A stretch of DNA of 64,000 nucleotides, from IMG/VR virus record IMGVR_UViG_3300035180_001778, positions 248,001-312,000 of that record, one strand, 5' to 3'. Positions within the stretch are counted from its first letter, which is position 1. Every line of letters begins with the position of its first letter. The position numbers were made by a program, and so were the translations under genes. The notes under the pieces were generated by a model, which had not been told where the DNA came from, did not search any database, and was given only the letters and a program-made list of their open reading frames with translations. This document shows, one piece after another, positions 1 through 64,000 of this stretch.

Positions 1-80
1 CCGACCGCTCGCGCTTCAGGTAGAATGCGTTGACGATCTTTCGGCACAAAGCCATGTATTCCATGGCTAGCCATACACCA

Positions 81-168
81 GCGGAAGAAGGAGGAGTCGA
101 ACCCCGGGCAGGTTTCCCCACCCACTTCGCTTTCCAAGCGAGCCCCGCTCCGAGCAGGAACATCTTCC
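81..168 (-). tRNA. tRNA-Ser(GGA)
   Basis: Cloverleaf, loop TT-GGA-AA, long variable arm, GGTTCGACTCC T arm. Confidence 0.85.
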
Positions 169-243
169 AAGTCTGCAACTACTGAATCCGTAACTGAAAT
201 TCCCTACTGAGGCTCTTTCTATCCCCACTTTCAAGTGGGGGGT

Positions 244-504
244 ATGACCATGAAACGCAGCAAGTCTCAAGACCGTCTACGCCTTCGAGCGACTCTCCCC
301 CGAGAGCGCCAGGAGACCCTTCTTCCTTGCCCCGCGTGCGCTGGCAACAAGCTCCTCTTGAAAGAGACTCCCGACGGTCTCTACAAGATGAAGCCGTGCC
401 GTTGGTGCGACGGTACAGGAGCGGTTGATCGCATCATTCAGCGCATGTGGGCCCGCTGGACCAAGATGCTCGCGTACAACCGCAACAAGGGTCACTGCGG
501 CTAG
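244..504 (+). CDS. small Cys-rich zinc-finger protein
   Basis: CPACAG and CRWCDGTG (DnaJ-like CxxCxG) motifs. Confidence 0.6.
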   Translation: MTMKRSKSQDRLRLRATLPRERQETLLPCPACAGNKLLLKETPDGLYKMKPCRWCDGTGAVDRIIQRMWARWTKMLAYNRNKGHCG

Positions 505-920
505 TCGTCGTCAGCCAGGAGGTGCTCTTGCCAGGGACGACCCTCTACACGAGGAACATGCGGCCAGAGAAGAGCGAAGACACTCGGGCTGCACGTTGCC
601 TTGCCGATGTCCCCGGTTGTGGCTGCCAACAAGTTCTTCTTCACCACGGCATCCCCATCCGAGTACACCTCTTCGATGTAGTACGCATGGTACAGCATGA
701 CCTTGGGCAAGTTGACTCCAGGTCGCCTCCAGATTTGAAGACGACACAGATCGGGGTGTACACCCCAGTACACCCCCGAAAACATCTTGTTGAGCTTCTC
801 GACTGCCTCAACTCGAAGGGGGGAGTCATAGGGAGTCTGCTCTTCTGGTCTTGAAAGAATGCTCAGAAGCACCCCCGCGCGCTTCGCTTTCTCTGCGTAC
901 TGGACAGGATCTTCGGACAT
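501..920 (-). CDS. hypothetical protein with C-terminal WQEHLLADDD tag
   Basis: ORF; GGTGTA element 10 nt upstream of ATG 920. Confidence 0.6.
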   Translation of the reverse strand: MSEDPVQYAEKAKRAGVLLSILSRPEEQTPYDSPLRVEAVEKLNKMFSGVYWGVHPDLCRLQIWRRPGVNLPKVMLYHAYYIEEVYSDGDAVVKKNLLAATTGDIGKATCSPSVFALLWPHVPRVEGRPWQEHLLADDD

Positions 921-964
921 GAAAAAGGGGTACACCGACCCGAGAGTCAGCGTACCCCTTTCAG

Positions 965-1525
965 TCAGCCCGAGGCCTGGTTCTGCTGGAACCCCACGAG
1001 GAAGGGTTCCCAGAGGTCCGACTTGACGTCATGCCGGATCTGGGGAGCCCCCAACGGCAGAGTCTTCGGAGCGTGCGGATGCGCGATGCCCTTCCACGTT
1101 GCCGGGGGCTTGAGCCTCATGCCCGCTTCTGCCGGCGTGCGACCAGCCTTGCGGCCGTTGCACGGGTAGCAGCTCGTCACGATGTTCTCCCACACCGTCT
1201 TCCCACCCTGGCGCCTCGGAACCACATGGTCGTAGTTCAGGTCCTTCCGCGACTTGGTGGTGCCGCAGTAGCAGCACATGAAGTTGTCGCGAGCGAAGAC
1301 GTTCTCCCGTGAGAACTTGACGCCCCGCTTGCGATACGGGACGACCTTCTTGAGCATGGCGACCGCGGGCATCTTGACGACCTGCCCATCACGCTCGCAG
1401 AGGACCTCGTCGTACTCTTCCAGGATTTGGATTTTGCCGTTGCAGAAGTCGACCATTGCGACCTGCCACGGCACGACTCTGTGTGGGGCCATCCACGAGT
1501 TCAAGATCAGCGTATGCGAGTTCAT
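965..1525 (-). CDS. HNH endonuclease (McrA-like)
   Basis: FSRENVFARDNFMCCYCG, DHVVPRRQGG, WENIVTSCYPCN. Confidence 0.9.
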   Translation of the reverse strand: MNSHTLILNSWMAPHRVVPWQVAMVDFCNGKIQILEEYDEVLCERDGQVVKMPAVAMLKKVVPYRKRGVKFSRENVFARDNFMCCYCGTTKSRKDLNYDHVVPRRQGGKTVWENIVTSCYPCNGRKAGRTPAEAGMRLKPPATWKGIAHPHAPKTLPLGAPQIRHDVKSDLWEPFLVGFQQNQASG

Positions 1526-1577
1526 GGGACACCTTCGTGATGCGCCCCAACTTGGAGCGGCTACCGTTTCAATTGCA

Positions 1578-1654
1578 TGGTGCCCGCCGGGGGATTCGAA
1601 CCCCCAACCTTCCGTTTTTGAGGCGGACGCCGCTGCCAGTTGGGCTAGACGGGC
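1578..1654 (-). tRNA. tRNA-Leu(CAA), short variable loop
   Basis: Loop CT-CAA-AA, encoded CCA. Confidence 0.85.
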
Positions 1655-1708
1655 ATAATACAGGAAGGCCCTGGTTGCGATCAACCAAGGCCTTCCAATT
1701 CGAGAATT

Positions 1709-2060
1709 TGGAGCTGCCGGGAATCGAACCCGGGTCCGCAAAGCTTCCGTTCCGCTTTCGTTTACGTGCGTAGCCGCCATATCCCTGGCGGCTGGGTTCG
1801 CGGATTTGGCCGCGAACTATCTCGTCTGCTTGTCTCGAAGGGGTAGCCGCCGAGCACGCTTCCCCTTCCAGCCCTGTGGGTTGACACCGGAAATCCAGCT
1901 ACTAGGACGATCTTGCTGGCCGATGGTCACTACGCAGCCATCTGCATGGGGACGAGAGCGTTGTCGTTCGCAGGTATACGTCTCGATTGATTACGGCGGG
2001 TCGAGAGCCGCCTACACGCAAGCTGGAACTTCCAATCCACGTCGAAACCAAGTCAGCCCC
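1709..2060 (-). ncRNA. ssrA: tmRNA
   Basis: 5' GGGGCTGACTTGGTTTCGAC, G3.U70 acceptor, 3' T arm, tag ANDNALVPMQMAA then TAG TGA. Confidence 0.95.
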
Positions 2061-2134
2061 GAGTTGTGCTACCGATGAATTGAATCACCTTCGCCCACTA
2101 CTTGGGTGGGTCAAGCGATGGTAGCTCGCTTTCG

Positions 2135-2219
2135 TGCCGTCGACAGGAGTCGAACCTGCCCTCCCTTTCGGGAACATGCACCTCAAGCATGCGCGTCTGC
2201 CAAGATCCGCCACGACGGC
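2135..2219 (-). tRNA. tRNA-Leu(GAG), long variable arm
   Basis: Loop TT-GAG-GT, class II cloverleaf. Confidence 0.9.
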
Positions 2220-2240
2220 CTATCGTACCCAAACCGAGAG

Positions 2241-2323
2241 TGTGTCACCCCGGGATCGAACCGGGCTACCAACGAAGGTCCTGCTTATCAGGCAGGTGTG
2301 GTCAACCAGCTCCCTCGTGACAC
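2241..2323 (-). tRNA. tRNA with GAT (Ile) anticodon and atypical long variable arm
   Basis: CCTGC-CTGATAA-GCAGG; about 14-nt variable region. Confidence 0.7.
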
Positions 2324-2326
2324 ATG

Positions 2327-2473
2327 TGAGGAAAGAGAGAAGGAAAAAGGATGAAACAGAAGCAGGGCGTTTCCGGGCTTCACACCAATTCCGAGGTTCC
2401 TCGGGGTTAAGCGCTTAGAAGGAGGCAGCCACGCTGGGGTTTTACCGTTTGGGGGGTTAGTTCTCTTTCCTCA
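2327..2473 (-). ncRNA. candidate structured RNA
   Basis: Ends pair (TGAGGAAAGAGA / TCTCTTTCCTCA); internal hairpins. Confidence 0.35.
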
Positions 2474-2501
2474 GCCCGGCTTTCACCGGGCCCGGGACCC
2501 G

Positions 2502-3011
2502 CTACTCGAAGAGCGCGGGGTCCAAGTTTTCGATTTCGATCGAAGTGGAGTTCGCCATTCCGATCACGGCCTGGAGGCCGCTGTGCTTCCTTCCAGCCTG
2601 GAGGGCCCGTCCCATCGCCGCCTTGGGCTCGATGGTGGCCACCATGTACTCCGTCCCATCCCCGATGGTGCGGGAATCGGGCATGTAGGAAGTGTCCTTC
2701 TCCTTGATGGCGGACTTCCACATCTTCTGGAGACGACCCATCCCACCAACCCGCTTGATGGCCTCAGCGAGGCTCATGGGCTTCCCGTCGACCGTGACGG
2801 GGACCGCCAGGTTGTACCGCATCTGGGCGGTCTGGAGGACCGCCAGAGCGTCCTCTGCGGTCGAGTACTCCTCGGCGAGGTTGGCGGGCGAGACCGGATC
2901 CTTCTCGGAGGGGTAGGCCTTCAGGGAACCCGAGAACTGCTTCTCGGGCAGCTCCCGGCGAAGCTCCCACATCTTGATCGCATCCCGAAGCTCGAATACA
3001 GTGACCTTCAT
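2502..3011 (-). CDS. helical protein, DIP1984/DUF6847-like
   Basis: LQTAQMRYNL...MSLAEAIK...LQAVIGMANST pattern; family from memory. Confidence 0.55.
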   Translation of the reverse strand: MKVTVFELRDAIKMWELRRELPEKQFSGSLKAYPSEKDPVSPANLAEEYSTAEDALAVLQTAQMRYNLAVPVTVDGKPMSLAEAIKRVGGMGRLQKMWKSAIKEKDTSYMPDSRTIGDGTEYMVATIEPKAAMGRALQAGRKHSGLQAVIGMANSTSIEIENLDPALFE

Positions 3012-3216
3012 TACCATCCTCATCTTCTCGAAGATTTCGTCGAGAAGATGAGGCCAGCTCTCCAGTCTCCCACTCGGTCCCACAGTGATTGCAGGTAGGA
3101 ATGGGAAGATCGTCAGGAACCGGGTAGACCCCTCGACGATACCCGGCTGTGCGACCGGGCCCTGTTGTAGGGGTGACGACCCCAACGCCGCATTCGGCAC
3201 ACTTGAAACTCAACAT
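3008..3216 (-). CDS. YgiT/MqsA-type zinc-finger protein (3' end uncertain, probable frameshift)
   Basis: CAECG...PTCNHCGTEW. Confidence 0.5.
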
Positions 3217-3290
3217 GGTGCGGGGTAGGGGAATCGGACCCCTCTGATCTAGCTTGTCGAGCTAGTGCTCTCCCAGAGAACGAACCCCGC
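3216..3290 (-). tRNA. tRNA-Val(GAC)
   Basis: CTAGC-TCGACAA-GCTAG, CCA; T loop GTCCGA. Confidence 0.8.
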
Positions 3291-3291
3291 A

Positions 3292-3366
3292 TGGTGAGGC
3301 GATTGGGAGTTGAACCCAAGACAGGTTCCTTATCAGAGAACCCAGGTGACCGTACCGTCCCGCCTC
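3292..3366 (-). tRNA. tRNA-Ile(GAT)
   Basis: Loop CT-GAT-AA, CCA. Confidence 0.75.
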
Positions 3367-3622
3367 ATGTTTCTCTTACACCAACTTGGGGGTGAACCTC
3401 AAGTTTTCTTCGTAGTCCGAGGAGGAATTGAACCCCTACACAGCCACCTATAATGAGGCCGACGCCGACCGTACGTCTTAGGGCTCGGCCCAGAAATGCG
3501 TCTCCGGACCCTTGTCGGTGCCGAAGTCGACTTCCCCTGTGGTCGCCTCCAGGTGTTACCTGGCTTCCGCTCAAGGGCTGCAAAGGATCTCACCGGAGTG
3601 ACCCGGGCTCAATCCAGTGCAT

Positions 3623-3697
3623 TGGTACCACGAACGGGAGTCGAACCCGTACCTCTTGCATCTCAGGCAAGTGCCTCTGCCGTTGGGCTACCGTGGC
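3623..3697 (-). tRNA. tRNA-Leu(GAG), short variable loop
   Basis: CTTGC-CTGAGAT-GCAAG, CCA. Confidence 0.85.
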
Positions 3698-3784
3698 ATT
3701 GTATCCGGACCCCATGCAACTGGGGCAACTCACAGGAGGTTGCACTCCAATGAGTCGAGAGTCCCGGATGGCCTCTCGTTTTTC

Positions 3785-3862
3785 TGGTGCTGACGAAGGG
3801 AGTCGAACCCTCACATTGTCTTCCTTCTGAGGGAAGCGCCTCGCCATTTGGGCTACGTCAGC
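3785..3862 (-). tRNA. tRNA-Leu(CAG), short variable loop
   Basis: CTTCC-CTCAGAA-GGAAG, CCA. Confidence 0.85.
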
Positions 3863-4017
3863 GTATTCTCGATCTCTTTCAACTTCATCAAGACCTTGTG
3901 CTTCAAGTTCTGGAGTTCGACCCTCAGAGCGTAGGCCTGAAGCATTTGAGGTCCCTGGAGCTTGTTGATACGCTTCCAGAACTTTTTGGACTTCGGTCCG
4001 CTGTATCGTCTTTTCAT
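3853..4017 (-). CDS. small basic hypothetical protein
   Basis: ORF MKRRYSGPKSKKFW fills a tRNA spacer. Confidence 0.45.
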   Translation of the reverse strand: MKRRYSGPKSKKFWKRINKLQGPQMLQAYALRVELQNLKHKVLMKLKEIENTLT

Positions 4018-4023
4018 CTTGAG

Positions 4024-4097
4024 TGACCACGAAGGGAGTCGAACCCTCAACATTTCGCTTCTAAGGCGAACGCCTCTGCCAGTTGGGCTACGTGGCC
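4024..4097 (-). tRNA. tRNA-Leu(TAG), short variable loop
   Basis: TTCGC-CTTAGAA-GCGAA. Confidence 0.85.
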
Positions 4098-4098
4098 A

Positions 4099-4175
4099 TG
4101 GTACGGGACTAGGGGATCGGACCCTACATTTTCTGCCTTGTGAGAGCAGCGCGTTCACCAGCTCGCTCGTCCCGC
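4099..4175 (-). tRNA. tRNA-Val(CAC)
   Basis: Loop CT-CAC-AA, CCA. Confidence 0.8.
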
Positions 4176-4314
4176 GTTACTTGAATCTCGAACCCAGAAG
4201 AAGACCTCCGCTGCACAATAAATCCCACCCGCCTTGCTTGACGACCAGGTAGCCCCGAGAGAAGGGCATCTCTCGGCATTGCGTCCCTCAAGGGAGGCCT
4301 TCTTCTACGTTCGA

Positions 4315-4388
4315 GGTGACCTCGGAGGGACTCGAACCCTCACACAACCCGCTTTAAGGGGGTCCCTTTGCCTTTTTGGTACGAGGCC
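4315..4388 (-). tRNA. tRNA-Leu(TAA), atypical
   Basis: Loop CT-TAA-AG, weak anticodon stem. Confidence 0.6.
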
Positions 4389-4399
4389 GAAACACTGAA

Positions 4400-4476
4400 T
4401 AGAACCCCGGGTGGGACTTGAACCCACAACAGCCAGCTTCAAAGGATGGCGTCCCTGCCAGTAGGACCCCCGGGGC
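4400..4476 (-). tRNA. tRNA-Gln(TTG)
   Basis: Loop CT-TTG-AA. Confidence 0.7.
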
Positions 4477-4529
4477 AAAGTACCTCTGCTCAGCGTGCTC
4501 ATTCTCCATGAGCATCTCCGAACGAAAGG

Positions 4530-4605
4530 TGGTCGCAGTGAAGGGAGTCGAACCCGACTGATACTGCTTGGGAAGCAGTCGCCTCACCACGTCGGCCTCA
4601 TCCGC
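4530..4605 (-). tRNA. tRNA-Gly(CCC)
   Basis: ACTGC-TTCCCAA-GCAGT, CCA. Confidence 0.75.
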
Positions 4606-4707
4606 ATAGAGGCGGATTCACTGCGCGATACCCCCGGCCGAGGATACAGTTCAGTTTTGTGTGAAAGGAATGCACCCAACCTTGCACACTAGCCCCTTGT
4701 CAGAGGC

Positions 4708-4777
4708 GGAGCGGATAGGGGGAATCGAACCCCCTGCTCATGCTTGGCAAGCACGAACCCAACCATTGGGTACCCGC
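4708..4777 (-). tRNA. tRNA-Gly(GCC), short D region
   Basis: Loop TT-GCC-AA, GCGGGTA acceptor. Confidence 0.7.
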
Positions 4778-4865
4778 ATTGAGCGGTATATCAGGACACC
4801 TGTACCGCGTCGGTGCTATTGTTCCGGCACCCAGAGCAATTATGGGCTTGGTGCTTCACCGGACC

Positions 4866-4940
4866 TGGAGCGGGTAGCGGGAATCGAACCCGAATAGACA
4901 GCTTGGAAGGCTGTTGTCAGACCTCCTGACGACTACCCGC
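4866..4940 (-). tRNA. tRNA-Gly(TCC)
   Basis: Loop CT-TCC-AA, TCCA end. Confidence 0.85.
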
Positions 4941-5351
4941 AGACTTCATGCGCCGATGTGTTCGTTCGGCATGACAGTTCGAACAGACCAACTCACACTT
5001 AGCGAGTTCAGCTAAAACTCGCTCAACCGAATAACCAGCCCGGTCGATCCGAGCTATGGAAACCATCTTCAGCGTTCCTGGAAGATGGTCGTGTTGCAAG
5101 ACATAGTAAGGCCAAGGTTTTTGGCAATCTGCACACGTCTGGCCCGTCTTCAACTCTTGAATCATCTGGCGGAGCCGTTTTTGATGGTTCCGCGCCTGCG
5201 TGACGTACTTTCCCTTGTTCTTCTGGTAGTGTTCCTGATGGTACGTCTTTGCGCAGTCTTTGCAGCGATCCCTATACCCGTCACCATGACCGACCCTCTT
5301 GTGAAAGTCAACAACCGGCTTTGTTTGTTCACAGACACCGCACCGCTTCAT
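4917..5351 (-). CDS. HNH endonuclease with N-terminal zinc ribbon
   Basis: CGVC...CKDC, CADC...HDHL...KCELVCSNCH. Confidence 0.8.
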   Translation of the reverse strand: MKRCGVCEQTKPVVDFHKRVGHGDGYRDRCKDCAKTYHQEHYQKNKGKYVTQARNHQKRLRQMIQELKTGQTCADCQKPWPYYVLQHDHLPGTLKMVSIARIDRAGYSVERVLAELAKCELVCSNCHAERTHRRMKSAGSRQEV

Positions 5352-5555
5352 ATAAAAGCGGACGTATAAGGATTCCAACACAAACGCGGCTTGGAAGATT
5401 TCGAGGGCGGGCAGGTTGCAAACTGCTTCACCCTCTGAGCACCCACTTACGCCTGTCATTTGCGTTCGCCGTAAGACAGGAGACAGGAGACGTGTCGGAG
5501 CTTGCCATGGCACTCCGCACAGAGCTTTCACCCTGTGGGGATCTTGCGACCCCAG

Positions 5556-5629
5556 AGCTGGTTACGGGAGTTGAACCCGTCTCATTCCTCCATACCAGGG
5601 AGGCGTCTTCCCACGAGGACTAAACCAGC
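5556..5629 (-). tRNA. tRNA-Thr(GGT)
   Basis: CCTCC-CTGGTAT-GGAGG. Confidence 0.8.
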
Positions 5630-5743
5630 AAATTCGAGACGACAGACGAAGCCTTCACCTTTCAGTGACTACTCCAGGGTATAGACCACCTATCCCCATT
5701 TCCACGTATGGTCAAACGTGTAGCCTGCAACCTCTATTTTTGA

Positions 5744-5846
5744 AACTCGTCTCAGGACTCGACCCCTGAATCGGGCACGTCGGTTACGGGGTTCCCCCAT
5801 CCCTTTCGGGATCCTAAGCACTGCTCTACCCTTGAGCTAGACGAAT
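5744..5846 (-). ncRNA. tRNA-like RNA with anticodon arm replaced by a branched domain
   Basis: Acceptor ATTCGTC/GACGAGT, canonical D arm, two hairpins in place of an anticodon loop. Confidence 0.55.
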
Positions 5847-5849
5847 CTC

Positions 5850-5922
5850 GGTGGACCAGAAGGGAATCGAACCCTCATATACCGCTTGCAAGGCGGGCGC
5901 TCTTCCGTTGAGCTACAAGCCC
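5850..5922 (-). tRNA. tRNA-Ala(TGC)
   Basis: Loop CT-TGC-AA, G3.U70. Confidence 0.85.
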
Positions 5923-5930
5923 ATTTTTCG

Positions 5931-6004
5931 TAGTGGAGCCGAAGGGAATCGAACCCTCGTTTCAAGAATGCCATTCTTGCGTCCTCCCGCTGGACGACAG
6001 CCCC
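5931..6004 (-). tRNA. tRNA-Ala(GGC)
   Basis: CAAGA-ATGGCAT-TCTTG, G3.U70. Confidence 0.85.
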
Positions 6005-6054
6005 GTTTTCGTACCTTGTCAGAGACCGAGCCAGATTTCTCCGGCTCCCCTACC

Positions 6055-6548
6055 TTACACCAAGTCTCGGTCCTCGATCAACCGAATCGCTCTTTGTTGG
6101 AGAGAAAAGAGCAGAGCTGCTCGTTGCTGCTCCAAGGGGATGGGCCCCTTCTTCCTCGCCGAGAGGACCCCGAGGAGGCTGGAACGCTGCCATTCCAGCG
6201 TGTTCCTCAGAGCCTCCTCATCCCGCTGAAGCTCGATGCTGAGACCGTCGACCGCCGAGAGGACCTCCGCAAGGAAGCCATCCTTCTCGAAGGATACCGG
6301 GTCGATCCACTTGCGAGGACCGAACGGTATACAGCCCCGAGCTTGAAGGTACTGGTCGGAATCCCTGTCCCCTGTATTCGGAGGGCATACACATCGTACT
6401 CGACCCGGTCTTCCAGAGTGAGGGAAGACCTCTGAGGATCGAGCCAGCGAGGACCCCATGACTTCCACCCCCTTGCCAGGAGGTAGGCTCGCTCCCCCTC
6501 AGACAGGGGGCGAGGTTTCACCCGAGGAGAACTTGAGCTGTGAGCCAT
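6055..6548 (-). pseudogene. hypothetical protein split by a frameshift near 6360
   Basis: Internal repeat YLLARGW..WLDP / YLQARGC..WIDP lies in two frames. Confidence 0.5.
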
Positions 6549-6570
6549 GTTTCATCGTACACCAAAAGAG

Positions 6571-6644
6571 CGGACCCGGGGGGACTCGAACCCCCAACTA
6601 ACCGATTAAGAGTCGGCTACTGCTACCAGTTGAGTTACAGGTCC
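6571..6644 (-). tRNA. tRNA-Lys(CTT)
   Basis: Loop CT-CTT-AA. Confidence 0.85.
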
Positions 6645-6774
6645 AAAAATCACGACTGTCTGCCCAGACAGAACGAATGCCTCGCCGATTCGAACGGCTT
6701 GTTCCACCATTCTGGGAGGGATTTGAACCCCAGATCGGGAGCTACCCGAAGACCTACTCAGACATCCTCAGTCG

Positions 6775-6856
6775 TGGTGTATGATTCGGGAATCGAACCC
6801 GGTGTTTTTCGCGCCTGTACGGCTGCGTCGCGTTGTCCCTACGCGCAACATCACCC
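6775..6856 (-). ncRNA. atypical tRNA-like RNA, anticodon unclear
   Basis: T arm and ACCA end; irregular acceptor and anticodon arms. Confidence 0.45.
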
Positions 6857-6859
6857 ATG

Positions 6860-6933
6860 GGTGGACCCGAGGGGAATCGAACCCCTACAGCCGCAGTGCG
6901 AGTGCAGCGTGCTCCCATTATCACTACGGGCCC
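6860..6933 (-). tRNA. tRNA-Ala(CGC)
   Basis: Loop CT-CGC-AC, G3.U70. Confidence 0.85.
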
Positions 6934-7326
6934 AATTGTCAGTACGAGCACGGCTCTGACAGCCGGTTGACTTCTCGACGCTCGCTGTGAGTCAACAGAC
7001 CTTCTGTTGTTAGTGGCCAACACTCCAAAGAGTCCCCGTCTGTCGGCCGGGGGTACGCCGTTGCTGGTAAAGACGAGTCTTGCGACTCCGGAAGGAAGCT
7101 ACCAGCTACCCTTCTCCCTGGCGTTTCAGGCGAGGTCCTACCTCGCAGACCAAGCTACCCTCGCTTGTTGAGGTAGCTGCGACGCCAACAAGGCTGGCAC
7201 ATGTAGAACCGGCCCATGAGCGTTGCAGCGATGGTGCAGAATCGGCACCCCATAGAGCCCTCCTTTCTAAGAAAGAGGGCTCTATGGCGGCTTCACCTCA
7301 TGCATCGTCGTTGTCTCCTGTCGAGT

Positions 7327-7399
7327 TAGCGGGCTCGGAGGGAATCGGACCCCCGCGGCCAGGTTTGGACCCCAGCGCCGCCCATTCCGTGGCTCGCCC
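7327..7399 (-). tRNA. tRNA-Trp(CCA), degenerate
   Basis: Loop GT-CCA-AA; mismatched acceptor. Confidence 0.5.
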
Positions 7400-7419
7400 A
7401 AAATCTTCGTCCCATTTGC

Positions 7420-7491
7420 AGGCCGGGAGGGAATCGAACCCGTCTAGTCTTGATTGACAATCAAGTGTCGCCACCAGACGACTCACGAAGC
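7420..7491 (-). tRNA. tRNA-Asp(GTC)-like, acceptor unpaired
   Basis: Good D, anticodon and T arms only. Confidence 0.45.
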
Positions 7492-7540
7492 ATTGGGCCA
7501 TTTCTCGCAATGGCAGGCGACCCAAGATGACTTGGGTATG

Positions 7541-7615
7541 TAGCACCCCCGAGGGGAATCGAACCCCCCACACCGACGTGACAAGCCGGCCGCCTCACCA
7601 GATGCGTACGAGGGT
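7541..7615 (-). tRNA. tRNA-Asp(GTC)
   Basis: Loop TT-GTC-AC. Confidence 0.8.
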
Positions 7616-7620
7616 ATGCG

Positions 7621-8148
7621 CTACCAGGCCCAGACGGGCCCGATATTGGTAGTGAACATCGGACCCTTGTAAAGGGTGGCCGGGACCCACAACCCGTGAA
7701 CGTTTGCGGCGACCCCGAAGTCCTTGTCCTTGAGGAAGGTCAAGTAGATGTTGCCCCCAGGAGCGAAGCCCGTCTCCCGCCCGCAGCGGGGTTCATTCGA
7801 GCACAGCACCATCGTGAAGAAGTCCACGCTCGGACCAATGTCGAAGATGAAGTGCTCGGAAGGCGTCACCGTGAACATGAGAGCGTTCACGTCGAGCAAC
7901 CCCATGTTGGCCACGCTCTTGAAGGTCGTCAAGTTCGCTGAGTTCTCATAGGCAATGCCGATGGTCTCGTTGAACTTGACCCCAAGAAGAACGCTTCCCG
8001 TGAATGCGAAGCCTCCCGTCGAGTACTTGTCCCCCGCGATGAGCATCCCGAACCCCGGGTTGAGGCTCAGACGGCCCTGAGTCTCCGCGTGAAGGAGTCC
8101 AGGACTGCACAGAAGCGCGAAGGCCGCAGCCGCCAGGAGGTTCTTCAC
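7621..8148 (-). CDS. secreted protein, probable small outer-membrane beta-barrel
   Basis: Signal peptide, amphipathic strands, terminal W-A-W. Confidence 0.6.
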   Translation of the reverse strand: MKNLLAAAAFALLCSPGLLHAETQGRLSLNPGFGMLIAGDKYSTGGFAFTGSVLLGVKFNETIGIAYENSANLTTFKSVANMGLLDVNALMFTVTPSEHFIFDIGPSVDFFTMVLCSNEPRCGRETGFAPGGNIYLTFLKDKDFGVAANVHGLWVPATLYKGPMFTTNIGPVWAW

Positions 8149-8151
8149 GAG

Positions 8152-8688
8152 CTACTCCTGGTCCGGCGAGTCACCCGAGCCAGGGCCGGGACCGGGATCG
8201 ACCGGCGGAGGGAGCATATCCCCACTGGTGCCTCCCTTGTCGGAGTCGTTCTGGCTCACCGGGCACTTGGGGGTCGGGGGTTCGAGCTTGAACTTCTCCT
8301 CGCAGATGACGGACTGAACGTCCTTGATCAGAGGGTTCTGGCTCTTCAGCATCTCGATGAACTTCTTCTTGGCGATCTGGAGCGCCAAGCCCCGGGCAGC
8401 CTCGAAGTTGGTCGGCGAGAAGAACCCGCTGTAGACGTCCTTCATGACGAGGTCGATGAACCCGCTCTTGACGGGAATGGACCCATCGGGGTTCTTGAGC
8501 GACATCACGTCACCTTCGCACTTGAAGGTGTAAGCGTGAGCCTCTCCATCGGTGTTCTTGACCCAGTCCTGATAGTTCTTCGAGACGACGTCGGCGTCTC
8601 CAACGCTGCATCCCTCTCCAACGACGCAGCCCTCCAGGGAGAAGGACGACGAGAGGAGGGCGATGAGGGCGATGATTTTACGGAGCAT
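8152..8688 (-). CDS. putative lipoprotein
   Basis: Hydrophobic N-terminus with LEGC lipobox-like motif; Pro/Gly tail. Confidence 0.55.
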   Translation of the reverse strand: MLRKIIALIALLSSSFSLEGCVVGEGCSVGDADVVSKNYQDWVKNTDGEAHAYTFKCEGDVMSLKNPDGSIPVKSGFIDLVMKDVYSGFFSPTNFEAARGLALQIAKKKFIEMLKSQNPLIKDVQSVICEEKFKLEPPTPKCPVSQNDSDKGGTSGDMLPPPVDPGPGPGSGDSPDQE

Positions 8689-8730
8689 ACGTGCTTTTCT
8701 ATTCCATTCTGGGAGCGCGATAAACGCTCC

Positions 8731-8804
8731 GGCATCCCCGGTAGGAGTCGAACCTACCTATCAGGTTTCGTAGACCTGTGCCTCATCCGCTAGGCTATGG
8801 GGAC
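8731..8804 (-). tRNA. tRNA-Arg(ACG)
   Basis: Loop CT-ACG-AA. Confidence 0.9.
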
Positions 8805-8836
8805 ATGTGCCCTCCGAGAAGGAGGGGTTTTCGACC

Positions 8837-9136
8837 CTACTTGGGGTCGAGGACGCTGTTCACGATGCGGAGCCGACCACTGGCCGATCCAACATTGTGA
8901 AGAAGCTCGGAGTTCTCAGGAGTTGTTGCCGGTCCCAAACGAATGGGCTGCAACGACTTCTTGATGTTCGTGAGCCGGATCTTCCAGCGCACATCGAAGT
9001 CTCGACCCTCGGCGAAGTAGCCGATGCTGAGCTTCACCGGGTCGTCATCCCCAAGAACAGGTTTCCCCGTCTCACGGACGTGAGACGGGGAAACCTGAAC
9101 CATCTGCAAGAAATCCTCATACTCATGGAGTGCCAT
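8837..9136 (-). CDS. hypothetical protein
   Basis: ORF in tRNA spacer. Confidence 0.4.
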   Translation of the reverse strand: MALHEYEDFLQMVQVSPSHVRETGKPVLGDDDPVKLSIGYFAEGRDFDVRWKIRLTNIKKSLQPIRLGPATTPENSELLHNVGSASGRLRIVNSVLDPK

Positions 9137-9252
9137 TCTCTAGGCACCCCACAAGAAGATTAAGACCTAGCTGGTAGGGAGGAAAGCCTCGACTCCTACC
9201 CTCTTCCTTCGCGCGTTGTAGAGGCACCGCGCGAAGCACCCAGCTCTGTCAG

Positions 9253-9325
9253 TGTGCCTGACGGGGATCGAACCCGCCTTAGTTGATTCACAGTCAACCA
9301 TCATCACCAGATGACAACAGGCACC
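9253..9325 (-). tRNA. tRNA-His(GTG)
   Basis: GTTGA-CTGTGAA-TCAAC, encoded G-1. Confidence 0.85.
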
Positions 9326-9429
9326 ACGATACTCGGACCAAAAGAGAAGTTCGTACCCTCCTACCCCCAGTCTTGTCGAGGGAACAAGGATAGGAGAGTA
9401 CGAACAGGACCACTGCCAGATGGTATCCT

Positions 9430-9568
9430 TAGAGGGGTATCTTGGAGTCGAACCAAGTACTTGTAAGAACCACTGTTTTGCCCCGTTTTTGACGGGGCGA
9501 GGTGTGGTACTGGGAGCTTTCGCTCCTGCGTGGAAGGCAGGTGAGGAACCGATCCTCTGTAATACCCC
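9430..9568 (-). ncRNA. Y-like RNA 5: tRNA body (TCC loop) with about 65-nt module in the variable arm
   Basis: Full cloverleaf plus ACCAC-ACCTC-stem-GTGGT-TCTTACA module. Confidence 0.75.
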
Positions 9569-9576
9569 GAGATTTA

Positions 9577-9696
9577 AGGCGTCCGAGGTGCGGCCCTGGG
9601 ACTGTGCAAGAGCGAGTTTCGAATTCGCCCCATCGGTGCTAAACCGATTGCCCACCAAGGACAATCTTGCGTGTAAGAGCCGCGAATTGAACGCCT
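9577..9696 (-). ncRNA. Y-like RNA 4: module forms the ends, tRNA domain joined via acceptor stem
   Basis: AGGCGTTC/GGACGCCT and GCGGCTC/GGGCCGC stems, ACCTC and CTTACA motifs, internal D/anticodon/T arms. Confidence 0.7.
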
Positions 9697-9829
9697 AGTG
9701 CCAAACCGTGGAGTCGAACCACGCTTGCTTGTATGAGCCTCAGTTTTCCTCCACATGGGAGGAGAGAAGAGACACAGGGGATTTTGGTTTCCTTATGTGG
9801 GAAGTGGCCGCCCCGCGGCCTTGTTTGGC
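9696..9829 (-). ncRNA. Y-like RNA 3: tRNA body (CAT loop) with module in the variable arm
   Basis: Acceptor GCCAAAC/GTTTGGC; GTCTC-TTCTCTC-stem-GAGGC-TCATACA. Confidence 0.7.
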
Positions 9830-9862
9830 GTTTGCCGGCCCATGCCGGTCTTGAAAGATTTC

Positions 9863-10003
9863 CCCGTTCCCGAGAGAAGAGACCTGGATTTCTGATCGTT
9901 TTTCGGACGATTGCCTTACCGATAGGCTACAGACCCAGTTGTTGGCGGGTTTGGCAAGAGTTGAACTTGCTTGCGTGTAAGGTCTCGTTCGAGAGGGAAC
10001 GAG
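9863..10003 (-). ncRNA. Y-like RNA 2: circularly permuted tRNA (YrlA-type order)
   Basis: Terminal stem, T arm, acceptor 3' strand with GCCA, loop, acceptor 5' strand, D arm, anticodon arm, terminal stem. Confidence 0.8.
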
Positions 10004-10141
10004 TAGTGGGCCACCCTGGAGTCGAACCAGTGACTTGTAAGAACAACTATTTGTCCAGTTCACACGGGACGAGGTGTTGTACTGAGGAGCTTGCGCTCCC
10101 GCTCCGATTGCGGGTGGGGGACCGACCCCCTGTGATGGCAC
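10004..10141 (-). ncRNA. Y-like RNA 1: tRNA body with module in the variable arm
   Basis: Paralog of 9430-9568 with compensatory change ACAAC/GTTGT vs ACCAC/GTGGT. Confidence 0.75.
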
Positions 10142-10226
10142 AGATGACCGTTTGAGACGGTCTCGTTTCGCTTCTATCTAGTACACCATCTCTCCGAGTT
10201 ACGAGATGGTTTTTTCAGATTTCTCT

Positions 10227-10805
10227 CTAGAGGTGCAATGTAGTGCCGTACGGCGCGACGTTGTACCCGATCTTGCGCCCCTTGAGGAAGAACTCCTGGA
10301 CGGCACGAGCGAGATAGGCTGAGGTGAGGGCGATAAACGGCAAGTGCTCGCCGTTTTCGCAGGTTGCTGCCCCAGCTCCGGGCTCATCGTCGATGGTGAA
10401 GTCGTGATCCCACCGAACGAGTCCGAAGGTGCCGTCTGCCGCCAGTCCCCCGTGGATGCAGGGAGTGTTGGTCCGACGAGCGAAAGCTTGCACAAGCCGG
10501 CGTGCTGCCCCGTTGTCGAGGCAGTCGACGATGAGGTCGGCTCCCGAGAGGAGCTGCTTCTCATTGTCGGACGTGAGCTTGTGCGGGATGGTCTCGATCT
10601 TCGTCCCGAAGAAGAAGTTCATCGCCTGCTTCAGCGACTCGACCTTGGCCTTGCCCACGGAAGGCTTCCCGTGGAACTGGCTGAGTACGTTCTTCTGCTC
10701 GACGCGGTCGAAGTCGATCACCTTGAGGTTCACCCCGGTGCTCCGGAGGAACTGTGCAACGTGGGAGCCGAGCGCGCCGACCCCCACAATGGTCACGGTC
10801 TTCAT
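10227..10805 (-). CDS. ThiF/E1-like adenylyltransferase
   Basis: GVGALGS, IDFDRVE, DCLDN..AR, candidate catalytic Cys in ATCE. Confidence 0.9.
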   Translation of the reverse strand: MKTVTIVGVGALGSHVAQFLRSTGVNLKVIDFDRVEQKNVLSQFHGKPSVGKAKVESLKQAMNFFFGTKIETIPHKLTSDNEKQLLSGADLIVDCLDNGAARRLVQAFARRTNTPCIHGGLAADGTFGLVRWDHDFTIDDEPGAGAATCENGEHLPFIALTSAYLARAVQEFFLKGRKIGYNVAPYGTTLHL

Positions 10806-11185
10806 AGTGTTGCTCCGAAGCCGATCCAGTCCCCAAACAACCCCTGCTCGCGGACTGTGCGGACGGTTTCTGCGAACTTGAGCCACGCCTCCCAGGGCAT
10901 GTCCCTCCGCATATAGTTACACCTGATGCAGGCCGGAACGACGTTCGCCTTCGTGTGACCAAGAGCGTTATCCACGCGATCCAGGGTCATCTTGAGCTTG
11001 GTCTCGCCGCAGTACTGGCACCCCAAAGCGAGGAGGTCTTGGACGAAAGAGAGATCGAGATCCGAGATGAACCCGTGCCTCTTGTCCCTCTTCTTGGAGT
11101 CCTCCAAGACCCAACGGGAGCGTGTTGTGGGGTCTCTCCGAAGAGCTTTCCGGCGATCTTCCCGGACGCGCCAGTTATCAGGCAT
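10802..11185 (-). CDS. HNH endonuclease inserted in the operon
   Basis: CQYCG, LDRVDNALGHTKANVVPACIRCN. Confidence 0.85.
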   Translation of the reverse strand: MPDNWRVREDRRKALRRDPTTRSRWVLEDSKKRDKRHGFISDLDLSFVQDLLALGCQYCGETKLKMTLDRVDNALGHTKANVVPACIRCNYMRRDMPWEAWLKFAETVRTVREQGLFGDWIGFGATL

Positions 11186-11224
11186 GATCCGTGGAGGTTA
11201 CCACAGATCCGCCCCTGCTGACAA

Positions 11225-11515
11225 TCACTTCGTCAGCGGTCGCTGAGACCAGATAACAACAACGGCAACCGTCTTCTGGAAGGGCTTGCCATCAGCATCG
11301 AGATCAGATTCCTGCCCCACATGCACGAGCTTTCCACTGTGCGTGGTCAGATAGTGGTTGACGTGATCCTGCCACTGATTTGGCCCGGTGAAGCGATAGT
11401 GGTTGACGTGATCCTGCCACTGATTTGGCCCGGTGAAGCTGAAGTCCCACCCACATGTACAGCTTCCGCCGAGCACGTCGCTGTCGATACGAACGACTTC
11501 CTGAATCTTACCCAT
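11225..11515 (-). CDS. hypothetical protein with in-frame 15-aa duplication
   Basis: ORF; FTGPNQWQDHVNHY occurs twice. Confidence 0.55.
   Translation of the reverse strand: MGKIQEVVRIDSDVLGGSCTCGWDFSFTGPNQWQDHVNHYRFTGPNQWQDHVNHYLTTHSGKLVHVGQESDLDADGKPFQKTVAVVVIWSQRPLTK
11350..11439. repeat. perfect 45-bp tandem duplication
   Basis: gatagtggttg...gtgaagc x2. Confidence 0.95.
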
Positions 11516-11522
11516 GGCTGCC

Positions 11523-11789
11523 TCAGTCGACGTCTCCGAAGGGGGTCTTCGGCCGGACGCTGATCCGGTTGTGGAGGTCCCCCGTGGCCGGGAAGCGGTC
11601 GATGACGAAGTCGGTGAAGTCGGCGTTCCCCATCGCGGGGATCCCGGGGACGCCGCCGTTGCGGATGGCCTCGGTCACCCAGGCGCGAATCTGGGTGTCG
11701 GTCGAGTCGTACAGGACCGTATCCGGGAGGTCCCCCTGGTTGCCGGAGTAGGTGATGTTGACTCGGGCCTCTTGTGCTGCGATGACCAT
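11523..11789 (-). CDS. ubiquitin-like protein (putative)
   Basis: 88 aa, beta-grasp-compatible pattern, ends RPKTPFG-DVD, between JAB and ThiF, AGGAG RBS. Confidence 0.65.
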   Translation of the reverse strand: MVIAAQEARVNITYSGNQGDLPDTVLYDSTDTQIRAWVTEAIRNGGVPGIPAMGNADFTDFVIDRFPATGDLHNRISVRPKTPFGDVD

Positions 11790-11836
11790 GGCTGGTCTCC
11801 TTTCATTCGATGTTGGGGGTCTAGTACACCGGACCC

Positions 11837-12244
11837 TCAAGACGGGGTTGGAAACCCGGAGCGAATCCTCAGCTCACGGACCCAAGGGATCAGAGGAACC
11901 TCTGAGAGCAGGTCCACACAGGCCAAGCTCACAGTGTATCTGGGGGCTTGGTGCTCCTTTTCCCGGAGACACAAGACCAGCGAATCCCCCGAAGAGATCC
12001 ACCATTCGAGATGCCGACCCAATCCACGTTCAATCGCGTCGAACGTGGTGATATCCTCACGGCTCGGACCCAGCTTCCCGTATCCGGGGTGGGTGTGAGC
12101 TATGCCCCGGAGCCGAGCGCGGTTCTCCCAGATCACATCCCAGAGGGGACGGCTATCCGGGATAGCTCCGCCAGAACGGTCGTTCGGCATGTGCCAGTAG
12201 AAGGGTTGACCGTCGAGGTCAAGGAGAACGGCTGCTTCCTTCAT
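11837..12244 (-). CDS. JAB/MPN metalloprotease
   Basis: N-terminal Glu and HTHP-x6-S-x2-D (HxH..S..D) motif. Confidence 0.9.
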   Translation of the reverse strand: MKEAAVLLDLDGQPFYWHMPNDRSGGAIPDSRPLWDVIWENRARLRGIAHTHPGYGKLGPSREDITTFDAIERGLGRHLEWWISSGDSLVLCLREKEHQAPRYTVSLACVDLLSEVPLIPWVRELRIRSGFPTPS

Positions 12245-12246
12245 GG

Positions 12247-12432
12247 TCAACCCTTGCAGGACTTCTTGTGCTTGTACCAGACGAAGGCCGCGTCGCCGAT
12301 CCCGGCTTGCGCTGCCCACTGCTTGAGCGACAGGCCTTGAGGGAGACCTTCAGCTCGCCAGCGACGCTTCAGATCGTTGCGCCACTTGCGACACACACCG
12401 TTCTCGTATCCCTCTTGGCTAGTCGTCGTCAT
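12247..12432 (-). CDS. small basic hypothetical protein
   Basis: Fills operon gap; start uncertain. Confidence 0.4.
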   Translation of the reverse strand: MTTTSQEGYENGVCRKWRNDLKRRWRAEGLPQGLSLKQWAAQAGIGDAAFVWYKHKKSCKG

Positions 12433-13390
12433 CATCGTCGTCCCTATCGTCCCCAACGTGTCGGAAGACCACGAGCTTCCGCTCACGGTCCGCTTGTCCG
12501 ATTACACCAGGCAGCGATTCGAGGGTGAAGTATGCATCGCCTTTCTCCCCCGTTGCATGGTCGTTGAGGCAAATCCCGGAATCGATGATCCGAAGCGTAC
12601 GGGCATCGCACGTACACTCGAACTGCCGGTGCATGAACCGGAAGGTGACGACCATTTCTCCGCGAGACGTGGATGTTCTGTGGTCGAGGTAGGTCGCACC
12701 ACCTACCGCCAGGGAGGCCCGAGCAGCCTCGCCGAAGTCCACCACAGCCATTGCCCGCCGACCGGCTGCATCTCCGAGCTGAGTACGAATCTGCTCTCGG
12801 CGTTCCTCAAGCTGACGTCGTTCTTCTTCCTCGCGGAGCTGCTTGGCGATCTCTTCGCGGCGCTTTTGGGCTTCGAGTGTCCGCCACATTTCCATGCGGA
12901 AGGCAGCATCGAGAGCCGGAGCCACACCCTTCACCGCATCGAGTGAAGGGGTGCGGTTGTAGTAAGCCTGGAGAACGTCTCCCTCGGGACCGAGGGGCAT
13001 CTCTTGTCCCCCGTAGATGAGGGGCCCATCTTCGTAGAAGGCTCCGACCTGGACACGGGCGAACCGATCCAGGCCGGGCTCCACAAGATGTACGGGCTTT
13101 GCGTAGTCGCAGATCCTCGCCGGGTCCGGGTCGACACGGACATTGTCCGGAACGATCCAGTCTCCGACGAGATACCCGCGAACCTGTTGTCGAAGGAGCC
13201 CAGCGGTGGCTTCCGCCGGGCCTTTGAGCTTGGCCTTCCGTCCAGTCAAACCGAACGTGTACCACCCATGCTCCCTCGGAAGAGGGCCATCGAGAGTCCA
13301 CGATCGTTCAGCTTGACGAAGGACCCTACCCCCGATCCAAGGAAGGACGATCGTCTCGTCCTTCCCCTGGAGAAGATCCTTCCAGCCCAT
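12419..13390 (-). CDS. coiled-coil protein with C-terminal E2-like domain (putative)
   Basis: IIDSGICL...TLESLPGVI resembles the UBC active-site region; operon context. Confidence 0.5.
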   Translation of the reverse strand: MGWKDLLQGKDETIVLPWIGGRVLRQAERSWTLDGPLPREHGWYTFGLTGRKAKLKGPAEATAGLLRQQVRGYLVGDWIVPDNVRVDPDPARICDYAKPVHLVEPGLDRFARVQVGAFYEDGPLIYGGQEMPLGPEGDVLQAYYNRTPSLDAVKGVAPALDAAFRMEMWRTLEAQKRREEIAKQLREEEERRQLEERREQIRTQLGDAAGRRAMAVVDFGEAARASLAVGGATYLDHRTSTSRGEMVVTFRFMHRQFECTCDARTLRIIDSGICLNDHATGEKGDAYFTLESLPGVIGQADRERKLVVFRHVGDDRDDDDDDD

Positions 13391-13395
13391 TCAGC

Positions 13396-15285
13396 TCACG
13401 CAGCCCATGCCGGCTTCACCAAGAGCGGGGTCTTGATGATGGTGTCGACGAGGGTCACACGAGGAGCAGCGTTCACGACACCCGCCGTCTTGCCGACCGG
13501 AGTCGACGCCACGAGGGCCGCGAGCATCCGAGGAATCGCGTAGGGATCCGCGAATACCTTCGGGTCGATATCGAAGCAGGGGATACCCAGCCGAACGGCC
13601 GTATCCCTGACGATGCTGCCGTTGTCCTTCACCTTGACGAGGCCGAATGCCGACGGGTTGCCGATGTAGCGAACCATCGGTTCGAAGGTGCCATGCTCCC
13701 CCTCGTCTCCGACGAAGATGAAGAGAGCATCCTCACCCGGCTTGGGCTTGTGAGCCGAGAGGCTCATGATGCCCGCCGAGTGAGAGGTTCCACCTCCCGC
13801 CATGATGCCGCGGAAGGCGTTCGTCACTCCAGCCGCCGAAGCGTGCTGGATCTTGATCTCGCGACCCGCGGTGTTGAAGACCGCGACGTGCAGGCGATCC
13901 AGGGGGAATGCCTGGAGGAACTTCGCGAGGAGGTCCTTGGCAGCCTCGATCGCGCCCTCCATCGAGCCCGAGATGTCCACGAAGACGTAGATGCGCTGGT
14001 CCTTGAGGGACACTTCCACCGCCTTCTGCAAGGCGACGTCAGCGACCTGAACCAGGGCTTCCTTGACCTCCCGGGACTTCACCCGGGTGGCGATGTTGGC
14101 GGCCCGCATGTCGAGAGCACCCTTGCCGGCCCGCTCCCACCGCTCGCGGATGTCCTGTACATTGAGAAGACCGAGGTCTTCCAGCGTCGGAGTCGCGATG
14201 ATGAGGTCCTTGTCGGACATGGCGCCCGCTTCGATGGCCGAAGCGACGATGGCCCTCGTGAGGCCGACCGAGCTGGGGACCATCCCGACGATGCGCTTCC
14301 AGTTCTGCTTCTCCTTCGAGATGCGCTGGCAGATGGTCGCCTCGTCGAGGCCCTCCCACGAATCCGCCGCCTTGACCTCCAGGCCGATGGCCACCGTGCG
14401 ACGGCCATCCTTTGCCTGAGCCTGCTTCCAGCGGAGGAGCTGGAAGAACTGGGGCGTCACCGGCTTGTAGCCGGTGAACTTGACGAGCTTCGCGACGGTC
14501 GTCTTGAAGCCGTTGGAGATGAGGCCCGCGAAGACCTTCGGGTTCTCCTCACGGTAGCGGAGCCACTTGGTGACCACCGACGTCCACCGACCGAGGAACG
14601 GCCGGCGAGCCGACTTGCCGAAGCCCAGCTCGCGGTTGATGTCCGCGATGCCCGGGACCGTCAGGAGCGTGTGTATACGGACGAGCTGCTTCGCATCGAG
14701 GTCAGGCTTGTCCTTCACACCCTTCACCGGCTTGGTCGAGATGAGCATCATCGCCTCGCCGATGTCCCTGAAGTCGTCGTCGAAGAAGGCGACCTTCCCC
14801 GCGTCGAGGACCGGGTCTCCCTTGCGGGACTGGACGAGCATGAAGGCCGCCATGACGACCTTGAAGTCACGGTGACCCTGCGTGAACGCGTAGGATGCCC
14901 AGTGGGCCGCGAACTCGTTGTCGAGCTTCCAGACCTCGGCGACCTGTCGGTACAGGTAGACCGCGACCTCGGGGAAGATCCCCGGTGCCCGATACTCGCC
15001 GACGATCCGGCCCGCTGCGTCCTTGACCTGGTTGGTATCGGTCATGACCCCGAGCAGGGTCCGCACGTTCTTGGTGCCGTTCTTGGAGAGCGCGTAGACG
15101 TTCTTGACCGTCTGATCGCTGTCCTTGACCTTCTCGACCTTGTGGGTGACGAAGACCCACTTGACGCCGAGCGGCGAGGAGGGGTCCTTCGAGACCATGC
15201 CAGGGCGACCGTGAAAGACGTGATCGACGAATGCGAGGCTGGCCGCGATGATTCGCTCTGCCGGGCCGAGGTTGCTTTGTTCCAC
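13396..15285 (-). CDS. TROVE/Ro60-like helical protein with C-terminal vWA domain
   Basis: MIDAS VDISGSM, GGGTS, VGDEGE; long helical N-terminus with LDNEFAAHWASYA; start uncertain (up to 15348). Confidence 0.7.
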   Translation of the reverse strand: MEQSNLGPAERIIAASLAFVDHVFHGRPGMVSKDPSSPLGVKWVFVTHKVEKVKDSDQTVKNVYALSKNGTKNVRTLLGVMTDTNQVKDAAGRIVGEYRAPGIFPEVAVYLYRQVAEVWKLDNEFAAHWASYAFTQGHRDFKVVMAAFMLVQSRKGDPVLDAGKVAFFDDDFRDIGEAMMLISTKPVKGVKDKPDLDAKQLVRIHTLLTVPGIADINRELGFGKSARRPFLGRWTSVVTKWLRYREENPKVFAGLISNGFKTTVAKLVKFTGYKPVTPQFFQLLRWKQAQAKDGRRTVAIGLEVKAADSWEGLDEATICQRISKEKQNWKRIVGMVPSSVGLTRAIVASAIEAGAMSDKDLIIATPTLEDLGLLNVQDIRERWERAGKGALDMRAANIATRVKSREVKEALVQVADVALQKAVEVSLKDQRIYVFVDISGSMEGAIEAAKDLLAKFLQAFPLDRLHVAVFNTAGREIKIQHASAAGVTNAFRGIMAGGGTSHSAGIMSLSAHKPKPGEDALFIFVGDEGEHGTFEPMVRYIGNPSAFGLVKVKDNGSIVRDTAVRLGIPCFDIDPKVFADPYAIPRMLAALVASTPVGKTAGVVNAAPRVTLVDTIIKTPLLVKPAWAA

Positions 15286-15417
15286 AGCGATTCCATCCCA
15301 GCTCTCGCAGAAGAGCTGCATTGTGCGTGTGCAGTGCCGAAGGAACACGAGGAGTCCCCGAGCTTCTGCGAGCTGGAGACTCCGTGTGCTGGAAGGGCGT
15401 GCCTTCCTTGTCCTTCT

Positions 15418-15494
15418 TGGTCGGGATGACAGGATTTGAACCTGTGACCGCGATCCTCCAAAGATCGTGCCTTACCTGACTAGACTACATCCCG
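15418..15494 (-). tRNA. tRNA-Pro(TGG)
   Basis: Loop TT-TGG-AG, CCA. Confidence 0.9.
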
Positions 15495-15507
15495 TGAAAC
15501 TTGTGAA

Positions 15508-15584
15508 TGGTCGGGGTGACTGGAGTTGAACCAGCGGTCTCATGCTCCCGAAGCACGCGCTTTACCAGGCTAAGCTACACCCCG
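15508..15584 (-). tRNA. tRNA-Pro(CGG)
   Basis: Loop TT-CGG-GA, CCA. Confidence 0.9.
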
Positions 15585-15605
15585 ATGAATCGTACCCAAA
15601 TTGGC

Positions 15606-15679
15606 GGATGATAGACCTGTCCTTTGGTCGAGAGTCTCCTTGCGAGAGACTGCTGAGAGTCGAACTCAGCACTACATCC
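15606..15679 (-). ncRNA. minimal circularly permuted tRNA-like RNA
   Basis: GGATG/CATCC closing stem, T arm, GCAA-capped acceptor-like stem, D-like arm. Confidence 0.6.
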
Positions 15680-15682
15680 TCG

Positions 15683-15755
15683 TGGGCCCTGTCGGGATCG
15701 AACCGACTTAGCCGGCTTTTCAGACCAGTGCAATCACCAGACTTGCTCAAGACCC
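15683..15755 (-). tRNA. tRNA-Phe(GAA)
   Basis: Loop CT-GAA-AA. Confidence 0.85.
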
Positions 15756-15821
15756 GTGGAACACAACTATGGGCAAGCTCCCAAACGGAGAGGGGAGCTT
15801 GTATTCCATCTCCGTTGTTGT

Positions 15822-15897
15822 GTAGTGCCGAAGGTCGGAATCGAACCGACTACGCTTGGTTTTTCAGGCCAACGCTCTACCATTGAGCTACTCCGGC
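15822..15897 (-). tRNA. tRNA-Phe(GAA)
   Basis: Loop CT-GAA-AA, canonical D arm. Confidence 0.9.
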
Positions 15898-16020
15898 ATG
15901 TTCGCCAAGTCCACTCATCTGTGTCGGGACACAGGGGGTGCTCGGCTGCAATCGAACCAAACTACGCAATCACATGGGAGCAACCCCAAGTGCCCGATGC
16001 GCAGCCCAATTCAACTGTTG

Positions 16021-16094
16021 TGCTCCCAGGGGGAATTGAACCCGTATCCCCAGATTGAAAGTCTAGAAATCCTGAACCATTAGACGAACGGGAC
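16021..16094 (-). tRNA. tRNA-Glu(TTC), imperfect stems
   Basis: Loop CT-TTC-AA. Confidence 0.65.
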
Positions 16095-16223
16095 GAAATT
16101 CGCCCTCCATATCCTTGCGTAGGGGCATGGGAGACTTCCTCCTACTACACGAGAGTAGTCAACTCTCCACTTGTATGAGGCACATCGCAGTCGAAAAGGA
16201 AACTACCCTAACCTCTGCGATAA

Positions 16224-16300
16224 TAGTCGGGATGGAGGGATTTGAACCCCCGATCTTCTGTCCCCCAGACAGACGCTCTACCAAGCTGAGCCACACCCCG
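16224..16300 (-). tRNA. tRNA-Pro(GGG)
   Basis: Loop CT-GGG-GG. Confidence 0.9.
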
Positions 16301-16461
16301 AGAACAATCGAGCGAGTATCTTTCGCTACAAGCTCGACGTCGCCCTCCGCTTTTACACGGAGCACTTCAGGTCCCTTCAAACTCCTTTCGAAGCCTTACA
16401 GGGGCCCACATTTAGGACGCGAACGCATACTTTTTCAACAGATTTCTGCGTACGTATCCCA

Positions 16462-16536
16462 GGAGCGGGAGCAGGATTTGAACCTGCGACCTAGAGGTTA
16501 TGAGCCTCCCGGGCTACCTGACTGCCCTATCCCGCA
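16462..16536 (-). tRNA. tRNA-Met(CAT), initiator-like
   Basis: Loop CT-CAT-AA, 1:72 mismatch, fMet-like D arm. Confidence 0.8.
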
Positions 16537-16537
16537 G

Positions 16538-16609
16538 AGCCCACAGCCGGAATCGAACCGACTTCTCCTCATTACGAAAGAGGCGCCTCACCATTTAGGC
16601 TTTGCGGGC
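16538..16609 (-). tRNA. tRNA-Thr(CGT)
   Basis: Loop TT-CGT-AA. Confidence 0.8.
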
Positions 16610-16637
16610 AATAACCACACGAAAGTTTCTCATGTAG

Positions 16638-16709
16638 TAGTGGGGAGCTAGGGACTCGAACCCTAGTCGATCGCGTTTACAGCGCGGCGTGCCACCTTGG
16701 CTACTCCCC
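16638..16709 (-). tRNA. tRNA-Tyr(GTA), no long variable arm
   Basis: CGCG-CTGTAAA-CGCG. Confidence 0.7.
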
Positions 16710-16711
16710 AT

Positions 16712-16792
16712 TGGACCAGATTTGCAGGATTCGAACCTGCTTGCATCGTACCCTGGACCAGAGGCGATGCAATCCCAAATCGGAATCCGGTC
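16712..16792 (-). ncRNA. tRNA-like RNA with extended anticodon arm
   Basis: 9-bp GACCGGATT/AATCTGGTC stem, canonical T arm, TTGCATCG/CGATGCAA arm. Confidence 0.5.
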
Positions 16793-16816
16793 ACAACCGG
16801 CTGTTACACCGGATGT

Positions 16817-16893
16817 TGGCGATGTGTGAGGGAATCGAACCCTCCATGTCCCGCTTAACAGGCGGTCGCATTCACCAGATTTGCTTACACACC
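16817..16893 (-). tRNA. tRNA-Asn(GTT)
   Basis: Loop CT-GTT-AA, GCCA. Confidence 0.85.
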
Positions 16894-17053
16894 ATTTGTG
16901 AGATTGGGCCGGAATCGAACCGGCACCTCTTCCCTCTTGCGAGGCGTAATAACGGGGACTCCCCGTATGTGCTCCCTCTGGGCTGTTAGACCCTTACACC
17001 ACCAACCTCGGGTTCTTGTACAGAAAGAGACCCGAAACGATCAACCAAAATCG

Positions 17054-17128
17054 TAGCTCCGGAGGCAGGAGTCGAACCTGCGATAGTCGAGTTAACAGCT
17101 CGGTGCCTTGCCTCTTGGCTACTCCGGA
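17054..17128 (-). tRNA. tRNA-Asn(GTT)
   Basis: Loop CT-GTT-AA. Confidence 0.9.
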
Positions 17129-17135
17129 ATGCGTG

Positions 17136-17185
17136 AGAAAAAACGGGGTGGGGCAAGAACCCTTGTGAGGCGCAAGCCCCACCCC
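17136..17185 (-). terminator. intrinsic terminator
   Basis: GGGGTGGGGC...GCCCCACCCC followed by a T run. Confidence 0.55.
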
Positions 17186-17341
17186 TACACGGACGTTAGG
17201 AGAGGAGGGCGACCGATGCCAGGCGCGTGCGAGAGACCCTTCCAGAGCATCATCACGCGGACATTCACCCCCACATCGCAGGGAGCACGGTGCCGTTCCA
17301 AGTCCTACTAGGTTGTCAGAGATCAATCCCCCGAAGAGGAT

Positions 17342-17412
17342 TAGCTGAGGCGGAAGGACTCGAACCTTCGTGAACGGTGTCAGAGACCGTCTGCCCGCCT
17401 TGGGGCGCCTCA
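17342..17412 (-). tRNA. tRNA-Gln(CTG)
   Basis: ACGGT-CTCTGAC-ACCGT, U1-A72. Confidence 0.8.
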
Positions 17413-17415
17413 ATG

Positions 17416-17490
17416 GGTGGGTCTAGAGAGAATCGAACTCTCGCTGTCGTAGGGTAAGAACCTACCGCTCTACCACTGAGCTACAAACCC
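17416..17490 (-). tRNA. tRNA-Lys(CTT)
   Basis: GTAGG-TTCTTAC-CCTAC. Confidence 0.85.
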
Positions 17491-17495
17491 ATTCG

Positions 17496-17567
17496 TGAAC
17501 CTGGAGGGAGTCGGACCCTCTACGCGCGGATTAAAAGGCCGCCGTTCTACCGTTGAACTACAGGTCA
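17496..17567 (-). tRNA. tRNA-Lys(TTT)
   Basis: Loop CT-TTT-AA. Confidence 0.8.
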
Positions 17568-17617
17568 ACGTCTGCTCCTTGTTTTGGACTCTGTTTCATC
17601 TGCTTCCTCTTTCTCAG

Positions 17618-17701
17618 TAGTGCCGCCGTGTGGAGTCGAACCACCTAGCCTAAGCCCGACGTTTACAGCGTCAGTCTCCTCCCGGGAAGAACCCCGTCGG
17701 C
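17618..17701 (-). tRNA. tRNA-Tyr(GTA)
   Basis: TGACG-CTGTAAA-CGTCG with variable arm. Confidence 0.7.
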
Positions 17702-18052
17702 ATGATTTTCGTACCCAAACGTTTGAAGGCCGCTCCCGGTTTCCCGAGGCGGCCTTCTTGTACCCGAGTGGGTGGTGTAGAAGGATCCGCCTCTAGGGCT
17801 TGAACTCCGGGTTCGCGAAGCGAACGATGGGGGCCAAACCGCAGGAATGATCGAGATACTGCTGTCCGAGCACAGACCAGATCGCCAGCGTTGCCGCCGT
17901 GCGTTCCGTTTCGGTCTGTTGATTCGTGGGTTTCATTGCTCGGTTCTTCGTGGTCGAGAGCACCGCTGCTCTCTGTCCCACATCTAGTACACCACCTTCG
18001 ACGGTCAAGCCAAGAAAAAAGCTCACGGGGTCATCTTTTTCTTGCGTGGGCT

Positions 18053-18290
18053 TCAGCCCTCGATGGCGTCGAGGATCTCGGCGAGAATCCGGGCCGCTCG
18101 GTCGTCACCACCAAAGGCAGCCCAGTTCGAGTGTACCGAGGTCCCAGCCTCCCTTCCCCTCTCCCAGCCGCCACGGACGAATCCGTTGGGAGTTGCGAGA
18201 ATACAGGTGGCCTTCGTGAGGGAGGGCCGGATCCGTGTAGGTGATCTCCAGGAGGTATTTGTCCCCGTCGATCTCGAACTTGGTTTCCAT
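18053..18290 (-). pseudogene. small hypothetical protein, probable frameshift
   Basis: Promoter motif upstream of ATG 18290; coding signal appears to continue in a second frame. Confidence 0.4.
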
Positions 18291-18355
18291 GCCGTCTCTA
18301 CATAGAGTCGAGCGAGACGATCAACCAGAAAGTTCCTTTCGGAAAGCCTAGCAAG

Positions 18356-18973
18356 ATGAATGAGATCCCGGAAAAGGTGAGAAGCTTCCTCAAGGGGGCC
18401 TCCGATGCGACGCAGCCTCAGCAGAGCCGGTTCCGCTGCCGCATCTTCGGGAGCGAGTGGAACGCGTTCGTCGAGGAATGGGCCACCAAGAGCTTCATCT
18501 TCGTGGGGCACGCGCTCGGGCCCTACGGGAGGCAGCCCTTGCCTGAGATCCTCCCCCTGCCTGACGGGATGCACTCCGCCGGGGCCACGGCGAGCTTCGA
18601 CATGAACAGCGGCCAGATGTGCCTCTCCTCCTCAGTAGAGGGGAAGGTGGGGCAGACGTTGGAGAAGCTGACGCACGAGCTGACGCACGCCTCCCTGGCT
18701 CAGTTCCCCGAAGGCGACCCCTTCTACGAGGAGAGCGTTGTGGATTACTCCGTGTGGGTCATGGCCCATGCCCCACTCTGGGGAGAGCATCGGGATCCCA
18801 TGATCGATGCAGCCAGCTTCAACATTCGAATGAGGCGGGACCGAGCCCTGCACACGCACACGGATTACGATGCGAAACGTTGGATGGGAGGCCTCTTCGC
18901 GTCGTTGACGTACGGCCCCTACATTATCTCCCGATTGAGGATGAAGAAGCAGTCGGGGGACTATTCCTGGTAG
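18356..18973 (+). CDS. zincin-like metallopeptidase
   Basis: HELTH plus downstream EE. Confidence 0.65.
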   Translation: MNEIPEKVRSFLKGASDATQPQQSRFRCRIFGSEWNAFVEEWATKSFIFVGHALGPYGRQPLPEILPLPDGMHSAGATASFDMNSGQMCLSSSVEGKVGQTLEKLTHELTHASLAQFPEGDPFYEESVVDYSVWVMAHAPLWGEHRDPMIDAASFNIRMRRDRALHTHTDYDAKRWMGGLFASLTYGPYIISRLRMKKQSGDYSW

Positions 18974-18974
18974 C

Positions 18975-19595
18975 TTATAGCAAGCCCTTCTTCTTCAGGT
19001 TCTCGTACCGCCTTCGGGTGTTCTCAACGAATTCCGCTTGTGTCTGAGCCCTCTTCTCCCTGTTACAAGACGTGCAACATGAGACACAGTTGTCTGACAC
19101 GTACCCCTTCAGGTTGTCCACCCGATCGATCCCATTGCGTTTCAACCCCAGCATTCCGATCCCTTGCGGAGTCTGATGGGGCGAACGTCCACAATAGAAG
19201 CATTCGGAGGTCACCAACTGAATGTACTCATCCAGGTTCAACCTCCAAATAAGGGAGGGGTGCTCAGAATGGGGCTTCCCTGGTGCTGCCTGAAATTGGT
19301 TGGAGCCCAGTTTCCCTGTGACCTTTCGATTTGTGCGGTATCCCAGTTTACGTACGTAAAAAGACATATCCGCAAGCCAAGGTTCCCGTTCGGTTTTGAG
19401 GGCCCTGTTAGAAGCTGCAAGCTTCTCCTTGTGCAGACATCCACACGAGGTCGTGTTTTCAGTGCGTAAGTTTGTGCCCGAGTAGAACCTAACCGTCCCA
19501 CATGTACACAAGCACTCCCACATACACGGCTTCGTTGCCTTGCGAAGCACCTGCAAACGACCGAAAGTCTGGCCCGTGATGTCAATCAACTTCAT
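18975..19595 (-). CDS. HNH homing endonuclease
   Basis: DITGQTFGRL, CFYCG, GIDRVDNLKGYVSDNCVSCCTSCN. Confidence 0.85.
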   Translation of the reverse strand: MKLIDITGQTFGRLQVLRKATKPCMWECLCTCGTVRFYSGTNLRTENTTSCGCLHKEKLAASNRALKTEREPWLADMSFYVRKLGYRTNRKVTGKLGSNQFQAAPGKPHSEHPSLIWRLNLDEYIQLVTSECFYCGRSPHQTPQGIGMLGLKRNGIDRVDNLKGYVSDNCVSCCTSCNREKRAQTQAEFVENTRRRYENLKKKGLL

Positions 19596-19714
19596 AACTT
19601 GTACGACATATAAGGCGAATAATACCGTACAAGCGATGCTATCCAGGGGACCCTTCCTGATCCCGGGCCTCCGGCAGAAGAAGATCGAGCAGAACTTCAC
19701 CTGGTGACCCTCGC

Positions 19715-20068
19715 ATGCTGAAACTCTTCCACGAGACACCCTCTTCCAACGTTTCTCAGATGAGAGCCGACGGATTCTTCAAATCCAACATCTATTCCGC
19801 CAGATGGTACACATTTACCGAAAGCTTCGAGGGGGCCCTTCGCTACACAGGGGGGGACCACGATCGGGTAGTCCTGGAATTCCAGTTGCCTCCCGCTGCG
19901 GTGAAAGAGTTTCTGTGGAAGTACCCCGGCACCACAGACTTCTACGGTCGCGCCTGGGCTCTACGGAAGCCCCTGCCCATCGAATACCTCAAGAAGGTGC
20001 ATCCGGTCCCGAAGGACTTCGAGATGCCCGACCATGGGGAGCCACTACTTTCCTACGATCGACGTTGA
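19715..20068 (+). CDS. ADP-ribosyltransferase-fold protein (Tpt1/DUF952-like, putative)
   Basis: LFHET...GF...YTFT...ALRY...VVLEF...LPIEYL pattern. Confidence 0.5.
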   Translation: MLKLFHETPSSNVSQMRADGFFKSNIYSARWYTFTESFEGALRYTGGDHDRVVLEFQLPPAAVKEFLWKYPGTTDFYGRAWALRKPLPIEYLKKVHPVPKDFEMPDHGEPLLSYDRR

Positions 20069-20101
20069 TCCGAACCTCGCACAGCCTGTAGAAAGACTCC
20101 C

Positions 20102-20722
20102 ATGGCATACTCCTACGATTGCAGGGCTACCCAAATCTCACCGGAACTCCCCGACCCGGAGCTGTTTAGGCGTATGGCCATCACCGCTATCAAGCGAGTT
20201 GGTGCTGGTCTTCGCCCGTTGGGGTTCGACCGGATTACAAAGTACAACTCCCAAACGCGAATCGATAAGGATTCCCACGGCATACACGGGACTTTCTTCC
20301 TCCAATTTGCAGACGCCAAAATTAATTCGGCATACCACCCAGGAATCAACTTCTACTGGGACTTGTCGAAGGAACTGGGAACAGTCAGCACCTCCAATTT
20401 GGTCTGGCCGAGCAAGCGTTATGAGCATCTCCCGCTGGCCAAGATGGCGGACGCGATGCTCGACGCCGCAGACGATATTGTCAAAGACCTCAAACGACAG
20501 CTCAACAAATCGGAATCCGAAGAAGCCTGGTCCGTCGTTACTTTGGGCAATAGCCACGGATACGCGACCGAAGTTCAGACTTTCGCCTCCAAGGCGAAGG
20601 CTGAACTTGAGGCTCAAAACCTTGGCAACTGCTACCTTGTGAAGGGGACTCAGATGTGGAACGAACCCCTGGGGCAGGTCGAGGAGCATGACCGACCTGC
20701 CCCCTCCAAGTTCTTCCCCTAG
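20102..20722 (+). CDS. hypothetical protein
   Basis: Promoter motif 20064-20091 upstream. Confidence 0.6.
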   Translation: MAYSYDCRATQISPELPDPELFRRMAITAIKRVGAGLRPLGFDRITKYNSQTRIDKDSHGIHGTFFLQFADAKINSAYHPGINFYWDLSKELGTVSTSNLVWPSKRYEHLPLAKMADAMLDAADDIVKDLKRQLNKSESEEAWSVVTLGNSHGYATEVQTFASKAKAELEAQNLGNCYLVKGTQMWNEPLGQVEEHDRPAPSKFFP

Positions 20723-20793
20723 ATATACAGAGAGGCCACTACTTTCCTACGATCGACGTTGATCCGGACCGCCCCCGAGTTGTAGGACACTCC

Positions 20794-21012
20794 ATGCGTA
20801 TCAAGTGGAAGTTGTCCCGCAAGCCGACGAACCCGGCGATGCTCAAGCTGGGTCGCGTAGCGATGCTCTACGTGGACGGCGTGTTGAAGGGCCGGGTCTT
20901 CCAAACCAAGGATGGCCGTTGGGGCTCCGCCCTCTACTCGGAGGGCATGAAGACGACGGAATCCCGTCATCGAGTCGATGCCAAGATGAACCTCGAACTC
21001 AAAGTAGCATGA
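20794..21012 (+). CDS. hypothetical protein
   Basis: Promoter motif 20758-20785 upstream. Confidence 0.55.
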   Translation: MRIKWKLSRKPTNPAMLKLGRVAMLYVDGVLKGRVFQTKDGRWGSALYSEGMKTTESRHRVDAKMNLELKVA

Positions 21013-21191
21013 CGAACATCGAAACCCCCTCCTTCTCAGTCGAAGACTACGAGCACATCGCAGGGTCGAGCATGCCTCCGGAGCGGCTCGCCGAAATCTA
21101 CGGCGTCACCCACCAGACGGTGAACAAGATCCAGATGGGCAAGATGACCTACTTCGAGGTGCTCAACAGCCTCAAGAAGCCGGCCACCTGA
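21009..21191 (+). CDS. small HTH protein
   Basis: LAEIYGVTHQTVNKI. Confidence 0.55.
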   Translation: MTNIETPSFSVEDYEHIAGSSMPPERLAEIYGVTHQTVNKIQMGKMTYFEVLNSLKKPAT

Positions 21192-21193
21192 CC

Positions 21194-21610
21194 ATGGCTC
21201 GCAGCGTCCTACCCTGGTTCGTCTACCTCATTCACAGCGAGTCGACAGGTCACCTCTACGTTGGGGTGACCACCGATCCCACTCGCCGCCTGGCAGAGCA
21301 CAACGGGAAGGGGAAGCGAGGGGCAAGGTACACCCGCAAGGGCCGCCCCTGGATTCGCCTCTACCTGGAATCTGCGATCGACCGCGTAGCCGCCATGAAG
21401 CGAGAATACGCGATCAAGAGGTTCCACCGGCCCAAGAAGTTCGCCCTGGTCGACAGCCCGACGAACATCAACGAGGCCTTCCTCAAAAGTCGTCTCCCAG
21501 CTTCCCCCACGCCGGAGAACGAACCACCGGAGCCTTCGCCTCCTCGTGATCATCCTCCAGCCGGTGAAGCAGCTCCAGGAACAGCGTCGTCGACTTCTGC
21601 TCCGCCGTGA
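21194..21610 (+). CDS. GIY-YIG endonuclease
   Basis: VYLI..LYVGVT..RRLAEHN..GARYTR..EYAIK. Confidence 0.9.
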   Translation: MARSVLPWFVYLIHSESTGHLYVGVTTDPTRRLAEHNGKGKRGARYTRKGRPWIRLYLESAIDRVAAMKREYAIKRFHRPKKFALVDSPTNINEAFLKSRLPASPTPENEPPEPSPPRDHPPAGEAAPGTASSTSAPP

Positions 21611-21735
21611 CTTCCGTGCGTCGTGAAGGAAACGGAGGACCCTCTTCCGATCGCTCCGCTCCAAGCTCTGAAACCATTCAGTCGTTTGCATGGGATGTCT
21701 TACACCATCCCACATGTAGGTGCTAACGATTTCGG

Positions 21736-23556
21736 CTAGAATTCCTGATCCAGCTCTGCCAGGAGGTTGAAGGTCTCCCTATCCCTCCGCTGGGCCAGCT
21801 CTTCCGCAGCAACGAACCGTACGCGCTCCGAAGAGATCCGGGTGTACTCAGCCTCCCGCTCGATGCCAACGAAGCTCATCCCCTCCTGAAGAGCCGCCAC
21901 GAGCGTGGAGCCGGAGCCGGAGAATGGATCCAGGACGATGCCTCCCTTCGGGGTGACGAGCCGGATCAGGTAGCGCATGAGCTTGAGGCTCTTGACAGTT
22001 GGATGCGTGTTTTTGCTCAGGGATCCGGCCGTCTCTTCCCACTCGGGGTTGGCGCACACGCAGTGAGGCTGCCCGAACTTCACCCGATGGCAGAGGGTAC
22101 AACGCCGGTTGCTCTGGGTGCTGATCTTCGAGTCCTCGATGGAGTGCATCGCACGAGCTTCCGACGTGAGCCCCGCCTCCCTCTCGCTCCGAGCTGCTTT
22201 CGCCACGTAGAAGAACGGGGGGTCGTGCTCGAACGTCTTGAAGAACCTGGAGACGCCGCCCGAATCCCCGTGCTGGTTCGAGGGACCAGATCGTCCCCGA
22301 AGGAATACAGTGGCCGAGTCTCCGTCGTAGGCCTCGACTTCCACCTTCATTGCCCCTGAAGTGGTCGTCCCGTTCTGCTCGTCGAGCATCCTCACGGGGC
22401 ACTCGGGCGAGCACTCCCAGTTCGCCACCGTCTCGTTGCCGTTTGCGTCAGCGAGTCGAGCTTGCGTCGGAACAGCCTCGTCGAGCTTGTCGTCTCGGTA
22501 ATGAGACCAGAGGCGTCCGGCCCCTTCCTTGTTCGCGGGCACATCTCGGGTTCCAGCTCGGACGCATCCAGGCGCGTGGCTGAGGACGAGGTTCGAGGGC
22601 CAGCGTCCCGAGGGATGACATGGGACGCCATTGCCAACCGGAAGCCACGTCTTGACTTCCGCATCTTGGGCGGCATGTCCGCTCCTCTTCCAGGACTCGG
22701 GCCGATCGGGCTCATTCCAATCGGTATAGACCCGGCACCCGTCGATGTTCATCGCTCCGGTCCCGGTCTTCTTGACCTGGTTCGCGACGGTCGACTCTTC
22801 GAGAGGCTTCCGGCAGATCCACCAGACTTCCACGGCCGGCTTCAGAGCTGTCCCCCATCCTTCCCAGAGCTTGGCCTCCTCGGTTGAAGGCGCCGTGACT
22901 TGATTCGCTTCCTGCCAGTTATTTCCTTCGACAGCAAGCTGAGAGCTTCGAGACCGTGCCATACTAGGCCCCAAAACCGTATTGGACGTCCCCACCACCT
23001 CACGAACGGCTCCAGCCATCTTGTCGAGAGCCTTCCCGACGGAGAGAGACTTCGGGAACCCGCTGCCGAAGAGGTGAAGGAGGAACTCATCTGTGGGCGA
23101 GCATCGCTGGAGAAGCTCGTTCTGCTCCGGAGATAGGCTCGCAAGGAACGCCTCGATCTCCAGGCTTCGGGGCTTCACATGGTAGATGCAGTCGCGGATC
23201 TCGAAGCCCGCGTTCTCCAGGGCCATCGCCGTCCAGTGTGACGTTCGAGGAAGAGCCCAGACGACCGCGTGTCCTCCTGGCTTGAGAACTCGGAAGCTCT
23301 CCCGTAGGACCTTCTCCATGAAGGAGATGAATCCCGTTCGCTGTTGCAGCCGGCGACTCGTCTCTTTGGTGTCAGTGTCCCCTCCAAGGATGGTCGCGTT
23401 GTCCCAGTCCTTCCCCATGAAGTCGATCCCAGCAGGTTATGGGGGGTCCGTGACCACAGAGTCGACGGACCCCGCGGGGAGAATACGTAGAACCTCCCGG
23501 CTATCCCCCTGGTACAACTGGCCCCATTCCTCATCGATGATGTGTTCGTGTCCCAT
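21736..23556 (-). CDS. N4/N6 DNA methyltransferase with in-frame TAA in the DPP motif
   Basis: GDSREVL..VVTDPP*PAGIDFMG; HPTVK, LDPFSGSGST. Confidence 0.85.
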
Positions 23557-23581
23557 GATTACCTTATGAATCCCTCTAGGC

Positions 23582-24316
23582 ATGCAGAAAGCTTGCCCTG
23601 TTTGCTCCTCGATCTACGAAGCTGACCCGAAGAGACTGCTTCACGGGAGACAGACGACATGTAGCAGGTCATGCTCATACAAGTATCGACAACCCTCACA
23701 GGCCATCGAAAAAACTTGTACGTCATGTGGGCGCATCTACACCAGAAGTCCGAGTCACGTGAAGGCAAAACACGGAGCCGAATACTGTTCACGTCCTTGT
23801 CATTTCAAGGGAAGAACCATGGGGTTGACACCCAGAGAAGTAACTCACCCATACGAGTACACACCAGAGTCAAAAGCGAAACAGATTGCTTCAGCGCGAA
23901 CTCCTCAGGGTAAGCGAGTCTTCCACCCTCTAACGTGCCTCAACTGCAAGTCCCTATTCGAGGATCCCAATTGGGGCAGGCACCGCAAGAGCGGTATGAT
24001 CTTCTGTTCTCTCCTATGCTGCAACAACTATCGCAAGGGTGAGAAGAACCCTGCTTGGCGAGGAGGGCACCCAAGTTATTACGGCCCCGATTGGAGTAGA
24101 ATGAGACGCGAGACTCTGCAACGCGATAACCACACATGCCAGCGTTGCAAAGCTACCCCAAAAGGGAGACGACATGACGTCCATCATATCAAGCCTGTGG
24201 TTACATTTGAGAACCCAAACGATGCACACACGATAGAGAATCTTATCACCCTGTGCCGTCCGTGTCACATGCGGGTAGAATGGCACGGAGTAGATTGGGA
24301 TCTACCCCAGCTCTAA
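23582..24316 (+). CDS. HNH endonuclease with repeated zinc ribbons
   Basis: CxxC/CSxxC repeats; RDNHTCQRC, VHHIKP, NLITLCRPCH. Confidence 0.85.
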   Translation: MQKACPVCSSIYEADPKRLLHGRQTTCSRSCSYKYRQPSQAIEKTCTSCGRIYTRSPSHVKAKHGAEYCSRPCHFKGRTMGLTPREVTHPYEYTPESKAKQIASARTPQGKRVFHPLTCLNCKSLFEDPNWGRHRKSGMIFCSLLCCNNYRKGEKNPAWRGGHPSYYGPDWSRMRRETLQRDNHTCQRCKATPKGRRHDVHHIKPVVTFENPNDAHTIENLITLCRPCHMRVEWHGVDWDLPQL

Positions 24317-24881
24317 CCAGGGCATTATGCAGGACAAGTTTTTGTCTATCAGTAACGAAAAGAGCACCCTCAGACCCGTACGCTTCGTCCCCTGCTTCTT
24401 TTTGACCCAAAACAAAATTGTCAACGCCCCGTATGAGGACGTAAATGGAAGCGATGCTGGCCAGAGTCATCTGTATTCCAACATGCATTGTCGAAGCATA
24501 AAGGACGCCCGAGAGCCCCACAATTAGTTCGATAATTGCGTACCATGTTCTACGGAAAGTACGAAGTGCGTACAAGAGGATACTCCCCATCACGAGGATC
24601 AAAGTAACTACTGCTCTTACTGCAAAAGGCTGCGTTGAAGGGCCCAAGACCCAACGCGCACAAATACAAGCAACCCCCAGCATGAGTCCGAGCGTGAGTC
24701 CGACCCAAACAAGAAGAGCGAGACGGGTTTGGCGTACTATTACTACAAGACTTTCGCGCACTTCACGCAAAGCAGTCGGTAGCCCAAGAACAAATCTCTC
24801 TGTTTCGACTGTGTGGTTCCACAGGGACAAGAATTTGTGGGCGGGCACGTAAGATTTAAAAAACAGGCTCAGTTTTTTCAT
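24246..24881 (-). CDS. membrane protein
   Basis: About 4 hydrophobic segments; lower GC. Confidence 0.5.
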   Translation of the reverse strand: MKKLSLFFKSYVPAHKFLSLWNHTVETERFVLGLPTALREVRESLVVIVRQTRLALLVWVGLTLGLMLGVACICARWVLGPSTQPFAVRAVVTLILVMGSILLYALRTFRRTWYAIIELIVGLSGVLYASTMHVGIQMTLASIASIYVLIRGVDNFVLGQKEAGDEAYGSEGALFVTDRQKLVLHNALVRAGVDPNLLRAILPACDTDGTG

Positions 24882-24885
24882 AGGG

Positions 24886-27800
24886 TCACCCGAGAGACAT
24901 CGCGAACTCGAAGAGGTCCGCTTCCGTGACAATGGGAGGAGGAAGGTGCTTCACCACCGGGATGAAAGCTTTTTTGGCCTTGGGGATCATGGGGAGATCG
25001 CGCCCCGACACGATCATCTCGTAAATCTGACGACCGACCGAGAAGGCTGAGAAGCCGTCATCGTTTCCGATACCCGCCGCCAGAAGAGCAGCTTCCGCGT
25101 CGAGCCCATCCGTCGACATCGAGACAGCCACCTTGTGCATGAGGAGCGAGTGCGTGTGTTGCTGCGTCGTCCCACCATAGACAGGGAAGCGAACCCGCGT
25201 GGGCTTGTCCTGCCCAACGCGATCGATACGGCCGTCCGCCTGACGCTTCGTCACCGGGTTACACGCCGGGTTCTGCATCCAAATGGACGTAGAGAAGTAG
25301 ATCAGGTTGTTGAGCCCTGTCTGCACACAGACAGGGTTGACGACCAGGACCCGAGCCTTCTTGGCCACGACCTCACGGTTGATCCAGCTCTGCCGCTTGC
25401 CCGTCGAGACCTTGTCCGGGTTCAAGATCGGAACGACACCCCCAATACGCTCCTGAATGATCCGAGCGAGCCGGGGAAGAAGAACCGTGTGCCAGCCGAA
25501 GACCATCACGTTCCGGCCTTCCTTCAGCTCTTCCTCGATGGTGTCGAGCATCCATGCCTCTTTCGGCAAGATGGTTGACGCAGGGAACGATGCGACGCTC
25601 GCAACCAGGCCCCCACCACACGATTCAGGGTAACGGATTGCGTAGGAACCATCTTCCTGGTTCCCAGTGTCCGCCGTCGCCAGGTCAAGGTAGCTCGGAA
25701 GCTCCGAGAGGGCGCCCATAAGCTTCCCCGCCTTGCCTTCCTTGCTGTAGCGGTCCGCCTTGATCTGAGCGATCAGAACATCTTGCAGATGCTTGTACCG
25801 CTTCATCAACTCCGAATCCGCCTCGACGGATTCAACCATCTCGGAGCACGTCGGGATGTTGATCCCAAGGTCAGACTTGTGGAGCGTGACGGCAATCGGG
25901 AGAAGATGCTTCAGGACAAGGAGCGGGAGGACCCCAGGCGCGTTGCCGATGATCCGCTCTTTCCGATCGACACGATCGGTGACACTTCCGAACTCGACGA
26001 CCTTTTTATCCTCGCCTCGATCCTCGACGATCCGCTTCCGGTAGCCGTAGCGCCCCACAAACTTCGTGAGTTCGTCGCGAGAGAACTCTGCCCGGAAAGC
26101 CGGAGAGAGCGCCCACAGGTTCGTGAAGAGACTCGCGGCGTACCCATTCATCACGGTGCCCGTCAGGAGCATCGTAGGGATACCCAGGCCCGTCAGCCGA
26201 TGAGCGGCCCGTTCCTGTGCGGATCCATCCGTCGCGTACTCATGCCCTTCATCGAGGGCGAGAACATCGAACAGCCAAGGGAACTTCTTCGAGATGTAGA
26301 GCGCCAGGGGATAGCGCATGGGAGTAGGCCGTGCCTCGAAGAGCTGCTCCCCACACTCATCAGGCTCTTCGCCCTTCATTCGCTTCTTGAAGGGCTTGTC
26401 TTCCATCAAGGCAGCGACCGCAGAGACCACCGCTTCCGGGATCGTCGGGATCTTCCGCCACAGGAGGGAACCCTCCGTCGTCATGGTGATATCGGGCCAT
26501 GAATCGTAGAAGGTAGCAGTCTCCTCCTTGTACAGAGAACTGTACTTGGCTTCCACCCGCGTCCCGTAATCTCGCGGACCCGAGTAGTACGACACGTGGG
26601 CAGAGTCTTTCCCAGGGTACAACCCCCAAAGAACCGCCGTCAACTTCTTGCGATCCTCCTCGTCATCGATCAAGAGGGCAAGGCTCACGAGCCGTTCACG
26701 AACATTGGCCCACACCCCCCAAGTCTCCTTGTCCTCAGCGAGGGTGGCCACGTACATACGCTCAGCCACCGTTGCGATGAGCTGCGGGTCAGGGTTCGCG
26801 ATCAGGAGGTACTCAATTGCCGCCACGACATTGAGGCTGGGGAGGAACGGAATGAGCCGGTTGATGATACCGGGGAGAGCAGGGGCCGCCTTCTCCCAAG
26901 CGTCAGCCGGCTTCTCACGACGCCGAAGCATTGTCGTCCACTTCCGAAGGGGACGGCTCCAGAGCAATTGCCGAAGCCGAGCGGCATCGGGGAAAGCAGG
27001 GACCATTGCAATCGCGAGGTCCTGGAGAATCTTCCCGAGATCACTCACGATGATCGGGACGACCTTGCATCGAGCCCGTTGCTTGGCGAGGTCCTCACCA
27101 ACAGGAACTTCCCCACCACATTTGGGGCAGAAGTTCTCGACCGACCCCCAAGTGTGCCCGAGCTTCGCCGTCTCACGCGAGAGAATCGAGATCACCACGT
27201 CATCGCTCTTGTCCCGAGCGAGGGCCTGGACATCCGACACACTCGTCAGAACAACGATCCGGGCATGAGGTGCGACCGCTTGGATCTGCTCTTTCCACCC
27301 ATCGAGGAGGTGAGGCGGGCACATCACGAGCATCCGCTTGGCCCCGATAGACAGCGCCACGTAGATCGCCAGCGTCGTCTTCCCGGATCCGATCTCCCCG
27401 AGAACGAAGACAGTCTTCCCCCGACGGTGCTCCTTCTTGGCATGGACACCCCCAAGAAGCTTCACGGCAGCTTGCGCAGCTTGATGCTGCGCATAGAACA
27501 TCTCCCGGTTGAGCTGCGGCAAGGCGATCTGATCCTCGGCAAGACCAGGGTTGTGCAACACCGGGCATTGCTTGAGCATGACCTCCATGAGGCCCCGCCC
27601 GTAGTATTCGAGGAGGTCCGCCATGGTCATCTCAGCGACCTTGCGGGTATTCGTCTTGTCCGCCGACGCCTTGATCGTGACGTACTGGTACGTCGAGAGA
27701 TCAAGAACGGTCGTGACGAGCTTGGGTTGCTGGACTTGAATCTCAGCGACCTTCTCTCCATCCGAGTTGTGCTTCTCGTCAACCGTCCGGTACTCCCGGT

Positions 27801-28878
27801 CAAAGACCCCCTTCACGAGAAGGGAAGGGAGACCCATTTTGGGGTCGTCAGGGTGAACAACAAAGCCGTTGAAGATCCCAGCGGCAAGACCACTGGCGAT
27901 ATGTGCCGACCGCGGGGGCATCGCGAGAGGGTATCGCCGGATCAGCAAGTCTTCTGCGGGGACATCCGGGAGAACGCCGGGCGTGGGGAGAAGCCGGCCA
28001 GCTCGATTGGTCGTGTGCCACGGGCGAGCCTTCATGAGAATCCCGTAGTAGTCCACGGGTGTCATCAGCCAAGACGAGAACCCCACAGCGTGAGACTTCT
28101 CGTTGGAGAGAGCAATCACATGGCGAGCCTCGGGATCAGCCACGAGCGCTTCAACAGGATTGGCCATCCCCAGGTGAGACCCCGGAAGAATCGGAAGAGC
28201 CTCCGGATGCGCAGCCCACGCCTCGATGCGAGCCTGGAGATCCAAGTCCGGCTCCAGGAGCGATGTAGACTTTTTCGCAAGGATGACGATCTGCTTGTAG
28301 GCCTCATAGTCCGGCGAGGGGAACCGGAAGCAGTGCAGATTCGTGTACTCTTGAGCGAGAGTCACCGCCGACTTCTGAAGAGCCGTCACGGGGATGATGT
28401 AGACCAGGACTCCCCCGGGCATCAACGTCGAGCTGAAGCGTTGGAGGAAGGCTTCCTCCTGACGCCCGACATCCCGGTTGATATCGTAGGGAGGATTCAA
28501 CCAGAGGAGGCTCGCACCCTTGTGATAGTAGGCGTTGTAGTTGTTGTCCCAAACAACTCGAAAAGCGTCCCCCTGGACAATGCCCTTGGACCAGGAGCCA
28601 TAGTCCATCTCCTTCTGGCAACGGGCCTTCAGCTCCTCGAATCGAGTAGCCTCCATCTCCGATGCGTAGAGGTCGAAGTTGACGCTCCTATCCCTGAGAT
28701 CCCCCAAGAGCCACCGAGCACATGCGATGACCGCTTCCCCGTCGCCAGCGCAGGGGTCAACGAACGCATACCCCGAGTCATGCACGTACGGAACATCGAT
28801 GAGCCCTGCGATATAGGGGATCAGATGTTTGGGGGTCTTATAATACCCCGCGATTGCAACAGACTCAAGCCTTGCCAT
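24886..28878 (-). CDS. adenine methyltransferase-SF2 helicase fusion
   Basis: DPCAGDG, NPPY, GEIGSGKT, DEGH, LTGT, QADGRIDRVGQ. Confidence 0.9.
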   Translation of the reverse strand: MARLESVAIAGYYKTPKHLIPYIAGLIDVPYVHDSGYAFVDPCAGDGEAVIACARWLLGDLRDRSVNFDLYASEMEATRFEELKARCQKEMDYGSWSKGIVQGDAFRVVWDNNYNAYYHKGASLLWLNPPYDINRDVGRQEEAFLQRFSSTLMPGGVLVYIIPVTALQKSAVTLAQEYTNLHCFRFPSPDYEAYKQIVILAKKSTSLLEPDLDLQARIEAWAAHPEALPILPGSHLGMANPVEALVADPEARHVIALSNEKSHAVGFSSWLMTPVDYYGILMKARPWHTTNRAGRLLPTPGVLPDVPAEDLLIRRYPLAMPPRSAHIASGLAAGIFNGFVVHPDDPKMGLPSLLVKGVFDREYRTVDEKHNSDGEKVAEIQVQQPKLVTTVLDLSTYQYVTIKASADKTNTRKVAEMTMADLLEYYGRGLMEVMLKQCPVLHNPGLAEDQIALPQLNREMFYAQHQAAQAAVKLLGGVHAKKEHRRGKTVFVLGEIGSGKTTLAIYVALSIGAKRMLVMCPPHLLDGWKEQIQAVAPHARIVVLTSVSDVQALARDKSDDVVISILSRETAKLGHTWGSVENFCPKCGGEVPVGEDLAKQRARCKVVPIIVSDLGKILQDLAIAMVPAFPDAARLRQLLWSRPLRKWTTMLRRREKPADAWEKAAPALPGIINRLIPFLPSLNVVAAIEYLLIANPDPQLIATVAERMYVATLAEDKETWGVWANVRERLVSLALLIDDEEDRKKLTAVLWGLYPGKDSAHVSYYSGPRDYGTRVEAKYSSLYKEETATFYDSWPDITMTTEGSLLWRKIPTIPEAVVSAVAALMEDKPFKKRMKGEEPDECGEQLFEARPTPMRYPLALYISKKFPWLFDVLALDEGHEYATDGSAQERAAHRLTGLGIPTMLLTGTVMNGYAASLFTNLWALSPAFRAEFSRDELTKFVGRYGYRKRIVEDRGEDKKVVEFGSVTDRVDRKERIIGNAPGVLPLLVLKHLLPIAVTLHKSDLGINIPTCSEMVESVEADSELMKRYKHLQDVLIAQIKADRYSKEGKAGKLMGALSELPSYLDLATADTGNQEDGSYAIRYPESCGGGLVASVASFPASTILPKEAWMLDTIEEELKEGRNVMVFGWHTVLLPRLARIIQERIGGVVPILNPDKVSTGKRQSWINREVVAKKARVLVVNPVCVQTGLNNLIYFSTSIWMQNPACNPVTKRQADGRIDRVGQDKPTRVRFPVYGGTTQQHTHSLLMHKVAVSMSTDGLDAEAALLAAGIGNDDGFSAFSVGRQIYEMIVSGRDLPMIPKAKKAFIPVVKHLPPPIVTEADLFEFAMSLG

Positions 28879-29686
28879 TCGTGACCTCGAAGTAAATACG
28901 AACCTGCTCGGCGAGGAAAGCCTCCAGAGCTTCGTGGGAGCACATGCACGAGACCCCAACGAAAAGTCTCACGTCGTCAATCCCCACTTCGTTCATGTGA
29001 TAATAGGAATGGCACCCCCACCGATTCAGGGTGTTCTCCCGCGTCCAGGCTGCGATCCCTTGAGCCAGGGCTGCGCAGAACATCTGGAGATAGAACCGCA
29101 CATCCGAGATGAGCGGGCAGCGACTCCGACGATCCAGAAACGACGCGAACAGGACTGCCACCGGGACCAGCTCAGCAAGAGCTTCATCGGTGAGAGGAAC
29201 CCCCACCTTTCCGTAGGTGGCACGTACATGGGCCACTGCGGGCCCGGGATCGATTGTTGACGAAGCCACCCATTCGCAGGTAGGCAGCAAGCAGAATCGA
29301 ACCCCGGCAAGGTCGACCATGCCAAGGTCCATTCGGAAGAGATCGGGCAGGTACGCCGTGACGATCGACGTCACATCTGGCTTCCCATCGGGGCGCTTCT
29401 CGACAACCCGTTGCCAGTCGAAGCGGTACTTCGACGACTTCATCAGCTCGATGACCGTGTCTTTGCGCCCCTTACCGAGGATGGCCTTGCGCCCCAGCAT
29501 CAGGTTCGCGACGAACGGCCGCATCTCAGCTTCCGTGCCCCCAACCTGCAACCATACCGGCCGGATGGAGTCCTTGGATGTCTGGCCCCCAGGCCAGAGG
29601 CTATCCGCCTCCAGGTGAGCAAGATGCACCGCAGAGAAAGATCGGCCCTTCCCCTCTTTCTGGGGGGCGATGATAAGCTCGCGCAT
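28865..29686 (-). CDS. hypothetical protein coupled to the methylase-helicase
   Basis: Overlaps helicase start; GGTGTA element upstream. Confidence 0.7.
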   Translation of the reverse strand: MRELIIAPQKEGKGRSFSAVHLAHLEADSLWPGGQTSKDSIRPVWLQVGGTEAEMRPFVANLMLGRKAILGKGRKDTVIELMKSSKYRFDWQRVVEKRPDGKPDVTSIVTAYLPDLFRMDLGMVDLAGVRFCLLPTCEWVASSTIDPGPAVAHVRATYGKVGVPLTDEALAELVPVAVLFASFLDRRSRCPLISDVRFYLQMFCAALAQGIAAWTRENTLNRWGCHSYYHMNEVGIDDVRLFVGVSCMCSHEALEAFLAEQVRIYFEVTNGKA

Positions 29687-29719
29687 CCGTCTAGATTACA
29701 CCATAGGGTGTCCTAGACG

Positions 29720-30166
29720 TCAGAAATCGTCGTCCCAGATCACCTCAAACGAGGTCCGGCGGAGGACAGGTACGCGAGAGAATTTGAGAGCTTCTGCCCA
29801 CACCTCTCTCAACCTCTGTGCTGCCTTGGGGTACAGCTCTTCAGCATGATGATCAATGCCCAACCAACTCGAAGATGGGGCTACTCGCCGTAGCAGATCC
29901 AAGTTGGTGCCAATTCGGCACATATACACATTTCCCCATGGCTTCTTCGCAGCCTTGCTTTCAATACGGCGAAGATACATCCCTGTCGTGCCACCGAGTA
30001 TCTTTGCATATTGTGCAGAATGCCCGAAAAGCTGCACGGATACACCCTGTGTCACCATAGACACGGCTTCCACAAGCATGCGCGTCGTACGCCCTGAACC
30101 AGGTCGCGTTTGAACCTCGGGCCAAGGGCGGATCCCCAGAGCAATGCGGACTTCTTCAGGAGTCAC
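29720..30166 (-). CDS. hypothetical protein with C-terminal tag
   Basis: P-loop-like GSGRTT; ends RRTSFEVIWDDDF. Confidence 0.55.
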   Translation of the reverse strand: MTPEEVRIALGIRPWPEVQTRPGSGRTTRMLVEAVSMVTQGVSVQLFGHSAQYAKILGGTTGMYLRRIESKAAKKPWGNVYMCRIGTNLDLLRRVAPSSSWLGIDHHAEELYPKAAQRLREVWAEALKFSRVPVLRRTSFEVIWDDDF

Positions 30167-31326
30167 GACCCGTCGAACTCCGCCATCAACTGCTCCATGT
30201 AGTCGAAGTCGTCCTCGAAGTTGGACCTCTCGGAAGCATCTTCGAGAGGCCCACGGAGCCGGGCCTCGATGAGGGCCTTGTACTTGGGGTTCAGCTCGAT
30301 CCCGAGGTAGCTTCGACCCAGCTCCACAGCCACCGCCAGCGTCGTCCCAGAGCCCGAGAACGGGTCCAAAACAACACAGGGGACAATGCCTGCGTCACAC
30401 GTACATGTCGGCTGCCAACCCGTGGTGACCGGCGGATTCTCATCGCGAATCCGCTGTTGCTCCCAGCCGAATCGCTGATGAGGCGTGTTGTCGGGCACCA
30501 CGTTGGACTCGAACCGAGGGGCGTCAGGGATGACCCGTTCGAGGATGCGAACCCAGGGAGCACCACAGGATGAACACGCTCCATGCTCGCTCGTCCCGAG
30601 CTTGATGCAGCGCTCCGGCAGCTTTGGGGGGAAGACCGCGAAGTGTGCACCCTTGTACGGCTGGGGGTTGATCTTCCACACGGTACGCAGGTTCCGTCCC
30701 GCGGGATTACCCACAGGGACCCCGTCATAGCGAAGGATCATGTTGGGGTCACGATCGGATCGGTATGTCTTGCTCTCCCCCGAAACGAAAGTATGGCGTC
30801 GTTGCACATACTCCAATTTGTGGGGCTCTCGCTCCGCATCCTGGTCGTAGAAGTAGTGCGGGCTCTTCGAGAAGAGAAAGACCTGCTCGTGAGAACGCGT
30901 CGGACGATCACGGACGCTCTCAGGCATGACGACGGCCTTCTCCCAAATCTGCTCTCCCCGCAGATACCAGCCCTCAGCTCGAAGGGCAAAAGCCAGCGCC
31001 CAAGGGATGCCGATGAGGTCTTTCTCCTTGATCCCTCCGACGGTCCCACGCGAGTAACTGTCCCCGATGTTGAGCCAGAGGACGCCGTCCTCCCGTAGAA
31101 CCCGGCGAGCTTCAGAGAAGACTTTCGTCAGGCGCTCGATGTACAACTCGTGGGTCGCTTCCAACCCGAGCTGGCCCTCAACACCATAATCACGAAGCGC
31201 GTAATAGGGCGGCGACGTGACGATGCAGTGGGCGAAGTTGTCGGGGAGTTTTTTGAGGAGATCGAGAGCATCACCAATGACGACTTGATTTGCGATGAGG
31301 GAAATCAAGTCCCTGTAGAGCGCCAT
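30163..31326 (-). CDS. N4/N6 DNA methyltransferase
   Basis: TSPPY, HFAVFP, LDPFSGSGTT. Confidence 0.92.
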   Translation of the reverse strand: MALYRDLISLIANQVVIGDALDLLKKLPDNFAHCIVTSPPYYALRDYGVEGQLGLEATHELYIERLTKVFSEARRVLREDGVLWLNIGDSYSRGTVGGIKEKDLIGIPWALAFALRAEGWYLRGEQIWEKAVVMPESVRDRPTRSHEQVFLFSKSPHYFYDQDAEREPHKLEYVQRRHTFVSGESKTYRSDRDPNMILRYDGVPVGNPAGRNLRTVWKINPQPYKGAHFAVFPPKLPERCIKLGTSEHGACSSCGAPWVRILERVIPDAPRFESNVVPDNTPHQRFGWEQQRIRDENPPVTTGWQPTCTCDAGIVPCVVLDPFSGSGTTLAVAVELGRSYLGIELNPKYKALIEARLRGPLEDASERSNFEDDFDYMEQLMAEFDGS

Positions 31327-31336
31327 GCCGGCGATT

Positions 31337-32134
31337 CTACACCGCGTCGAGCTGACGCTTGAAGAAGTCGAGGATCTTCGGCTTGACCTTCTGGTTCCAG
31401 TTCTGGGGCGAGCTGCTGTAGTTCGGGAGCTTGCCCTGGAGACCATGCGCAGGGTCACCCACGATCTCCTTCTCGTTGTACCCCTCGGTCAGGTACTTCA
31501 CGTAGAGACCCGCATCCGGGTGAACCTTCTGGGACAGCTCCCTGAGAAGGGACTTGAGCTGATGCTCAGGAATCAGCTCAGCGATATCCTCGAAGGCGTG
31601 GGGGTCCGAGATATCGAGGTTCGTCTCTTCGCCATCCGCGTCCTCTTGGGTGATCGACTTCTCCCGGTGACGCTGCTTCGTCTTGTCGTTGACGACGTTG
31701 ATCCCCTGGCGAACGACGCCGGTCATCACGTAGCCCTGCGCTTCCTTGAGCGGGCACTTGTCACGCAGACCCTTCGATCCCCCCTGAAGGGTGAACCGGA
31801 TCATGAACTCGACCATGGCGTTCTCCGCCAGCTCGGGATCTCGGAACTTGCCAATCAGCGTCTTGTAGACGCGGCTGGCGAAGTCCTGACCGTAGCCGCG
31901 GGGCAACGTGTCGGCCGGTTTTGAACTCTTGGGGTTCCAGCGTGGTCCCGGGTCGGGCATCTCCGTCACCCCGCGGAGTAGGAACTCCGCGAAGATCATC
32001 CGGCCGAAGGCTTCGGTCGAATCCGCGGCGAGCCGCAGAAAGAGATCCGCAACTCGAAGACCCCACGGAAGGGAGGCGTAGAGCCTTCGAGCGAGATTTT
32101 GGCTGGCGAGGATGAGGGTGGCAATACGATCCAT
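31337..32134 (-). CDS. sigma-70/ECF-like factor (divergent)
   Basis: Region 2-like (RDPELAENAMVE...GYV...RQGIN) and region 4-like (EGYNEKEI). Confidence 0.55.
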   Translation of the reverse strand: MDRIATLILASQNLARRLYASLPWGLRVADLFLRLAADSTEAFGRMIFAEFLLRGVTEMPDPGPRWNPKSSKPADTLPRGYGQDFASRVYKTLIGKFRDPELAENAMVEFMIRFTLQGGSKGLRDKCPLKEAQGYVMTGVVRQGINVVNDKTKQRHREKSITQEDADGEETNLDISDPHAFEDIAELIPEHQLKSLLRELSQKVHPDAGLYVKYLTEGYNEKEIVGDPAHGLQGKLPNYSSSPQNWNQKVKPKILDFFKRQLDAV

Positions 32135-32162
32135 CAATCCCGTGAAGGGATAGAAGGATCCT

Positions 32163-33071
32163 CTACCCCAGGGTTCGAAGGGCTCGCTGAACACTCCGCC
32201 GTGTCTCGGCGGACAGGTCGAGCTTCTTGACCGCTTCGATGAGCGTGTAGCCGTCTCCGAGGAGATCCGTCAGCTCTTCCTTGTGGGCAAGCAGCTCGTC
32301 GGCGTTGATCGAACCCATCACAGAGCTGATATCCGCCGAAGCTTCCATCTGCCCGTGCGCGTTCGGATCTGCAACCAGCTCTTCCCACGCGAAGGGAACG
32401 ACACCCTCCGGACCCGCGAAGGTCGCTCCGAACGCATCCGCCGGGCGTTCCTTCTCACGCCGCTTCCGGGTCCGAACCCAGTTCGCGAAGTGATTCTTCA
32501 CCGCTTGCCTCAAGTAGTTCTTGAAGTGAGTGGGCGAGGCGACCGGCGTCGGAAGGCTCACGAACACATTCGAGAACACACCCATCTCAGCGAGCTTCAG
32601 GACTTCCTTGGTCTTGAACTTCGCCTTGGTCGACGCGGGGCCTCCCTCTTCAGGGTTGATGGGCGAGGGCATCCATGCAACCCAGCGCTCCCCCTTGGGA
32701 GAACGAAGCCGAGTGACTCCCCGCTGCTTCCCTTCAGGAGCATGGCCGCCCATGACGTCCAGGAAAATCTTGGAGTAGGACCAGTGGGCCGACCGCCACA
32801 CCTGGTACGTCACCCCCAAGAGGGCGCACGCCTCCAGCATGGTGACATGGTCCGGAACCGTGTGATTGCTCTGGAGCGAAGCAACGTACTTCTCCAGCAC
32901 CTCGGAGCTGATGATCTTCAGCCAGATGTGCTGAAGAAGGTCCTGTGGTGTTTGATCCACACGGCCGAAACGCTGGACGGCGTAGGCGATGAACGTCCCG
33001 TACTCCTTCTGGAGTGCGGTGTAATCGCGCGGGATTTCCGCGGGCCATGTCGAAATCGAAGTCCGTTCCAT
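32163..33071 (-). CDS. ECF-type sigma factor with large insertion
   Basis: QDLLQHIWLKI, FKNYLRQAVKNHFANWVR, GYTLIEAVKKLDLS. Confidence 0.7.
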   Translation of the reverse strand: MERTSISTWPAEIPRDYTALQKEYGTFIAYAVQRFGRVDQTPQDLLQHIWLKIISSEVLEKYVASLQSNHTVPDHVTMLEACALLGVTYQVWRSAHWSYSKIFLDVMGGHAPEGKQRGVTRLRSPKGERWVAWMPSPINPEEGGPASTKAKFKTKEVLKLAEMGVFSNVFVSLPTPVASPTHFKNYLRQAVKNHFANWVRTRKRREKERPADAFGATFAGPEGVVPFAWEELVADPNAHGQMEASADISSVMGSINADELLAHKEELTDLLGDGYTLIEAVKKLDLSAETRRSVQRALRTLG

Positions 33072-33265
33072 ATTCCACCTACAATCGCGCGCGCCTCGCG
33101 ATCAACTACTTCATACACCAACCCCAAAATCTGTCCCGCACACGTCCCGAAGGCTTTCGCCCTTCAGGGGTGAGGGTTCTCCCGGCAGCCCATCGTGGGG
33201 CCCGCCACGGAATTCGCGTGTATTCTCGCATTGATCCGAACGAATCCGCGGTGTACTACCTGAAG

Positions 33266-33871
33266 ATGCACGCGAATCCTGTTGCCGGAGCTTGTGTCCT
33301 TCAGATGGTGCGCCGCGGGTACGGCCCGCGGTTCTCCGAGGGAACCCCCATCGTGCGAGAGCTGCACGCCCTTCAGGACGCCCTTCGTGTGGTCGACGGC
33401 GGAGAGGACCCGGGGAAAGCCAGGGCAGCGGCGAAGAGGGCTCTGGCTTCCCGGCCTCGCCACAGCCCGCCCCTCATCGACCAGGTCATCCGCTGCTCGA
33501 TCGCCAAGATCGCAGGGGAGCCCATCCCCGCCCGCCCGCTCGGCAAGCCCACCCAGTCCTCCTCCGAAAACCACCTCGTCGAAACCGCCTCGCTCGCATG
33601 GACCGCATGGGTCACGGCGAGCGAGCCCGGACGTGCGGCGAGCGAGTGCCTCCGGATCCAATCCGAGAGCCCGACATGGCTCGGACAACCTGGAGCACTG
33701 CATCGCACCACCACCACCTTCTGGCTCTCCGCCATCGAACGTCTGGAAGCTCAGGATGTCCCCGAAGCCCGTCGCTTGTGGCAACGAGCCATCGAGATCG
33801 GAGCGAGCCTCGGAATCGAGAGCCACCCCGCCATCCTCTGGAGCTACGCAGCTAGCTTCTTCCCTATCTGA
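33266..33871 (+). CDS. hypothetical helical protein
   Basis: ORF with promoter-like element upstream. Confidence 0.55.
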   Translation: MHANPVAGACVLQMVRRGYGPRFSEGTPIVRELHALQDALRVVDGGEDPGKARAAAKRALASRPRHSPPLIDQVIRCSIAKIAGEPIPARPLGKPTQSSSENHLVETASLAWTAWVTASEPGRAASECLRIQSESPTWLGQPGALHRTTTTFWLSAIERLEAQDVPEARRLWQRAIEIGASLGIESHPAILWSYAASFFPI

Positions 33872-34307
33872 AACTGACGCGAGGCGTCGAGGGGATCTCT
33901 TCCACGAGGTTCCCAATGAGCGTCCGCTCTGAAGCCGAGAGCCCAGAGAGCTTCTCAGCGAAGTCCGGAGCGAAGCCGACGACGATCTTCTCCGTGAAGA
34001 GGGACGTCCAGACAGCGGGAGGAATCGCTTGCTTGAAAGCCAAGAGATTCACACCCTTACGCTCTTTCACCGAGGACTTCGGGAAGCTCACCTGAGCTGA
34101 TCCGTGAAGCCCTTCTAGATCCACATTCGAGGAGCCCGTCCCTCCAGCAAAGAGGATGAGCTGCTCCTTCGCAGCCTGACGGAGGAACGGCTTGACCGCC
34201 TCCAACTGGCGCGAAGCGCCTTCCATCTCGCGGTGAGCCTCGATCGCATAGTCCACGACTTGCTGAACCGAGCCCGAGGCGAGAACCTCAGAAGCTTCCT
34301 TCTTCAC
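33864..34307 (-). CDS. hypothetical protein
   Basis: ORF with protein-like composition. Confidence 0.6.
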   Translation of the reverse strand: MKKEASEVLASGSVQQVVDYAIEAHREMEGASRQLEAVKPFLRQAAKEQLILFAGGTGSSNVDLEGLHGSAQVSFPKSSVKERKGVNLLAFKQAIPPAVWTSLFTEKIVVGFAPDFAEKLSGLSASERTLIGNLVEEIPSTPRVSFR

Positions 34308-34946
34308 TCAGAACTCCGACCTTGAGATGACCTTCTCGAACTTCGAGGTGAGGCGATCCACAGGCGAACAACCCACTTTTACCTGAAGCGAACCAGCGGG
34401 TTCAACTGAAATCGTACCGGACGAACTACCTGGAGCTGTTGCTCTACTACCTGCTGAAGCTGCACTCGTACTTGCTGCTCTACCTGAACCTGAACTCGAA
34501 GAAGCTGAAGCGAGAGAAGAGATTGACGAAGCTGAAAGACCAGAACGAGAAGAATCTGAAAAGAGAGCTTTTTGTTGGTTGATGATCTACTCAGGCTTCC
34601 GCCGGACGGAGGATCTAGGATCCTCTGTGAAGGTCTTGATTCGTCGGGAGGACGACCTTCTCTTGGCGTACTTCAGGGTAGCCTCGGAGATCCCGCTCTC
34701 TTGGCTACCTCTTCGGTGAAGCTCCGACAGGAACGGCTCCTGGAGGACTTCTACCTACCCTCGGAACCCAGAAGGCTCCGACCTGAGAATCGAACGAGCT
34801 TCCTCTCGTCGCTGATCGTTCCGGACGACCTCGAAGAGAAAGCGGGTCGAGCATATACCAGGCGCAGATCACGAAGCAAGCACGAATTTCGACCTCGACG
34901 TTTCTTCGTGATTACCCGTAGAAACCCGTGTTTTGAGAAAGATTCG

Positions 34947-35291
34947 ATGGAAATGCAGACAGGGATGCTCCCTGCTTCCATCCTCGAACTCGCGGACGTC
35001 TCTGGGCAGCCGAAGGTCAAGCTGGTCCTTCCAGCTCCTCTTCGACTTGGAGACGTGCTCAACCTCAACTTCCGCCTTCGTCGTCAGACTGGAGGGCGCA
35101 CGGAGGCCCTCGAAGTCAACGGGAGGTTCAAGGTCACCTCTGTTGGCTTCGATGCTACTCAAGGGCTACCCAGGCAGCTCCTCGTGGTTGAAGCCACAGG
35201 GGTGACGCCGATCTGGCGAGCCATCAAGAACACCCCGCCCTTCGTGCGGCAGCTTTCCCCCACGCATTACCCGAGAACCACCGTGGCATGA
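34947..35291 (+). CDS. hypothetical beta-rich protein
   Basis: ORF. Confidence 0.55.
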   Translation: MEMQTGMLPASILELADVSGQPKVKLVLPAPLRLGDVLNLNFRLRRQTGGRTEALEVNGRFKVTSVGFDATQGLPRQLLVVEATGVTPIWRAIKNTPPFVRQLSPTHYPRTTVA

Positions 35292-35649
35292 GCATGACCC
35301 CCATCACCTTCTCCGCCGAAGCGTTGGAAGACCTTCCCGATGCCATCTGGATCCCCTCGCCGGTTCCAGTGTTCTACCGCGGCGCTCCACCGGAGATGAT
35401 CCAGGCGATGGTCTCGGGCAAAAGACGCCGGAAGCCTCTCCGCCAGAACGTGAAGTTCCTGCTCGAAGAAGCGGGAGATCCTTCTGGGCCTACCGGGCAA
35501 CGTCGATGATGACGCCCTCGCGGCCATGTTCATCTTCGCCCTCCTCGATGTCGGCGTCGCCAAGGTCGTCCCCATGGCCTAGAACGACGAGAGGCGGGTC
35601 GGACGGCTCATCGCCTGTCCCCCGCCTCTTCGCCTCGCCTTGAGGCCTT

Positions 35650-35922
35650 CTAGCCCCTCAGCATCCCTGCCTGATCCGACCGGAGCTTCCTCGCTCCGAA
35701 GCCGATAGCCAGCGTTCCGACGATGTAGCCGTGGCTCTCATCGGTGCAACAGCGGCCGTCATGGATCTCGACGACGCCTCCCGCCGATTCCACCAGCTCG
35801 CGGACCTGCGAGATTTCTCCCACCAGGCTGAGAAGGTGAACGGGAGCCGGACCAGCTTCCGGCTTGCCTGACTTCTCGACGATCATTCGAGCCGTTTTCT
35901 TGCGAAGCTTCTTGCGGGTCAT
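35650..35922 (-). CDS. hypothetical protein
   Basis: Promoter motif 35931-35957. Confidence 0.55.
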   Translation of the reverse strand: MTRKKLRKKTARMIVEKSGKPEAGPAPVHLLSLVGEISQVRELVESAGGVVEIHDGRCCTDESHGYIVGTLAIGFGARKLRSDQAGMLRG

Positions 35923-35983
35923 GCCCCGTCTACATTTTGACGGGGCTCAGGATCAACTATTTTCCGATAAGCGGGCGAAAGGT

Positions 35984-36559
35984 ATGGACCTTCGGCACAT
36001 CGTCGCACGCTTCAACCAACGTCGAGTCGCCCAGCGCATCCTGAATGCGTTCGGCGTGAACGACATGAAGAAGCTCTTCCGGCTTGGTAATCAGTTCGGC
36101 GTGCTCTCGGGGTATCGCGCGGAGCTGCACAAGCACGAGAACCAGGACCGCCACGGGGACATCATGGGGGACCTCCAGAGCATGGGGTACAGCCGGCTGA
36201 TCCCGCTGAAGTCTGCCTGGGAAGACATGGCCACGAACGTGGTCCACCGCGAGAAGTCGATCCTCGTTCCCGGGATGCACTTCGCGGATTGCGTCAGCCT
36301 CATGGCCCGCTACAAGCAGGACGCCATCATCTACAAGGACCCCACGGGGACCATCGGGATCTACTTCGGCAATGGCGAGGCGATCATGGCCTACGACGCC
36401 ACCGAGAAGGACTTGGCGGTCCTCACGCACCACGGGTACAACGAGTACTCGAAGGGGCGGAACTTCTCGTTTGGGCTCCAGCTTGTCGACGACAAGAAGT
36501 TCCACTGGTCGGGGAAGCCTCTCGACAAGGCCAGCTTGCTCGCGCAGCTCGTCGCCTAG
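35984..36559 (+). CDS. phage protein, DUF3293-like
   Basis: FGVLSGYR..EN..EKSILV..YKQDAII pattern; family from memory. Confidence 0.55.
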   Translation: MDLRHIVARFNQRRVAQRILNAFGVNDMKKLFRLGNQFGVLSGYRAELHKHENQDRHGDIMGDLQSMGYSRLIPLKSAWEDMATNVVHREKSILVPGMHFADCVSLMARYKQDAIIYKDPTGTIGIYFGNGEAIMAYDATEKDLAVLTHHGYNEYSKGRNFSFGLQLVDDKKFHWSGKPLDKASLLAQLVA

Positions 36560-36803
36560 TTCCGGGGCTTGTCCTTCGCGTCTTTCGCGAGAGCTTCCGC
36601 CGTCGCTTGTTCCAGCTCTTCAGGTGAAGAGGCTTCTACTTTGGGGCCGATCGCGGCCACCTTCAGCAGGTCTTGTCCTCGGTGGACGAAGAAGGCTCCG
36701 TACCGTCCAAGCGGACTGCGTACGGGCACGCACTTGTTGGGTTTTCCGCCTGAGCCCATGGGTAGTTCCTCATGTGTGTTCTACAGGGGAACCATGTGGG
36801 TGA

Positions 36804-37163
36804 TCAACCCTTTTTCTTGAGACCTTCGAGGAAGGCCATCTCGTAGATCATCGCCGAGAACGTATCCGTGTTCCCCTCCCATGTGCCTTCTCCCCGATGC
36901 CGGCCCTGGGTGTACGTGTGGTACTCGTCGCCCACGACGCGGACGATTCGGACCTCGCAGTCTTCGAGGATCCCCGTGAAGAGGACCTCGCCGAGCGGAG
37001 GCTGAGCGCCGGGTCCGATGAACGTGCAGCAGGGACAGTACTTGCAACCGGGGGCGTTGTTTTCGCTCCAGTCGAAGTGCCGCTCATACGTGTGCCCGCA
37101 CCCCTCTTGGATGCACTTGGCGTTCTGATCATGCTTGGGGTCGAACTCGTGCGGATTCTTCAT
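36804..37163 (-). CDS. hypothetical Cys/His-rich protein
   Basis: CGHTYERHFD..GCKYC. Confidence 0.55.
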   Translation of the reverse strand: MKNPHEFDPKHDQNAKCIQEGCGHTYERHFDWSENNAPGCKYCPCCTFIGPGAQPPLGEVLFTGILEDCEVRIVRVVGDEYHTYTQGRHRGEGTWEGNTDTFSAMIYEMAFLEGLKKKG

Positions 37164-37164
37164 A

Positions 37165-37347
37165 CTACTTCTTCTTGGGGGTGACGGAGATGCGGGACAT
37201 GGAAACCGCCATGTTCTTGTCCCCGTCGATCACGTCCACCTTGTAGTGGGGGAACAGGTACGACGAGGATCCCTCGGGGAAGCATTGCTTCACGGTTGCG
37301 AGGACCTCGCCGTCAATCAAGACCTTGGCACCGTGAGGGAAGTACAT
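37165..37347 (-). CDS. small hypothetical protein
   Basis: Promoter motif 37356-37382. Confidence 0.55.
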   Translation of the reverse strand: MYFPHGAKVLIDGEVLATVKQCFPEGSSSYLFPHYKVDVIDGDKNMAVSMSRISVTPKKK

Positions 37348-37354
37348 ACGAGGT

Positions 37355-37714
37355 CTACAGGGTCAAGGAGCGCAGGATCAACCCCAACCCGTGGGACGCG
37401 CCAACAGCCCGCTCGAACGTGGACTTGATCACGCGGTAGAGATCGGCCGGGGCCCACCCCTTCCGGGCCGTACCCGTCGCGTGGAACTCCTCCGCCTTCA
37501 TGTGGCAGGACGCACAGAGCGCGATGCCGTTTTCCTTCACGTAGCCCCCATGCGGCATGAGGGTCCTATCCGTGATGTGGTGCGCGTCCCGCTCGTGTTC
37601 CGCGTCCTTCTCGGTCGACACGAAGAGGCACCCGGGCCCATGGCAGCGGTACTTCGCCCGCTTGAACACAGCCTTGCGGAAATCAGCCCGCATCGTCTTC
37701 TTCGTTGTACTCAT
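37355..37714 (-). CDS. HNH endonuclease-like protein
   Basis: DAHHITDR..NGIALCASCH. Confidence 0.75.
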   Translation of the reverse strand: MSTTKKTMRADFRKAVFKRAKYRCHGPGCLFVSTEKDAEHERDAHHITDRTLMPHGGYVKENGIALCASCHMKAEEFHATGTARKGWAPADLYRVIKSTFERAVGASHGLGLILRSLTL

Positions 37715-38237
37715 CGTTGTCTTCCCCCGATCGTCGTAAGCCCCATACCTCGTTTCTTGGAATCGAGTCAGGGCCTCCCGATATAGCTTCATGCGCCACA
37801 ACGACAGAGGGATCTTCCCTTGCCGAAGGAGCGCACCTTTTTCTTTTTGAAGGACAGCCAGGTCTTTGGACGTCGATTTGAAGAGCACCAGACGTGCCTT
37901 CAAGGACATCCATTCACCCGCGCTCAAGTCATCGACACGTTGGAGGAAGTACCTCGTCTCCTGTCGCATGAACTCCGAGATATTTCCCGCTTCACGGAAC
38001 CCGTGCCTTCCGCGTCCCCGCAGAGGCGAGAGGGTAGCCCACATCGAGGGCAAAATCCAAGGGCCGACAGCTCAACCCGCGCAGGTTCCGGGAGGTATCC
38101 CCACTCTTTGGGAGTCTCTCGTACCGCCCGTAGCCGGGGTCGGAGAACCTCCCAGTAGGATTCCAGCTCGTCCGAGTCGTTCATCCCTCCGTAGTACACC
38201 GACTTGGGGGACGACTGAATCCCTGGAGCCTCTACAG

Positions 38238-39327
38238 TCAGAGGGCTCCAGGGATCAACCAGCGGGAATCATTTCCAGGTGAAAGGGACCTCGCCTTCTT
38301 TGGGGAGGGGGGACGGCTCCAGTCGGCGATGAGCTTCGTGAGGGTCTCGATGTCCTTCTTGAGGCTCCGGAGCGTGCTCTTCGTCTGGGAAATCTCGCTG
38401 TCCAGGCGCATCTTCCAGCCCGCCGAAGCAGACGTCATGGGTTCACGGTTCGTCATGCGAGAAGAGAGCGTCGTGATTTCGCCCGCTTCGAGCTTGCGCA
38501 GGTACTCCGTCTCGGACACAACGCGCTCTTCCAGGAAGACTTTGAGGGCCTTCGTGCCCTCGCAGCTCAGCTCGAAGGGCGGGTACTTCAGGCCGAAGCA
38601 CTGGCCGACCACGTAGCCCCAACCGGGGCGCTGGTAGCCGTGAAGCATCATCTGGGGCACCGTCTTGCCCGCGAGAAGCCGAAGCTTGTGGTTCGCGAAG
38701 CAGCACGAGCATGTGCCCGTGTTATCGCGCGTTCGGGGCTTCTTGTCCGCCTTCTCTTCGTCCGGGGTCTTCGTCCGGGGTCTTCATCCCGAGGGCGTCA
38801 CTGACCTGCTTGATGAGGTCCGTGTTGGCGACGAGCCAGGGCATGACCTCGTAGATCCGGAGGTACTTGAGGGCGAAGACACCGTTGTTGCCGTAGCGGC
38901 TCTGCAACAGCTCGAACACTTTGCCGTTGGGCGCCGTGAAGCGGTAGGCTTCCGCCGCCTGCCACACTTTGTATTCCGTCCCGAAGAGCGGGGTCGTCGA
39001 GAAACCCGGCGTCCACGAGCGGAAGTCCTCGACTTCCATGAAGTACTTGGTGCCAGCCACCGGCTCCGCGGGAAGCTCCGAGAGTTCTTCCCTCTTGAGG
39101 GTCTCGTACATCGAGCGAGCGACGCTCTCATCGCGTTCGCCGAGGATTTCCTTGGCCTCGGGCGAGCTGAGGTGGCCGTACATCTTGATCAGGCCGACGA
39201 ACTTCTCGGCCTTCCAGCCACCCAGGAACTCCAGGGCGCTGATGAGCTGCTTGATCGAGACCGAAGCAGTCGCACCCTTGCGGATTTTCTCCAGGAGGGC
39301 GGTCATCTTGGGGGTTAGCGTTTTCAT
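38238..39327 (-). pseudogene. single hypothetical gene broken by a 13-bp tandem duplication (38755-38780)
   Basis: Removing one tcttcgtccgggg unit joins KTPDE to EKADKKPRTRDNTGTCSCC..LHGYQRPG. Confidence 0.65.
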
Positions 39328-39369
39328 GAGGGTCCTACAGATGTCGCCCGGTCCCGATCAACCTGATTC

Positions 39370-39870
39370 TCAGATGTTGACCTTGTAGATGGCCAGAGCT
39401 TCAGCCAGCGGGAGAAGATTGAGGATCTTCAGCGCCTTGAGGGTCTGCGCGAGGGTGGGGTAGGCGAGCATATCTTTCAGCTCCTCGGCCTTGTAGGTCT
39501 TGGTCTGGAAGATGCCCGCCTTGCCTTCCTTGGTGAAGAGGATGCGCTTGCTCGGGGCCTTCTTGAAGTCCCGCTCCACGATGCTCTCCGTCACGAGGGA
39601 GCCCACGAAAGTCTCACCCGTCGGCTGGAAGGTGAAGAAGCCCCCGGGTTCTGACCCGTCCTTGATGTTGGAGACGAGCTTGGGGAGGGTCGCCGCGTGG
39701 GCATTGAGCTGCTCACGGCACTCCCGGGGCTCGATGTGCGTGGCCCCGCCGTGCCCGTCGTTGTGGGCCGTGCCGAGCTTCTTGCCGTCGAGGTAGATGG
39801 CCCCCTCGAAGCAAGTGGTCTCTTTCGAGGCGAACGCGGAAACCTTCAGATTGCGGATCTCGAACTTCAT
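39370..39870 (-). CDS. hypothetical protein
   Basis: ETTCFEG..NDGHGG motif. Confidence 0.65.
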   Translation of the reverse strand: MKFEIRNLKVSAFASKETTCFEGAIYLDGKKLGTAHNDGHGGATHIEPRECREQLNAHAATLPKLVSNIKDGSEPGGFFTFQPTGETFVGSLVTESIVERDFKKAPSKRILFTKEGKAGIFQTKTYKAEELKDMLAYPTLAQTLKALKILNLLPLAEALAIYKVNI

Positions 39871-40020
39871 GGGGGGTCCTTGGTTTTCGTGATTTCCAGA
39901 TCAACCGAGAACGTCGTCAGACTTCTCGGACGTCGGAATCGCCTTGAGAGCAATGTCCGCCCCAAAGAGGGCCGACACCAAAAGGACGGTCAGAACAATG
40001 GGAAGGGTGAACATGGCGGT

Positions 40021-40100
40021 CCTACAAATTGGAGACCCGAGCGATCAACCGAACACAACCAACAAAATCTGGTTGATCCAGGGGACCCCCAAAATGTAGA
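40021..40100. promoter_or_regulatory. divergent pair of GTTGATC-N16-TGTA promoters (example of more than 20 copies)
   Basis: Minus copy 40023-40049, plus copy 40072-40098. Confidence 0.75.
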
Positions 40101-40108
40101 TGACCCCC

Positions 40109-40993
40109 ATGATGAAGACCAGCACGATTGACCCCCGCGTCGAAGAGGCTCAGAAGGTTCTCCAGGACGGAATCGCCGCGCTAGTCGCTGGTGCCGACTG
40201 GAAGAAGTACCTGGAATTTCAAGCGAAATTCCACAACTACTCGCTCTGCAACACCTTCTGGCTGATGGCTCAGGCCATGCGCCGAGGGATCGAGATCAGC
40301 CAGTTCGCCGGGTTCAACACTTGGCGTGACGCGAAGCGCCAGGTCCGCAAGGGCGAGAAGGCGTTCCAGGTGCTCGCCCCCCTTCGCTACAAGCGCGAGG
40401 TCGTGAAGGACGGCACCAAGGAAAACGTATTCGGAATCCGTGGGTTCCGCGTCGCATCAACCTTCGACATCTCGCAGACGGACGGCCCGGCCCTCCCCGA
40501 GATCGTGTCGCAGCTCCAGGGAACGAGCGAGGAGATCGAGGCGGTCTACGCCTCTCTCGTCAAGTTCTCCACGGAGATCAACAAGGTGCCCGTCCGTCGG
40601 GAAGTGCTCCCGGCCGGCACCAACGGGTACTACAGCCGCGAGGGCTTCATCGTGGTGTCGAGCACCATCAGTGGGCTCCAGGCGCTCAAGACGCTGGCTC
40701 ACGAGATCGCCCACTCGATCCTGCACGAGAAGCTGGCCGACTGCCATGACCAGGTGTACCGCGAAGTCGAGGCCGAATCCACGGCCTTCGTGGTGCTCCA
40801 CTCCCTCGGGTTCAGCGCGGAGTCCTACTCCTTCGGGTACGTGGCCGGCTGGTCCAAGGGTGACGCCAAGATCGTCAAGGAGGTCGCCGAGCGTGTCCAG
40901 CGGGCTGCGAAGACCATCCTCGGCTCCCTCGTGAAGCCGAAGACCTGGCAAGAGCACCTCGACGACGACATCCTCGAAGACAAGGCGGCGTGA
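40109..40993 (+). CDS. ArdC-like ssDNA-binding domain plus zincin metallopeptidase
   Basis: FHNYSLCN, GFNTW, RQVRKGEKA, FDISQT, HEIAH, EVEAES. Confidence 0.85.
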   Translation: MMKTSTIDPRVEEAQKVLQDGIAALVAGADWKKYLEFQAKFHNYSLCNTFWLMAQAMRRGIEISQFAGFNTWRDAKRQVRKGEKAFQVLAPLRYKREVVKDGTKENVFGIRGFRVASTFDISQTDGPALPEIVSQLQGTSEEIEAVYASLVKFSTEINKVPVRREVLPAGTNGYYSREGFIVVSSTISGLQALKTLAHEIAHSILHEKLADCHDQVYREVEAESTAFVVLHSLGFSAESYSFGYVAGWSKGDAKIVKEVAERVQRAAKTILGSLVKPKTWQEHLDDDILEDKAA

Positions 40994-41070
40994 AAGAAGG
41001 GAGTCTGAGAAATCAGGCTCCCTTCTTCATTTCCGGTTGATCGACAGCTACCCCAGTCTGTAGTCTCCTT

Positions 41071-41222
41071 GCTGAGACGGCGGAGGTAGCTGGAACGCCC
41101 TGGAGCCTGCGACTTTCCTCGGAAGACTTTGGAGTTGCCCGCGTCGGTGACGAGATTGTCTGACCTCGGAGGGGGACAGAGGACAGGCCAGCTACGAGGG
41201 TTCGATTCCCTCTCTCAGTGCC
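41071..41222 (+). ncRNA. tRNA-like RNA with about 85-nt structured insert replacing the anticodon loop
   Basis: Acceptor GCTGAGA/TCTCAGT, T arm GAGGG-TTCGATT-CCCTC, own promoter 41036-41063. Confidence 0.65.
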
Positions 41223-41306
41223 TTTTTCGGGATGCCTCGATCACCAACCCCTCGGTGAAGCCATCCTTCTGATTCTGATTCCCACCCATGCCACTCGGAG
41301 ATCGAT

Positions 41307-41519
41307 ATGGACCAGCCTTGTACGATTATCATCCCCTGGGAGCCCGACGTCTGCATCCGCACCGTCTGGCATCCCAAGGCACCCACGGGCACCTTCAGCA
41401 CCCTCAGCCGAGGGCACTTCGACACCAAGGCGGAAGCCCAGACTTGGGCGGATAGGCACCTCGGCCCCAAGGCGACCTACACGATCGTGAACATCGCCGA
41501 CCTGCCCGGAACTCGCTGA
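41307..41519 (+). CDS. hypothetical protein
   Basis: GGAG RBS, ORF. Confidence 0.55.
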   Translation: MDQPCTIIIPWEPDVCIRTVWHPKAPTGTFSTLSRGHFDTKAEAQTWADRHLGPKATYTIVNIADLPGTR

Positions 41520-41772
41520 GGATGCCGTGAGCAAAGCGAACGGCGGTACGAAGAAGAGACGGTGGGCGAACATGAAGCACGCCCACGAGATGCGTTGGGC
41601 ATGTCCAGGGTGTGGGGGGAGCGTACACACTCCCCGCCAGCCCGTGTATGGCCCCTACTCCAGGAAGCTTGTGGAAGCTGAAATCCCATACCTTCCCTGG
41701 GGAAGCCCCTGCGCTGCTTGTATTCGAGCGTGGGGTGGACGACACCGCCGCCGCCGCCGCCCCACGCGCTGA

Positions 41773-42396
41773 TCACTTCTCGAACTGACGCCAAGCCTGG
41801 CTGGCAACAGCCCCCTTGGCGTTTTCGTTCGTGTAGTGTCCGACCTTGTCGTAGGTCTTCCCGACGTGCCCCGAGATCGTGTGGAACCGGATCTGACAGA
41901 TCCTCATGCCCGGGTAGACCTGGACCGGATGCACGCAGGTGACCTCCAGGGTGTATTGGCCGTTGAAGCCAGGATCCCCGTAGCCCGCCGTCTCGTGGAC
42001 CTTGATGAAGAGGCGTCCAATCGAGGACTTCCCGTCGAGGACCGGAACGAAGTTGTTGGTATGCACCCGCTCCCGGGTGTGCATCAGATAGCCGATACCC
42101 GGCTTGAGGACCCAGCCCGCGATAGGGTCCATCTTGTACTTCGCGACCTCTTGAGGTGTCTTCGCGTCGAGAATCCCGGTTCTCCCTCCGTAGATGAAGC
42201 ATCGCCCATCCTCAGTGGAATACGGCGACACTTCATTGTGGTAGACCACCGACGTGTAGACGGCGACTTCGTCCCCCAGGGTGAGGTCATAGCTCGCCGG
42301 GTTGAGCTGGTCCTTGTTGTAGGGGTCGATCTGAATACCCCCCTCCTCGACTTCCCCGCTGATTGCGTCCCCGGATAGAATCCCTGAGTTCATCAT
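41773..42396 (-). CDS. dcd: dCTP deaminase
   Basis: QLNPASYDLTLG, GKSSIGRL, DPGFNGQYTLE, YPGMRICQ. Confidence 0.95.
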   Translation of the reverse strand: MMNSGILSGDAISGEVEEGGIQIDPYNKDQLNPASYDLTLGDEVAVYTSVVYHNEVSPYSTEDGRCFIYGGRTGILDAKTPQEVAKYKMDPIAGWVLKPGIGYLMHTRERVHTNNFVPVLDGKSSIGRLFIKVHETAGYGDPGFNGQYTLEVTCVHPVQVYPGMRICQIRFHTISGHVGKTYDKVGHYTNENAKGAVASQAWRQFEK

Positions 42397-42417
42397 CCGG
42401 GGCCACTACACCAGAAA

Positions 42418-42903
42418 CTACCAGGTGAGCACGATGCTGTAGTCTCTGCCCTGGTAGTCTTGGGCGTTCCTGGCGATCTTCACAGAGAGCCCGGACTCCT
42501 TGAGTTTGTCGAAGACCGCCCGGCCGATACCCGTGAGAGTGGTGGGATCCAGCATGGTCCAAGGGGAACCCGAGACCTTGGTTGGCCACGCCTTGAAGTC
42601 GTCCCCGTAGACGAGGTGCATGACCAGGGATTGCTTCTCTCCCTTCGCAGCCTTCTTCCGTGCGGTCTCGGCGGACTTGGCGATGATCGTGTCGACACGC
42701 TTGAGTGCCGCAGCCCGCTTCTTGTCAGCCTGTGCCTGCTCTTTGAGCTTCTGCGCCACGGCCGCCGCTTGGGTCAGGGCTTGAAGCTCCTGAGTCGTGA
42801 GGGGGACTCTACCCGTTTGCTGGGGCGTAGTCGTGGCTTTGGGGGCCGGCTTCTGAGGCTTGTCCCAAAATTCCTCCAGGGGGTCATCGTCCAGATTGGG
42901 CAT
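42418..42903 (-). CDS. hypothetical protein
   Basis: GGTGTA element 10 nt upstream. Confidence 0.6.
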   Translation of the reverse strand: MPNLDDDPLEEFWDKPQKPAPKATTTPQQTGRVPLTTQELQALTQAAAVAQKLKEQAQADKKRAAALKRVDTIIAKSAETARKKAAKGEKQSLVMHLVYGDDFKAWPTKVSGSPWTMLDPTTLTGIGRAVFDKLKESGLSVKIARNAQDYQGRDYSIVLTW

Positions 42904-42923
42904 GACCCCCTAATACACCGGAA

Positions 42924-43244
42924 TCAGCCTCGTTGCCCCGCGAATCCGCTGATCTGCTCGTGTCCCGAGCCGCCGTGGCACTTGCTCGAACCCGGGCCGA
43001 AGTAGCGGTCGTTCGAGCTGGTCCGGACACCGCGAACCTTCCGCGGGGGCAAGCGCTCGATCATGTTGAGCCCGAGCTTCTTGAGGCCCTGGATCACAGG
43101 GGTCGCGATCGAGTAACCCAGCTCGAAGGCCAAAGCCTCCGCCTCCGCGAAGCGGAAACTGGTACGGTCGTCTTCGAGCAGCTCATCGCAGAACGTGCCA
43201 AGCGCAGCGGAAACAACCTCGGCTTTGGGGGCAACGTCATTCAT
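42924..43244 (-). CDS. hypothetical protein
   Basis: Promoter motif 43253-43279. Confidence 0.55.
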   Translation of the reverse strand: MNDVAPKAEVVSAALGTFCDELLEDDRTSFRFAEAEALAFELGYSIATPVIQGLKKLGLNMIERLPPRKVRGVRTSSNDRYFGPGSSKCHGGSGHEQISGFAGQRG

Positions 43245-43326
43245 GCCCGAGGTACAAGACCCCAAGGGTCAGGATCAACCTGATTTTTCTTGTTGATCCT
43301 GACCCTTCATTCTCTGTAGGACCCCC

Positions 43327-43899
43327 ATGGACAGCATCGACCACAGCGAAGAAGGTTTCAACGTCGGCACCACGTTCGCGAACGATACGTACCGGATTCA
43401 CCGTTTCTACGGGTCCATCAAGATCACGCACCTCGTCAACGCCGGGAAGCGTGGCAAGAAGTGCCTCGAAATCTCGGTCTCGGGTCGTCGTGACGAGGTG
43501 GGTATGGAGTCGCTCGCGCTGGAGTTCAAGCTCCACGCGCTCCGAAACTGCCCGCTGGAGCGCATGCTCCAGGCTGTCCAGGAGGCCGTGGAAATCGGCT
43601 GCCAGACGTACCAAGAGGAGCTGCGCGGCATCGACGTGATCCCCGGCAACCTCAAGAGCTTCGAGATCATCGGCGAGCACGTCTACATGAAAGCCAACGG
43701 TCTGGACTTCCTGGTTCGTAACCGGGACGACCAGAACAACGACCCGACCTCGATCCCCACCAACAAGAAGGCGGCCCCGCTTTTCTATGCCTGGGTCGTC
43801 AAGAACGAGGCGGCGATCCCCACGATGTCCTACCATGACGTACTGAAGGCGATGGACGCCCTCACTGTCGGATATCGTTCTTACTGCGCCGTGTATTGA
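43327..43899 (+). CDS. hypothetical protein
   Basis: Promoter motif 43292-43319. Confidence 0.65.
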   Translation: MDSIDHSEEGFNVGTTFANDTYRIHRFYGSIKITHLVNAGKRGKKCLEISVSGRRDEVGMESLALEFKLHALRNCPLERMLQAVQEAVEIGCQTYQEELRGIDVIPGNLKSFEIIGEHVYMKANGLDFLVRNRDDQNNDPTSIPTNKKAAPLFYAWVVKNEAAIPTMSYHDVLKAMDALTVGYRSYCAVY

Positions 43900-43900
43900 G

Positions 43901-44188
43901 ATGTACTCCTACAACCGCACATCCTCCGACACCGGACGCGTCTCGAAGGCTCTCTCAGAAGTCCTTCGAGCGCTTCCGCAATTTCACGACATGGCGACCA
44001 AGCTCCGCCAAGACGCCAAGACCTACCTGGACGCGGCGGAAAGCTTCTCCTCGCACGACCAAGAGGCCATGAAAGGCCTCGCTGATGAGGTCGTCATCGG
44101 CCGGGTTGGCGAGATGGTGAAGCACCTCGCGGCTCTCGAAAAAGAGCTGGAAGTTCTCCAGCGGATCAATCCGCACGAAGATCGCTGA
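43901..44188 (+). CDS. hypothetical helical protein
   Basis: ORF starting MYSYNR. Confidence 0.55.
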   Translation: MYSYNRTSSDTGRVSKALSEVLRALPQFHDMATKLRQDAKTYLDAAESFSSHDQEAMKGLADEVVIGRVGEMVKHLAALEKELEVLQRINPHEDR

Positions 44189-44230
44189 TCTGGTTGATCG
44201 GGGGCCGACCCCCCGTGTATTACCCTCACT

Positions 44231-44383
44231 ATGAAGGCTCCCAAGAATCGCACCCAGAAGGGTGCCCGGTCGCTCATCGTCCTCGGCATGATCCTCACCC
44301 GCAAGGGCGGCACGATGAAGCACAAGAACGCCCCCCGGGGCGGTGCCAAGAACAAGCAGGCCAAGTACCTGTCGGAGGCGTGA
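44231..44383 (+). CDS. small basic protein (not in ORF track)
   Basis: MKAPKNRTQKG...KYLSEA after promoter 44193-44220. Confidence 0.5.
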   Translation: MKAPKNRTQKGARSLIVLGMILTRKGGTMKHKNAPRGGAKNKQAKYLSEA

Positions 44384-44602
44384 AGAAAATGGCAACGGAA
44401 CACACGAACATTCTAGGCGGCTCGCGGGTTCTCCCCGTCAAAATCGCGACGGTGCTGAAGGCTCTGCTCCCATCCGAGCTTCAGCAGTTGAAAGACTACG
44501 TCGACTTCGTGGCCCAAGAGGCACACGAAGAAGGCTACGAAGAGGGAGTCAAGGCTGCCGAAGATCGGTCTTCGCGACCCTTGGTTGGCGAAGGGGACTG
44601 AC

Positions 44603-45373
44603 ATGAAACGAACCCTGGTAATCGGAGACGTCCACGGGTGTCTCCACGAGCTGCAAGACCTCCTCCTCAAATTGGGGTACACCCAAGGGGAGGATCGTCT
44701 CGTTTTCCTCGGCGACTTGATCGACAAGGGGCCGGATCCCGTTGGCGTGGTCAAGCTCGCTCGCCTGCTCAAGGCGGAGTGTATCCTCGGCAACCACGAG
44801 GAGTCAGCACTCCGGTGGCGTCGTCATGAGGCTCGCTGCCTCAAGGACCCGAAGTACAAGAACCCGATGAGAGAAATCTCGGATGAACTGCGAGAGCAGT
44901 GGTCCGGCCTCTCAGAGGAAGATGACGCCTGGCTGCGAAGTCTGCCGCTCACCCTGGATCTCGGGAACGATATCGTCGCGGTTCACGCGGGCTTTCTTCC
45001 TGGTCTGTCGATCGTCGAGCAGCCGGCAGACAAGATCCTGCGTCTTCGCTGGGTCGATGCCGCCGGGAAGATGGTCCCGCTCCAGGAAGACACCATGGCG
45101 GCTCCCGAAGGAGCCCGCGAATGGATGGGCGCCTGGGATGGGAACCACCACGTCATCTATGGGCACGCAGTACACAGCCTGGAGGTGCCGAAGCTCGTCA
45201 CAACCGCACATGGGTACGAGACGATCGGAATCGATACGGGCTGTGTTTTTGGGGGGCACCTGACCGCTGCGGTTGTCGACAAACCCAAAGGGGAATCGGC
45301 GCGAATCACCCTCGTCCAGGTGAAAGCCCGGCGAGCGTACCGTGAAGTCCCCCCCGGGACCTTCAACCCGTAG
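44603..45373 (+). CDS. metallophosphoesterase (ApaH/PrpE-like)
   Basis: GDVHG, GDLIDKG, GNHE, HAG, GH, IDTGCVFGG. Confidence 0.92.
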   Translation: MKRTLVIGDVHGCLHELQDLLLKLGYTQGEDRLVFLGDLIDKGPDPVGVVKLARLLKAECILGNHEESALRWRRHEARCLKDPKYKNPMREISDELREQWSGLSEEDDAWLRSLPLTLDLGNDIVAVHAGFLPGLSIVEQPADKILRLRWVDAAGKMVPLQEDTMAAPEGAREWMGAWDGNHHVIYGHAVHSLEVPKLVTTAHGYETIGIDTGCVFGGHLTAAVVDKPKGESARITLVQVKARRAYREVPPGTFNP

Positions 45374-45575
45374 CAGCCAACTTCCGAGGCTGGAACTGGA
45401 CTTGAGGCTGAGGCTTGGGTTCCGGAGGTGTTGAAGACCTCCGGATGACCTCCGTGTAGAGGGCCTCCGTCAGCATCTTGGTTGCAGCGGTCGTTGCAGC
45501 CAAAGCCTCCATCGAGTCTTGTTCTTCACGGCTAATGCACATGGGTTTACTCACAGTCTCGCCTGTTGTAAGGGT

Positions 45576-46103
45576 TTACGGACGCGGCGGAAGTCGAGGC
45601 TGAGGGATATCCAGGGCAGCCATCACGCCCCGGAGCATTGCGTTGACGGCAATGATCTCCTCTCGGAGCCGGATGATTTCCTTGGCGCGCTCTTTCATGT
45701 CCGTATCGTAGTCCGCACGAGACACGTAGTCATCGTCGAGGCCATCCTCAACGCGCTTCGTCCTCTCGGCCACGGTCCGGATCTTGTTCTCCAGCTCCTC
45801 GACGACTTCGAGGTTCAAGCCAGATTGCGTACGGCTCCGAGTCAGGAGCTTGGAGACCCACGTCGGAGGGGCATCCTCGAAGGCGTCAAAGTCCTTCCGG
45901 AGACGTCGGACCAGCTCTTCCACCGTGTAGAGGGCAAGAGACATCCCCGTCCGAGGGTCGGTTTCAACCCCAAGACGTTTCTCCATGTCCGAGACCCTCT
46001 TCTTGAGGTCCGCCTGAGTCCCAAAAAACGTCGTGCCCGCGGCCGTGCCTCCAGCCAACAGGCCGGTCACAATGCTTTTGACGAGTTCTACCGTGTCCGA
46101 CAT
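45576..46103 (-). CDS. coiled-coil protein with N-terminal hydrophobic segment
   Basis: ORF. Confidence 0.55.
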   Translation of the reverse strand: MSDTVELVKSIVTGLLAGGTAAGTTFFGTQADLKKRVSDMEKRLGVETDPRTGMSLALYTVEELVRRLRKDFDAFEDAPPTWVSKLLTRSRTQSGLNLEVVEELENKIRTVAERTKRVEDGLDDDYVSRADYDTDMKERAKEIIRLREEIIAVNAMLRGVMAALDIPQPRLPPRP

Positions 46104-46108
46104 AGCCG

Positions 46109-46645
46109 TTACCCACCCGGTTGGAAGCAGCGGAGACATCGAGGCTCGTACGCCTCAGCACCACCGACGAGGACCGTTGCCTCACTCTGGATGAGGCGAT
46201 AAGAGCGACATGCGGAATTTCCGCAGACCGCACAGCGGGATCGCAACTTTCGAACCTCATCCGCGTGAGCCATGAATGTAGGGAGATGTCCGAAAGGCAC
46301 CCCCTTCCAGGTCAGGTCGAGCCCTGCAAGGACTACGGAAACCCCTGATAGGATCACATTCAGGACAGCCGGGACTGCTTCGGCAGAGAGAAACTGGGCT
46401 TCGTCGATAGCTATGATGTCGGCACTTGTGGGTAGAGGGAAGGCATCAGGGGAGAGCCAATTCGCGTGGCACCGGATCCCCTCGTGCGAAATCACCTCGG
46501 CCTCAGCATGCCGGGTATCTGTGATCGGCTTGTAGACTTCGACGCTCTTGCCCAGTTTTTCCATCTGGTGAACCACAGCAAGAAGCGCCGTGGTCTTCCC
46601 AGCGAACATGGGGCCCGCGATTACAGTAAGTCGGCCGATTCTCAT
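46109..46645 (-). CDS. tdk: thymidine kinase
   Basis: GPMFAGKTT, IDEAQF, AGLD, CAVC, YEPRCLRC. Confidence 0.95.
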   Translation of the reverse strand: MRIGRLTVIAGPMFAGKTTALLAVVHQMEKLGKSVEVYKPITDTRHAEAEVISHEGIRCHANWLSPDAFPLPTSADIIAIDEAQFLSAEAVPAVLNVILSGVSVVLAGLDLTWKGVPFGHLPTFMAHADEVRKLRSRCAVCGNSACRSYRLIQSEATVLVGGAEAYEPRCLRCFQPGG

Positions 46646-46682
46646 CTGCCGAAGACGGGTCACAAAAGGAAACCACGGAAAT

Positions 46683-46895
46683 CTACTCAAGATCGTCGAG
46701 GAGATGCTCCCAGCCGGTCGGTCTCTTGTCCGCCAGCTCTTGGAGCATCCCGATCTGGAATTCTTTCGCTTCTTCCTTCGTGATGTTTCCACTGGCGTAC
46801 TCGTACTCGACGCAGGGACACGAGCGGAACATGATCCGCCCGTTGCAAACGGGGCAGCGGACGGGAGGGCAATTCTTCCGTCCGTCTCGCATCAT
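46683..46895 (-). CDS. small zinc-binding protein with C-terminal tag
   Basis: CPVC..CPC; ends PTGWEHLLDDLE. Confidence 0.55.
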   Translation of the reverse strand: MMRDGRKNCPPVRCPVCNGRIMFRSCPCVEYEYASGNITKEEAKEFQIGMLQELADKRPTGWEHLLDDLE

Positions 46896-48046
46896 AGCTG
46901 CTCCCACACCGTGAGGGCGGGCCGCGGAGCTGCCGCCCACGAAGGGGCCATGGACTCCTCGATGAGCTGCACACAGACCTCTTCCAGGCCCGCACGGTCC
47001 GGTTGCTGCGGGAGGAGGCTGGTCCTCATCAGCTCCGACAGCTCCGCATCCTGAGCCACAGCCCACGACACGAGTTCGTCGTAGGTCCACATCCCAGCTC
47101 GGATCTCCAGAAGCTCAGCAGCATCCGGCTTACGAACGAGTACGCCTTTTCCTGACAGGATTTCACGGCACATCCGGAGAAGCCTGACCAAGTGCATGGC
47201 GTGTTTGGTGTCGTACCCAAACTTCTCTTCCAGAGCGGCCCTTGCCGGGTTCCGGTTCTTCTTCCACTCCTGGTACTGAGACCAGGTCCGATGGGCCGCC
47301 GTGTACCTCCGCTCCTTGTCGAGCAGCTCGATGAAGTTCGTGTCGTACCCGACACTTCGAGCAGCCGCTTGCCAGGTGTTCACTTCGACGTCATCCCAGG
47401 ACCACTTGGTGACCTCCAAGAGACGCTCGGTGAACAGCTCCCGCATGCGGATCCGGGCCGGCTCGTCGAACTCCTCCATGTCCCGCCACCGCCAAGAATC
47501 GAGGACCTTGGTGATGGCAGAGGTTGCCGCTGCGAGCTGGTCGGCGGGGATGACCGTTCGCTCGGGAAGCCCGAACTCGGATCGCAAGGGCTGAGCCTTC
47601 GGGGGATCCTTGAGCCACTTGTAGTGTATGTTGATCCTCTTGAGCTGAGCGGTCGCGTACCCTGAGAACGTGTGTTTGGCCTTCCGCGAGAGGAAGCTGT
47701 CACGCTTCTCCCGGATGCGCTCCCACTCGGGGCTCAGGACCAGGTGATCGCTCGGGTCCGTGTAGAGCAGCTCCAAAACGTTGGGGTTGCAGTCGCACGC
47801 GAGGAGGAAGAACTTCCGGATGTCGAAGATCGTGAAATCCGGCTCGTGTTGCTCCGCTTGCTCGAAACGGTTGTGGGGCTGGAAGCCGAGGTAGTTCACC
47901 TTCGGGGCAATGCAGACCCCACGCAAGTCCAGGTCACTCGTCGGCAAGTTGGTGCCGTAGGCCTGGCTCCCGTGCCGAGTGATGAACAGGGTCCGCTGAG
48001 GAAGCCAGCCGAGGTTGCCCTTGTAGATGTTCCAGTCGAAGCTCAT
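46892..48046 (-). CDS. Pol-beta superfamily nucleotidyltransferase (RlaP/YcgL-like)
   Basis: GSQAYG..SDLDLRG, NPNVLE, YDTKHAMHLVRLL. Confidence 0.88.
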   Translation of the reverse strand: MSFDWNIYKGNLGWLPQRTLFITRHGSQAYGTNLPTSDLDLRGVCIAPKVNYLGFQPHNRFEQAEQHEPDFTIFDIRKFFLLACDCNPNVLELLYTDPSDHLVLSPEWERIREKRDSFLSRKAKHTFSGYATAQLKRINIHYKWLKDPPKAQPLRSEFGLPERTVIPADQLAAATSAITKVLDSWRWRDMEEFDEPARIRMRELFTERLLEVTKWSWDDVEVNTWQAAARSVGYDTNFIELLDKERRYTAAHRTWSQYQEWKKNRNPARAALEEKFGYDTKHAMHLVRLLRMCREILSGKGVLVRKPDAAELLEIRAGMWTYDELVSWAVAQDAELSELMRTSLLPQQPDRAGLEEVCVQLIEESMAPSWAAAPRPALTVWEQL

Positions 48047-48065
48047 CCCCCATTTACACCAAGAG

Positions 48066-48764
48066 CTAGAAGCTCTCGTCGAGGTATTCCCACCACGACT
48101 TACGAGGAAGCTGGGGGCCCGAACAAGGGATCCACTTCTCATGGAGATCGCGGCCTTGAATGGTGATCCCTCGTCTGCTCGTGACCCACATGTTCCAATG
48201 TCGAACGATGGCCCGAGTCCCCTCCCAAACGGAAGCTACTTGAGCGTAGATCCGCTCCCTGTTCTTGTCCCGGCGGAAAGCCCACACCCCAGGCTTGCAC
48301 CACTCGGGGATAGGGAGAGGCGGCTTCGGGACATGAATGAGAGGATGCCCACCCTCACGAACGAAGGAGATGTCGCGGAAGTTGATCTCGTCGTCGTAGT
48401 AGACCGCGTGCTCGGTTCGGCCTCGAATACGCAGTTCGGATCCCACACTTGTAGCAAGCTCACGGGAAAAGATCGGGAGCGCCCCATTGGGCAACTGCTC
48501 AACCTGGAAGATGCGTCGAGCAATCCCCTGATAGTCACGCGCTCGGAAGATGGGCGCGGCCATCGATCTGGCTAGGCTACTTCGCCCCTCTGCCGAGTTC
48601 ATGAAGTTGGAGATGATGCTCTCTCGAAGGGACTGATGTAGTTGGGTTCCCACCGCAACAGCGCTGTCCGAGAGCATCCGGAATGGGACTGTGCATCCCA
48701 TCGAGAGACTTCGAGCCGCTGTCTCGAAGTCCATAGCTATCAGCGACACAATTCCCGGAGGCAT
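48066..48764 (-). CDS. hypothetical protein with capsid-like segment and C-terminal tag
   Basis: GRSSLARSM..RDYQGIARRIFQVEQLPNGALP; start uncertain. Confidence 0.5.
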   Translation of the reverse strand: MPPGIVSLIAMDFETAARSLSMGCTVPFRMLSDSAVAVGTQLHQSLRESIISNFMNSAEGRSSLARSMAAPIFRARDYQGIARRIFQVEQLPNGALPIFSRELATSVGSELRIRGRTEHAVYYDDEINFRDISFVREGGHPLIHVPKPPLPIPEWCKPGVWAFRRDKNRERIYAQVASVWEGTRAIVRHWNMWVTSRRGITIQGRDLHEKWIPCSGPQLPRKSWWEYLDESF

Positions 48765-49050
48765 ATCGGGAACACGGATCGGAGCTGGGGGATTCCCTCG
48801 GCGGTAGGCCCCGTTGTTCGTTCCGGGCCCGAATTCTTCGAGGGTGCTGAGAAGGTTCCGGTCTTTGGGCCCCGCTTCACTCCAGAAGTAGACCTTGGCA
48901 CGGAAGAGGTTCGCCGAAGGCTTCAGGTTGTCGACTCGCCGGGTGTTTGGATCCAGGCGGAGAGAAGCGACCCCGTCTTGAAATGGAACGCGACTTCCGG
49001 GGGCAGCTCAGATCCCACACCAAAGGCATGGGCGGAGCTACACCAGAAAT

Positions 49051-49419
49051 CTAGCCGAGGGCCTCTTCGCTCTGTTGCCCGCGCTGCTTCTTGGCCACGA
49101 CGTGGAACCCGAGCTTGACCTTCCCGCTCGTGAGGAGCGCGGTCATTCTCTCTTGCTTCCCCTCGCGGGAGATGTAGGGGGAGAGCCGGACAGCCTCGAA
49201 CATCGTCGCTGCTTGCAGCTCGGTGAGCTTCGCGATGTTGGCGGTGAACTCGGCGGTCATGTAGTCGCCTGCCACCTCGACGGGGGCATAGAGCCCAGCC
49301 CCATCGACCACGTAGGCCTTCCCATCGCGGCGCTCGACCCGATCGATCCCAAAACGGAAATCGAGGATCCCCTGGGGAGTAAGGTGTTTCTTTCCGGTAG
49401 TTTGGCGTTGTTTCGTCAC
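49051..49419 (-). CDS. hypothetical protein
   Basis: Promoter motif 49429-49455. Confidence 0.55.
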   Translation of the reverse strand: MTKQRQTTGKKHLTPQGILDFRFGIDRVERRDGKAYVVDGAGLYAPVEVAGDYMTAEFTANIAKLTELQAATMFEAVRLSPYISREGKQERMTALLTSGKVKLGFHVVAKKQRGQQSEEALG

Positions 49420-49492
49420 GGAGCATTCTACACCGGGACGCCTTCCACGATCAACCAGTTGATCCCCTGCTCGATCTATTTGTAGTGAGGGG

Positions 49493-49708
49493 ATGACCTT
49501 TCAACAGATCACCGCCCGGGCAAAAACCCAGAATTTCAAGGTAGAGAAGACATCTGGGGGACACTGGAAATTCACACCCCCAACGAAGGGGGCCGAGATC
49601 GTGATCACGTCGGGAACCCCGAGCGATCATCGATCCATAGACAATTTCCTGGCACGCATGCGTCGGAGCGGGTTCAACGACGGCCGACGTCGTCAGCATC
49701 ACGGCTGA
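49493..49708 (+). CDS. HicA-like small protein
   Basis: GGHWKF..VITSGTPSD. Confidence 0.6.
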   Translation: MTFQQITARAKTQNFKVEKTSGGHWKFTPPTKGAEIVITSGTPSDHRSIDNFLARMRRSGFNDGRRRQHHG

Positions 49709-49738
49709 GTCTTGGGGGATCGGTGTAAGATCCCCAAG

Positions 49739-50002
49739 ATGGACAAGATGCGCGTCGTGCCATGGCAATCCGTCCGAGACGGATCGGTGTCCTGGAAGGC
49801 GGTCAAGTGTAGAAGGTGTCACGTCTGGGACGGAACCTCCTACGCGGGCCAGCCCGAAGGGCCTGAGCTAGCCATCATCAAGCTCGAAGATCACTTCCTG
49901 GAGATGCAGTGCCGGGCCACGCTCTTCGATGGCAAGTGGGAGTTCCTGTGGAACTTGCATCTGTTCCTGTGGGCCCCGAAGACGGCTTGGGAACAGCTCT
50001 AA
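49739..50002 (+). CDS. hypothetical protein with C-terminal tag
   Basis: Ends PKTAWEQL. Confidence 0.55.
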   Translation: MDKMRVVPWQSVRDGSVSWKAVKCRRCHVWDGTSYAGQPEGPELAIIKLEDHFLEMQCRATLFDGKWEFLWNLHLFLWAPKTAWEQL

Positions 50003-50011
50003 GGAGTATGT

Positions 50012-50419
50012 GTGTTTGGTACCCTCGTAGCGAAGTCTGGGAGTTTCAAGATCGGTTCAGGTGAATTCGAGTTCACTCGTGTGGAGACCCCCACCCGCAA
50101 GGGAGTAATACACTGGGATCGTGTTTCGTGCGAAGTGCTTACTTTTACTGCGGCGGGGGAATACTTCTTCCTTGGGGGAAAGGAGGTTTCAGCTTCTCTC
50201 GACGAGTTCTCCGCCGTCGCGAATGAAGAAGACGAGTTTTACGAGGGCCCGTTTCTGCTTCTTCGAGGAGAACAACCTGAAGTCAGGGAGGGGGCAACAC
50301 AGATTCTTCATCTGGTGCTTGCGCGTGTTCTTACGTACCCGTCGGAAATGTCCCAGACGGAGTTGTTTGACGCTGTACGATCGGTTGATCGGAATCCCTC
50401 TCGATCTGTAGGAGACTGA
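50012..50419 (+). CDS. hypothetical protein
   Basis: ORF. Confidence 0.5.
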   Translation: MFGTLVAKSGSFKIGSGEFEFTRVETPTRKGVIHWDRVSCEVLTFTAAGEYFFLGGKEVSASLDEFSAVANEEDEFYEGPFLLLRGEQPEVREGATQILHLVLARVLTYPSEMSQTELFDAVRSVDRNPSRSVGD

Positions 50420-50421
50420 CC

Positions 50422-50718
50422 ATGTACGACATTGTCAAAGGCACCCGCATTCGGGCCGAAGTCTTCAGAGCAAAGGAGCTGGGCACGTACTCCATCGCTG
50501 GAGCCCAACCCAAGGTGATTGGCGACTTCATCACCGTCGTGGGCAAGGTGACGCACATCTACGGCGACCACCCCACGGCTCCGACCAAGTACGAGATCCA
50601 CGTCCAGCCGGATGACGGTGGGCCTGAAGTCGTCATCGGCGAGAGCTGCATCCGCGCGATTCAGCCCGCGCGCGATTCAGCCCGCGGTCGGTTGATCCGA
50701 AACCTCCTACTCCTGTAG
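50422..50718 (+). CDS. hypothetical protein (16-bp duplication near 3' end)
   Basis: Promoter motif and AGGAG RBS. Confidence 0.55.
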   Translation: MYDIVKGTRIRAEVFRAKELGTYSIAGAQPKVIGDFITVVGKVTHIYGDHPTAPTKYEIHVQPDDGGPEVVIGESCIRAIQPARDSARGRLIRNLLLL

Positions 50719-50726
50719 AGACGAAC

Positions 50727-52055
50727 ATGCGATTCCCCCTCTCCCTCGACTGTACCAACCTTCCCAACTGGGGTGCCCGTGAGGGTATCCGCAAGCTTCT
50801 CCAGAACGGGGTCGACGCCGAAACGGAGTTCTCCGCTCCCCTCAACGTGAGCTACCGCAAGGAAACGGCCAAGCTCGTCATCAAGAACGACGGGACCGTG
50901 ATCCCGCTCAAGGCTCTTCTCACGGGCTTCACCACGAAGCGTGGCAAGAAGGGTCTTCGCGGCCAGTACGGCGAGGGTCTCCCCCAAGGCGTGCTCTCGC
51001 TCCTCCGAGCGGGGCATTCGGTGAAGATCCGCTCGGGGTCCGAAGTCTGGGTCCCCAGCATCGAAGCTCACGAGCAAGCGGGAGCGGACGTTCTGGTCTT
51101 CAACATCTCGAAGGGGCACAAGGACGAGAACCGGGTTGCCATCGAGATCGGCAACATCTCGGAAGAGACCTACAAGGCCCTTCCGGAGCACTTCCTGTTC
51201 TTGTCGAAGGAGACGACCAGCGACCGCGTGAAGACGTCCATGGGTACGCTCCTGCTCGACAAGCGCTATGCTGGCAACATCTACGCGCAGGGCATCTGGG
51301 TCTGCAACGACCCCAAGCTCACCATGGGCTACGACTTCTCGGACATCGAGACGGATCGTGATCGGAAGATGGTCGCCAGCTACGACCTCCAGCTCCACTG
51401 CCGTCGCGTCTGGCAAGAGGCTCTGGCCACGCGGCCGGACCTCGTGAAGAAGTTCATCGTGCTCCTCAACGAGCAAGCTCCGGACGTCGAGGGTATCGAC
51501 GCCTACAGCACCTACGCCTTCTCGGATGAAGTGAAGACTGCCGTGGCGGCCGACTTCACGGAGAAGCACGGCAAGGACGCCGTCCCGGTTCGGTCGCTTC
51601 TGGAGAGCGCCGAAGTCGAGCACCTCGGCCGCACGGGTCGCATCGTCCCCATGCCCCTCAAGGCGATCCTGGAGTCCGTGCTCGGGACGGTCGAGCAAGT
51701 CAAAGAGCGGTTCCGCTCGGAGGCGCAGCGGCTCTACGGCTGGTCGGAGCTGGGTGTGGTCGAGAAGACGCACCTGGAGCAGGCCATCGCCCTCGTGACC
51801 AAGGAAGAGGAGGTCACTCTCGGGGACATCGACATCACGGACTTCCGCGATCCGGGTCTCCGCGGCCTCTACCGCGACGGGAAGATCCTGCTCTCGAAGA
51901 GCATCCTGGCGGATCGGGATCTGACGCTTCGGGTTCTCGTTCACGAAGTCGCGCACCGTTCGGGAGGCGACGGCGAGAAGGGTCACGTCTCCGAGATCGA
52001 GCGCATCTGGGCCGGGATCACTGGCCAGCTCCGCAACCTGGTGGGTAACGTCTGA
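50727..52055 (+). CDS. GHKL ATPase-like domain plus HExxH metallopeptidase
   Basis: LLQNGVD, NDG, GQYGEGL, HEVAH. Confidence 0.75.
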   Translation: MRFPLSLDCTNLPNWGAREGIRKLLQNGVDAETEFSAPLNVSYRKETAKLVIKNDGTVIPLKALLTGFTTKRGKKGLRGQYGEGLPQGVLSLLRAGHSVKIRSGSEVWVPSIEAHEQAGADVLVFNISKGHKDENRVAIEIGNISEETYKALPEHFLFLSKETTSDRVKTSMGTLLLDKRYAGNIYAQGIWVCNDPKLTMGYDFSDIETDRDRKMVASYDLQLHCRRVWQEALATRPDLVKKFIVLLNEQAPDVEGIDAYSTYAFSDEVKTAVAADFTEKHGKDAVPVRSLLESAEVEHLGRTGRIVPMPLKAILESVLGTVEQVKERFRSEAQRLYGWSELGVVEKTHLEQAIALVTKEEEVTLGDIDITDFRDPGLRGLYRDGKILLSKSILADRDLTLRVLVHEVAHRSGGDGEKGHVSEIERIWAGITGQLRNLVGNV

Positions 52056-52191
52056 TGCTGATGTACGTTCTTTCGGGTGTGATCGGAGGGGTCATCGGAT
52101 CCCTCCTCACGGGGGCGGTTGCCTACTACCTCATCAACAAAGTCCTCGCAGGGGTCTTGAAGGCCTTCGGGGACATCAAGACGAGCGCGAA

Positions 52192-52562
52192 ATGAAACCC
52201 GATAAAACGTGCAACGACCCTCCCGAGGTACCGACGGAGCCCGTGTTTCAGACGGTGCTCTACCAGAGCTGGGAGGAGAGCGAGCGTGGCTGGGGGAGGC
52301 GGCCTGATGGGTTCTCCCTGCATCTCCCTGCATCTCCCTGCATCTCACCGCAGCCCATCGGAAAGAGTATCTCGCGGCACTCAACAAGAACAAGCTGTCC
52401 TACGTGCCGGATGAGTACGAAACTCCGGCCGGCGAGCCGATCGAAGTCGAGGTCCCTGTCGAGGTCGTGCGCTACCTCCGCGAAAAAGGCGGGAATATCC
52501 GCAGCTACGAGAAGGTGGCGATCGTCACCCGCCGGATGTTGACGGGCTTCAAGATCGGCTGA
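52192..52562 (+). pseudogene. hypothetical protein frameshifted by a 10-bp triplication
   Basis: WEESERGWG.RPDGFSLH followed by tctccctgca x3. Confidence 0.55.
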
Positions 52563-52615
52563 CGAAATTCTCAGAGCGAGGTTGATCGGTGGCAGCCTCG
52601 CTCTGTAGAGAACCC

Positions 52616-52912
52616 ATGAGCCGCAACCTACATGTCGAGACCACCATCCTCGTTGACCGTGATGGTGAAGAAGTGGAAGTCACGCTGAAGGGCGAGGTTT
52701 CCCCCGGGGTTGCAGGCCGTTACACGGGCGCCCCCGAGAACTGCTACCCCTCCGAGGACCCGGAAGTCCAGGACTACTCGGCGACCGTTGATGGCCAGCC
52801 CTTCGAGCTGGACGCGGACGAGAAGAAGGACGCCGAAGAGGCCCTGATCGATAGGGCCAGCGAAGACGACCTCTGCGGTCCGGACGGCGATTCGGACGAC
52901 GCCGACTACTGA
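52616..52912 (+). CDS. acidic hypothetical protein
   Basis: Promoter motif; GAPENCYPSE. Confidence 0.6.
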   Translation: MSRNLHVETTILVDRDGEEVEVTLKGEVSPGVAGRYTGAPENCYPSEDPEVQDYSATVDGQPFELDADEKKDAEEALIDRASEDDLCGPDGDSDDADY

Positions 52913-53166
52913 AAGAAAGAGGACGCGAATGCTCGCTCTACTACAGTTTGCCCCGCGCTGAAAACGGGGCTGAAAGGGCTGACAACCCCGGAACCTACGT
53001 GCGGCGCACATGTAGGCCCGACGATGAAGAAAGCCGGGAGATCGTGGGATCTCCCGGCTTTCTTCATTTCCAAGGGTCCGCCGCAGACTTTCGAAAAGTA
53101 TCGCGAGTGAGTTGATCGGGACGACCCACAAAGTGTACAGGAGACAAGAAAGACGAGGATACGAAA

Positions 53167-54102
53167 ATGACGAAGCCGACCACGAAGAAGACCAAGACCT
53201 CCGGCCGCTCCGCGACGCAGCGGATGACCGACAGCAAGATCGACGCGACGGCGGGTTCGATCGTGAACGTCCCGGTGAACGACATAACGTTCGCCCCCAA
53301 GGGTTCGGCTCTGGCCCACCCCCGCGAGCACTACCCGATCAACGAGGCCCTTCGCGACGACATCGTCAAGAACGGCGTGCAGAAGCCGATCAAGGTTCGC
53401 GACGACGGGAACGACTCGAACGGCAAGCGGATCCTGACCTTGGTTGACGGCGCTCAGCGGACCATCAACGGCAAGGCGGCTCAGGCCATCCTTGTGGAGC
53501 GCGGGCTCCTCGCGAAGGCTGGCAACGTCCTCCGCGTCAAGGTGGTGTTCGTCACGGGGAGCGATGCGGAGTGCCTCCTGGAGCGTCTCCGGAGCAACAC
53601 CGACCCGCTGAAGGTGGCCGACAGCCTCAGCGTGCTCTCCGCCACCTTCATTCAGCTCGACCTGCTGGGTGTGTCCGTTTCGGAGATGGTCGCGGTCGCC
53701 CCCAAGGGCATCGGGCCCCGGGAGATCGACGCTCTCCTCCGCTTCGGCAACCTCCTCCCGGAGGTTCAGATCCGGTTCGACAACGGCTCGGCTCCGGTCG
53801 GGCTCCTCTCCGCGGTGCTCGATGCCTCGCGGAACGAGCAGGGGAAGAAGCTCGACGAGCTGCTCTCCGCTGGGGTGAAGACCGGGAAGGGCGCCACGCG
53901 GGCCCAGAACAAGGCGGATGGCAAGACGGAGCGCCCGCATCCCGCCAAGGTCCGGAAGCTCATCGCGGCTCTGGAGGCTCTCCCGGGTAGCACGCAAGTC
54001 GAGGGGATCATCCTCGGCCTCAAGCTCTCGCTCGGAGAGAACTTCCCCCTTCACCTCCCCAAGGACGTGAAGGACGCTCTCTCGGGAGTTCTGAGCAAGT
54101 GA
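53167..54102 (+). CDS. ParB-like protein
   Basis: HPR..LRDDIVKNGVQKPI..LVDGAQR, then HTH-like region. Confidence 0.75.
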   Translation: MTKPTTKKTKTSGRSATQRMTDSKIDATAGSIVNVPVNDITFAPKGSALAHPREHYPINEALRDDIVKNGVQKPIKVRDDGNDSNGKRILTLVDGAQRTINGKAAQAILVERGLLAKAGNVLRVKVVFVTGSDAECLLERLRSNTDPLKVADSLSVLSATFIQLDLLGVSVSEMVAVAPKGIGPREIDALLRFGNLLPEVQIRFDNGSAPVGLLSAVLDASRNEQGKKLDELLSAGVKTGKGATRAQNKADGKTERPHPAKVRKLIAALEALPGSTQVEGIILGLKLSLGENFPLHLPKDVKDALSGVLSK

Positions 54103-54160
54103 ACGGAAGAGGGGTGCGGAGGTTGATCCTCCCACCCCTCTTGGTGTACGTAGAAGTAAC

Positions 54161-54233
54161 GCTCCCGTAGCTCAATTGGCTGAGCAGCGGATTTCAAATC
54201 TGTTGTATAGGGGTTCGAGTCCCCTCGGGAGCA
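54161..54233 (+). tRNA. opal suppressor tRNA (anticodon TCA)
   Basis: GCGGA-TTTCAAA-TCTGT, 7-bp acceptor, short variable loop, own promoter 54122-54149. Confidence 0.85.
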
Positions 54234-54246
54234 TTCGGAGAAGACA

Positions 54247-54534
54247 ATGAGCGCAACGACGGACGACGAAGATCGAAAAAAGGCACCTCTCCGAAAGGTC
54301 TTCTCGATCTACTGGTACGTGAAGGCCGAGGGGGTGGTGTTCGGCCCTAACTGGGGGGACTACACGGATATCAATCCTGCGGTACACGACCATGGCTCTG
54401 ATCCCATCGTTGAGAACAGACTCGGGATGTACCAACCCTCAGATATCCTCGAAGCCAAGGAGATCCTGCGATCCAAAGGCTTCAAGAACGTTCGCGCCGT
54501 GAAGGTCACGGTCTATCGGAAGCAGCGGGGCTAG
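54247..54534 (+). CDS. hypothetical protein
   Basis: GGAG RBS, ORF. Confidence 0.5.
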   Translation: MSATTDDEDRKKAPLRKVFSIYWYVKAEGVVFGPNWGDYTDINPAVHDHGSDPIVENRLGMYQPSDILEAKEILRSKGFKNVRAVKVTVYRKQRG

Positions 54535-54848
54535 ACCAGCGCGAGAGGAAGTCTCTGAAGGAGCTTCCTGCCATTCGGCTCGATGGCAATGGCCGTCATC
54601 TCATTCTGCCGATCGGGTTCATGGAAGACCGAGCACTTGATGTCTCGGTCTTCTGCCTTTTGTACCAGCTTCCTGAGCGCCATCTCATCCGGCACGGCCT
54701 TGAGGATGAGGTAGTTCGAGGTCTTGTACCACTCCCGATCGATCTCGGGATGTTGGTCGACGAACTCCCGGAAAGCGTGAGCCGCTTGAATGGCCTGTTG
54801 CCCGGCGGGAAGGTCGCTGCGTGTGACGAGGAAGAGCTTCTGATTCAC
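54531..54848 (-). CDS. peptidyl-tRNA hydrolase, Pth2-like
   Basis: RSDLPAGQQAIQAAHA, FHEPD, TAIAIEP, LPLAL. Confidence 0.85.
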   Translation of the reverse strand: MNQKLFLVTRSDLPAGQQAIQAAHAFREFVDQHPEIDREWYKTSNYLILKAVPDEMALRKLVQKAEDRDIKCSVFHEPDRQNEMTAIAIEPNGRKLLQRLPLALV

Positions 54849-55114
54849 CTGAACACCTGTAGGGAGGAAGAAGGCTTCCTCTTGGCGGCCCGCTGGAGAG
54901 CGCTATCCTCTGGACATGCCCTCAACGTGGACCGAATACGAAGTCGAAAACGAGACACCCAACCGCCGTGTTCGGCGAGCTATGCGCAAGCACAAGGCTC
55001 GCCCCGGAGTGACCGTGATCGTGTGCTCGCGACCCTCAGCTCCCCACGCACAACCTGACCACCCACCCTCAAGGCGGTTCGGCGATGAATGCTGCCGCTG
55101 GGAAGAAGCCATAG

Positions 55115-55396
55115 CTACGCAGCCGCCTCAGCAACCGAGTCCTCGGCACGGAGGAAGGCCTCTGCTTCCGTGATCAGCGCCTTGAGCTTGCAGTCTTCGG
55201 CGTGGCCGAACGTGAGCTTGCTGCGACGGCTCTCGTTCGTGGAACCAGGCTGAAGGCCGTCGCACGAGGAACACTGCACGATCGAATCGGAGCAGCACCC
55301 ACGCCCACAAGGAACCCGCACGTCGACCCACTCGTGCTCGACGGCGATTTCGAGGAGGTCCCGGATGATGTCCGCGGTCGTCCGGACTTCTTCCAT
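55115..55396 (-). CDS. Cys-rich hypothetical protein
   Basis: ORF MEEVRTT. Confidence 0.5.
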   Translation of the reverse strand: MEEVRTTADIIRDLLEIAVEHEWVDVRVPCGRGCCSDSIVQCSSCDGLQPGSTNESRRSKLTFGHAEDCKLKALITEAEAFLRAEDSVAEAAA

Positions 55397-55925
55397 CAGA
55401 CCCGAGCCTCCTCGATAGCCTGCGTCTCCGCCGCCTTCATCACGAGCCGGGCCAGATGCCAGGTCATGGGGGCGGGGCCGCCAGCAAGCCACGCGGTGAC
55501 CGCTGCCCGCGTCCAGGAGCCAGCCGCGAGGCTGGCATACTCCTCGATGGCCTGGAGGATGTTCGTGACCGAGGGGCCGTTCTCGGGGCCACACAGAGCG
55601 CCTCCATGCTCTGGTACGTCCGACCCCGAAGAGCCACGTACGCCAGCATGAGGTAACGAGCCGTGTCGCCTTCGAGCCGCTTGTTGTCCCAGAGCGCGTA
55701 CCGCGCCGGGCCCGTTTCCGGCCGGTGGAAGGGCTTCAGGTCCTTCTTACCGGGAGAAGGGTAGTTCGTCCCGCGGGTCAATTCCCGACCCTGACGGACC
55801 TTCGCCAGCTCCTCGATCCCGCCAGCCTTCCACTTGAGGCTGTTGATGTCGTTCCGGATGCCCCGGATGACTTCGTTCTGGTTCTTGATGTCCTGCTTCA
55901 ACGCCGCCGCATTCATGTTCTTCAT
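55396..55925 (-). CDS. hypothetical protein (frameshift near 55590)
   Basis: ARYLMLAYVALRGRTY motif; AGGAG RBS. Confidence 0.6.
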
Positions 55926-56023
55926 GATCTCTCTCCTGTAATTTGTTCGGAAGTGACCGGACACGAACCAGGAAAGGGCGGGGCGCGAGCGACTTGGTGT
56001 ATTCAGGCTTCGTAGAACTTCAT
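55922..56023 (-). promoter_or_regulatory. UGA-interrupted leader ORF with RAPP motif and RBS-sequestering hairpin
   Basis: MKFYEA*IHQVARAPPFPG...ERS*; final TGA overlaps the next ATG. Confidence 0.65.
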
Positions 56024-56056
56024 GGTGGACCTACCTTACGGAGTTTTTGGGGGCTG

Positions 56057-56311
56057 TCAAGAAAAGATATCGTCTTCGAGTAGGACTGTCCAAGCGGTCG
56101 GCCTGTGGGTTCTGTCCCACTCCCACAAAAGCTTGAGGTCGAGGTGAATGGGCTGGAAGCCCTGCTTGTCCCGCTGCTTGCTGACGAAGAAGCTCATCGT
56201 GCTGGAGGACGGCATGGGGGTGTCTCGATGTAGACGGACCACCATTGAGGTGTCGTACAAGATCGAGGCACCGCCCGGAATGCGGTCATTCTGGTTAGGC
56301 ACCGATCTCAT
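56057..56311 (-). CDS. hypothetical protein with C-terminal tag
   Basis: Ends PTAWTVLLEDDIFS. Confidence 0.55.
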   Translation of the reverse strand: MRSVPNQNDRIPGGASILYDTSMVVRLHRDTPMPSSSTMSFFVSKQRDKQGFQPIHLDLKLLWEWDRTHRPTAWTVLLEDDIFS

Positions 56312-56567
56312 CCTCTTTCAAGATTACAGCCCAAGCCGTCGTAGACTTCTTGAGTGGCTTCTTGGGCTTACCTCTTCTCGGGAGGAGGTAAACGAAACCC
56401 CCTCGGGGTCCACCTCCAGGAAGCCGTTGAAGCTCCTTGCTTTGGCAAAGGAGCCTGAGACATGAAGACACGGACGCGACGTTCCCGCCGATGTGCCTTG
56501 CGATCTCTGTGGCGGTCCAACCTTCATGGACTGCCACAGAAGCCAGGATGTCGGTCCGGATGCTCAC
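56295..56567 (-). CDS. winged-HTH protein with C-terminal tag
   Basis: TATEIARHIG..SVSSCLRLL; ends TTAWAVILKEDE. Confidence 0.6.
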   Translation of the reverse strand: MSIRTDILASVAVHEGWTATEIARHIGGNVASVSSCLRLLCQSKELQRLPGGGPRGGFVYLLPRRGKPKKPLKKSTTAWAVILKEDEIGA

Positions 56568-56875
56568 GCAGAACCGACGGTCTGGGACCCGCCGAAGATC
56601 CTGTCGTAGTTCTGCCGGTATGCCGGGGTGGCGACCTGCGCCGGGCCGTGACGGTACTCATCGACGACCTTGAAGCCGGGGCCGTTCTCGCGGGCCTCCA
56701 GGGTCATCATGGTGGCGCCTTCCGGGATGGGCTGTCCATCTTTGACGTCGACCACCGTCCCGAAGGACACCTCGCAGCCGGAGGTGTGCCGAATCGCAGG
56801 ACGCATGCCGTTCCCGAGATCCGGGCCGAGCATGACCACATCTTCCATCGGGCACTTTTTCTCGTCGTTGCTCAT
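56564..56875 (-). CDS. hypothetical protein
   Basis: GPAQVATPAYRQNYDRIFG; GGTGTA element upstream. Confidence 0.6.
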   Translation of the reverse strand: MSNDEKKCPMEDVVMLGPDLGNGMRPAIRHTSGCEVSFGTVVDVKDGQPIPEGATMMTLEARENGPGFKVVDEYRHGPAQVATPAYRQNYDRIFGGSQTVGSA

Positions 56876-56913
56876 GCTAGTAGAGTACACCAAAGCCCTT
56901 GGTGTAGAGGCGG

Positions 56914-58320
56914 TTGAACCACAAAACGACCACCCGAAAGATCACGATGCCCGAAGGTAACCCCCAACTCTGTGAGATTTGGGAGACATCCGATGCCCTG
57001 CGAGGATCGACAATCCGTTGTGTTGTCGGTGATGTAGCTCCGAACGCCATCACGTTCGTGAGCCTGGCAGGGAACCGTACGCGCATCCCGGCGATCCGCA
57101 TGGCCGGCTGGCATTTCGTGCAGAGCCCTCCCCCCAATCTGATGTCCTGCTCGCGTCGTGGGTGCCGCCTCCCGGGGCTTCTACGTTTCGAGCGAGGGAT
57201 AACCCCCGAATGGGTCTGCGCTCGGCACATGCCCGTTGGAACCCGAGCCACGCTCGACCTCGTGCCGCGTCCCAACCAAGACCCTCCCACTCTCGAAACC
57301 CCGATCATCATCTGCGCCGCCTGTGAGGGTGACAACCCCGTCCAGGATGCGAACGTTCTCATTGGTCGGGACGACATCGAGATGTGGTTCTGCCAGCGGT
57401 GCAACAACGTCTGGGGGATCGTTCTCGAAGAGAACACGCGCGACAGGGCTGTACCGCTTACATCGCGTGAACTCGCCACATGGTACAGCTCCCGAGTGCG
57501 GCTCCTCGTGGAAGCCATGGAACGGGGCGGCCGACACCCGACCCATGTCGAGGTGTCGGCGACTGTGTGGACTTTGCTGTATGATGCACACAACGAAGCC
57601 ACTTTCATGTTGTACGGGATTCCTGCCCGGCGAGTCCTGGACTTTCTATCTCCAGACACTCGGCGCGCAATGGTGACGTTGCAGACTCGGGACGCGATTC
57701 GCTCGGCGGCTCTTCCTGTGTCGCGGCTCGGCAGCGTCCCGAACCGCTCTCCAGAGATCACGGGCAATAACCCGCTCCTGACCTGGGTTCAGGAGCAACG
57801 CACCATTCGAGCCCTCCCTCAGCCGACCCCTATGCCCCCTCCCGAGAAGACAGTCAGGTTGGAAGAACAGATGGGGATCCCTACGATGGGGTCCACATGG
57901 GTCAACCGTGGGACTGGGGTGCTCATCGAGGTGACGGGCCTATCGTTTGCCGAAGGCACACAACAGATCATTCAGTTCAGAGCCGTTCTGGTGGCTGAAT
58001 CGAATATCCGAGAACCTCACTCGCGTCTTGGCTATGATGACTTCGTCACGCTGCATCGCGTCTGGCACAACGACGGAAAGACCGAGATGCCCTACTTGGA
58101 CCTCGGTCTACAGCTCGGCGACGAATGGATTCAGAACCATAATCGGGTCGTGGTCGAGATCCTGCACATCGACCACAAGAAGGAGACCGTCTCGGTCTAC
58201 GAGAAAGACACGAAACGTCGCTCCGCCCTGAAGATGCGAGAGTTCGCACCTGGCGGTAACTGGCGGAAGATCGTCCGTCGCACGGCCTTTGAAGCCCTGG
58301 AGGATGACGACTTCGGCTGA
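56914..58320 (+). CDS. multidomain hypothetical protein with zinc ribbons and C-terminal tag
   Basis: 468-aa ORF; ends RRTAFEALEDDDFG. Confidence 0.7.
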   Translation: MNHKTTTRKITMPEGNPQLCEIWETSDALRGSTIRCVVGDVAPNAITFVSLAGNRTRIPAIRMAGWHFVQSPPPNLMSCSRRGCRLPGLLRFERGITPEWVCARHMPVGTRATLDLVPRPNQDPPTLETPIIICAACEGDNPVQDANVLIGRDDIEMWFCQRCNNVWGIVLEENTRDRAVPLTSRELATWYSSRVRLLVEAMERGGRHPTHVEVSATVWTLLYDAHNEATFMLYGIPARRVLDFLSPDTRRAMVTLQTRDAIRSAALPVSRLGSVPNRSPEITGNNPLLTWVQEQRTIRALPQPTPMPPPEKTVRLEEQMGIPTMGSTWVNRGTGVLIEVTGLSFAEGTQQIIQFRAVLVAESNIREPHSRLGYDDFVTLHRVWHNDGKTEMPYLDLGLQLGDEWIQNHNRVVVEILHIDHKKETVSVYEKDTKRRSALKMREFAPGGNWRKIVRRTAFEALEDDDFG

Positions 58321-58321
58321 G

Positions 58322-58570
58322 CTACTCGAAGTCCACGTCGAGCTGGTCGAGCAGGGTCTTCCTCGGCGGCTTAGCAGTGGATCGCCAAGTGTCGGTTTGG
58401 GGGAGATCCGCTTCGAATACCGTACCCGCACCGAAGACTCGTTTGACCTTGCCTCCTTTGATCGTGCATTCCACGACCTGTGCCGAGGAGCCATTGACCG
58501 TCAGCACGTAATACAACTTGCCGTCGGGGCTCTTGTAGACAGTCTTGGGCTTGATCTCGTCTTTGGGCAT
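58322..58570 (-). CDS. hypothetical protein with C-terminal tag
   Basis: Ends RKTLLDQLDVDFE. Confidence 0.55.
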   Translation of the reverse strand: MPKDEIKPKTVYKSPDGKLYYVLTVNGSSAQVVECTIKGGKVKRVFGAGTVFEADLPQTDTWRSTAKPPRKTLLDQLDVDFE

Positions 58571-58577
58571 GGCAACC

Positions 58578-59006
58578 TCAAATCGGAATTGACTTCCTAC
58601 GTTCCTGTTCAGCAATGATGGCCTTCTTGGCTCGCTCCCAGTTGGTGACGTTCATCATCTTCATCGAGGTGAACATGGGGTAGCCGTTGACGCCCCGAGG
58701 GAGCGCCTGATCGTAGTTCTCGTAGAAGACACCGATGGTCTTGAGGCTCTCGATGTTGTACGAGTTCAGCGCACCGAAGACCAAGGGCAGGAAGATATGC
58801 CCGATCATGTTCGGATCCTGTACCTGAGCCGACGTGAAGGTCCGACCGTCGACCACTCCGTTGATGAAGCTCCGGAGGTCGTCGTCGCTCATCGGGGCCC
58901 ACTGTATGGCCGGCTTGTGATCGTCCCAGAACTCCGAGAGCTGCGCCGGATCTTCAGGGTCCTTCGGGTCGAGAAGAATGTCGTCTTCGTCCATCATTTC
59001 GGGCAC
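58578..59006 (-). CDS. hypothetical protein
   Basis: IFLPLVFG..ALPRGVNGYPMF. Confidence 0.65.
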   Translation of the reverse strand: MPEMMDEDDILLDPKDPEDPAQLSEFWDDHKPAIQWAPMSDDDLRSFINGVVDGRTFTSAQVQDPNMIGHIFLPLVFGALNSYNIESLKTIGVFYENYDQALPRGVNGYPMFTSMKMMNVTNWERAKKAIIAEQERRKSIPI

Positions 59007-59166
59007 TCGGCTGCGGGGTAGGAGTTGTGGTGGGTGACCGCGGTATTCAAGACGACGCGAGACTTCCCCGTGTAGCGCTCCTTGCCGTGCTCGTTCACCT
59101 CGACCTCATACTCGGCGTAGGAGTTGCTCGACACATGAGAGCGCTGGACGAACCAGTAGGTCTCTT

Positions 59167-59583
59167 TCACAGATCCTCCACAAGAAGGGCTTCCCAGGCT
59201 GTGGGTTGGATCTTCGTCCAAAGGCCCCTCTCGACCGAGCCTCGCCGCAGCCCAAACGTCTGCCCGGTTTTGAGATTGACCCCTTGGGCCAAGCCTCCGA
59301 AGGTCCCACCCTGGTATTCCTGCGTGATCCGGATCGGTCCCTTCACCCTCTCCTGCCACAGCTCCCCGATCTTCGGCTCATCGATGCCAGGGATGCCGGC
59401 GGAATTCCCCGCACACTTCGCACACCAGATGTTCTCGAAGTCTCGGATCCTGGGGTTCAAGCTGAAGGTGATCTCCTTCGGTGCCCCGCACGCATTGCAG
59501 TTGGGGGAGTGTCGAGGCAGCTCCGGGATCGAGTCGTGCTTCGGGGGGTATTCCCGGAAGGACTTTTTCACGTCGTTGACCAT
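59167..59583 (-). CDS. zinc-ribbon protein with C-terminal tag
   Basis: CNAC..CAKC; ends PTAWEALLVEDL. Confidence 0.55.
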   Translation of the reverse strand: MVNDVKKSFREYPPKHDSIPELPRHSPNCNACGAPKEITFSLNPRIRDFENIWCAKCAGNSAGIPGIDEPKIGELWQERVKGPIRITQEYQGGTFGGLAQGVNLKTGQTFGLRRGSVERGLWTKIQPTAWEALLVEDL

Positions 59584-59955
59584 GCCCTCTCCTCGAACAG
59601 CTTCCGGTTGTAGGTGCGGAACGTGCAGCACTTCTTCAGGAAGTTGCGACGGCTCTGCCAGGTGACCTTCCCGGCCTCCCGCTGCTCCGGAACGCCTTCG
59701 TACCTGTACACGAGGTACGAGATGACGTGGCAGCCCTTGACGTCGATACGGCGGAAGACCTCTTTGGCCTCCAGCACCTTGAGCCCAGTCTCTTCCTCGA
59801 CTTCCCGGACCATGGCGTCGTAGGGGCTCAGGTCTGTGGGCTCGACCGCGCCCCCCAGGCAAGCCGAGGTCCGTGGGGTCGGTCTTGCGGGATACGCTCA
59901 GGACGCGGTCTTGCGCGTCCAGGATCAGAGCGGTGACGGCGGATACAGGTCTCAC
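59568..59955 (-). pseudogene. Nudix hydrolase, frameshifted near 59850
   Basis: GLPGG and REVEEETGL lie in different frames. Confidence 0.75.
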
Positions 59956-60201
59956 GGGATACTCCTGAAGTTGCGGGATCGGACCCAGAGAGAGCGGCCC
60001 TCGAAGCGGACGACCATGTTGCAGTCGAAGAGCATCTGGACTTTCTCCACACACCCTTCCCGGCCCGCCAAGATCGGAACCCCGATGATCACGAGGGGAT
60101 TTGGGGTTCCAAGACAATCTTGGTGCGCGACGACACGATCGCCTACTTGAAACGGGCTGGCTTCTCTCATCCCAGGCTATACAGGCCGACCCCGAAGGCG
60201 A

Positions 60202-61842
60202 TCAACCTTCTGCGGGCTTCTTGGGCTTCTTGGGCTTCTTCTTCCCCAGCTTCTTGGCTTCCTTCTCTTTTTCCTTCCGATCCCATTCGCGGGACTCCGC
60301 CCGGTCCACCTTGTCCCGCTCCCGACGCTCCTTGACGGGCCCCATCGTCAGCTTGTAGAGCTTCCCCAAGAACTTCCGGTGCGCCTCCCACTCCCCACAC
60401 TGAGGCCCCTTGTAGGAGCTGGGATGCCAGATGTACCGCACCTCGGACAGGACACTCTGGATGAGTGCCAGCTCACCCATGGAGTTGAGGTAGTCGGTCA
60501 CCTCTTCCTCCGTGAGCGTCTGCTTGAGCATGAGCTGCCAGTGCGTGTTCAGCCCCGCGCAGGAAATCGAGGGGTTCTTGCTGATCATGTAGGAGATCGG
60601 GTTGAACTTGCACTCCAGAGCATCCTCCATGAAGATGCGGCTCGTCAGCCAGTACGCCGCACTCTCGCGCATGCCCTCCAGCTTCGACTTGTCGGCTTCA
60701 TCGCCCTTGGCCTCCAGCTCAGCGATCTCCGCCTGACGCCGGGCATTCGATTCGTCCGCTTCCGCTTGAGCCTTCTTGCAGAAGTCCCACGCCTCCCGAG
60801 CGGCATTGTGGTAGGCCTCGACGTCGGACATGACCCTCTTGTACCCCGGCCCGTAGGTCTCGACCTTCGTGCCGGTGAGAGCTTGCCAGACATCCTCCCG
60901 GATCATGGCCTGGAGGATCGGAAACGTCTTGGGGCGCTTGGACTCCGACATCAGGGAGAAGTCGTGCCCCTGTTGCGTCTTCGTTCCCATCTTCGGACGG
61001 ATGTTGAGTTCCCCGTCCACCATGGCACGATCCGTCCCACACGCGAGCATCACCGCGTATCGACGACGGAGCTTCTTCGCGAGGACCTGGAGCATCTTCT
61101 TCGTCTCCTCGCCTCGCATGTACCCGCCGCAGCGGACCCGGATCTCACCGTGGCGGATCTGGTCGACGATGAAGCCGTACTGCACGTTGCCGAGCTTCAG
61201 CGGGACAACTCCCGTGTCGCTCTCCATGGCAGCATCCGCAGCTTCATCTTCAGCGAAGTCCGCAGCTTCTTCCTCTTCGGTCCGATCCTTGGTATGCAGA
61301 CCGTTGCCCTGACGCTTCCGATTCCGAGCCTCGCGAAGATCCTCGTGTTTTTTCAGGAGGGTCGCATCGGCCATCGTGATCGTCAGCCCCGCCGTACGGA
61401 TGATGTTCTCCACACGTCGCAGCGTCGGGATGCCCTTGGGAATCACGCTCTTGGGCATGAAGCTGAACTTGGGGCGCTTCCGTTCGAGGTCTCGGACCTC
61501 GATGTGGCACTCTTGCGTTGCATCGAGCAGCTCGTCGAAGGCCATTCCCTTCCTGGCGGGGACATCGTGAACGGTGTTGTCCCCGAGGCCCTTCTCGACC
61601 AGGTCAAGCTTGAACGCATCGAGCCACAGCCGTTGGATCGAGGGGTCTTTACAGTCCTCGATCGAGCCGTAGTCGTTGTACTCCGCACGGATAGGCGGAG
61701 TACGGATGTACCACTCCTCCGCCCCATTGGCGTAGTCCCCTCTCTCGCTGAAGGGGCTCGCTTGGAGCAGGATATAGCGGACGGGGTCTCCGGCACCGAT
61801 CGGCAACCCCGAGACGCAGCATGTGTAGTCGAATGATCCCAT
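60202..61842 (-). CDS. hypothetical phage protein
   Basis: MGSFDYTCCVSGLPI..YNDYG..GPQ. Confidence 0.75.
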   Translation of the reverse strand: MGSFDYTCCVSGLPIGAGDPVRYILLQASPFSERGDYANGAEEWYIRTPPIRAEYNDYGSIEDCKDPSIQRLWLDAFKLDLVEKGLGDNTVHDVPARKGMAFDELLDATQECHIEVRDLERKRPKFSFMPKSVIPKGIPTLRRVENIIRTAGLTITMADATLLKKHEDLREARNRKRQGNGLHTKDRTEEEEAADFAEDEAADAAMESDTGVVPLKLGNVQYGFIVDQIRHGEIRVRCGGYMRGEETKKMLQVLAKKLRRRYAVMLACGTDRAMVDGELNIRPKMGTKTQQGHDFSLMSESKRPKTFPILQAMIREDVWQALTGTKVETYGPGYKRVMSDVEAYHNAAREAWDFCKKAQAEADESNARRQAEIAELEAKGDEADKSKLEGMRESAAYWLTSRIFMEDALECKFNPISYMISKNPSISCAGLNTHWQLMLKQTLTEEEVTDYLNSMGELALIQSVLSEVRYIWHPSSYKGPQCGEWEAHRKFLGKLYKLTMGPVKERRERDKVDRAESREWDRKEKEKEAKKLGKKKPKKPKKPAEG

Positions 61843-62776
61843 GACCATCTAGTACACCAGTGACCCCCAAATTGGGGGTCACTGGTGGATCTTATCGGTC
61901 GGGATGGCCCACACCGAAACACCGCGAAAACGAGCAATGAGACGCTCGTTCAACGTCGCCACTCCAAGAGACCCCAGGAACGAACTCTCATCCGTCGGGG
62001 TCTGGCCTAGAAAGACCAGGAAGCCGTTGGACGTGTCATCCGTGAATGCCGTGACGTCACCCTGCGTACGGAAGGTATTCAGCGTCAGGGTGATGGCTCG
62101 GAAGGACTCCCACTCGACGCGGCAATCATCGAGCATTTAGATATGGTCCTGGGAGAGGGTCGGGGTATCCATGCCCCTCCTACAACTCCAAGTATATCAG
62201 GACCAACCGTTCTCGGGAGGCAACCTCGCTTTTCTCCGAGCTTCCGCGCGTTCGTGTATGCGGGCTTCTCGTTCGTCGTTGATCTCGTTCAAGCACTTCC
62301 AGAGGAAGTGCTTGAACGAGATCCCGGCGAGCCACTCCAGGCCCGCGTAGCCGTAGTGATAGACGGCTACGACCAAGCCCACGGTGAAAACGAACAGGAG
62401 AATCAGGGGACGGTTCATCCCGCCAGTTTACACCGGGAGGTTCTCTTCCGTGTAGCGGAATTCCTCGCGCACCCTCATGGAAGAGGTGAACGCCGGCAAG
62501 ACGGCCATCACCCACATCATCTGGTGCATCCCGGCTTTCCCTTTGGCGCAGGACTTCTTGAAGATACAGGCAGACGCGCCCTTGCCGCGTTGCTCGATGA
62601 TACAGCCACAGGGGAACGTGTACTTTTTCATGGGGATTACCTGAACAAAATAGCGAAAGGACGATCCGTTGGGCGCTCAGATGGGGGGACATCGAGCTGC
62701 CGGGGGTCGTCCCTTCATCTATCTAGTACACCACGGACATCTGAACTTGAACAGAAATCGTCCGAGGCGATTCGAA

Positions 62777-63175
62777 TCACAGCTCGTCGTCGAGGCGGTC
62801 CCAGGCAGCTCGCGGGCCGTTGAGTTCCGCTTTGATCTTGTCCGTCCGCACCGCAATCTCATCGAGTCGGGCCTGAAGGTTCTCCGCTCTACGGTCAAAG
62901 TCCTCCAACCTCTCATCGAGAGGTTCTGTGGGAGTCTCCAGAACCGGCGGGGCAGGGATGGCGCAGTAGTGGGGCTGGACACGGGGCCACCACTTCACAT
63001 TCTCGTGTTTGGCGGCCAACCCGACAGTACATTCGTGGCACTGCCACCCATCTCTTCGAGTGTGCTTGTAGTATTCAGCACGCTGTTTCACCCGGGCGAT
63101 ATCCTCGTAGCGCCCGTATGCCCAGGTGCCAAACCATCCCAGAAGGAACACCCCCAACACAATGACGAGATACAT
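62777..63175 (-). CDS. membrane-anchored protein with C-terminal tag
   Basis: N-terminal TM; ends PRAAWDRLDDEL. Confidence 0.6.
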   Translation of the reverse strand: MYLVIVLGVFLLGWFGTWAYGRYEDIARVKQRAEYYKHTRRDGWQCHECTVGLAAKHENVKWWPRVQPHYCAIPAPPVLETPTEPLDERLEDFDRRAENLQARLDEIAVRTDKIKAELNGPRAAWDRLDDEL

Positions 63176-63304
63176 TCAAAGTCTCCTTGCCAGCTAGGCT
63201 CGCCAAGTGTAGAGCTTCCTCACTGTCCCCGGGCCACTCCTCTCCCAGGCACGCGCTGCTCTTTACAACGCGCTGCTTGGTGATGAACCCGGGGTTTTTT
63301 GCGT

Positions 63305-63661
63305 TCAGGTGACCCTGGAGAGGTCCTCGATCGAGATCGCCACGGTGGTTGCGTGCTTGGTCGCCGCCAGGAGTCTTTGGCAGAGAAGCTCCTGACCCAC
63401 GTAGTCCCGAATACACTCGGGTTCGAGACAGAAGACTTCGAGCGACGCCACGTACTCGATCTCCTTGTCTGACGGGAGAGTTGCCCCGAAGTACCGCCGC
63501 TTGAGCCGGAAGATGTAGTCCTCTTCGATCTTCTTCCTCTCGGCTGCGATGATGTCCTTCTTGGACTTGATGCGGGCTTCCTTGATGACCTCGATCATCT
63601 TCTCGCAGAGCTGAGCCAGCTCCGGAGAACCCATCGTGATATGTGAGCAACCTTGCGACAT
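63305..63661 (-). CDS. hypothetical protein
   Basis: ORF MSQGCSHI. Confidence 0.55.
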   Translation of the reverse strand: MSQGCSHITMGSPELAQLCEKMIEVIKEARIKSKKDIIAAERKKIEEDYIFRLKRRYFGATLPSDKEIEYVASLEVFCLEPECIRDYVGQELLCQRLLAATKHATTVAISIEDLSRVT

Positions 63662-63862
63662 GATTACCTTTTCCGCGGCGGGGGCATGACGTAGACTTCG
63701 ACACCCTGCTTCTTCGCGAGCTTGATCGCCCGGCTCAAGGCCGCGCAAAAACGGAGCCTCCCTCGCGGTTCCCGCAGACGAAGGAAGTAGGCGAACGCGA
63801 TGTCGTTCGTGTAGGAGATCGACTCGAATCGCTTGGCGTACCCAGCGACAGCATGAAGCGCG

Positions 63863-63904
63863 TCGAGCCAGGGCAAGCCCGTATCGAGCCAGGGCAAGCC
63901 CGTA
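63863..63904. repeat. perfect 21-bp tandem duplication (in frame)
   Basis: tcgagccagggcaagcccgta x2. Confidence 0.9.
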
Positions 63905-64000
63905 TCGGGCACGGGGCCTTCGTTCCACGACCGATTCAGGTATTGGCTGTGCCAGGTCCGAAAAGCGACGTAGTCCTGAACCACGTCGTCAGGGATGTTC

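Follow-up and report, generated by a model that had tools for sequence, protein, structure and literature searches.

About one in ten proteins encoded by a huge phage of roughly 350 kb, almost all of them small and of unknown function, end in the same short peptide. Related huge phages carry the same tag in their own "dialects", T-A-W-E-x-L-L-D-D, [ST]-R-F-[DE]-R-..-[VP]-[LI]-COOH (type II) and L-W-D-H-L (type III), which points to one shared, co-evolving binding partner, as yet unidentified. The tag is best explained as a modular docking peptide for such a receptor, a reading that is given a probability of roughly 0.78. It was first noticed in a sequence-only reading of a 64,000-nucleotide window (positions 248,001 to 312,000 of IMG/VR record IMGVR_UViG_3300035180_001778), which listed about 13 unrelated proteins with a shared C-terminus. 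That observation is confirmed, and the phenomenon is much larger than was reported: the tag is not confined to the window or to this phage but forms a clade-wide system with at least three dialects.

Occurrence and position of the tag

All 13 C-terminal peptides of the sequence-only reading are present, with correct stop-side coordinates. A 17-column position matrix, anchored on the Leu of W-x-x-L, was scanned over all six frames of the whole 350,469-bp record (referred to as G000). The scan gave 40 hits of at least 15 bits within 13 residues of a stop codon, against 1 hit in 446,340 internal positions, and the motif is essentially absent from the other reading frames. The scores are bimodal, with real tags scoring 17 to 36 and noise scoring below 8. 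The matrices were trained on the genomes on which they were scored, and the independent controls are therefore of more weight. A set of 79 unrelated phage loci (1.16 Mb, 14,544 ORFs) gave one marginal hit, while Tunturiibacter phage Tunturi_5 and 400 kb of LR745208 gave none. A 90%-identical relative, G001, gave 24 C-terminal hits and 1 internal hit. Shuffled tails and N-termini gave far fewer matches, even with a loose regular expression, and reversed-pattern controls gave 0 to 7 hits against 32 to 57. The record holds about 39 credible carriers, on both strands, of which 14 lie in the window (Table 1). Two further copies of the tag lie at N-termini, in g6 and in the g32 kinase.

Carriers in the window

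Of the protein identities proposed by the sequence-only reading, the ArdC-like and nucleotidyltransferase (RlaP) assignments are correct. The helix-turn-helix assignment, however, rests on a sub-threshold Pfam hit, and the "membrane proteins" amount to one carrier with an N-terminal transmembrane anchor. The ORF ending at 46683 was listed as an overlapping gene of 135 amino acids, but is really a zinc-ribbon protein of roughly 70 amino acids. One carrier in the window had not been listed (21483-21677).

Table 1 Tagged genes in the 64,000-nucleotide window (coordinates are window positions; scores are from the position matrix; G003, L036 and L120 are other genomes with tagged carriers)
Position (strand)	Protein	C-terminal tail	Score (bits)	Remarks
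501..935 (-)	144-aa ORFan	EGRPWQEHLLADDD	26.0	No Pfam or PHROG hit
21483..21677 (-)	64-aa ORF	VRSPAWGKLGDDF	20.6	Not in the sequence-only reading; gene call uncertain
29720..30166 (-)	148-aa ORFan	LRRTSFEVIWDDDF	22.7	No family hit
40100..40993 (+)	ArdC-like protein (ArdcN plus M78 peptidase), 297 aa	KPKTWQEHLDDDIL	34.9	PF08401, 1.4e-14; tag inserted before the family's usual ...AA end; all 119 homologues elsewhere lack the tag
46683..46895 (-)	Cys-rich zinc-ribbon protein, roughly 70 aa	KRPTGWEHLLDDLE	33.3	Listed ORF runs to 47090; likely start MMRDG... lies just after the RlaP stop
46892..48046 (-)	RlaP-family nucleotidyltransferase, 384 aa	ALTVWEQL	17.7	PF10127, 1.5e-21; core-only tag at the very end; G003 orthologue ends GGDRFSHILGDDK
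48066..48677 (-)	203-aa carrier, N-terminus resembling the N-terminus of the major head protein	PRKSWWEYLDESF	27.6	phrog_2522, 5e-07; orthologues in G003, L036 and L120 tagged in their own dialects
49712..50002 (+)	96-aa ORFan	APKTAWEQL	21.5	Core-only tag at the very end
56057..56311 (-)	84-aa ORFan	HRPTAWTVLLEDDIFS	34.8	Peptide used for docking
56295..56567 (-)	90-aa basic protein, weak helix-turn-helix hit	KSTTAWAVILKEDEIGA	28.7	Terminase_5, E = 0.005, below the curated cut-off
56914..58320 (+)	468-aa ORFan	VRRTAFEALEDDDFG	29.3	Similar 462-aa carrier in L120 ends VRRTAFEHIMDDEF
58322..58570 (-)	82-aa ORFan	PRKTLLDQLDVDFE	22.4	Leu replaces the aromatic residue
59167..60117 (-)	316-aa basic ORFan	IQPTAWEALLVEDL	26.2	
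62777..63175 (-)	132-aa protein with N-terminal transmembrane anchor	GPRAAWDRLDDEL	22.0	C-terminal tail inferred cytoplasmic

Selection, modularity and dialects

Synonymous codons vary at every conserved residue of the tag, with Thr, Leu, Ala, Glu and Asp each using several codons in the tag columns, so selection acts on the peptide and not on the DNA. Across 22 orthologue pairs of G000 and G001 the tag is 89.7% identical, while the linker is 66.6% and the protein body 69.4% identical. In one pair the body is only 35% identical while the tag is identical at 14 of 14 positions. The carriers are mutually unrelated by BLASTP, apart from one zinc-ribbon pair, and almost all lack family matches; none of 85 type II carriers has a Pfam hit. 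The modular nature of the tag is illustrated by the ArdC-like protein, an acquired gene onto which the tag was grafted, and by the copies at N-termini. The tag sits on a tail predicted to be disordered, after a linker mildly enriched in Pro, Lys and Arg. In the AlphaFold2 model of carrier g96 residues 1-150 fold, while residues 151-172 have pLDDT values below 50.

The consensus drifts in concert across lineages. Each dialect marks 40 to over 70 proteins, packed in co-oriented arrays of small genes. In type II the Arg is invariant in 87 of 87 tags, and 50 of 87 end exactly 3 residues after the anchor. Type III (L-W-D-H-L) occurs 39, 44 and 10 times against 0 to 2 times in controls, and was read directly at 12 C-termini in a 7.5-kb array. 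Orthologous carriers switch dialect with their genome: orthologues of five G000 carriers keep the tag in the dialect of the other genome.

Proposed role of the tag

The sequence-only reading suggested a phage-wide docking, localisation, packaging or degradation signal. This interpretation is partly supported: the tag is a phage-wide functional peptide signal on unrelated proteins, neither chance nor a DNA repeat, but the data do not decide among these four functions. It is proposed here that the tag is a modular short linear docking motif. Its conserved core, [S/T]-x-aromatic-[D/E]-x-[L/I], has the sequence pattern of a helix capping box followed by an amphipathic turn, usually followed by acidic residues and a hydrophobic last residue. 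In this view the tag would fold on binding into a groove of one receptor, which is specified by the phage or is specific to the host of the lineage, and which co-evolves with the tag. The tag would thereby bring dozens of otherwise unrelated accessory proteins to the same machine. The carriers are mostly small, fast-evolving and often zinc-ribbon proteins, encoded in long co-oriented arrays outside the structural and replication blocks.

The analysis itself demonstrates the enrichment at termini, selection at the peptide level, the predicted disorder of the tail, the modular grafting onto an acquired gene and the concerted change of dialect with retention on orthologues. Binding as such, the helix-in-groove mode, the existence of a single receptor and the early or accessory nature of the gene arrays are, in contrast, inferences. 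The isolated tail is predicted without helix, and the helical binding mode is thus inferred only from the capping-box pattern. A scan for sigma-70-type promoters was uninformative with respect to the timing of expression. Clade-specific candidate receptors are encoded by the phage, namely a beta-clamp (g256), a clamp loader and an AAA ATPase (g130). The clamp was found in all five clade genomes tested and the AAA ATPase in all nine tested, while both are absent from the two tag-free relatives. However, phyletic subtraction leaves about 75 core genes with the same presence and absence pattern as the tag, and co-occurrence does not single out any receptor.

Candidate receptors and other explanations

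The candidate receptors can only be ranked subjectively, and a receptor other than those discussed below remains about as likely as any of them. Placed first, though tentatively, is the clade-specific Ycf46-like classical AAA ATPase g130 (atlas score 0.99, TM 0.89 to Ycf46 clusters). The outcome would be remodelling, unfolding or hand-over to proteolysis. The carriers may be substrates, giving timed unfolding or removal of an early proteome, or adaptors that tether their bound host targets to the machine, as the SspB XB peptide does for ClpX or the poxvirus PRANC/F-box does for SCF. Genome G006 carries a stand-alone copy of the g130 N-domain inside the tagged gene arm. Terminal, disordered, modular peptides at either end are typical handles for AAA machines, and a membrane-anchored carrier and small, fast-evolving binder-like domains fit the adaptor reading. 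A plain degron should be under weak selection on each carrier, yet the tag is the best-conserved part of each one, which favours the adaptor version over the degron version. Against this candidate, there is no evidence of binding, no partner protease was identified, its phyletic pattern is shared with the other core genes mentioned above, and the phage's own tmRNA tag (ANDNALVPMQMAA) is quite different.

Somewhat less likely, the tag may be a capsid-loading peptide that binds the interior of the HK97-fold procapsid (the major head protein g226, or the scaffold), as encapsulin targeting peptides do, so that dozens of accessory or anti-defence proteins are packaged and co-injected with the DNA. 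The carrier with the clearest function is the ArdC-like anti-restriction protein that acquired the tag, and it lies in an island with a SAM lyase, DNA methylases and a DarB-like methylase-helicase. Co-injection would suit such proteins, by analogy with P1 Dar and T4 IPI. The tagged carrier g337 has a domain like the N-terminus of the major head protein, and the major head protein is 90-94% identical across genomes whose median core identity is 48%. However, no tagged gene lies in the structural block of any genome examined, one carrier is membrane-anchored, and LR745208 has an 82%-identical head protein but no tags in the 400 kb scanned. The head protein hardly changes while the tag changes dialect, with 17 mostly conservative substitutions. 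Moreover, the consensus is unlike that of encapsulins, and 70 or more different cargo species would be unprecedented.

A host hub is a possible receptor that is ranked lower still; a host-encoded receptor cannot be excluded, since the hosts are unknown. It appears unlikely that the tag is a sliding-clamp-binding epitope for the beta-clamp g256, on the T4 gp45 paradigm. The phage does encode a DnaN-like clamp and a clamp loader. The only polymerase found is a family A enzyme, with no DnaE or PolB found, and the clamp may therefore serve other clients. Carriers with recognisable domains are nucleic-acid related (ArdC, zinc ribbons and a nucleotidyltransferase). On the other hand, the DNA polymerase, ligase, helicases and nucleases lack the tag, while in T4 the polymerase carries the motif. 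Tagging 9-14% of the proteome would be far beyond any known clamp clientele in a phage, one carrier is membrane-anchored, and the motif does not match QL[SD]LF. Docking of the clamp dimer with a 20-residue tag peptide, the only direct test of binding that was run, scored 0.00, a score that is no evidence either way. Finally, although the genes are tightly packed, so that regulatory DNA could overlap 3' ends, and the genome is rich in acidic codons, a by-product of a repeated DNA element at gene 3' ends (a promoter, terminator or recombination site), or of chance and amino acid composition, is refuted by the codon and frame analyses.

Comparison with known systems

The clamp-binding epitopes of the T4 family, at the C-termini of gp43, gp33 and gp55 and binding gp45, are likewise short hydrophobic and acidic peptides at the extreme C-terminus of unrelated phage proteins, joined by a poorly conserved linker and modular or interchangeable, and in both cases the phage encodes its own clamp and loader (PMC2988020). 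T4 has only three such proteins named in that review, including the polymerase, while here 40 to over 70 proteins per genome carry the tag but the polymerase and other replisome proteins do not. The clamp here is DnaN-like and not gp45-like, and its binding of the tag is hypothetical.

The targeting or cargo-loading peptides of Family 1 encapsulins are also short C-terminal, occasionally N-terminal, peptides that define a set of otherwise unrelated cargo, their receptor being an HK97-fold shell protein (PMC8346489). The tail that carries the tag described here is predicted to be disordered. The consensus is unrelated (SDGSLGIGSLKRS versus T-A-W-E-x-L-L-D-D and its dialects). Encapsulin cargo genes sit next to the shell gene and number one to a few, while the carriers here are far from the head genes and number dozens, and their packaging is hypothetical.

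By analogy, the adaptor-tether and degron peptides of AAA+ proteases (SspB XB peptide, ssrA tag) and the MIT-MIM type recognition by classical AAA ATPases share with the present system a folded domain, a flexible linker and a short terminal peptide that docks, here by inference, to a single AAA machine, and a clade-specific classical AAA ATPase is encoded here. There is no sequence similarity, the tag ends acidic-hydrophobic rather than in LAA, no protease partner is known, and known bacterial systems tag few proteins by genome-encoded peptides. The poxvirus ankyrin/PRANC (F-box-like) gene families offer a further analogy: both are large families of fast-evolving viral accessory proteins, clustered in variable genome arms and sharing one conserved C-terminal module that plugs them, here putatively, into a common machine. 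PRANC is a folded domain of about 40-50 residues that binds host Skp1, while the element shared here, whose partner is as yet unidentified, is a linear motif of 10-14 residues on N-terminal parts that are unrelated to each other.

Characteristics of the phage genome

The window comprises positions 248001-312000 of a single virus record of 350,469 bp. The record has a GC content of 0.60 and is rated 73 % complete by CheckV. It represents a huge tailed phage. The record encodes a family A DNA polymerase, a DnaB-like helicase and NAMPT, as well as a RecD/Dda-like helicase, an NAD-dependent ligase, a ribonucleotide reductase, GroEL, a UvsX-like recombinase, a clamp loader and a large terminase. 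Furthermore, Mre11/Rad50-like proteins, a Toprim primase, a protein with two sigma region 4 domains (g248), a portal (g235), a prohead protease, a 293-aa major head protein (g226, phrog_2522), two scaffold candidates (g227 and g228) and a DnaN-like sliding clamp were found. The record harbours 40 tRNAs, 36 of which form an array in the window, and within this array lies a phage-encoded tmRNA with the tag peptide ANDNALVPMQMAA.

No close annotated relatives were found among GenBank phages by DNA comparison. Comparison of the major head protein yielded only an unannotated 485-kb metagenomic phage (82 % identity), Tunturiibacter (Acidobacteriota) phage Tunturi_5 (48 %) and Bacillus phage G (39 %). 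The cultured relatives found, Tunturi_5 and Bacillus phage G, are distant; no cultured member carrying the tag turned up, and Tunturi_5 lacks it. The head protein is 92, 90 and 82 % identical to those of the complete huge-phage genomes G003 and G006 and of LR745208, respectively, while the median identity of the 128 core proteins shared with G003 and G006 is about 48 %, that of portal about 65 % and that of terminase about 60 %. This reflects either unusual constraint or recent exchange.

Several further features of the record (here designated G000) and of related genomes are located in the table below. An anti-restriction-looking island in the window holds two N6/N4 DNA methylases, a 1330-aa methyltransferase plus SNF2/DEAD helicase with P1 DarB-like architecture, and a SAM lyase-like protein; of these and the ArdC-like protein, only the ArdC-like protein is tagged. 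Many ArdC-like proteins from unrelated elements end in ...AA (EAA, LAA, KAA, VAA), as does the homologue of this phage (EDKAA), which may be a family-wide ssrA-like C-terminal signal separate from the tag. A PurZ-like adenylosuccinate-synthetase homologue (phrog_1211) lies directly upstream of a kinase carrying an N-terminal copy of the tag, which hints at 2-aminoadenine (Z) DNA. A 323-aa protein ending in DDRDDDDDDD lies directly downstream of a 641-aa vWA (CoxE-like) protein. In a tag-free 350-kb relative (locus L037) an 86-aa protein ends in ...EPFDPEADIPF, resembling the bacterial SSB C-terminal tip, and may be an SSB-tail mimic. Finally, ARAGORN calls a tRNA with anticodon UCA (tRNA-SeC), possibly a UGA-decoding or suppressor tRNA. 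About 20 of the 32 type I tagged genes with a readable stop end in TGA, a count not set against genome-wide stop usage; read-through of such stops would bury the tag.

Locations of features in the window, the whole record (G000) and related genomes
Feature	Location	Strand
tmRNA	window 1709-2060	-
Array of 36 tRNA genes	window 81-17701	-
Protein ending in an acidic run	G000 260419-261390 (window 12419-13390)	-
vWA (CoxE-like) protein	window 13396-15321	
Anti-restriction-looking island	window 21736-36559	
ArdC-like gene	window 40100-40993	
...AA ending of the ArdC-like protein (homologues P0002-P0120)	window 40979-40993	
GHKL/HExxH protein g341	window 50727-52055	+
tRNA with anticodon UCA	window 54161-54233	+
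PurZ-like homologue	G000 19295-21552 (locus L002:848-3102)	-
Major head protein g226	G000 190469-191350 (locus L011:5972-6850)	-
Stand-alone paralogue of the AAA ATPase N-terminal domain	G006:C1:14523-15179	+
Two longer ORFs with internal type III motif	locus L279 (G009:164001-171500), e.g. 4298-4837 and 2831-3721	+
Protein with SSB-like tip	locus L037 14098-14358	+

Occurrence of the C-terminal tag

The sequence-only reading had listed 13 unrelated proteins in the window sharing a C-terminal tag. All 13 peptides were found in the positions it reported, and the observation is confirmed and greatly extended. A position matrix anchored on the Leu of W-x-x-L was used to scan every stop-to-stop ORF of at least 40 aa in all six frames. 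Scores are bimodal: about 40 ORFs score 15 to 36 bits and the rest below 8. At 15 bits or more there are 40 hits within 13 residues of a stop (71,008 positions) and one hit in 446,340 internal positions. This single internal hit lies near the N-terminus of a kinase, g32, and a weaker copy forms the first 18 residues of protein g6. After removal of four probable shadow ORFs about 39 carriers remain, 14 of them in the window. Outgroups are clean: 1.16 Mb of unrelated ArdC-bearing phage contigs gave one hit of 14.6 bits, while Tunturi_5 and 400 kb of LR745208 gave none. De novo spaced-triad enrichment at the C-termini of greedy ORF sets was too noisy in these high-GC genomes.

The type I consensus is [K/R]-[R/P]-[P/K]-T-[A]-W-[E/D]-x-L-[L/D]-[D/E]-D-D-[L/I/F]. 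The Thr-to-Leu distance is fixed and Trp is located one or two residues after Thr. In the tag columns Thr is encoded by ACC, ACG, ACA and ACT, and Leu by CTC, CTT, CTG, TTG and CTA; Ala, Glu and Asp likewise vary. The motif is absent from the other frames.

The carriers are mutually unrelated by all-against-all BLASTP, apart from one pair sharing a zinc ribbon, so that they do not form one paralogous family. Pfam and PHROG annotation was almost entirely blank. Pfam recognized only an ArdC-like protein (ArdcN plus M78), an RlaP nucleotidyltransferase, two Topo-I-type zinc-ribbon proteins and a sub-threshold helix-turn-helix, and PHROGs added only a major-head-protein-like N-terminus in carrier g337. 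One carrier has an N-terminal membrane anchor. No carrier lies in the structural block (about 95-232 kb) and no replisome protein is tagged. A sigma-70-type promoter scan of tagged versus structural regions was uninformative.

The tag is modular and strongly selected. The 119 homologues of the ArdC-like protein from other elements lack the tag, while the protein of this phage has it inserted just before the usual ...AA ending of the family. In G001, a 275-kb relative about 90 % identical in DNA, 24 proteins are tagged, seven of them absent from G000. Over 22 orthologous pairs the last 14 residues are 89.7 % identical, the preceding 16 residues 66.6 % and the rest 69.4 %, and in some pairs the tag is intact while the body is only 35-46 % identical. 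An AlphaFold2 model of carrier g96 shows a predicted folded beta domain (residues 1-150) and a tail (residues 151-172) with pLDDT below 50 and no secondary structure. The linker preceding the tag is mildly enriched in Pro, Lys and Arg in type I, and strongly in Pro in type II.

Tag dialects in related huge phages

More distant relatives were reached with a conserved neighbour gene, g341, encoding a 442-aa protein with a GHKL-ATPase N-box (ExxxNxxD) and a C-terminal HExxH. This protein has no Pfam hit, has 336 homologues on contigs of up to 600 kb, and is 45-65 % conserved in over 300 huge-phage contigs, making it a good marker for this clade. Type I tags occur in genomes with 49-65 % g341 identity (L036, L120, L121 and L122). 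Exact degenerate DNA patterns for type I tags had too low a coverage and information content to be useful in IMG/VR.

Two complete genomes of 407 and 435 kb (G003 and G006) carry a second dialect, P-P-x-[S/T]-R-F-[D/E]-R-[E/D]-[E/D]-[V/P]-[L/I]-COOH (type II). Arg is invariant in 87 of 87 tags, and 50 of 87 end exactly three residues after the anchor. In G006, 71 of 504 called genes are tagged, making up 21 of 45 genes in 380-400 kb and 25 of 60 in 0-40 kb, while none lie in the 120-260-kb structural and replication block. A degenerate DNA pattern confirmed enrichment in the genomes G003, G005 and G006, with 32, 17 and 57 hits against 7, 2 and 3 in reversed controls. A stricter pattern picked out further jumbo contigs in IMG/VR, including ones of 512 kb and 228 kb. 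None of 85 type II carriers has a Pfam match.

The type III dialect, x-L-W-D-H-L-(acidic), occurs 39, 44 and 10 times in the genomes G008, G009 and G007, against 0 to 2 in controls. In a 7.5-kb stretch of G009, 12 of about 15 co-oriented small genes end in ...LWDHL.., and many of them encode Cys-rich zinc-ribbon proteins. Two longer ORFs at this locus carry the motif internally (..HDLWDHLMEEQ.., ..ATLFDHLRGL..) and may be gene fusions, read-through products or mis-joined ORFs.

Orthologues of the same carriers are tagged in the dialect of whichever genome they are in. This holds for the DUF3268 zinc ribbon, g96, RlaP, g337 and g433, and for g96 across seven lineages.

Proposed role of the tag and candidate receptors

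Dozens of independent tags in one genome share the dialect of that genome, and orthologues switch dialect with the genome. The simplest explanation is a single binding partner whose specificity drifts, with all tags tracking it. The conserved core [S/T]-x-aromatic-[D/E]-x-[L/I], preceded by Pro, matches a helix capping box followed by an amphipathic turn. It is therefore inferred that the peptide folds on binding into a groove, with acidic or terminal-hydrophobic residues adding contacts, although the isolated tail is predicted to be disordered. The terminal enrichment, the selection on the peptide, its modularity and the concerted change of dialect were read from the sequences themselves, whereas the shared partner and the mode of binding are inferred, and any binding to a clamp, AAA machine or shell is hypothetical. 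Each tag is the most conserved part of its protein, so the function of each carrier seems to depend on docking. This argues against a plain degron and favours recruitment to a machine, whether as cargo, client or adaptor. The proposal of the sequence-only reading, a phage-wide signal for docking, localization, packaging or degradation, was partly supported: the data agree with a phage-wide signal but do not assign it a specific function.

Phyletic subtraction with the tag-free relatives Tunturi_5 and LR745208, which are too distant for this purpose, left about 75 core genes sharing the presence and absence pattern of the tag, and consequently no receptor was singled out. A tentative candidate is the Ycf46-like classical AAA ATPase g130. 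It is a core gene in the nine clade genomes tested and is missing, like the clamp and the tag, from Tunturi_5 and LR745208. G006 has a stand-alone paralogue of its N-terminal domain (27 % identity over residues 5-221) inside its densest tagged gene array.

A capsid receptor is possible but less likely than not. It is supported by the close formal analogy with encapsulin targeting peptides (PMC8346489), the anti-restriction context of the window, the head-protein-like N-terminus of carrier g337 and the anomalous 90-94 % conservation of the head protein. It is weakened by the membrane-anchored carrier, by the absence of tags in the 400 kb scanned of LR745208 despite an 82 %-identical head protein, and by the position of the tagged genes away from the head genes. 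In its most far-reaching form, which is considered unlikely but is not excluded, the tag would be a viral cargo-loading peptide, the phage counterpart and possibly the evolutionary source of encapsulin targeting peptides. It would load dozens of small, fast-evolving anti-defence and takeover proteins into the huge capsid, and the phage would then inject a ready-made protein arsenal with its DNA, with each lineage keeping its own dialect of tag and shell.

The sliding clamp is a more doubtful candidate. The phage has its own clamp and loader, but the polymerase and other replisome proteins are untagged. Docking of the tag on the phage beta-clamp dimer gave a score of 0.00, a value that is no evidence for or against binding. 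Chance or amino-acid composition is rejected by the positional, frame, shuffle and outgroup controls, and a repeated DNA element overlapping gene ends by the use of several synonymous codons at every conserved residue and by the frame and terminus specificity of the motif.

Huge phages are mostly genetic dark matter. Here 9 % to at least 14 % of the predicted proteins, nearly all without any family assignment, are tied together by one short peptide that, in this view, plugs into a common partner, which provides a direct experimental handle. Identification of the partner, expected among about 128 core proteins, would assign a shared pathway to hundreds of unknown proteins across a clade of 230-510-kb phages. 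The three dialects with orthologous carriers form a natural co-evolution experiment for finding the receptor and, if orthogonal, could serve as portable targeting tags. Capsid loading, delivery to an AAA machine or tethering to a clamp would each be a new principle of phage cell biology at this scale. Terminal docking or targeting peptides as such are known, but full-text literature searches revealed no description of this motif, and as far as could be found its scale is new, with at least three co-evolving dialects.

Comparison with known terminal peptides

Unlike ssrA-like C-terminal degrons, which have a non-polar extreme C-terminus (..LAA / ..AA) recognized by ClpX or ClpA, the tags end in acidic residues followed by Leu, Ile or Phe, or in acidic residues alone, and the tmRNA of the phage itself encodes ANDNALVPMQMAA. 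The tag also differs from the SSB C-terminal tip (DDDIPF), an acidic run ending in Pro-Phe at the free C-terminus of an OB-fold SSB. No PF00436 match was found anywhere in the record, the carriers are unrelated proteins, and the last residue is variable in type I, while type II often ends in [DE][DE][VP][LI], which is only reminiscent of the SSB tip. The consensus of the bacterial beta-clamp-binding motif, QL[SD]LF or QLxLxL, is not matched either: there is no conserved Gln, and the hydrophobic spacing is i, i+3, (i+4), with Trp or Phe first.

The sliding-clamp-binding C-terminal epitopes of the T4 type (PMC2988020) are, like the tag, short hydrophobic and acidic peptides at the extreme C-terminus of unrelated proteins, behind a divergent linker; here the linker is less conserved than the tag and the tail is predicted to be disordered. 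The phage encodes a DnaN-like protein, g256 (atlas 0.95, TM 0.76-0.85), and a clamp loader, g250 (phrog_5846, 3e-52). However, the replicative polymerase does not carry the epitope. The family A polymerase g133 ends in ...HLSDGQYLPSS, and no hit of 7 bits or more occurs in any replisome protein except a weak 9.9-bit internal match in helicase g140.

Encapsulin Family 1 targeting peptides (PMC8346489) are short terminal peptides on a disordered extension of unrelated cargo proteins, and the tag agrees with this description, including its N-terminal copies. The logos of types I, II and III, however, share nothing with the encapsulin consensus resembling SDGSLGIGSLKRS / TVGSL. Furthermore, encapsulin cargo genes are adjacent to the HK97-fold shell gene, while no carrier lies between about 95 and 232 kb in G000, the region harbouring the major head protein gene, or between 120 and 260 kb in G006.

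What the first reader, a model, noticed from the sequence alone, without database searches (positions are those of the whole stretch)
1659..54149. Strict GTTGATC-N16-TGTA promoter, often giving very short leaders
Exact 16-nt spacing at plus-strand 20064, 20758, 40072, 41036, 43292, 44193, 49458, 50384, 50691, 52581, 53111, 54122 and minus-strand (TACA at) 1659, 6056, 17019, 18299, 33080, 35931, 37356, 38233, 39336, 40023, 43253, 49429. The ATG often follows TGTA by 8-12 nt, implying leaderless or near-leaderless mRNAs. A second class has GGTGTA 8-10 nt before the ATG without the -35 box (931, 6558, 29697, 38195, 42407, 42914, 56886, 61853).
Basis: seen in the sequence. Interest (0 to 1): 0.6.

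Follow-up and report, generated by a model that had tools for sequence, protein, structure and literature searches.

The report
Phage-specific promoter giving leaderless mRNAs
An uncultivated giant bacteriophage puts an almost invariant two-box promoter (GTTGATC, 16 bases, TGTA) directly in front of more than 80 genes and tRNA clusters. Most of the resulting messages probably begin at the start codon itself, and the promoter is probably read by a sigma factor that the phage encodes.

Summary
GTTGATC-N16-TGTA occurs 26 times in the window (0.01 expected) and 87 times in the 350-kb IMG/VR phage record that holds it. The spacing is nearly invariant: 87 sites at N16, 2 at N15, 0 at N17.

- **Position:** every window site points at a downstream gene or tRNA or precedes a candidate non-coding RNA (site 15). 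In 68 of 87 genome sites an ATG follows TGTA by 8-12 nt, and in 47 by exactly 8.
- **Conservation:** in a relative 89% identical, the boxes differ at 2.7% of positions and the spacer at 19%. More distant huge phages use the same motif.
- **Second class:** yGGTGTA-N10-ATG without a -35 box is also real, with 51 sites, and is equally conserved.
- **Polymerase:** no RNA polymerase gene was found. A divergent ECF-like sigma factor gene lies in the window and sits behind the motif in five lineages.

Best model: a phage-sigma promoter with boxes at -35..-29 and -12..-9, starting at the A nine bases after TGTA, which usually makes the mRNA leaderless. Nobody has mapped the start sites, and no RNA data exist. 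It is a new member of a known kind (compare phage 7-11 gp47, phiEco32 gp36 and phiYS40).

The parts
1659..1685 (-). Class I site between the tmRNA (1708-2060) and a tRNA (1581-1654, anticodon CAA). TGTA ends only 4 nt before the mature tRNA 5' end, so the geometry is anomalous.
6056..6082 (-). Class I site 51 nt upstream of tRNA-Ala 5933-6004, at the head of a tRNA cluster.
17019..17045 (-). Class I site 125 nt upstream of tRNA-Asn 16817-16893, at the head of a tRNA cluster.
18299..18325 (-). Class I site, N8 to ATG 18290 (ORF 18105-18290, 61 aa).
20064..20090 (+). Class I site, N11 to ATG 20102 (ORF 20102-20722, 206 aa).
20758..20784 (+). Class I site, N9 to ATG 20794 (ORF 20794-21012, 72 aa).
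33080..33106 (-). Class I site, N8 to ATG 33071, the start of the sigma-like gene.
32163..33071 (-). Gene for a 302-aa divergent sigma-70-family (ECF-like) protein. It is the candidate reader of the motif. Region 2-like and region 4-like segments are separated by an insertion of about 100 aa.
35931..35957 (-). Class I site, N8 to ATG 35922 (ORF 35650-35922, 90 aa).
36782..36808 (-).
37356..37382 (-). Class I site, N8 to ATG 37347 (ORF 37165-37347, 60 aa).
38233..38259 (-). Class I site with C-A at TGTA+8/+9 and no nearby ATG. The class II box at 38195-38200 follows it.
39336..39362 (-). Class I site, N8 to ATG 39327 (ORF 38722-39327, 201 aa).
40023..40049 (-). Class I site, N8 to ATG 40014 (37 aa). 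It stands back to back with the site at 40072.
40072..40098 (+). Class I site, N10 to ATG 40109 (ORF ends at 40993, about 294 aa).
41036..41062 (+). Class I site with no ORF start within 60 nt. It may give a non-coding RNA or a long leader.
43253..43279 (-). Class I site, N8 to ATG 43244 (106 aa). It stands back to back with the site at 43292.
43292..43318 (+). Class I site, N8 to ATG 43327 (ORF 43327-43899, 190 aa).
44193..44219 (+). Class I site, N11 to ATG 44231 (50 aa).
49429..49455 (-). Class I site with an ambiguous start: ATG at N2 (167-aa ORF) or GTG at N9 (122-aa ORF). It stands back to back with the site at 49458.
49458..49484 (+). Class I site, N8 to ATG 49493 (71 aa).
50384..50410 (+). 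Class I site, N11 to ATG 50422 (98 aa), with A at TGTA+9.
50691..50717 (+). Class I site, N9 to ATG 50727 (ORF 50727-52055, 442 aa).
52581..52607 (+). Class I site, N8 to ATG 52616 (98 aa).
53111..53137 (+). Class I site with a 29-nt gap to the ATG. It has C-A at TGTA+8/+9 and a GAGGA Shine-Dalgarno-like sequence 7 nt before ATG 53167 (311 aa).
54122..54148 (+). Class I site 12 nt before a tRNA with anticodon UCA (54161-54233).
60180..60206 (-).
931..936 (-). Class II box (GGTGTA), N10 to ATG 920 (139 aa).
6558..6563 (-). Class II box, N9 to ATG 6548 (113 aa).
21701..21706 (-). Class II box, N9 to ATG 21691 (160 aa).
23738..23743 (-). Class II box, N11 to ATG 23726 (55 aa).
29697..29702 (-). 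Class II box, N10 to ATG 29686 (273 aa).
31338..31343 (-). Class II box, N11 to ATG 31326 (387 aa, N6/N4 DNA methylase).
33250..33255 (+). Class II box, N10 to ATG 33266 (201 aa). It is divergent from the sigma gene.
38195..38200 (-). Class II box, N10 to ATG 38184 (86 aa).
42407..42412 (-). Class II box, N10 to ATG 42396 (207 aa).
42914..42919 (-). Class II box, N10 to ATG 42903 (161 aa).
48055..48060 (-). Class II box, N8 to ATG 48046 (384 aa, RlaP-type nucleotidyltransferase).
49039..49044 (-). Class II box, N9 to ATG 49029 (50 aa).
49722..49727 (+). Class II box, N11 to ATG 49739 (87 aa).
56886..56891 (-). Class II box, N10 to ATG 56875 (103 aa).
61853..61858 (-). Class II box, N10 to ATG 61842 (546 aa). 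A terminator-like hairpin lies just upstream.
62429..62434 (-). Class II box, N10 to ATG 62418 (73 aa).

Best explanation
GTTGATC-N16-TGTA is the core promoter of a phage-specific transcription programme in an uncultivated huge phage. The record is 350 kb, estimated 73% complete, and comes from sediment and microbial-mat metagenomes.

The two boxes are read together by a sigma-70-family factor on the host's core RNA polymerase. Transcription starts at the A nine bases after TGTA, usually preceded by C. That places GTTGATC at -35..-29 and TGTA at -12..-9.

In about 55% of sites that A is the A of the ATG, so the mRNA has no leader and needs no Shine-Dalgarno sequence. In most other sites the leader is 1-3 nt. 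A few sites have long leaders that carry a Shine-Dalgarno sequence, and others drive tRNA clusters or possible non-coding RNAs.

The most likely reader is the phage's own divergent ECF-like sigma factor (window 32163-33071, minus strand). Its gene sits behind the same promoter, which suggests positive autoregulation.

A second class, yGGTGTA with no -35 box and 10 nt before the ATG, drives replication, DNA-metabolism and some structural genes. It is read either by the same sigma in a -35-independent mode or by another phage factor.

What is shown: the motif, its strictness, its position, its conservation and its co-occurrence with the sigma gene. What is inferred: that it is a promoter (about 0.9), that the start is at TGTA+9 and so mostly leaderless (about 0.65), and that the phage sigma reads it (about 0.5).
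For: - **Frequency and strictness:** 26 sites against 0.01 expected. Genome-wide there are 87 sites, with spacing 87/2/0 for N16/N15/N17 and only 11 one-mismatch variants.
- **Position:** an ATG lies at N8-N12 in 68 of 87 sites, with a peak of 47 at N8. Sites also lie upstream of tRNAs where no translation is involved.
- **Conservation:** in G003 (89% identical) the boxes are 2.7% diverged, the spacer 19.4% and the upstream 30 nt 17.1% (p about 1e-12). The class II box is 0/120 diverged against 13% elsewhere.
- **Other phages:** the same two classes occur in more distant huge-phage contigs L143, L147 and L148, with a G or A before TTGATC.
- **Start-site signal:** where the ATG is not at N8, A at TGTA+9 is still enriched (18/39, p 2e-4) and C at +8 is 21/39. 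All seven sites with a long leader or no nearby ORF that carry A at +9 read C-A at +8/+9. C at -1 is 88% in class I against 43-49% in other genes.
- **Shine-Dalgarno use:** genes without a promoter box show SD-like cores peaking at -12..-10 (37% against a 12-16% background). Class II genes are at background (13%). Class I sites with gaps of 22-56 nt to the start codon carry an SD-like core 5-8 nt before the start (output).
- **No polymerase of its own:** PF00562, PF00623 and PF00940 gave no hit, and canonical sigma-70 promoters are not enriched.
- **Sigma candidate:** all 9 family members hit TIGR02937 (best 3.4e-7) and 7 of 9 hit Sigma70_r2. The gene is preceded by a class I site in G000, L143/L144, L147 and L148.
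- **Precedent:** phage 7-11 sigma gp47 reads GTAAtg-N16-aCTA and phiEco32 gp36 reads tAATGTAtA, with starts 6-9 bp downstream (PMC8948821).
Against: - No transcription start site data exist. No RNA run holds this DNA.
- Site 1659-1685 has TGTA only 4 nt before a mature tRNA 5' end, so a start at +9 would fall inside the tRNA.
- The two classes place TGTA 8 and 10 nt from the ATG. One sigma with one start rule does not explain both.
- The sigma assignment is weak for the window's own protein: 18.4 bits against a cut-off of 42.9. Its AlphaFold model is poor (pLDDT 57) and a PDB profile search found nothing.
- If the sigma needs its own promoter, how infection starts is unexplained.
- The record is incomplete, so a polymerase gene could lie in the missing part.
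- C at -1 is already common in other genes of this genome.
Confidence: 0.6

Rival explanations
1. Class I sites are early promoters read by a host sigma factor, either an alternative or ECF sigma or an unusual housekeeping sigma of an unknown host. The phage sigma, itself an early gene product, then reads class II (middle and late) promoters.
For: - Early genes must be expressed before any phage protein is made.
- The sigma gene lies behind class I.
- Class I heads small unknown genes and tRNAs in the genome arms. Class II heads ligase, helicase, clamp-loader-like and structural genes.
- Class II persists, while class I is absent, in the contig whose sigma homolog is only 33% identical (L145).
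- Perfect class I sites occur on a 3.7-kb contig of a 'delta proteobacterium' MAG unrelated to this phage, and at one conserved locus in two Sorangium genomes.
Against: - A strict scan of one genome for each of 185,579 species found only 7 stretches, and no genome has many.
- The motif is at chance level in the Sorangium and Acidipila genomes.
- The -10 box lacks the A-11 and T-7 that group 1 sigmas require.
- The phage sigma has a region 4-like C-terminus, which fits a promoter with a -35 box better than class II, which has none.
Confidence: 0.25
2. The bipartite motif is an operator for a phage DNA-binding regulator, for example the sigma region 4-like protein at G000 212424-213134. It overlaps promoters that are defined by other, weaker elements.
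For: - Very high information content and near-zero tolerance to mismatch resemble a dedicated DNA-binding protein.
- A widely conserved protein with a sigma4 fold and a second helix-turn-helix exists.
Against: - No other conserved element is seen around these sites, and canonical promoters are not enriched.
- The box positions match -35 and -10 geometry with a C-A start signal at +9.
- The TGTA box also works without the other box in class II.
- A distant huge phage checked (LR745208.1) has neither class of motif. Whether it encodes the sigma4-like protein was not checked.
Confidence: 0.08
3. The motif acts at the RNA level, as a 5'-UTR translation or processing signal in transcripts that start further upstream. 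TGTAGGA would then serve as a ribosome-binding sequence.
For: About 40% of sites read TGTAGGA, which contains AGGA 5 nt before the ATG. By a simple core search, 47% of class I genes count as SD-like.
Against: - The motif also precedes tRNA genes, and there the GGA is not kept while TGTA is.
- The spacer has neither conserved sequence nor a conserved fold, yet its length is invariant.
- Back-to-back divergent pairs leave no room for upstream promoters (sites 40023/40072, 43253/43279-43292, 49429/49458).
- Class II has no AGGA.
Confidence: 0.04

Closest known systems
Late promoters of Salmonella phage 7-11, read by the phage sigma gp47 (GTAAtg-N16-aCTA)
   Same: Both are bipartite. Both have a 16-bp spacer and a short 4-nt downstream box, are highly conserved and specific to the phage, and are read by host core polymerase plus a divergent phage sigma. 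In 7-11 the start lies 6-9 bp after the downstream box (PMC8948821).
   Different: The box sequences differ. Phage 7-11 has 8 promoters in an ordinary-sized phage, against 87 or more here in a genome over 350 kb. The 7-11 paper text does not mention leaderless transcripts. Here the sigma link is only inferred.
phiEco32 gp36-dependent middle and late promoters (tAATGTAtA)
   Same: It is a single -10-type element that contains TGTA, has no -35 box, and is read by a phage ECF-like sigma. It resembles class II here (yGGTGTA) (PMC8948821).
   Different: gp36 lacks region 4, whereas the sigma here has a region 4-like end. The flanking bases differ. The distance to the ATG is not fixed in phiEco32, as far as the paper says.
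Leaderless middle and late transcripts of Thermus phage phiYS40, and the '-10 region adjacent to ORFs' of Deinococcus-Thermus
   Same: The promoter -10 element is placed so that transcription starts at the start codon. Many genes are translated without a Shine-Dalgarno sequence (PMC3594737; PMC12340547).
   Different: Those use the host's housekeeping sigma and a TAnnnT-type -10. Here the -10 box is TGTA and a strict -35 box is present. The host is unknown and evidently uses Shine-Dalgarno sequences for leadered genes.
Bacterial ECF (group 4) sigma regulons, e.g. B. subtilis SigW TGAAAC-N16-CGTA (from my own knowledge)
   Same: Strict spacer of about 16 bp, a 4-nt -10 box ending in GTA, high information content, and a sigma gene behind its own promoter.
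   Different: The usual AAC in the -35 box and CGT in the -10 box are absent. The sigma carries an insertion of about 100 aa. The regulon is far larger than a typical ECF regulon and belongs to a virus.

Membership tests
Sigma-70-family bipartite (-35/-10) promoter | Two conserved boxes separated by a fixed spacer of about 16-18 bp | tested here: met
   N16 in 87 sites, N15 in 2, N17 in 0. The same holds in G003: 35 at N16.
Sigma-70-family bipartite (-35/-10) promoter | Sites lie upstream of, and point toward, transcription units, including non-coding genes | tested here: met
   68 of 87 sites have an ATG 8-12 nt downstream. Four window sites head tRNA genes. Divergent back-to-back pairs occur.
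Sigma-70-family bipartite (-35/-10) promoter | Boxes centred near -35 and -10 relative to a mapped start site | not testable with these tools
   No RNA run holds the DNA. Indirectly, C-A at TGTA+8/+9 would place the boxes at -35..-29 and -12..-9.
Housekeeping (group 1) sigma promoter | -10 hexamer of the TAnnnT type (A at -11, T at -7) | tested here: not met
   The box is TGTA followed by G, then G or A, then A. The canonical promoter scan found 1 match against 2.9 expected.
Housekeeping (group 1) sigma promoter | The motif is abundant in the host chromosome | tested here: inconclusive
   A strict scan of one genome per species found 7 stretches, none clustered in one genome apart from a 3.7-kb MAG contig. 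The host itself is unknown.
Phage-encoded or ECF-type sigma regulon | A cognate sigma with region 2 and region 4 is encoded by the same genome | tested here: inconclusive
   The protein from window 32163-33071(-) scores 18.4 bits on TIGR02937 (cut-off 42.9). All 9 family members hit it (best 3.4e-7) and 7 of 9 hit Sigma70_r2. The model is poor and the PDB search was blank.
Phage-encoded or ECF-type sigma regulon | The sigma gene is preceded by its own target promoter (autoregulation) | tested here: met
   A class I site with N8 to an in-frame ATG lies before the gene in G000, L143/L144, L147 and L148. It is absent in L145/L146, whose homolog is 33% identical and which show no class I sites at all.
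Phage-encoded or ECF-type sigma regulon | Holoenzyme carrying this sigma initiates at these sites | not testable with these tools
   This needs in vitro transcription or infection transcriptomics.
Classical ECF promoter consensus | AAC in the -35 box and CGT in the -10 box | tested here: not met
   The boxes are GTTGATC and TGTA.
Leaderless mRNA | The primary 5' end coincides with the first base of the start codon | not testable with these tools
   No RNA data exist.
Leaderless mRNA | The -10 element lies at a fixed short distance from the ATG, with no Shine-Dalgarno sequence between them | tested here: met
   N8 in 47 of 87 class I sites and N10 in 51 class II sites. Class II genes are at the SD background of 13%, against 37% for other genes.
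Phage with its own RNA polymerase (phiKZ, AR9, T7 or N4 type) | The genome encodes a multisubunit or single-subunit RNA polymerase | tested here: not met
   PF00562, PF00623 and PF00940 gave no match in six frames. None appeared among 28 large proteins scanned. Caveats: the record is 73% complete and phiKZ-type subunits are very divergent.

The most novel reading that the evidence does not exclude
A clade of huge phages runs a self-contained expression system. A phage ECF-like sigma is autoregulated and possibly delivered with the virion. It reads more than 100 near-identical promoters that are placed to the base, so most messages are born leaderless. Phage gene expression would then be orthogonal to the host at both transcription and translation initiation. 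The same promoter set also drives the phage's tRNA and tmRNA arsenal.
Probability: 0.3. Interest if true: 0.65.

Novelty: new member of a known kind. Interest (0 to 1): 0.5.

Why it matters
Transcription of uncultivated huge phages is almost unknown. This motif gives a ready map of transcription units for a clade found in sediment, mat and root metagenomes: more than 87 class I and about 80 class II units. It also corrects many start codons.

It points to a specific sigma factor and promoter pair that could be tested in vitro without culturing phage or host. If confirmed, it would be a compact, highly specific, possibly orthogonal sigma/promoter pair. It would also be a large natural set of leaderless genes in a system whose other genes use Shine-Dalgarno sequences.

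Tried and rejected
- **RNA evidence:** The look-up of sequencing runs found only four DNA runs from sediment and microbial mats, and no RNA. Read laying was therefore not used, because contigs cannot show RNA ends.
- **Host identification failed.**
  - No close cultured phage exists.
  - Atlas searches with the ligase and GroEL gave viral clusters.
  - The genome-contig scan gave only a MAG contig and Sorangium loci with no real similarity to the phage. The tblastx hits are chained noise.
  - Pfam was blank on the ORFs of those loci.
- **Distant huge phage:** LR745208.1 (PolA 35% identical) has neither motif class.
- **Sigma structure:** the AlphaFold model was too poor to search and the PDB profile search was blank.
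- **Second protein:** the sigma4-like protein folds well but matches only isolated region 4 domains. It is not a complete sigma.
- **Dam-type methylation** of the GATC inside the -35 box: GATC is neither avoided nor enriched (observed/expected 0.94), so there is no support.
- **Repeat-element idea rejected:** only 11 positions are conserved and the spacers are unrelated.
- **Literature:** a search for the heptamer found only primers.

Full report
**What the window is.** The window is bases 248,001-312,000 of a single 350,469-bp IMG/VR virus record. The record is linear, CheckV estimates it 73% complete, and its GC is 59%. The window carries 37 tRNA genes by ARAGORN and a tmRNA (Rfam confirms 29 of the tRNAs and the tmRNA). 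The record encodes portal, large terminase, baseplate J, family A DNA polymerase, UvrD-type helicase, NAD ligase, ribonucleotide reductase and GroEL. It is therefore an uncultivated huge tailed phage. Public runs that hold it are sediment and microbial-mat metagenomes, all DNA. The nearest record in the phage collection is a 485-kb metagenomic huge phage, with only 35% identity in PolA.

**Check of the observation.** GTTGATC-N16-TGTA occurs 26 times in the window against 0.01 expected. Two were missed, at 36782-36808 and 60180-60206, both on the minus strand.

- The whole record has 87 exact sites.
- The spacer length is nearly invariant: 87 at N16, 2 at N15, none at N17.
- Of 172 GTTGATC heptamers in the genome, 87 are followed by TGTA at N16, and no other tetramer follows more than 3 times. 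Only 11 one-mismatch variants exist, about five of them in promoter-like positions.
- The extended consensus is G-GTTGATC-S, a C-rich spacer, C-TGTA-G-R-A, four free bases, then C-ATG.
- Sites concentrate at 0-60 kb and 240-350 kb of the record and are rare in the structural and replication core at 60-240 kb.

**Relation to genes.** The first ATG after TGTA lies at N8 in 47 sites, N9 in 7, N10 in 1, N11 in 12 and N12 in 1.

Window sites at 1659, 6056, 17019 and 54122 head tRNA genes rather than ORFs, so the motif is not a translation signal. At those sites TGTA is kept but the following G-R-A is not. Three pairs of sites stand back to back on opposite strands (40023/40072, 43253/43292, 49429/49458), which leaves no room for other upstream promoters.

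**Second class.** GGTGTA-Nd-ATG peaks at d=10 with 51 sites, against 14 at d=9 and 12 at d=11. The consensus is t-Y-G-G-T-G-T-A with nothing conserved further upstream and only C before the ATG.

Class II occurs throughout the genome, including the core. It heads NAD ligase, a helicase, AAA/clamp-loader-like proteins, a DHH phosphoesterase and a 1078-aa protein of the tail region.

**Conservation.** IMG/VR holds two near-identical fragments (G001, G002) and a distinct relative, G003 (275 kb, 89% identical over 82% of its length). G003 has 35 class I sites, 21 of them at N8, and 44 class II sites at N10.

- In 27 orthologous class I pairs, the 11 box positions differ in 2.7% of cells. The spacer differs in 19.4% and the 30 nt upstream in 17.1% (Fisher p 6e-13 and 3e-12).
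- In 20 class II pairs, the hexamer never differs (0/120) against 13% around it (p 4e-7).

More distant phages were reached through homologs of the sigma-like protein. They are a 377-kb root-metagenome contig (L143, 52% identical), L147 (60%) and L148. All use both classes, with G or A before TTGATC and the same N16 and N8. A contig whose homolog is only 33% identical (L145) shows class II only, with N9-N15 to the ATG. The 485-kb phage LR745208.1 has neither class.

**Where transcription probably starts.** No RNA data exist, so this rests on sequence.

1. With the A of the N8 ATG as +1, GTTGATC lies at -35..-29 and TGTA at -12..-9. This is the standard sigma-70-family geometry.
2. In the 39 class I sites whose ATG is not at N8, A at TGTA+9 is still enriched (18/39 against a 20% base frequency, p 2e-4) and C at +8 is 21/39. 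All seven sites with a long leader or no nearby ORF that carry A at +9 read C-A at +8/+9. G003 shows the same (8/14).
3. C at -1 is 88% in class I genes, against 43-49% in other genes (p 3e-6).
4. Genes with no promoter box show Shine-Dalgarno-like cores with a clear peak at -12..-10 (37% against a 12-16% background), so the host uses the Shine-Dalgarno mechanism. Class II genes are at background (13%).
5. The five class I sites with gaps of 22-56 nt to their start codon each carry GAGG or GGAG 5-8 nt before the start (output).

These points together favour a start at TGTA+9. That gives leaderless mRNAs at N8 sites and 1-3-nt leaders at N9-N11 sites. For class II the start is less clear. The C-A signal sits at the ATG itself (TGTA+10/+11), two bases further from TGTA than in class I.

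**One misfit.** At 1659-1685 TGTA ends four bases before the 5' end of a tRNA whose ends are well defined. A start at +9 would fall inside the acceptor stem. Either this site starts closer to TGTA, or it serves downstream RNA while the tRNA comes from the tmRNA transcript upstream. I could not decide between these.

**Who reads it.** No polymerase gene was found. The Rpb2 and Rpb1 domains and the T7-type family gave no six-frame match. None appeared among 28 large proteins scanned. Two caveats apply: the record is incomplete and phiKZ-type subunits are very divergent.

Canonical sigma-70 promoters are not enriched (1 against 2.9 expected). The -10 box lacks the A-11 and T-7 that housekeeping sigmas need. 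A strict form of the motif was scanned against one genome for each of 185,579 species and gave only seven stretches. In the Sorangium, Acidipila and MAG genomes that were hit, the relaxed motif is at the level expected from codon usage. The motif is therefore not a general host promoter in any represented species.

Two sigma-related proteins are encoded.

- **The 302-aa protein at window 32163-33071 (minus strand).** Its N-terminus reads like region 2.1-2.2 and a central stretch like region 2.3-2.4. The C-terminus reads like the region 4.2 helix-turn-helix. An insertion of about 100 aa separates the N-terminal and central parts, and in two homologs it holds a zinc ribbon. All nine family members hit the sigma-70/ECF superfamily model (best E 3.4e-7) and seven hit Sigma70_r2 (best 2.6e-5). 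All of these hits fall below the curated cut-offs. Its structure model was poor (pLDDT 57) and a PDB profile search was blank. Its gene is directly preceded by a class I site, with N8 to an in-frame ATG, in G000, L143/L144, L147 and L148. That arrangement is typical of autoregulated ECF sigmas.
- **The 236-aa protein at G000 212424-213134.** It has a confident sigma region 4 fold (TM 0.8-0.86 to solved region 4 domains) plus a second helical helix-turn-helix domain, but no region 2. It is 60-76% identical in more than 690 clusters, many on contigs of 200-570 kb. It lies in a Shine-Dalgarno-led operon near terminase and portal.

I assign class I to the 302-aa sigma as the most likely reading, at about 0.5. 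Class II may be the same sigma acting without a -35 contact, with the upstream GG in the role that an extended -10 plays for sigma-70. It may instead involve the second protein. The main rival is that a host alternative sigma reads class I as early promoters and the phage sigma then reads class II. This fits the gene content of the two classes and the persistence of class II in L145.

**Comparison with known systems.**

- The closest documented parallels are phiEco32-like phages. Phage 7-11 sigma gp47 reads GTAAtg-N16-aCTA, and phiEco32 gp36, which lacks region 4, reads the single element tAATGTAtA. Starts lie 6-9 bp downstream in both (PMC8948821).
- Leaderless phage messages on a large scale are known from Thermus phage phiYS40 (PMC3594737).
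- A -10 element abutting ORFs is common in Deinococcus-Thermus (PMC12340547).
- The huge-phage survey mentions phage sigma-70 and AsiA-like genes but no promoters (PMC7162821).
- A text search for the heptamer found nothing relevant.

The finding is therefore a new, unusually large and unusually strict member of the class of phage-sigma promoters, combined with leaderless design. It is not a new kind of system.

**Limits.** The host is unknown. Start sites, timing and the sigma-promoter link are inferred. My gene calls come from a simple dicodon model, so counts per class are approximate.

Noticed in passing
window 81-17701 and 54161-54233: There are 37 tRNA genes and a tmRNA (1708-2060, tag ANDNALVPMQMAA). 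One tRNA has anticodon UCA (a UGA reader) and lies directly behind a class I site. TGA is nevertheless widely used as a stop codon here, for example in TGA-CCC-ATG gene junctions.
   Followed up: partly
window 1581-1654 (-): A tRNA with anticodon CAA (called Leu) has no long variable arm and an encoded CCA. Its 5' end lies 4 nt after the TGTA of a class I site, so it may be transcribed without a leader or may not be served by that promoter.
   Followed up: partly
G000 212424-213134 (L001:1147-1857, minus strand): A 236-aa protein has a sigma region 4 fold plus a second helix-turn-helix and no region 2. It is 60-76% identical in more than 690 protein clusters, many on contigs of 200-570 kb. It looks like a hallmark transcription protein of huge phages, of unknown role.
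   Followed up: partly
L118 (contig CAIXWQ010000077.1 of a 'delta proteobacterium' MAG), 1564-1602 and 1835-1873: Two divergent, perfect class I promoters, each with N8 to an ATG, lie on a 3.7-kb contig of 68% GC that has no similarity to this phage. A third similar site lies on another contig of the same MAG. This may be another phage lineage or a host regulon with the same specificity.
   Followed up: partly
L122 2849-2887 and L124 2740-2778 (Sorangium genomes): A single perfect class I site with N8 to the ATG of a 159-aa protein is conserved in two Sorangium species. It lies in a region of lower GC (51-66%) than I recall for Sorangium genomes. It may be chance.
   Followed up: partly
G000 244261-246215 (L115), minus strand: Four consecutive class I sites have C-A at +8/+9 but no ORF start nearby. 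They are candidate non-coding RNAs, and Rfam found only tRNAs in L115.
   Followed up: partly
whole record, e.g. G000 70037, 70760, 115222: Operon-internal genes are often joined as stop codon TGA, then CCC, then ATG, or overlap, with no Shine-Dalgarno sequence. This suggests translational coupling alongside Shine-Dalgarno-led and leaderless starts.
   Followed up: no
window 21736-23418, 24886-28959, 30163-31458: Two N6/N4 DNA methylases and a 1357-aa DUF6094 methyltransferase with a weak SNF2-like stretch lie close together. The same cluster is syntenic in L143. GATC, which lies inside the -35 box, is not depleted in the genome (observed/expected 0.94), while CTAG is (0.39).
   Followed up: partly
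alignment A1, columns 125-153 (P0006, P0007): Two sigma homologs carry a CxxC...CxxC zinc-ribbon insert, with DnaJ-like and anti-TRAP-like hits, in the region between the region 2.2-like and 2.3-like parts.
   Followed up: no
window 44193-44219, 40072-40098, 33080-33106: Several class I spacers are themselves GC-rich inverted repeats. Some class II boxes directly follow terminator-like hairpins (e.g. 61859-61885), so terminators and promoters are tightly packed.
   Followed up: no
LR745208.1 284999-289891: The PolA match in this 485-kb huge phage is split into 4 pieces over 4.9 kb, which suggests inteins, introns or insertions in its polymerase gene.
   Followed up: no

Follow-up and report, generated by a model that had tools for sequence, protein, structure and literature searches.

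Makers of Ubl-thiocarboxylates include ThiS, MoaD, CysO, QbsE and TtuB; the known sulfur carriers end in Gly-Gly, and a triad of JAB, ubiquitin-like protein (Ubl) and E1, with no E2 or E3 that can be recognised, is characteristic of sulfur-carrier sets. Ubls of the Atg8 type end in Phe-Gly plus a short extension, which a protease removes before activation by the E1, and their non-canonical E2 does not have the HPN motif. In bacteria and phages, Y RNAs are encoded beside Ro60 (PMC4201824), and vWA proteins have been described together with complete prokaryotic Ubl cascades (PMC7159879). A preliminary description of the locus analysed here knew of no described system joining a Ro60-like protein, small RNAs and a Ubl cascade, and a literature search likewise gave no paper linking TROVE with a Ubl cascade: the combination of a Ro60-like ring protein, tRNA-mimic RNAs and a miniature Ubl tagging machinery was not found described. 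We consider it reasonably probable that the locus encodes an RNP system of the Ro60/Y-RNA type, which is hard-wired to a minimal Ubl activation/conjugation cassette.

Locus layout and conserved gene set

The locus lies in a stretch of 64 kb of huge-phage DNA (hereafter, the window). The vWA protein, p323, JAB/JAMM peptidase, Ubl, ThiF-type E1 and five RNAs were all found, in this order, at the places claimed for them on the minus strand. Two non-conserved inserts between Ubl and E1, p96 and an HNH endonuclease, had been omitted from the preliminary description. R1 and R2 in the following list are covariance models built from other loci.

13396-15348, minus strand: Ro60-like protein, 650 aa; N-terminal beta domain, TROVE-like alpha-solenoid and vWA domain with intact MIDAS
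12419-13390, minus strand: p323, 323 aa; conserved partner, candidate non-canonical E2 or adaptor
11837-12319, minus strand: JAB/JAMM metallopeptidase; conserved part from M26, ~12244; weak Pfam Prok-JAB match
11523-11789, minus strand: Ubl, 88 aa; C-terminus ...RPKTPFG, then DVD
11225-11515, minus strand: p96, small ORF with internal tandem duplication; outside the conserved set
10802-11185, minus strand: HNH endonuclease, mobile insert between Ubl and E1; PHROG endonuclease VII/HNH 4.8e-12
10227-10808, minus strand: E1, minimal ThiF/MoeB-type adenylating enzyme, ~193 aa; Pfam ThiF 6.7e-28
10008-10140, minus strand: RNA1, type A; R2 86.3 bits; MFE fold
9860-10005, minus strand: RNA2, type B; R1 110.6 bits; MFE z -4.0
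9700-9830, minus strand: RNA3, type A; R2 74.4 bits; MFE fold
9579-9696, minus strand: RNA4, type D; MFE fold; weak R1 match, 26 bits
9433-9569, minus strand: RNA5, type A; R2 94.4 bits; MFE z -5.7
9253-9324, minus strand: tRNA-His (anticodon GUG), ordinary tRNA (Rfam tRNA 50.8 bits) that closes the RNA block; context only

The gene set forms a conserved unit: of 49 viral loci, all have p323, 48 have JAB, 48 have Ubl and 43 have E1, always in colinear order; this order is kept in all 43 independent, complete huge-phage loci. Both inserts are missing from almost all related loci: p96 was seen only in two contigs identical to the window, and the HNH gene is variable in position or absent. The view of a phage-specific system had to be given up, as the set also recurs in bacterial chromosomes, including those of cultured Myxococcota without tRNA arrays and many myxobacterial chromosomes; synteny within 8 kb was observed in 25 of 40 chromosomal-type loci. 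In the window, tRNA arrays flank the operon and RNA block on both sides, as first described; the tRNA-His at 9253-9324 was missed by ARAGORN. No sigma-70 promoter was called within the 64-kb window. The sole sequencing run found labelled ‘RNA’ is probably DNA.

The Ro60-like protein and p323

The open reading frame of the Ro60-like protein extends to 15348, and its real start is probably near 15321. Its AF2 model (pLDDT 82, pTM 0.52) contains the helical region that had been noticed from the sequence (residues 126-447), but this is not the N-terminus proper: a beta-rich domain (~50-120) precedes it. The MIDAS residues D458, S460, S462, T521 and D548 are invariant. The top PDB matches in Foldseek are all Ro60/TROVE proteins (9kop, 3.5e-8; 1yvp, 3.5e-7; Ro60 of phage phiLo, 2.2e-6), aligned over 510-560 columns but with TM-scores of only 0.29-0.38; the top BFVD matches are viral TROVE/DUF2828+vWA proteins, and the Atlas feature neighbours include TROVE/vWA_Ro60 clusters. 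Judged by the predicted model, Ro60/TROVE+vWA is thus the best full-length match to the fold, and the proposed Ro60/TROVE likeness holds at this level; Pfam TROVE matched 0 of 42 family members. Because of the TM-scores and the pTM of the model, a closed ring is not established.

The partner, p323, is encoded immediately after the Ro-like gene in all 49 viral loci. Its model (AF2 pLDDT 87.8) comprises a beta-rich N-domain with weak, non-significant similarity to OB/S1-type RNA-binding folds, a helix of ~50 residues and a C-terminal alpha/beta4/loop/alpha domain. The latter carries the motif IIDxGIC-L; C259 and C274 are invariant in 42 homologues. The family is self-contained (541 representatives): Foldseek gives nothing below E 0.29, Pfam, PADLOC and PDB profiles do not match, and no relation to E2 enzymes was detectable by Foldseek, profile searches or family search. 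The GxIC-L motif and the strand order are the only features in favour of the label ‘E2-like’, which these searches did not support.

The vWA protein might instead be no more than a protein-protein adaptor within a conflict system built on a Ubl, comparable to vWA-MoxR ternary systems with Ubl cascades, the RNAs binding p323 or acting alone and the likeness to Ro60 being superficial. Such a role has a precedent in the vWA proteins of complete prokaryotic Ubl cascades (PMC7159879) and would agree with the missing TROVE sequence signal, the low TM-scores and the faint OB/S1 resemblance of p323. However, all top structural matches in PDB and BFVD are full-length TROVE+vWA proteins, which rank ahead of plain vWA domains, the gene-adjoining RNA has the build of YrlA, and a MoxR ATPase is not present; we regard the adaptor role as improbable.

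The tRNA-like RNAs and their link to the operon

The five tRNA-like RNAs lie close to the E1 gene, as had been claimed, RNA1 starting 87 nt past its stop codon. Three types can be distinguished: (i) type A, as in RNA1, has an open acceptor stem, D-like and anticodon-like hairpins, an extra GNRA hairpin, the shared module at the position of the variable arm, a T-arm and a CCA-like 3' end; (ii) type B (RNA2) is a circularly permuted tRNA mimic consisting of T-arm, closed acceptor stem with internal GCCA, D-arm and anticodon arm, in which the shared two-helix module is built from the RNA ends; (iii) type D (RNA4) has a cloverleaf-like core of three hairpins, and the shared module replaces the acceptor stem (its relatives in other loci score as ‘tRNA 5-66/71’). 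The module common to all types is a pair of helices flanking an ACUCG-containing internal loop, with UACA[A/C]GC at the base; both motifs are invariant in the type A and type B alignments, while the anticodon triplet is unconstrained. Single-sequence folds of the five RNAs give the expected structures (z -1.9 to -5.7). Double changes occur in 33 of 36 pairs and, for the permuted type, in 35 of 37, and pairing of the latter is retained in 93.2% of cells versus 62.1% in shuffled and 32-43% in slid controls. Within the 64-kb window, R1 and R2 match this RNA block only.

That the RNAs are structured and tied to the operon, as proposed, is borne out in other loci: the module motif is found at either flank in 36 of 41 loci, with 133 copies on the operon strand versus 1 on the other; 98 of the copies follow E1 at a distance of up to 3 kb, and 17 precede the Ro-like gene by no more than 1.5 kb. 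The RNA arrays of huge phages reach ~8 copies and comprise three topologies; bacterial chromosomes have between one and six RNAs of the permuted, YrlA-like type next to the Ro-like gene. The type B model matches 26 of 52 chromosomal loci (66-107 bits), in 24 of them at most 1.1 kb from the Ro-like gene and without a tRNA array. Homologous operons without nearby tRNA-like RNAs had been named as an argument against the system; this check did not refute it: in the array-free bacterial operons, too, the RNA was found to adjoin the Ro-like gene.

The permuted RNA has the YrlA architecture, with the same order of T, acceptor and D elements. Directly upstream of a Ro-like gene, the Rfam YrlA model gives a full-length match below threshold (42.6 bits, E 4e-6); RNA2 scores 19 bits with Rfam YrlA and 27.5 bits as a partial tRNA. 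None of these RNAs attains the gathering score of Rfam YrlA, and the published Ro-binding motif GNCGAAN0-1G (5' strand) is absent from them as such.

A position between two tRNA arrays, the T-arms, the CCA-like ends of some RNAs and the weak, false matches of dimeric tRNAs to the type B model would also suit decayed, intron-bearing or permuted tRNA genes of a phage tRNA island, whose proximity to the operon is coincidental. This origin is very improbable: it is already contradicted by the bacterial chromosomes where the RNA adjoins the Ro-like gene in the absence of tRNA arrays, by a non-tRNA module that is conserved and covaries across phyla, and by the unconstrained triplet beside the invariant module; moreover, the models match nowhere else in the window.

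The Ubl module, a possible mechanism and known systems

Across 53 sequences, JAB retains the conserved residues E28, H75-x-H77, S86 and D89. In the Ubl alignment (39 sequences), F84 and G85 are invariant and most members have 0-4 residues after them; an Atlas model of the family's closest cluster resembles PB1 (beta-grasp; TM 0.55). The Ubl ends at the glycine in 10 of 13 cases where JAB is absent and in 10 of 96 otherwise (Fisher p 9e-7). Since the loci without JAB mostly have a Ubl that ends exactly at Gly, the peptidase would be the enzyme that matures the Ubl; as far as C-termini can tell, the comparison shows that JAB is required only where the Ubl has residues beyond the terminal Gly. 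In the E1, which retains its nucleotide-binding motifs and a loop cysteine, GxGxxG, the motif D95-C-L-D-N and Cys150 are conserved in 44 sequences; its best named matches are ThiF/MoeB adenylyltransferases, and of the PADLOC E1-E2 models just the E1 part finds a match. No E3 was identified, including any of the RING type.

The ThiF/MoeB matches of the E1, the setting of the operon within a tRNA island in phages, a p323 that is not detectably an E2 and a triad of JAB, Ubl and E1 without recognisable E2/E3 would fit sulfur transfer: Ubl, E1 and JAB may produce a Ubl-thiocarboxylate, whose sulfur would be used for the thiolation of tRNAs or of the tRNA-like RNAs, with p323 and its two invariant cysteines relaying the sulfur and the Ro-like protein acting as a scaffold for RNA. 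Against this, the Ubl terminus is an invariant Phe-Gly and not Gly-Gly, the operon has no conserved rhodanese, cysteine desulfurase or PP-loop thiolase, and the chromosomal versions lie outside tRNA contexts; sulfur transfer thus appears unlikely.

A Ro60/Y-RNA-type RNP coupled to a Ubl cassette could function in the following manner: The Ro-like ring may dock on the shared RNA module, just as Ro60 docks on the conserved helix of Y RNAs. The tRNA-shaped part, with its canonical Y32-U33-NNN-R37-A38 loop and freely varying triplet, would thereby be displayed to engage factors that recognise the tRNA shape. JAB presumably exposes Gly85 of the Ubl, which the E1 would adenylate and probably bind as a thioester on Cys150. 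p323, always translated straight after the Ro-like protein, may be the recipient or guide of the Ubl, with Cys274 as the candidate residue; the outcome would be the tagging of an RNP component or client, or a switching of the RNP itself. In phages, the expanded RNA set might most plausibly serve RNA/tRNA surveillance, or act as a decoy during infection.

Four groups of described systems can be compared with this locus: (i) bacterial and phage Ro60 (Rsr) with YrlA/Y RNAs (Chen et al. 2014, PMC4201824) share a ring-type TROVE+vWA-like gene with adjacent small RNAs, a stem with conserved internal loop made by the RNA ends, several copies per locus and occurrence in bacteria and phages. Here, in contrast, the TROVE profile is blind to the protein, which has an additional beta domain at its N-terminus; the RNAs possess a true anticodon arm as well, their stem sits on the variable-arm position (B), on the acceptor position (D) or forms a long, closed variable arm in a tRNA-like body that is open (A), and they carry ACUCG and UACAAGC instead of GNCGAAN0-1G and do not attain the Rfam gathering score; Ubl, E1 and p323 are always and JAB is usually present, whereas RtcB/RtcA and a PNPase link are missing. 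(ii) Atg8-type Ubls, likened by description only, share the Phe-Gly end with short extension and, in the candidate p323, a non-canonical E2 without the HPN motif, but the protease is of a different class. (iii) CysO/Mec+, QbsE/QbsD and TtuB/TtuC share the minimal E1 and a JAB enzyme that removes extra C-terminal Ubl residues, and the TtuB/Urm1 cases also the link to tRNA biology; they differ in Gly-Gly versus Phe-Gly here, where a sulfurtransferase/thiolase partner is missing and two further conserved proteins (Ro-like, p323) are found. (iv) Bil, Bub and CBASS Cap2/Cap3 share a small Ubl with C-terminal Gly, a ThiF-type E1 with loop Cys, a JAB peptidase, the operon organisation and conflict-prone genomes; here, neither a recognisable E2 (PADLOC, E1 only) nor a RING-type E3 was detected, the partner is a predicted RNA-binding ring protein with cognate RNAs rather than a CD-NTase or a phage-tail target, and the system is phage-encoded as well as cellular.

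The locus, its inserts and its distribution

The minus-strand block sits within a huge-phage tRNA island, in which the ORF listing, tRNA scan and Rfam scan together place 38 tRNA calls and one tmRNA; contigs of the same family reach 235-363 kb. The genes run from 15348 down to 10227 and are followed by five RNAs, the first of which begins 87 nt past the E1 stop (coordinates are window positions):

13396-15348, minus strand: Ro-like vWA protein, 650 aa
12419-13390, minus strand: p323, 323 aa
11837-12319, minus strand: JAB
11523-11789, minus strand: ubiquitin-like protein (Ubl), ending in RPKTPFGDVD
11225-11515, minus strand: p96, a 96-aa ORF
10802-11185, minus strand: HNH endonuclease
10227-10808, minus strand: E1, ThiF-type, ~193 aa
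10008-10140, minus strand: RNA1, type A
9860-10005, minus strand: RNA2, type B
9700-9830, minus strand: RNA3, type A
9579-9696, minus strand: RNA4, type D
9433-9569, minus strand: RNA5, type A
9253-9324, minus strand: tRNA-His (GUG), normal-looking, downstream of the RNA block; Rfam tRNA 50.8 bits, missed by ARAGORN

Searches of the seven ORFs against Pfam, NCBIfam, PADLOC and PHROGs returned solely vWA, ThiF, a weak JAB and HNH. Comparison of loci identifies two inserts that stand outside the system, the 96-aa ORF and the HNH gene, as both are missing from almost all related loci. p96 is present only in contigs identical to the window and carries a direct tandem duplication of a ~15-residue segment (FTGPNQWQDHVNHY twice). 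A second HNH endonuclease gene lies at 965-1780 (minus strand), and HNH genes turn up at differing positions inside or next to the operon and tRNA arrays of various phages, which suggests homing-type insertions that interrupt the operon but do not destroy it. Rfam gave no match at E<=10 for the inserts, by which a group I intron or ribozyme in them was ruled out, and neither RNA ligase, kinase nor PNPase is encoded near the operon in the window.

Two further elements of the window were recorded. Just beyond the RNA block, a ~22 bp near-perfect inverted repeat at 9054-9101, inside a small ORF (8837-9136), gave spurious microRNA-precursor matches on both strands; it may serve as a terminator or as a site for protein binding. 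Far from the arrays, the sole plus-strand tRNA (54161-54233; Rfam tRNA 64.7 bits) has the anticodon UCA and was labelled SeC by ARAGORN; it may be a UGA suppressor, hinting at stop-codon recoding in part of the phage.

The Ro-like family comprises more than 1,536 matches at ~60% identity, mostly on contigs of 200-660 kb, and its carriers include metagenomes, huge phages and cultured Myxococcota; a scan with one genome per species added 218 further relatives. Of the 49 non-redundant viral loci that extend far enough downstream, all have p323 after the Ro-like gene, 48 each have JAB and Ubl, and 43 have E1; the gene order is colinear in all 43 complete sets. At 50-59% identity, the matches include phage-like contigs (loci L067-L094) that are binned to Myxococcota MAGs (Kofleriaceae, Polyangiaceae, Sandaracinaceae). 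These are probably mis-binned contigs of huge phages, and their binning into Myxococcota MAGs hints that Myxococcota are the phage hosts. At 36-43% identity, matches reside on the chromosomes of cultured Myxococcota (Cystobacter fuscus, Archangium spp., Citreicoccus, Vitiosangium) and also in Verrucomicrobiota and Terriglobales MAGs. Within 8 kb of the Ro-like gene, 40 chromosomal loci hold p323 (36), JAB (36), Ubl (29) and E1 (26); in Cystobacter the operon is flanked by ordinary chromosomal genes (phytochrome kinase, GH31 glycosidase, ATP-grasp enzymes). Since bacterial chromosomal loci retain the operon, the system is, on this comparative evidence, not phage-specific, and the framing as a phage RNP in the preliminary description has to be given up.

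The Ro-like protein and the ubiquitin-like cascade

Sequence profiles detect only the vWA domain in the 650-aa protein: Pfam TROVE (PF05731) matches neither the window protein at E<=0.1 nor any of 42 family members at E<=1, and PDB sequence and profile searches gave no Ro60 match and nothing informative. An AlphaFold2 model built with 42 homologues (pLDDT 82, pTM 0.52) comprises a beta-rich domain at ~50-120, an all-helical region at 126-447 and the vWA domain, so that the long helical stretch noticed earlier is present, preceded by the beta-rich domain. In a Foldseek search of the PDB with this model, the top ranks are taken solely by Ro60/TROVE structures, above plain vWA domains (9kop, 3.5e-8; Xenopus Ro 1yvp, 3.5e-7; Ro60 of Thermus phage phiLo, 2.2e-6); the alignments span 510-560 columns at low TM-scores of 0.29-0.38. 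The BFVD search agrees with the PDB, viral TROVE and DUF2828+vWA proteins ranking top, and TROVE/vWA_Ro60 clusters are found among the language-model neighbours of the protein. Its MIDAS residues are invariant. A TROVE-type alpha-solenoid followed by a vWA domain with MIDAS is thus predicted, at the modest TM-scores and pTM of this model; as the TM-scores are low, we call the protein Ro60-like in fold and not a demonstrated ring. The Ro60/TROVE identity proposed earlier accordingly stands at the level of the predicted fold and fails at that of the TROVE sequence profile. That the vWA protein is instead a plain adaptor of a Ubl conflict system, a reading favoured by the lack of a TROVE sequence signal and disfavoured by the Foldseek ranking, appears improbable.

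The E1 is intact as judged from its sequence: it scores 97.9 bits with the ThiF profile (cut-off 28.1) and conserves GxGxxG, DCLDN and the loop Cys150, so that profile, nucleotide-binding motifs and loop Cys all assign it to the E1/ThiF superfamily. JAB scores under the Pfam cut-off (16.6 vs 25), and its E28, H75, H77, S86 and D89, each at least 90% conserved, make up the full JAMM motif. The Ubl has neither a Pfam or PDB profile match nor an informative PDB sequence match; for the nearest cluster, a neighbour and not the window protein itself, the Atlas model resembles PB1 (TM 0.55). Members of the Ubl family share an invariant Phe-Gly (G85), followed in most by 0-4 residues. The Ubl ends at this Gly in 10 of 13 loci without JAB, compared to 10 of 96 with JAB (Fisher p 9e-7). 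This difference between loci speaks directly for maturation of the Ubl by JAB and for the terminal Gly as its reactive end. A sulfur-carrier function, for which Ubl, E1 and JAB would serve as a set, seems unlikely: the Ubl ends in Phe-Gly, not Gly-Gly, and the conserved gene set includes no sulfurtransferase or thiolase. A variant operon that lacks JAB and comprises Ro-like protein, p323, Ubl and E1 is seen at loci L068, L069, L072, L073, L077, L087-L089, L092 and L094, where the Ubl gene ends exactly past the terminal Gly.

The remaining protein, p323, had been described as E2-like. Its model is confident (pLDDT 87.8), and the C-terminal domain consists of a helix, four strands, a loop with the invariant Cys274 (IIDxGIC-L) and a helix. 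The strand order and GIC-L of this predicted domain recall an E2 active site and constitute a lead. An HPN-type motif is not present, Foldseek against the PDB gave nothing significant (best E 0.29), Pfam, PADLOC and PDB profile searches were empty, and a PDB sequence search was uninformative. A p323 profile run against 1.84 billion representatives matched its own family alone and therefore offers no bridge to E2s.

The tRNA-mimic RNAs

All five RNAs of the window share two nearly invariant motifs with two covarying helices between them: CUCG, on the strand leaving the tRNA-like body, and UACA[A/C]G[C/U], immediately ahead of re-entry to it. Three modes of attachment of this module occur:

Type A (RNA1, RNA3, RNA5): open 6-7 bp acceptor stem, D-like and anticodon-like hairpins, T-arm; module hairpin-closed, at the variable-arm position
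Type B (RNA2): permuted, in the order T-arm, loop-closed acceptor stem, D-arm, anticodon arm; module formed from the RNA ends
Type D (RNA4): cloverleaf-like core; module replaces the acceptor stem

CCA is encoded past the discriminator in about one third of type A relatives, the loop-closed acceptor stem of RNA2 carries an internal GCCA, and type D relatives match as 'tRNA positions 5-66'. RNAalifold recovered six of six helices from 16 type B sequences, and 33 of the 36 pairs show compensatory changes. Across 86 distinct phage and bacterial type B sequences, 93.2% of the cells are paired, compared to 62.1% after shuffling and 32-43% with partners slid, and double changes occur in 35 of 37 pairs; in type A, 24 of 26 pairs covary. 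The type B 'anticodon' loop measures 7 nt in 73 of 87 sequences and displays Y32, U33 (77%), R37 and A38 together with 35 different triplets; judged by this alignment, the tRNA shape is retained and the triplet is unconstrained. Together, these features define a new family of tRNA mimics in which one module, presumably the part that docks on protein, is grafted in three topologies. A tmRNA relative was rejected as the identity of the RNAs; a separate tmRNA is located at 1709-2060.

A subset of the type B RNAs shows an acceptor stem of 7 bp, behind which come ACCA and an additional hairpin within the closing loop (L037:13857-14024, L026:14712-14888, L010:2852-3013 and L023:2411-2574, each prefixed by its locus). 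They resemble a permuted tRNA gene or the YrlA of M. smegmatis, which is cleaved by RNase P and receives CCA (PMC4201824). The tRNA array of a related huge phage (L040:16035-16399, plus strand) encodes a complete RNase P RNA of the bacterial class A (RF00010, 299.5 bits), which would bear on the processing of tRNA-like RNAs.

A search of 57 viral loci for a simple motif, UACANGN followed by a T-arm, counted 133 occurrences on the operon strand against a single one on the opposite strand. Of these copies, 98 are found no further than 3 kb past E1 and 17 no further than 1.5 kb ahead of the Ro-like gene, and 36 of 41 loci have the motif at either flank. Matches to the covariance models in the 64-kb window are confined to this RNA block; blastn of the block against phage records gave no match. 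Type A is essentially limited to phages. Of 52 chromosomal loci from bacteria, 26 match the type B model at 66-107 bits; the matches are always on the operon strand, in 24 of the 26 within 1.1 kb of the Ro-like gene, and often form 2-6 tandem copies. The proposed association of the RNAs with the operon was borne out by this neighbourhood survey, as they adjoin it both in phage loci and in chromosomal loci, where there are no tRNA arrays. That the RNAs are coincidental pseudo-tRNAs, adjacent by chance, as the surrounding tRNA island might suggest, is effectively excluded by the type B RNAs beside the Ro-like gene in 24 chromosomal loci without such arrays. The conserved unit thus consists of Ro-like protein, p323, Ubl and E1, usually JAB, and the cognate tRNA-mimic RNAs.

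No promoters were called in the window. A strict TTGAC...GTGTA pattern downstream of E1 is a candidate for a separate promoter of the RNA array in some loci; it occurs in just 7 of 41 loci, so that such a promoter is suggested, not established. The sole 'RNA' run that contains part of the stretch is DNA-like, with contigs of 19-30 kb.

Possible function and known relatives

Conservation of Ro60 and Y RNAs extends from bacteria to humans, yet little is understood of how they are regulated; in bacteria, ubiquitin-like conjugation has to date been linked with defence against phages. Ro60 proteins bind Y RNA at their outer surface and take up the ends of misfolded RNAs in the central hole. The operon probably combines the two in the following manner: The shared module would dock the RNAs on the Ro-like protein, leaving the tRNA-shaped part to engage factors that read tRNA shape. 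JAB would expose the terminal Gly of the Ubl, which, once activated, may pass, perhaps via Cys274 of p323, to a constituent of the particle or to one of its clients, or may switch the particle itself. The expansion and variation of the RNA set inside the tRNA island suggest that in phages it serves RNA/tRNA surveillance or acts as a decoy during infection. We regard it as a long shot that the cascade is RNA-guided, ring-bound RNAs choosing the tRNA-binding protein to be tagged, or that the Ubl carboxylate goes onto RNA. For the former, the hypervariable 'anticodon' may be the specificity element that determines which tRNA-binding protein receives the Ubl; for the latter, the Ubl may be transferred to, e.g., the CCA-like 3' end of type A RNAs, by analogy with aminoacylation. 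Either would be the first ubiquitin-like chemistry programmed by, or acting on, non-coding RNA.

The coupling of a Ro-like RNP to a Ubl in one widespread operon would allow direct experiments on the control of an RNA-surveillance particle or on the way in which it marks its clients. The expanded RNA sets in the tRNA islands of huge phages bear on phage protection or manipulation of translation. Since culturable Myxococcota (Cystobacter, Archangium, Citreicoccus) carry the operon, it is testable now.

Several of the parts have precedents: some jumbo phages are known to carry TROVE proteins, vWA proteins with Ubl cascades occur in other systems (PMC7159879), and the Bil, Bub and CBASS Ubl pathways have been described. 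The E2, Ubl and DUB models of Bil/CBASS-type operons are unmatched here, PADLOC matching E1 alone. A TROVE/Ro-like protein joined with Ubl, E1 and JAB was not found in the literature searched, although a review of RNA-repair systems may mention it; nor was a description of these RNA topologies.

The closest comparison is with YrlA RNAs, whose genes adjoin that of Ro60 in over 250 bacteria and phages and which mimic tRNA in the order T, acceptor stem-loop, D (Chen et al., PMC4201824). The gathering score of the Rfam YrlA model (RF02553; 69 bits) is never reached, with 19 bits in the window and no match at that threshold in 8 phage loci. The best score, 42.6 bits over the full length (E 4e-6), comes from one bacterial locus, directly upstream of the Ro-like gene; other matches are partial (28-34 bits). 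The Ro-binding motif GNCGAAN0-1G (PMC4201824) was not found on the 5' strand of type B, where the conserved letters of the internal loop are CCA (5' side) and ACUCG (3' side), the latter resembling AcUuG of the Rfam YrlA consensus. As the scores stay below gathering and GNCGAAN0-1G is absent, the RNAs are filed, on sequence criteria, as a new, distant YrlA-like family and not as YrlA members. What holds of the Y-like RNAs in the preliminary description is the build: RNA2 and 86 relatives share with YrlA the order of T-arm, closed acceptor stem-loop and D-arm and the closing stem formed by the RNA ends, and the Ro-like gene, like that of Ro60, adjoins Y-type RNA genes.
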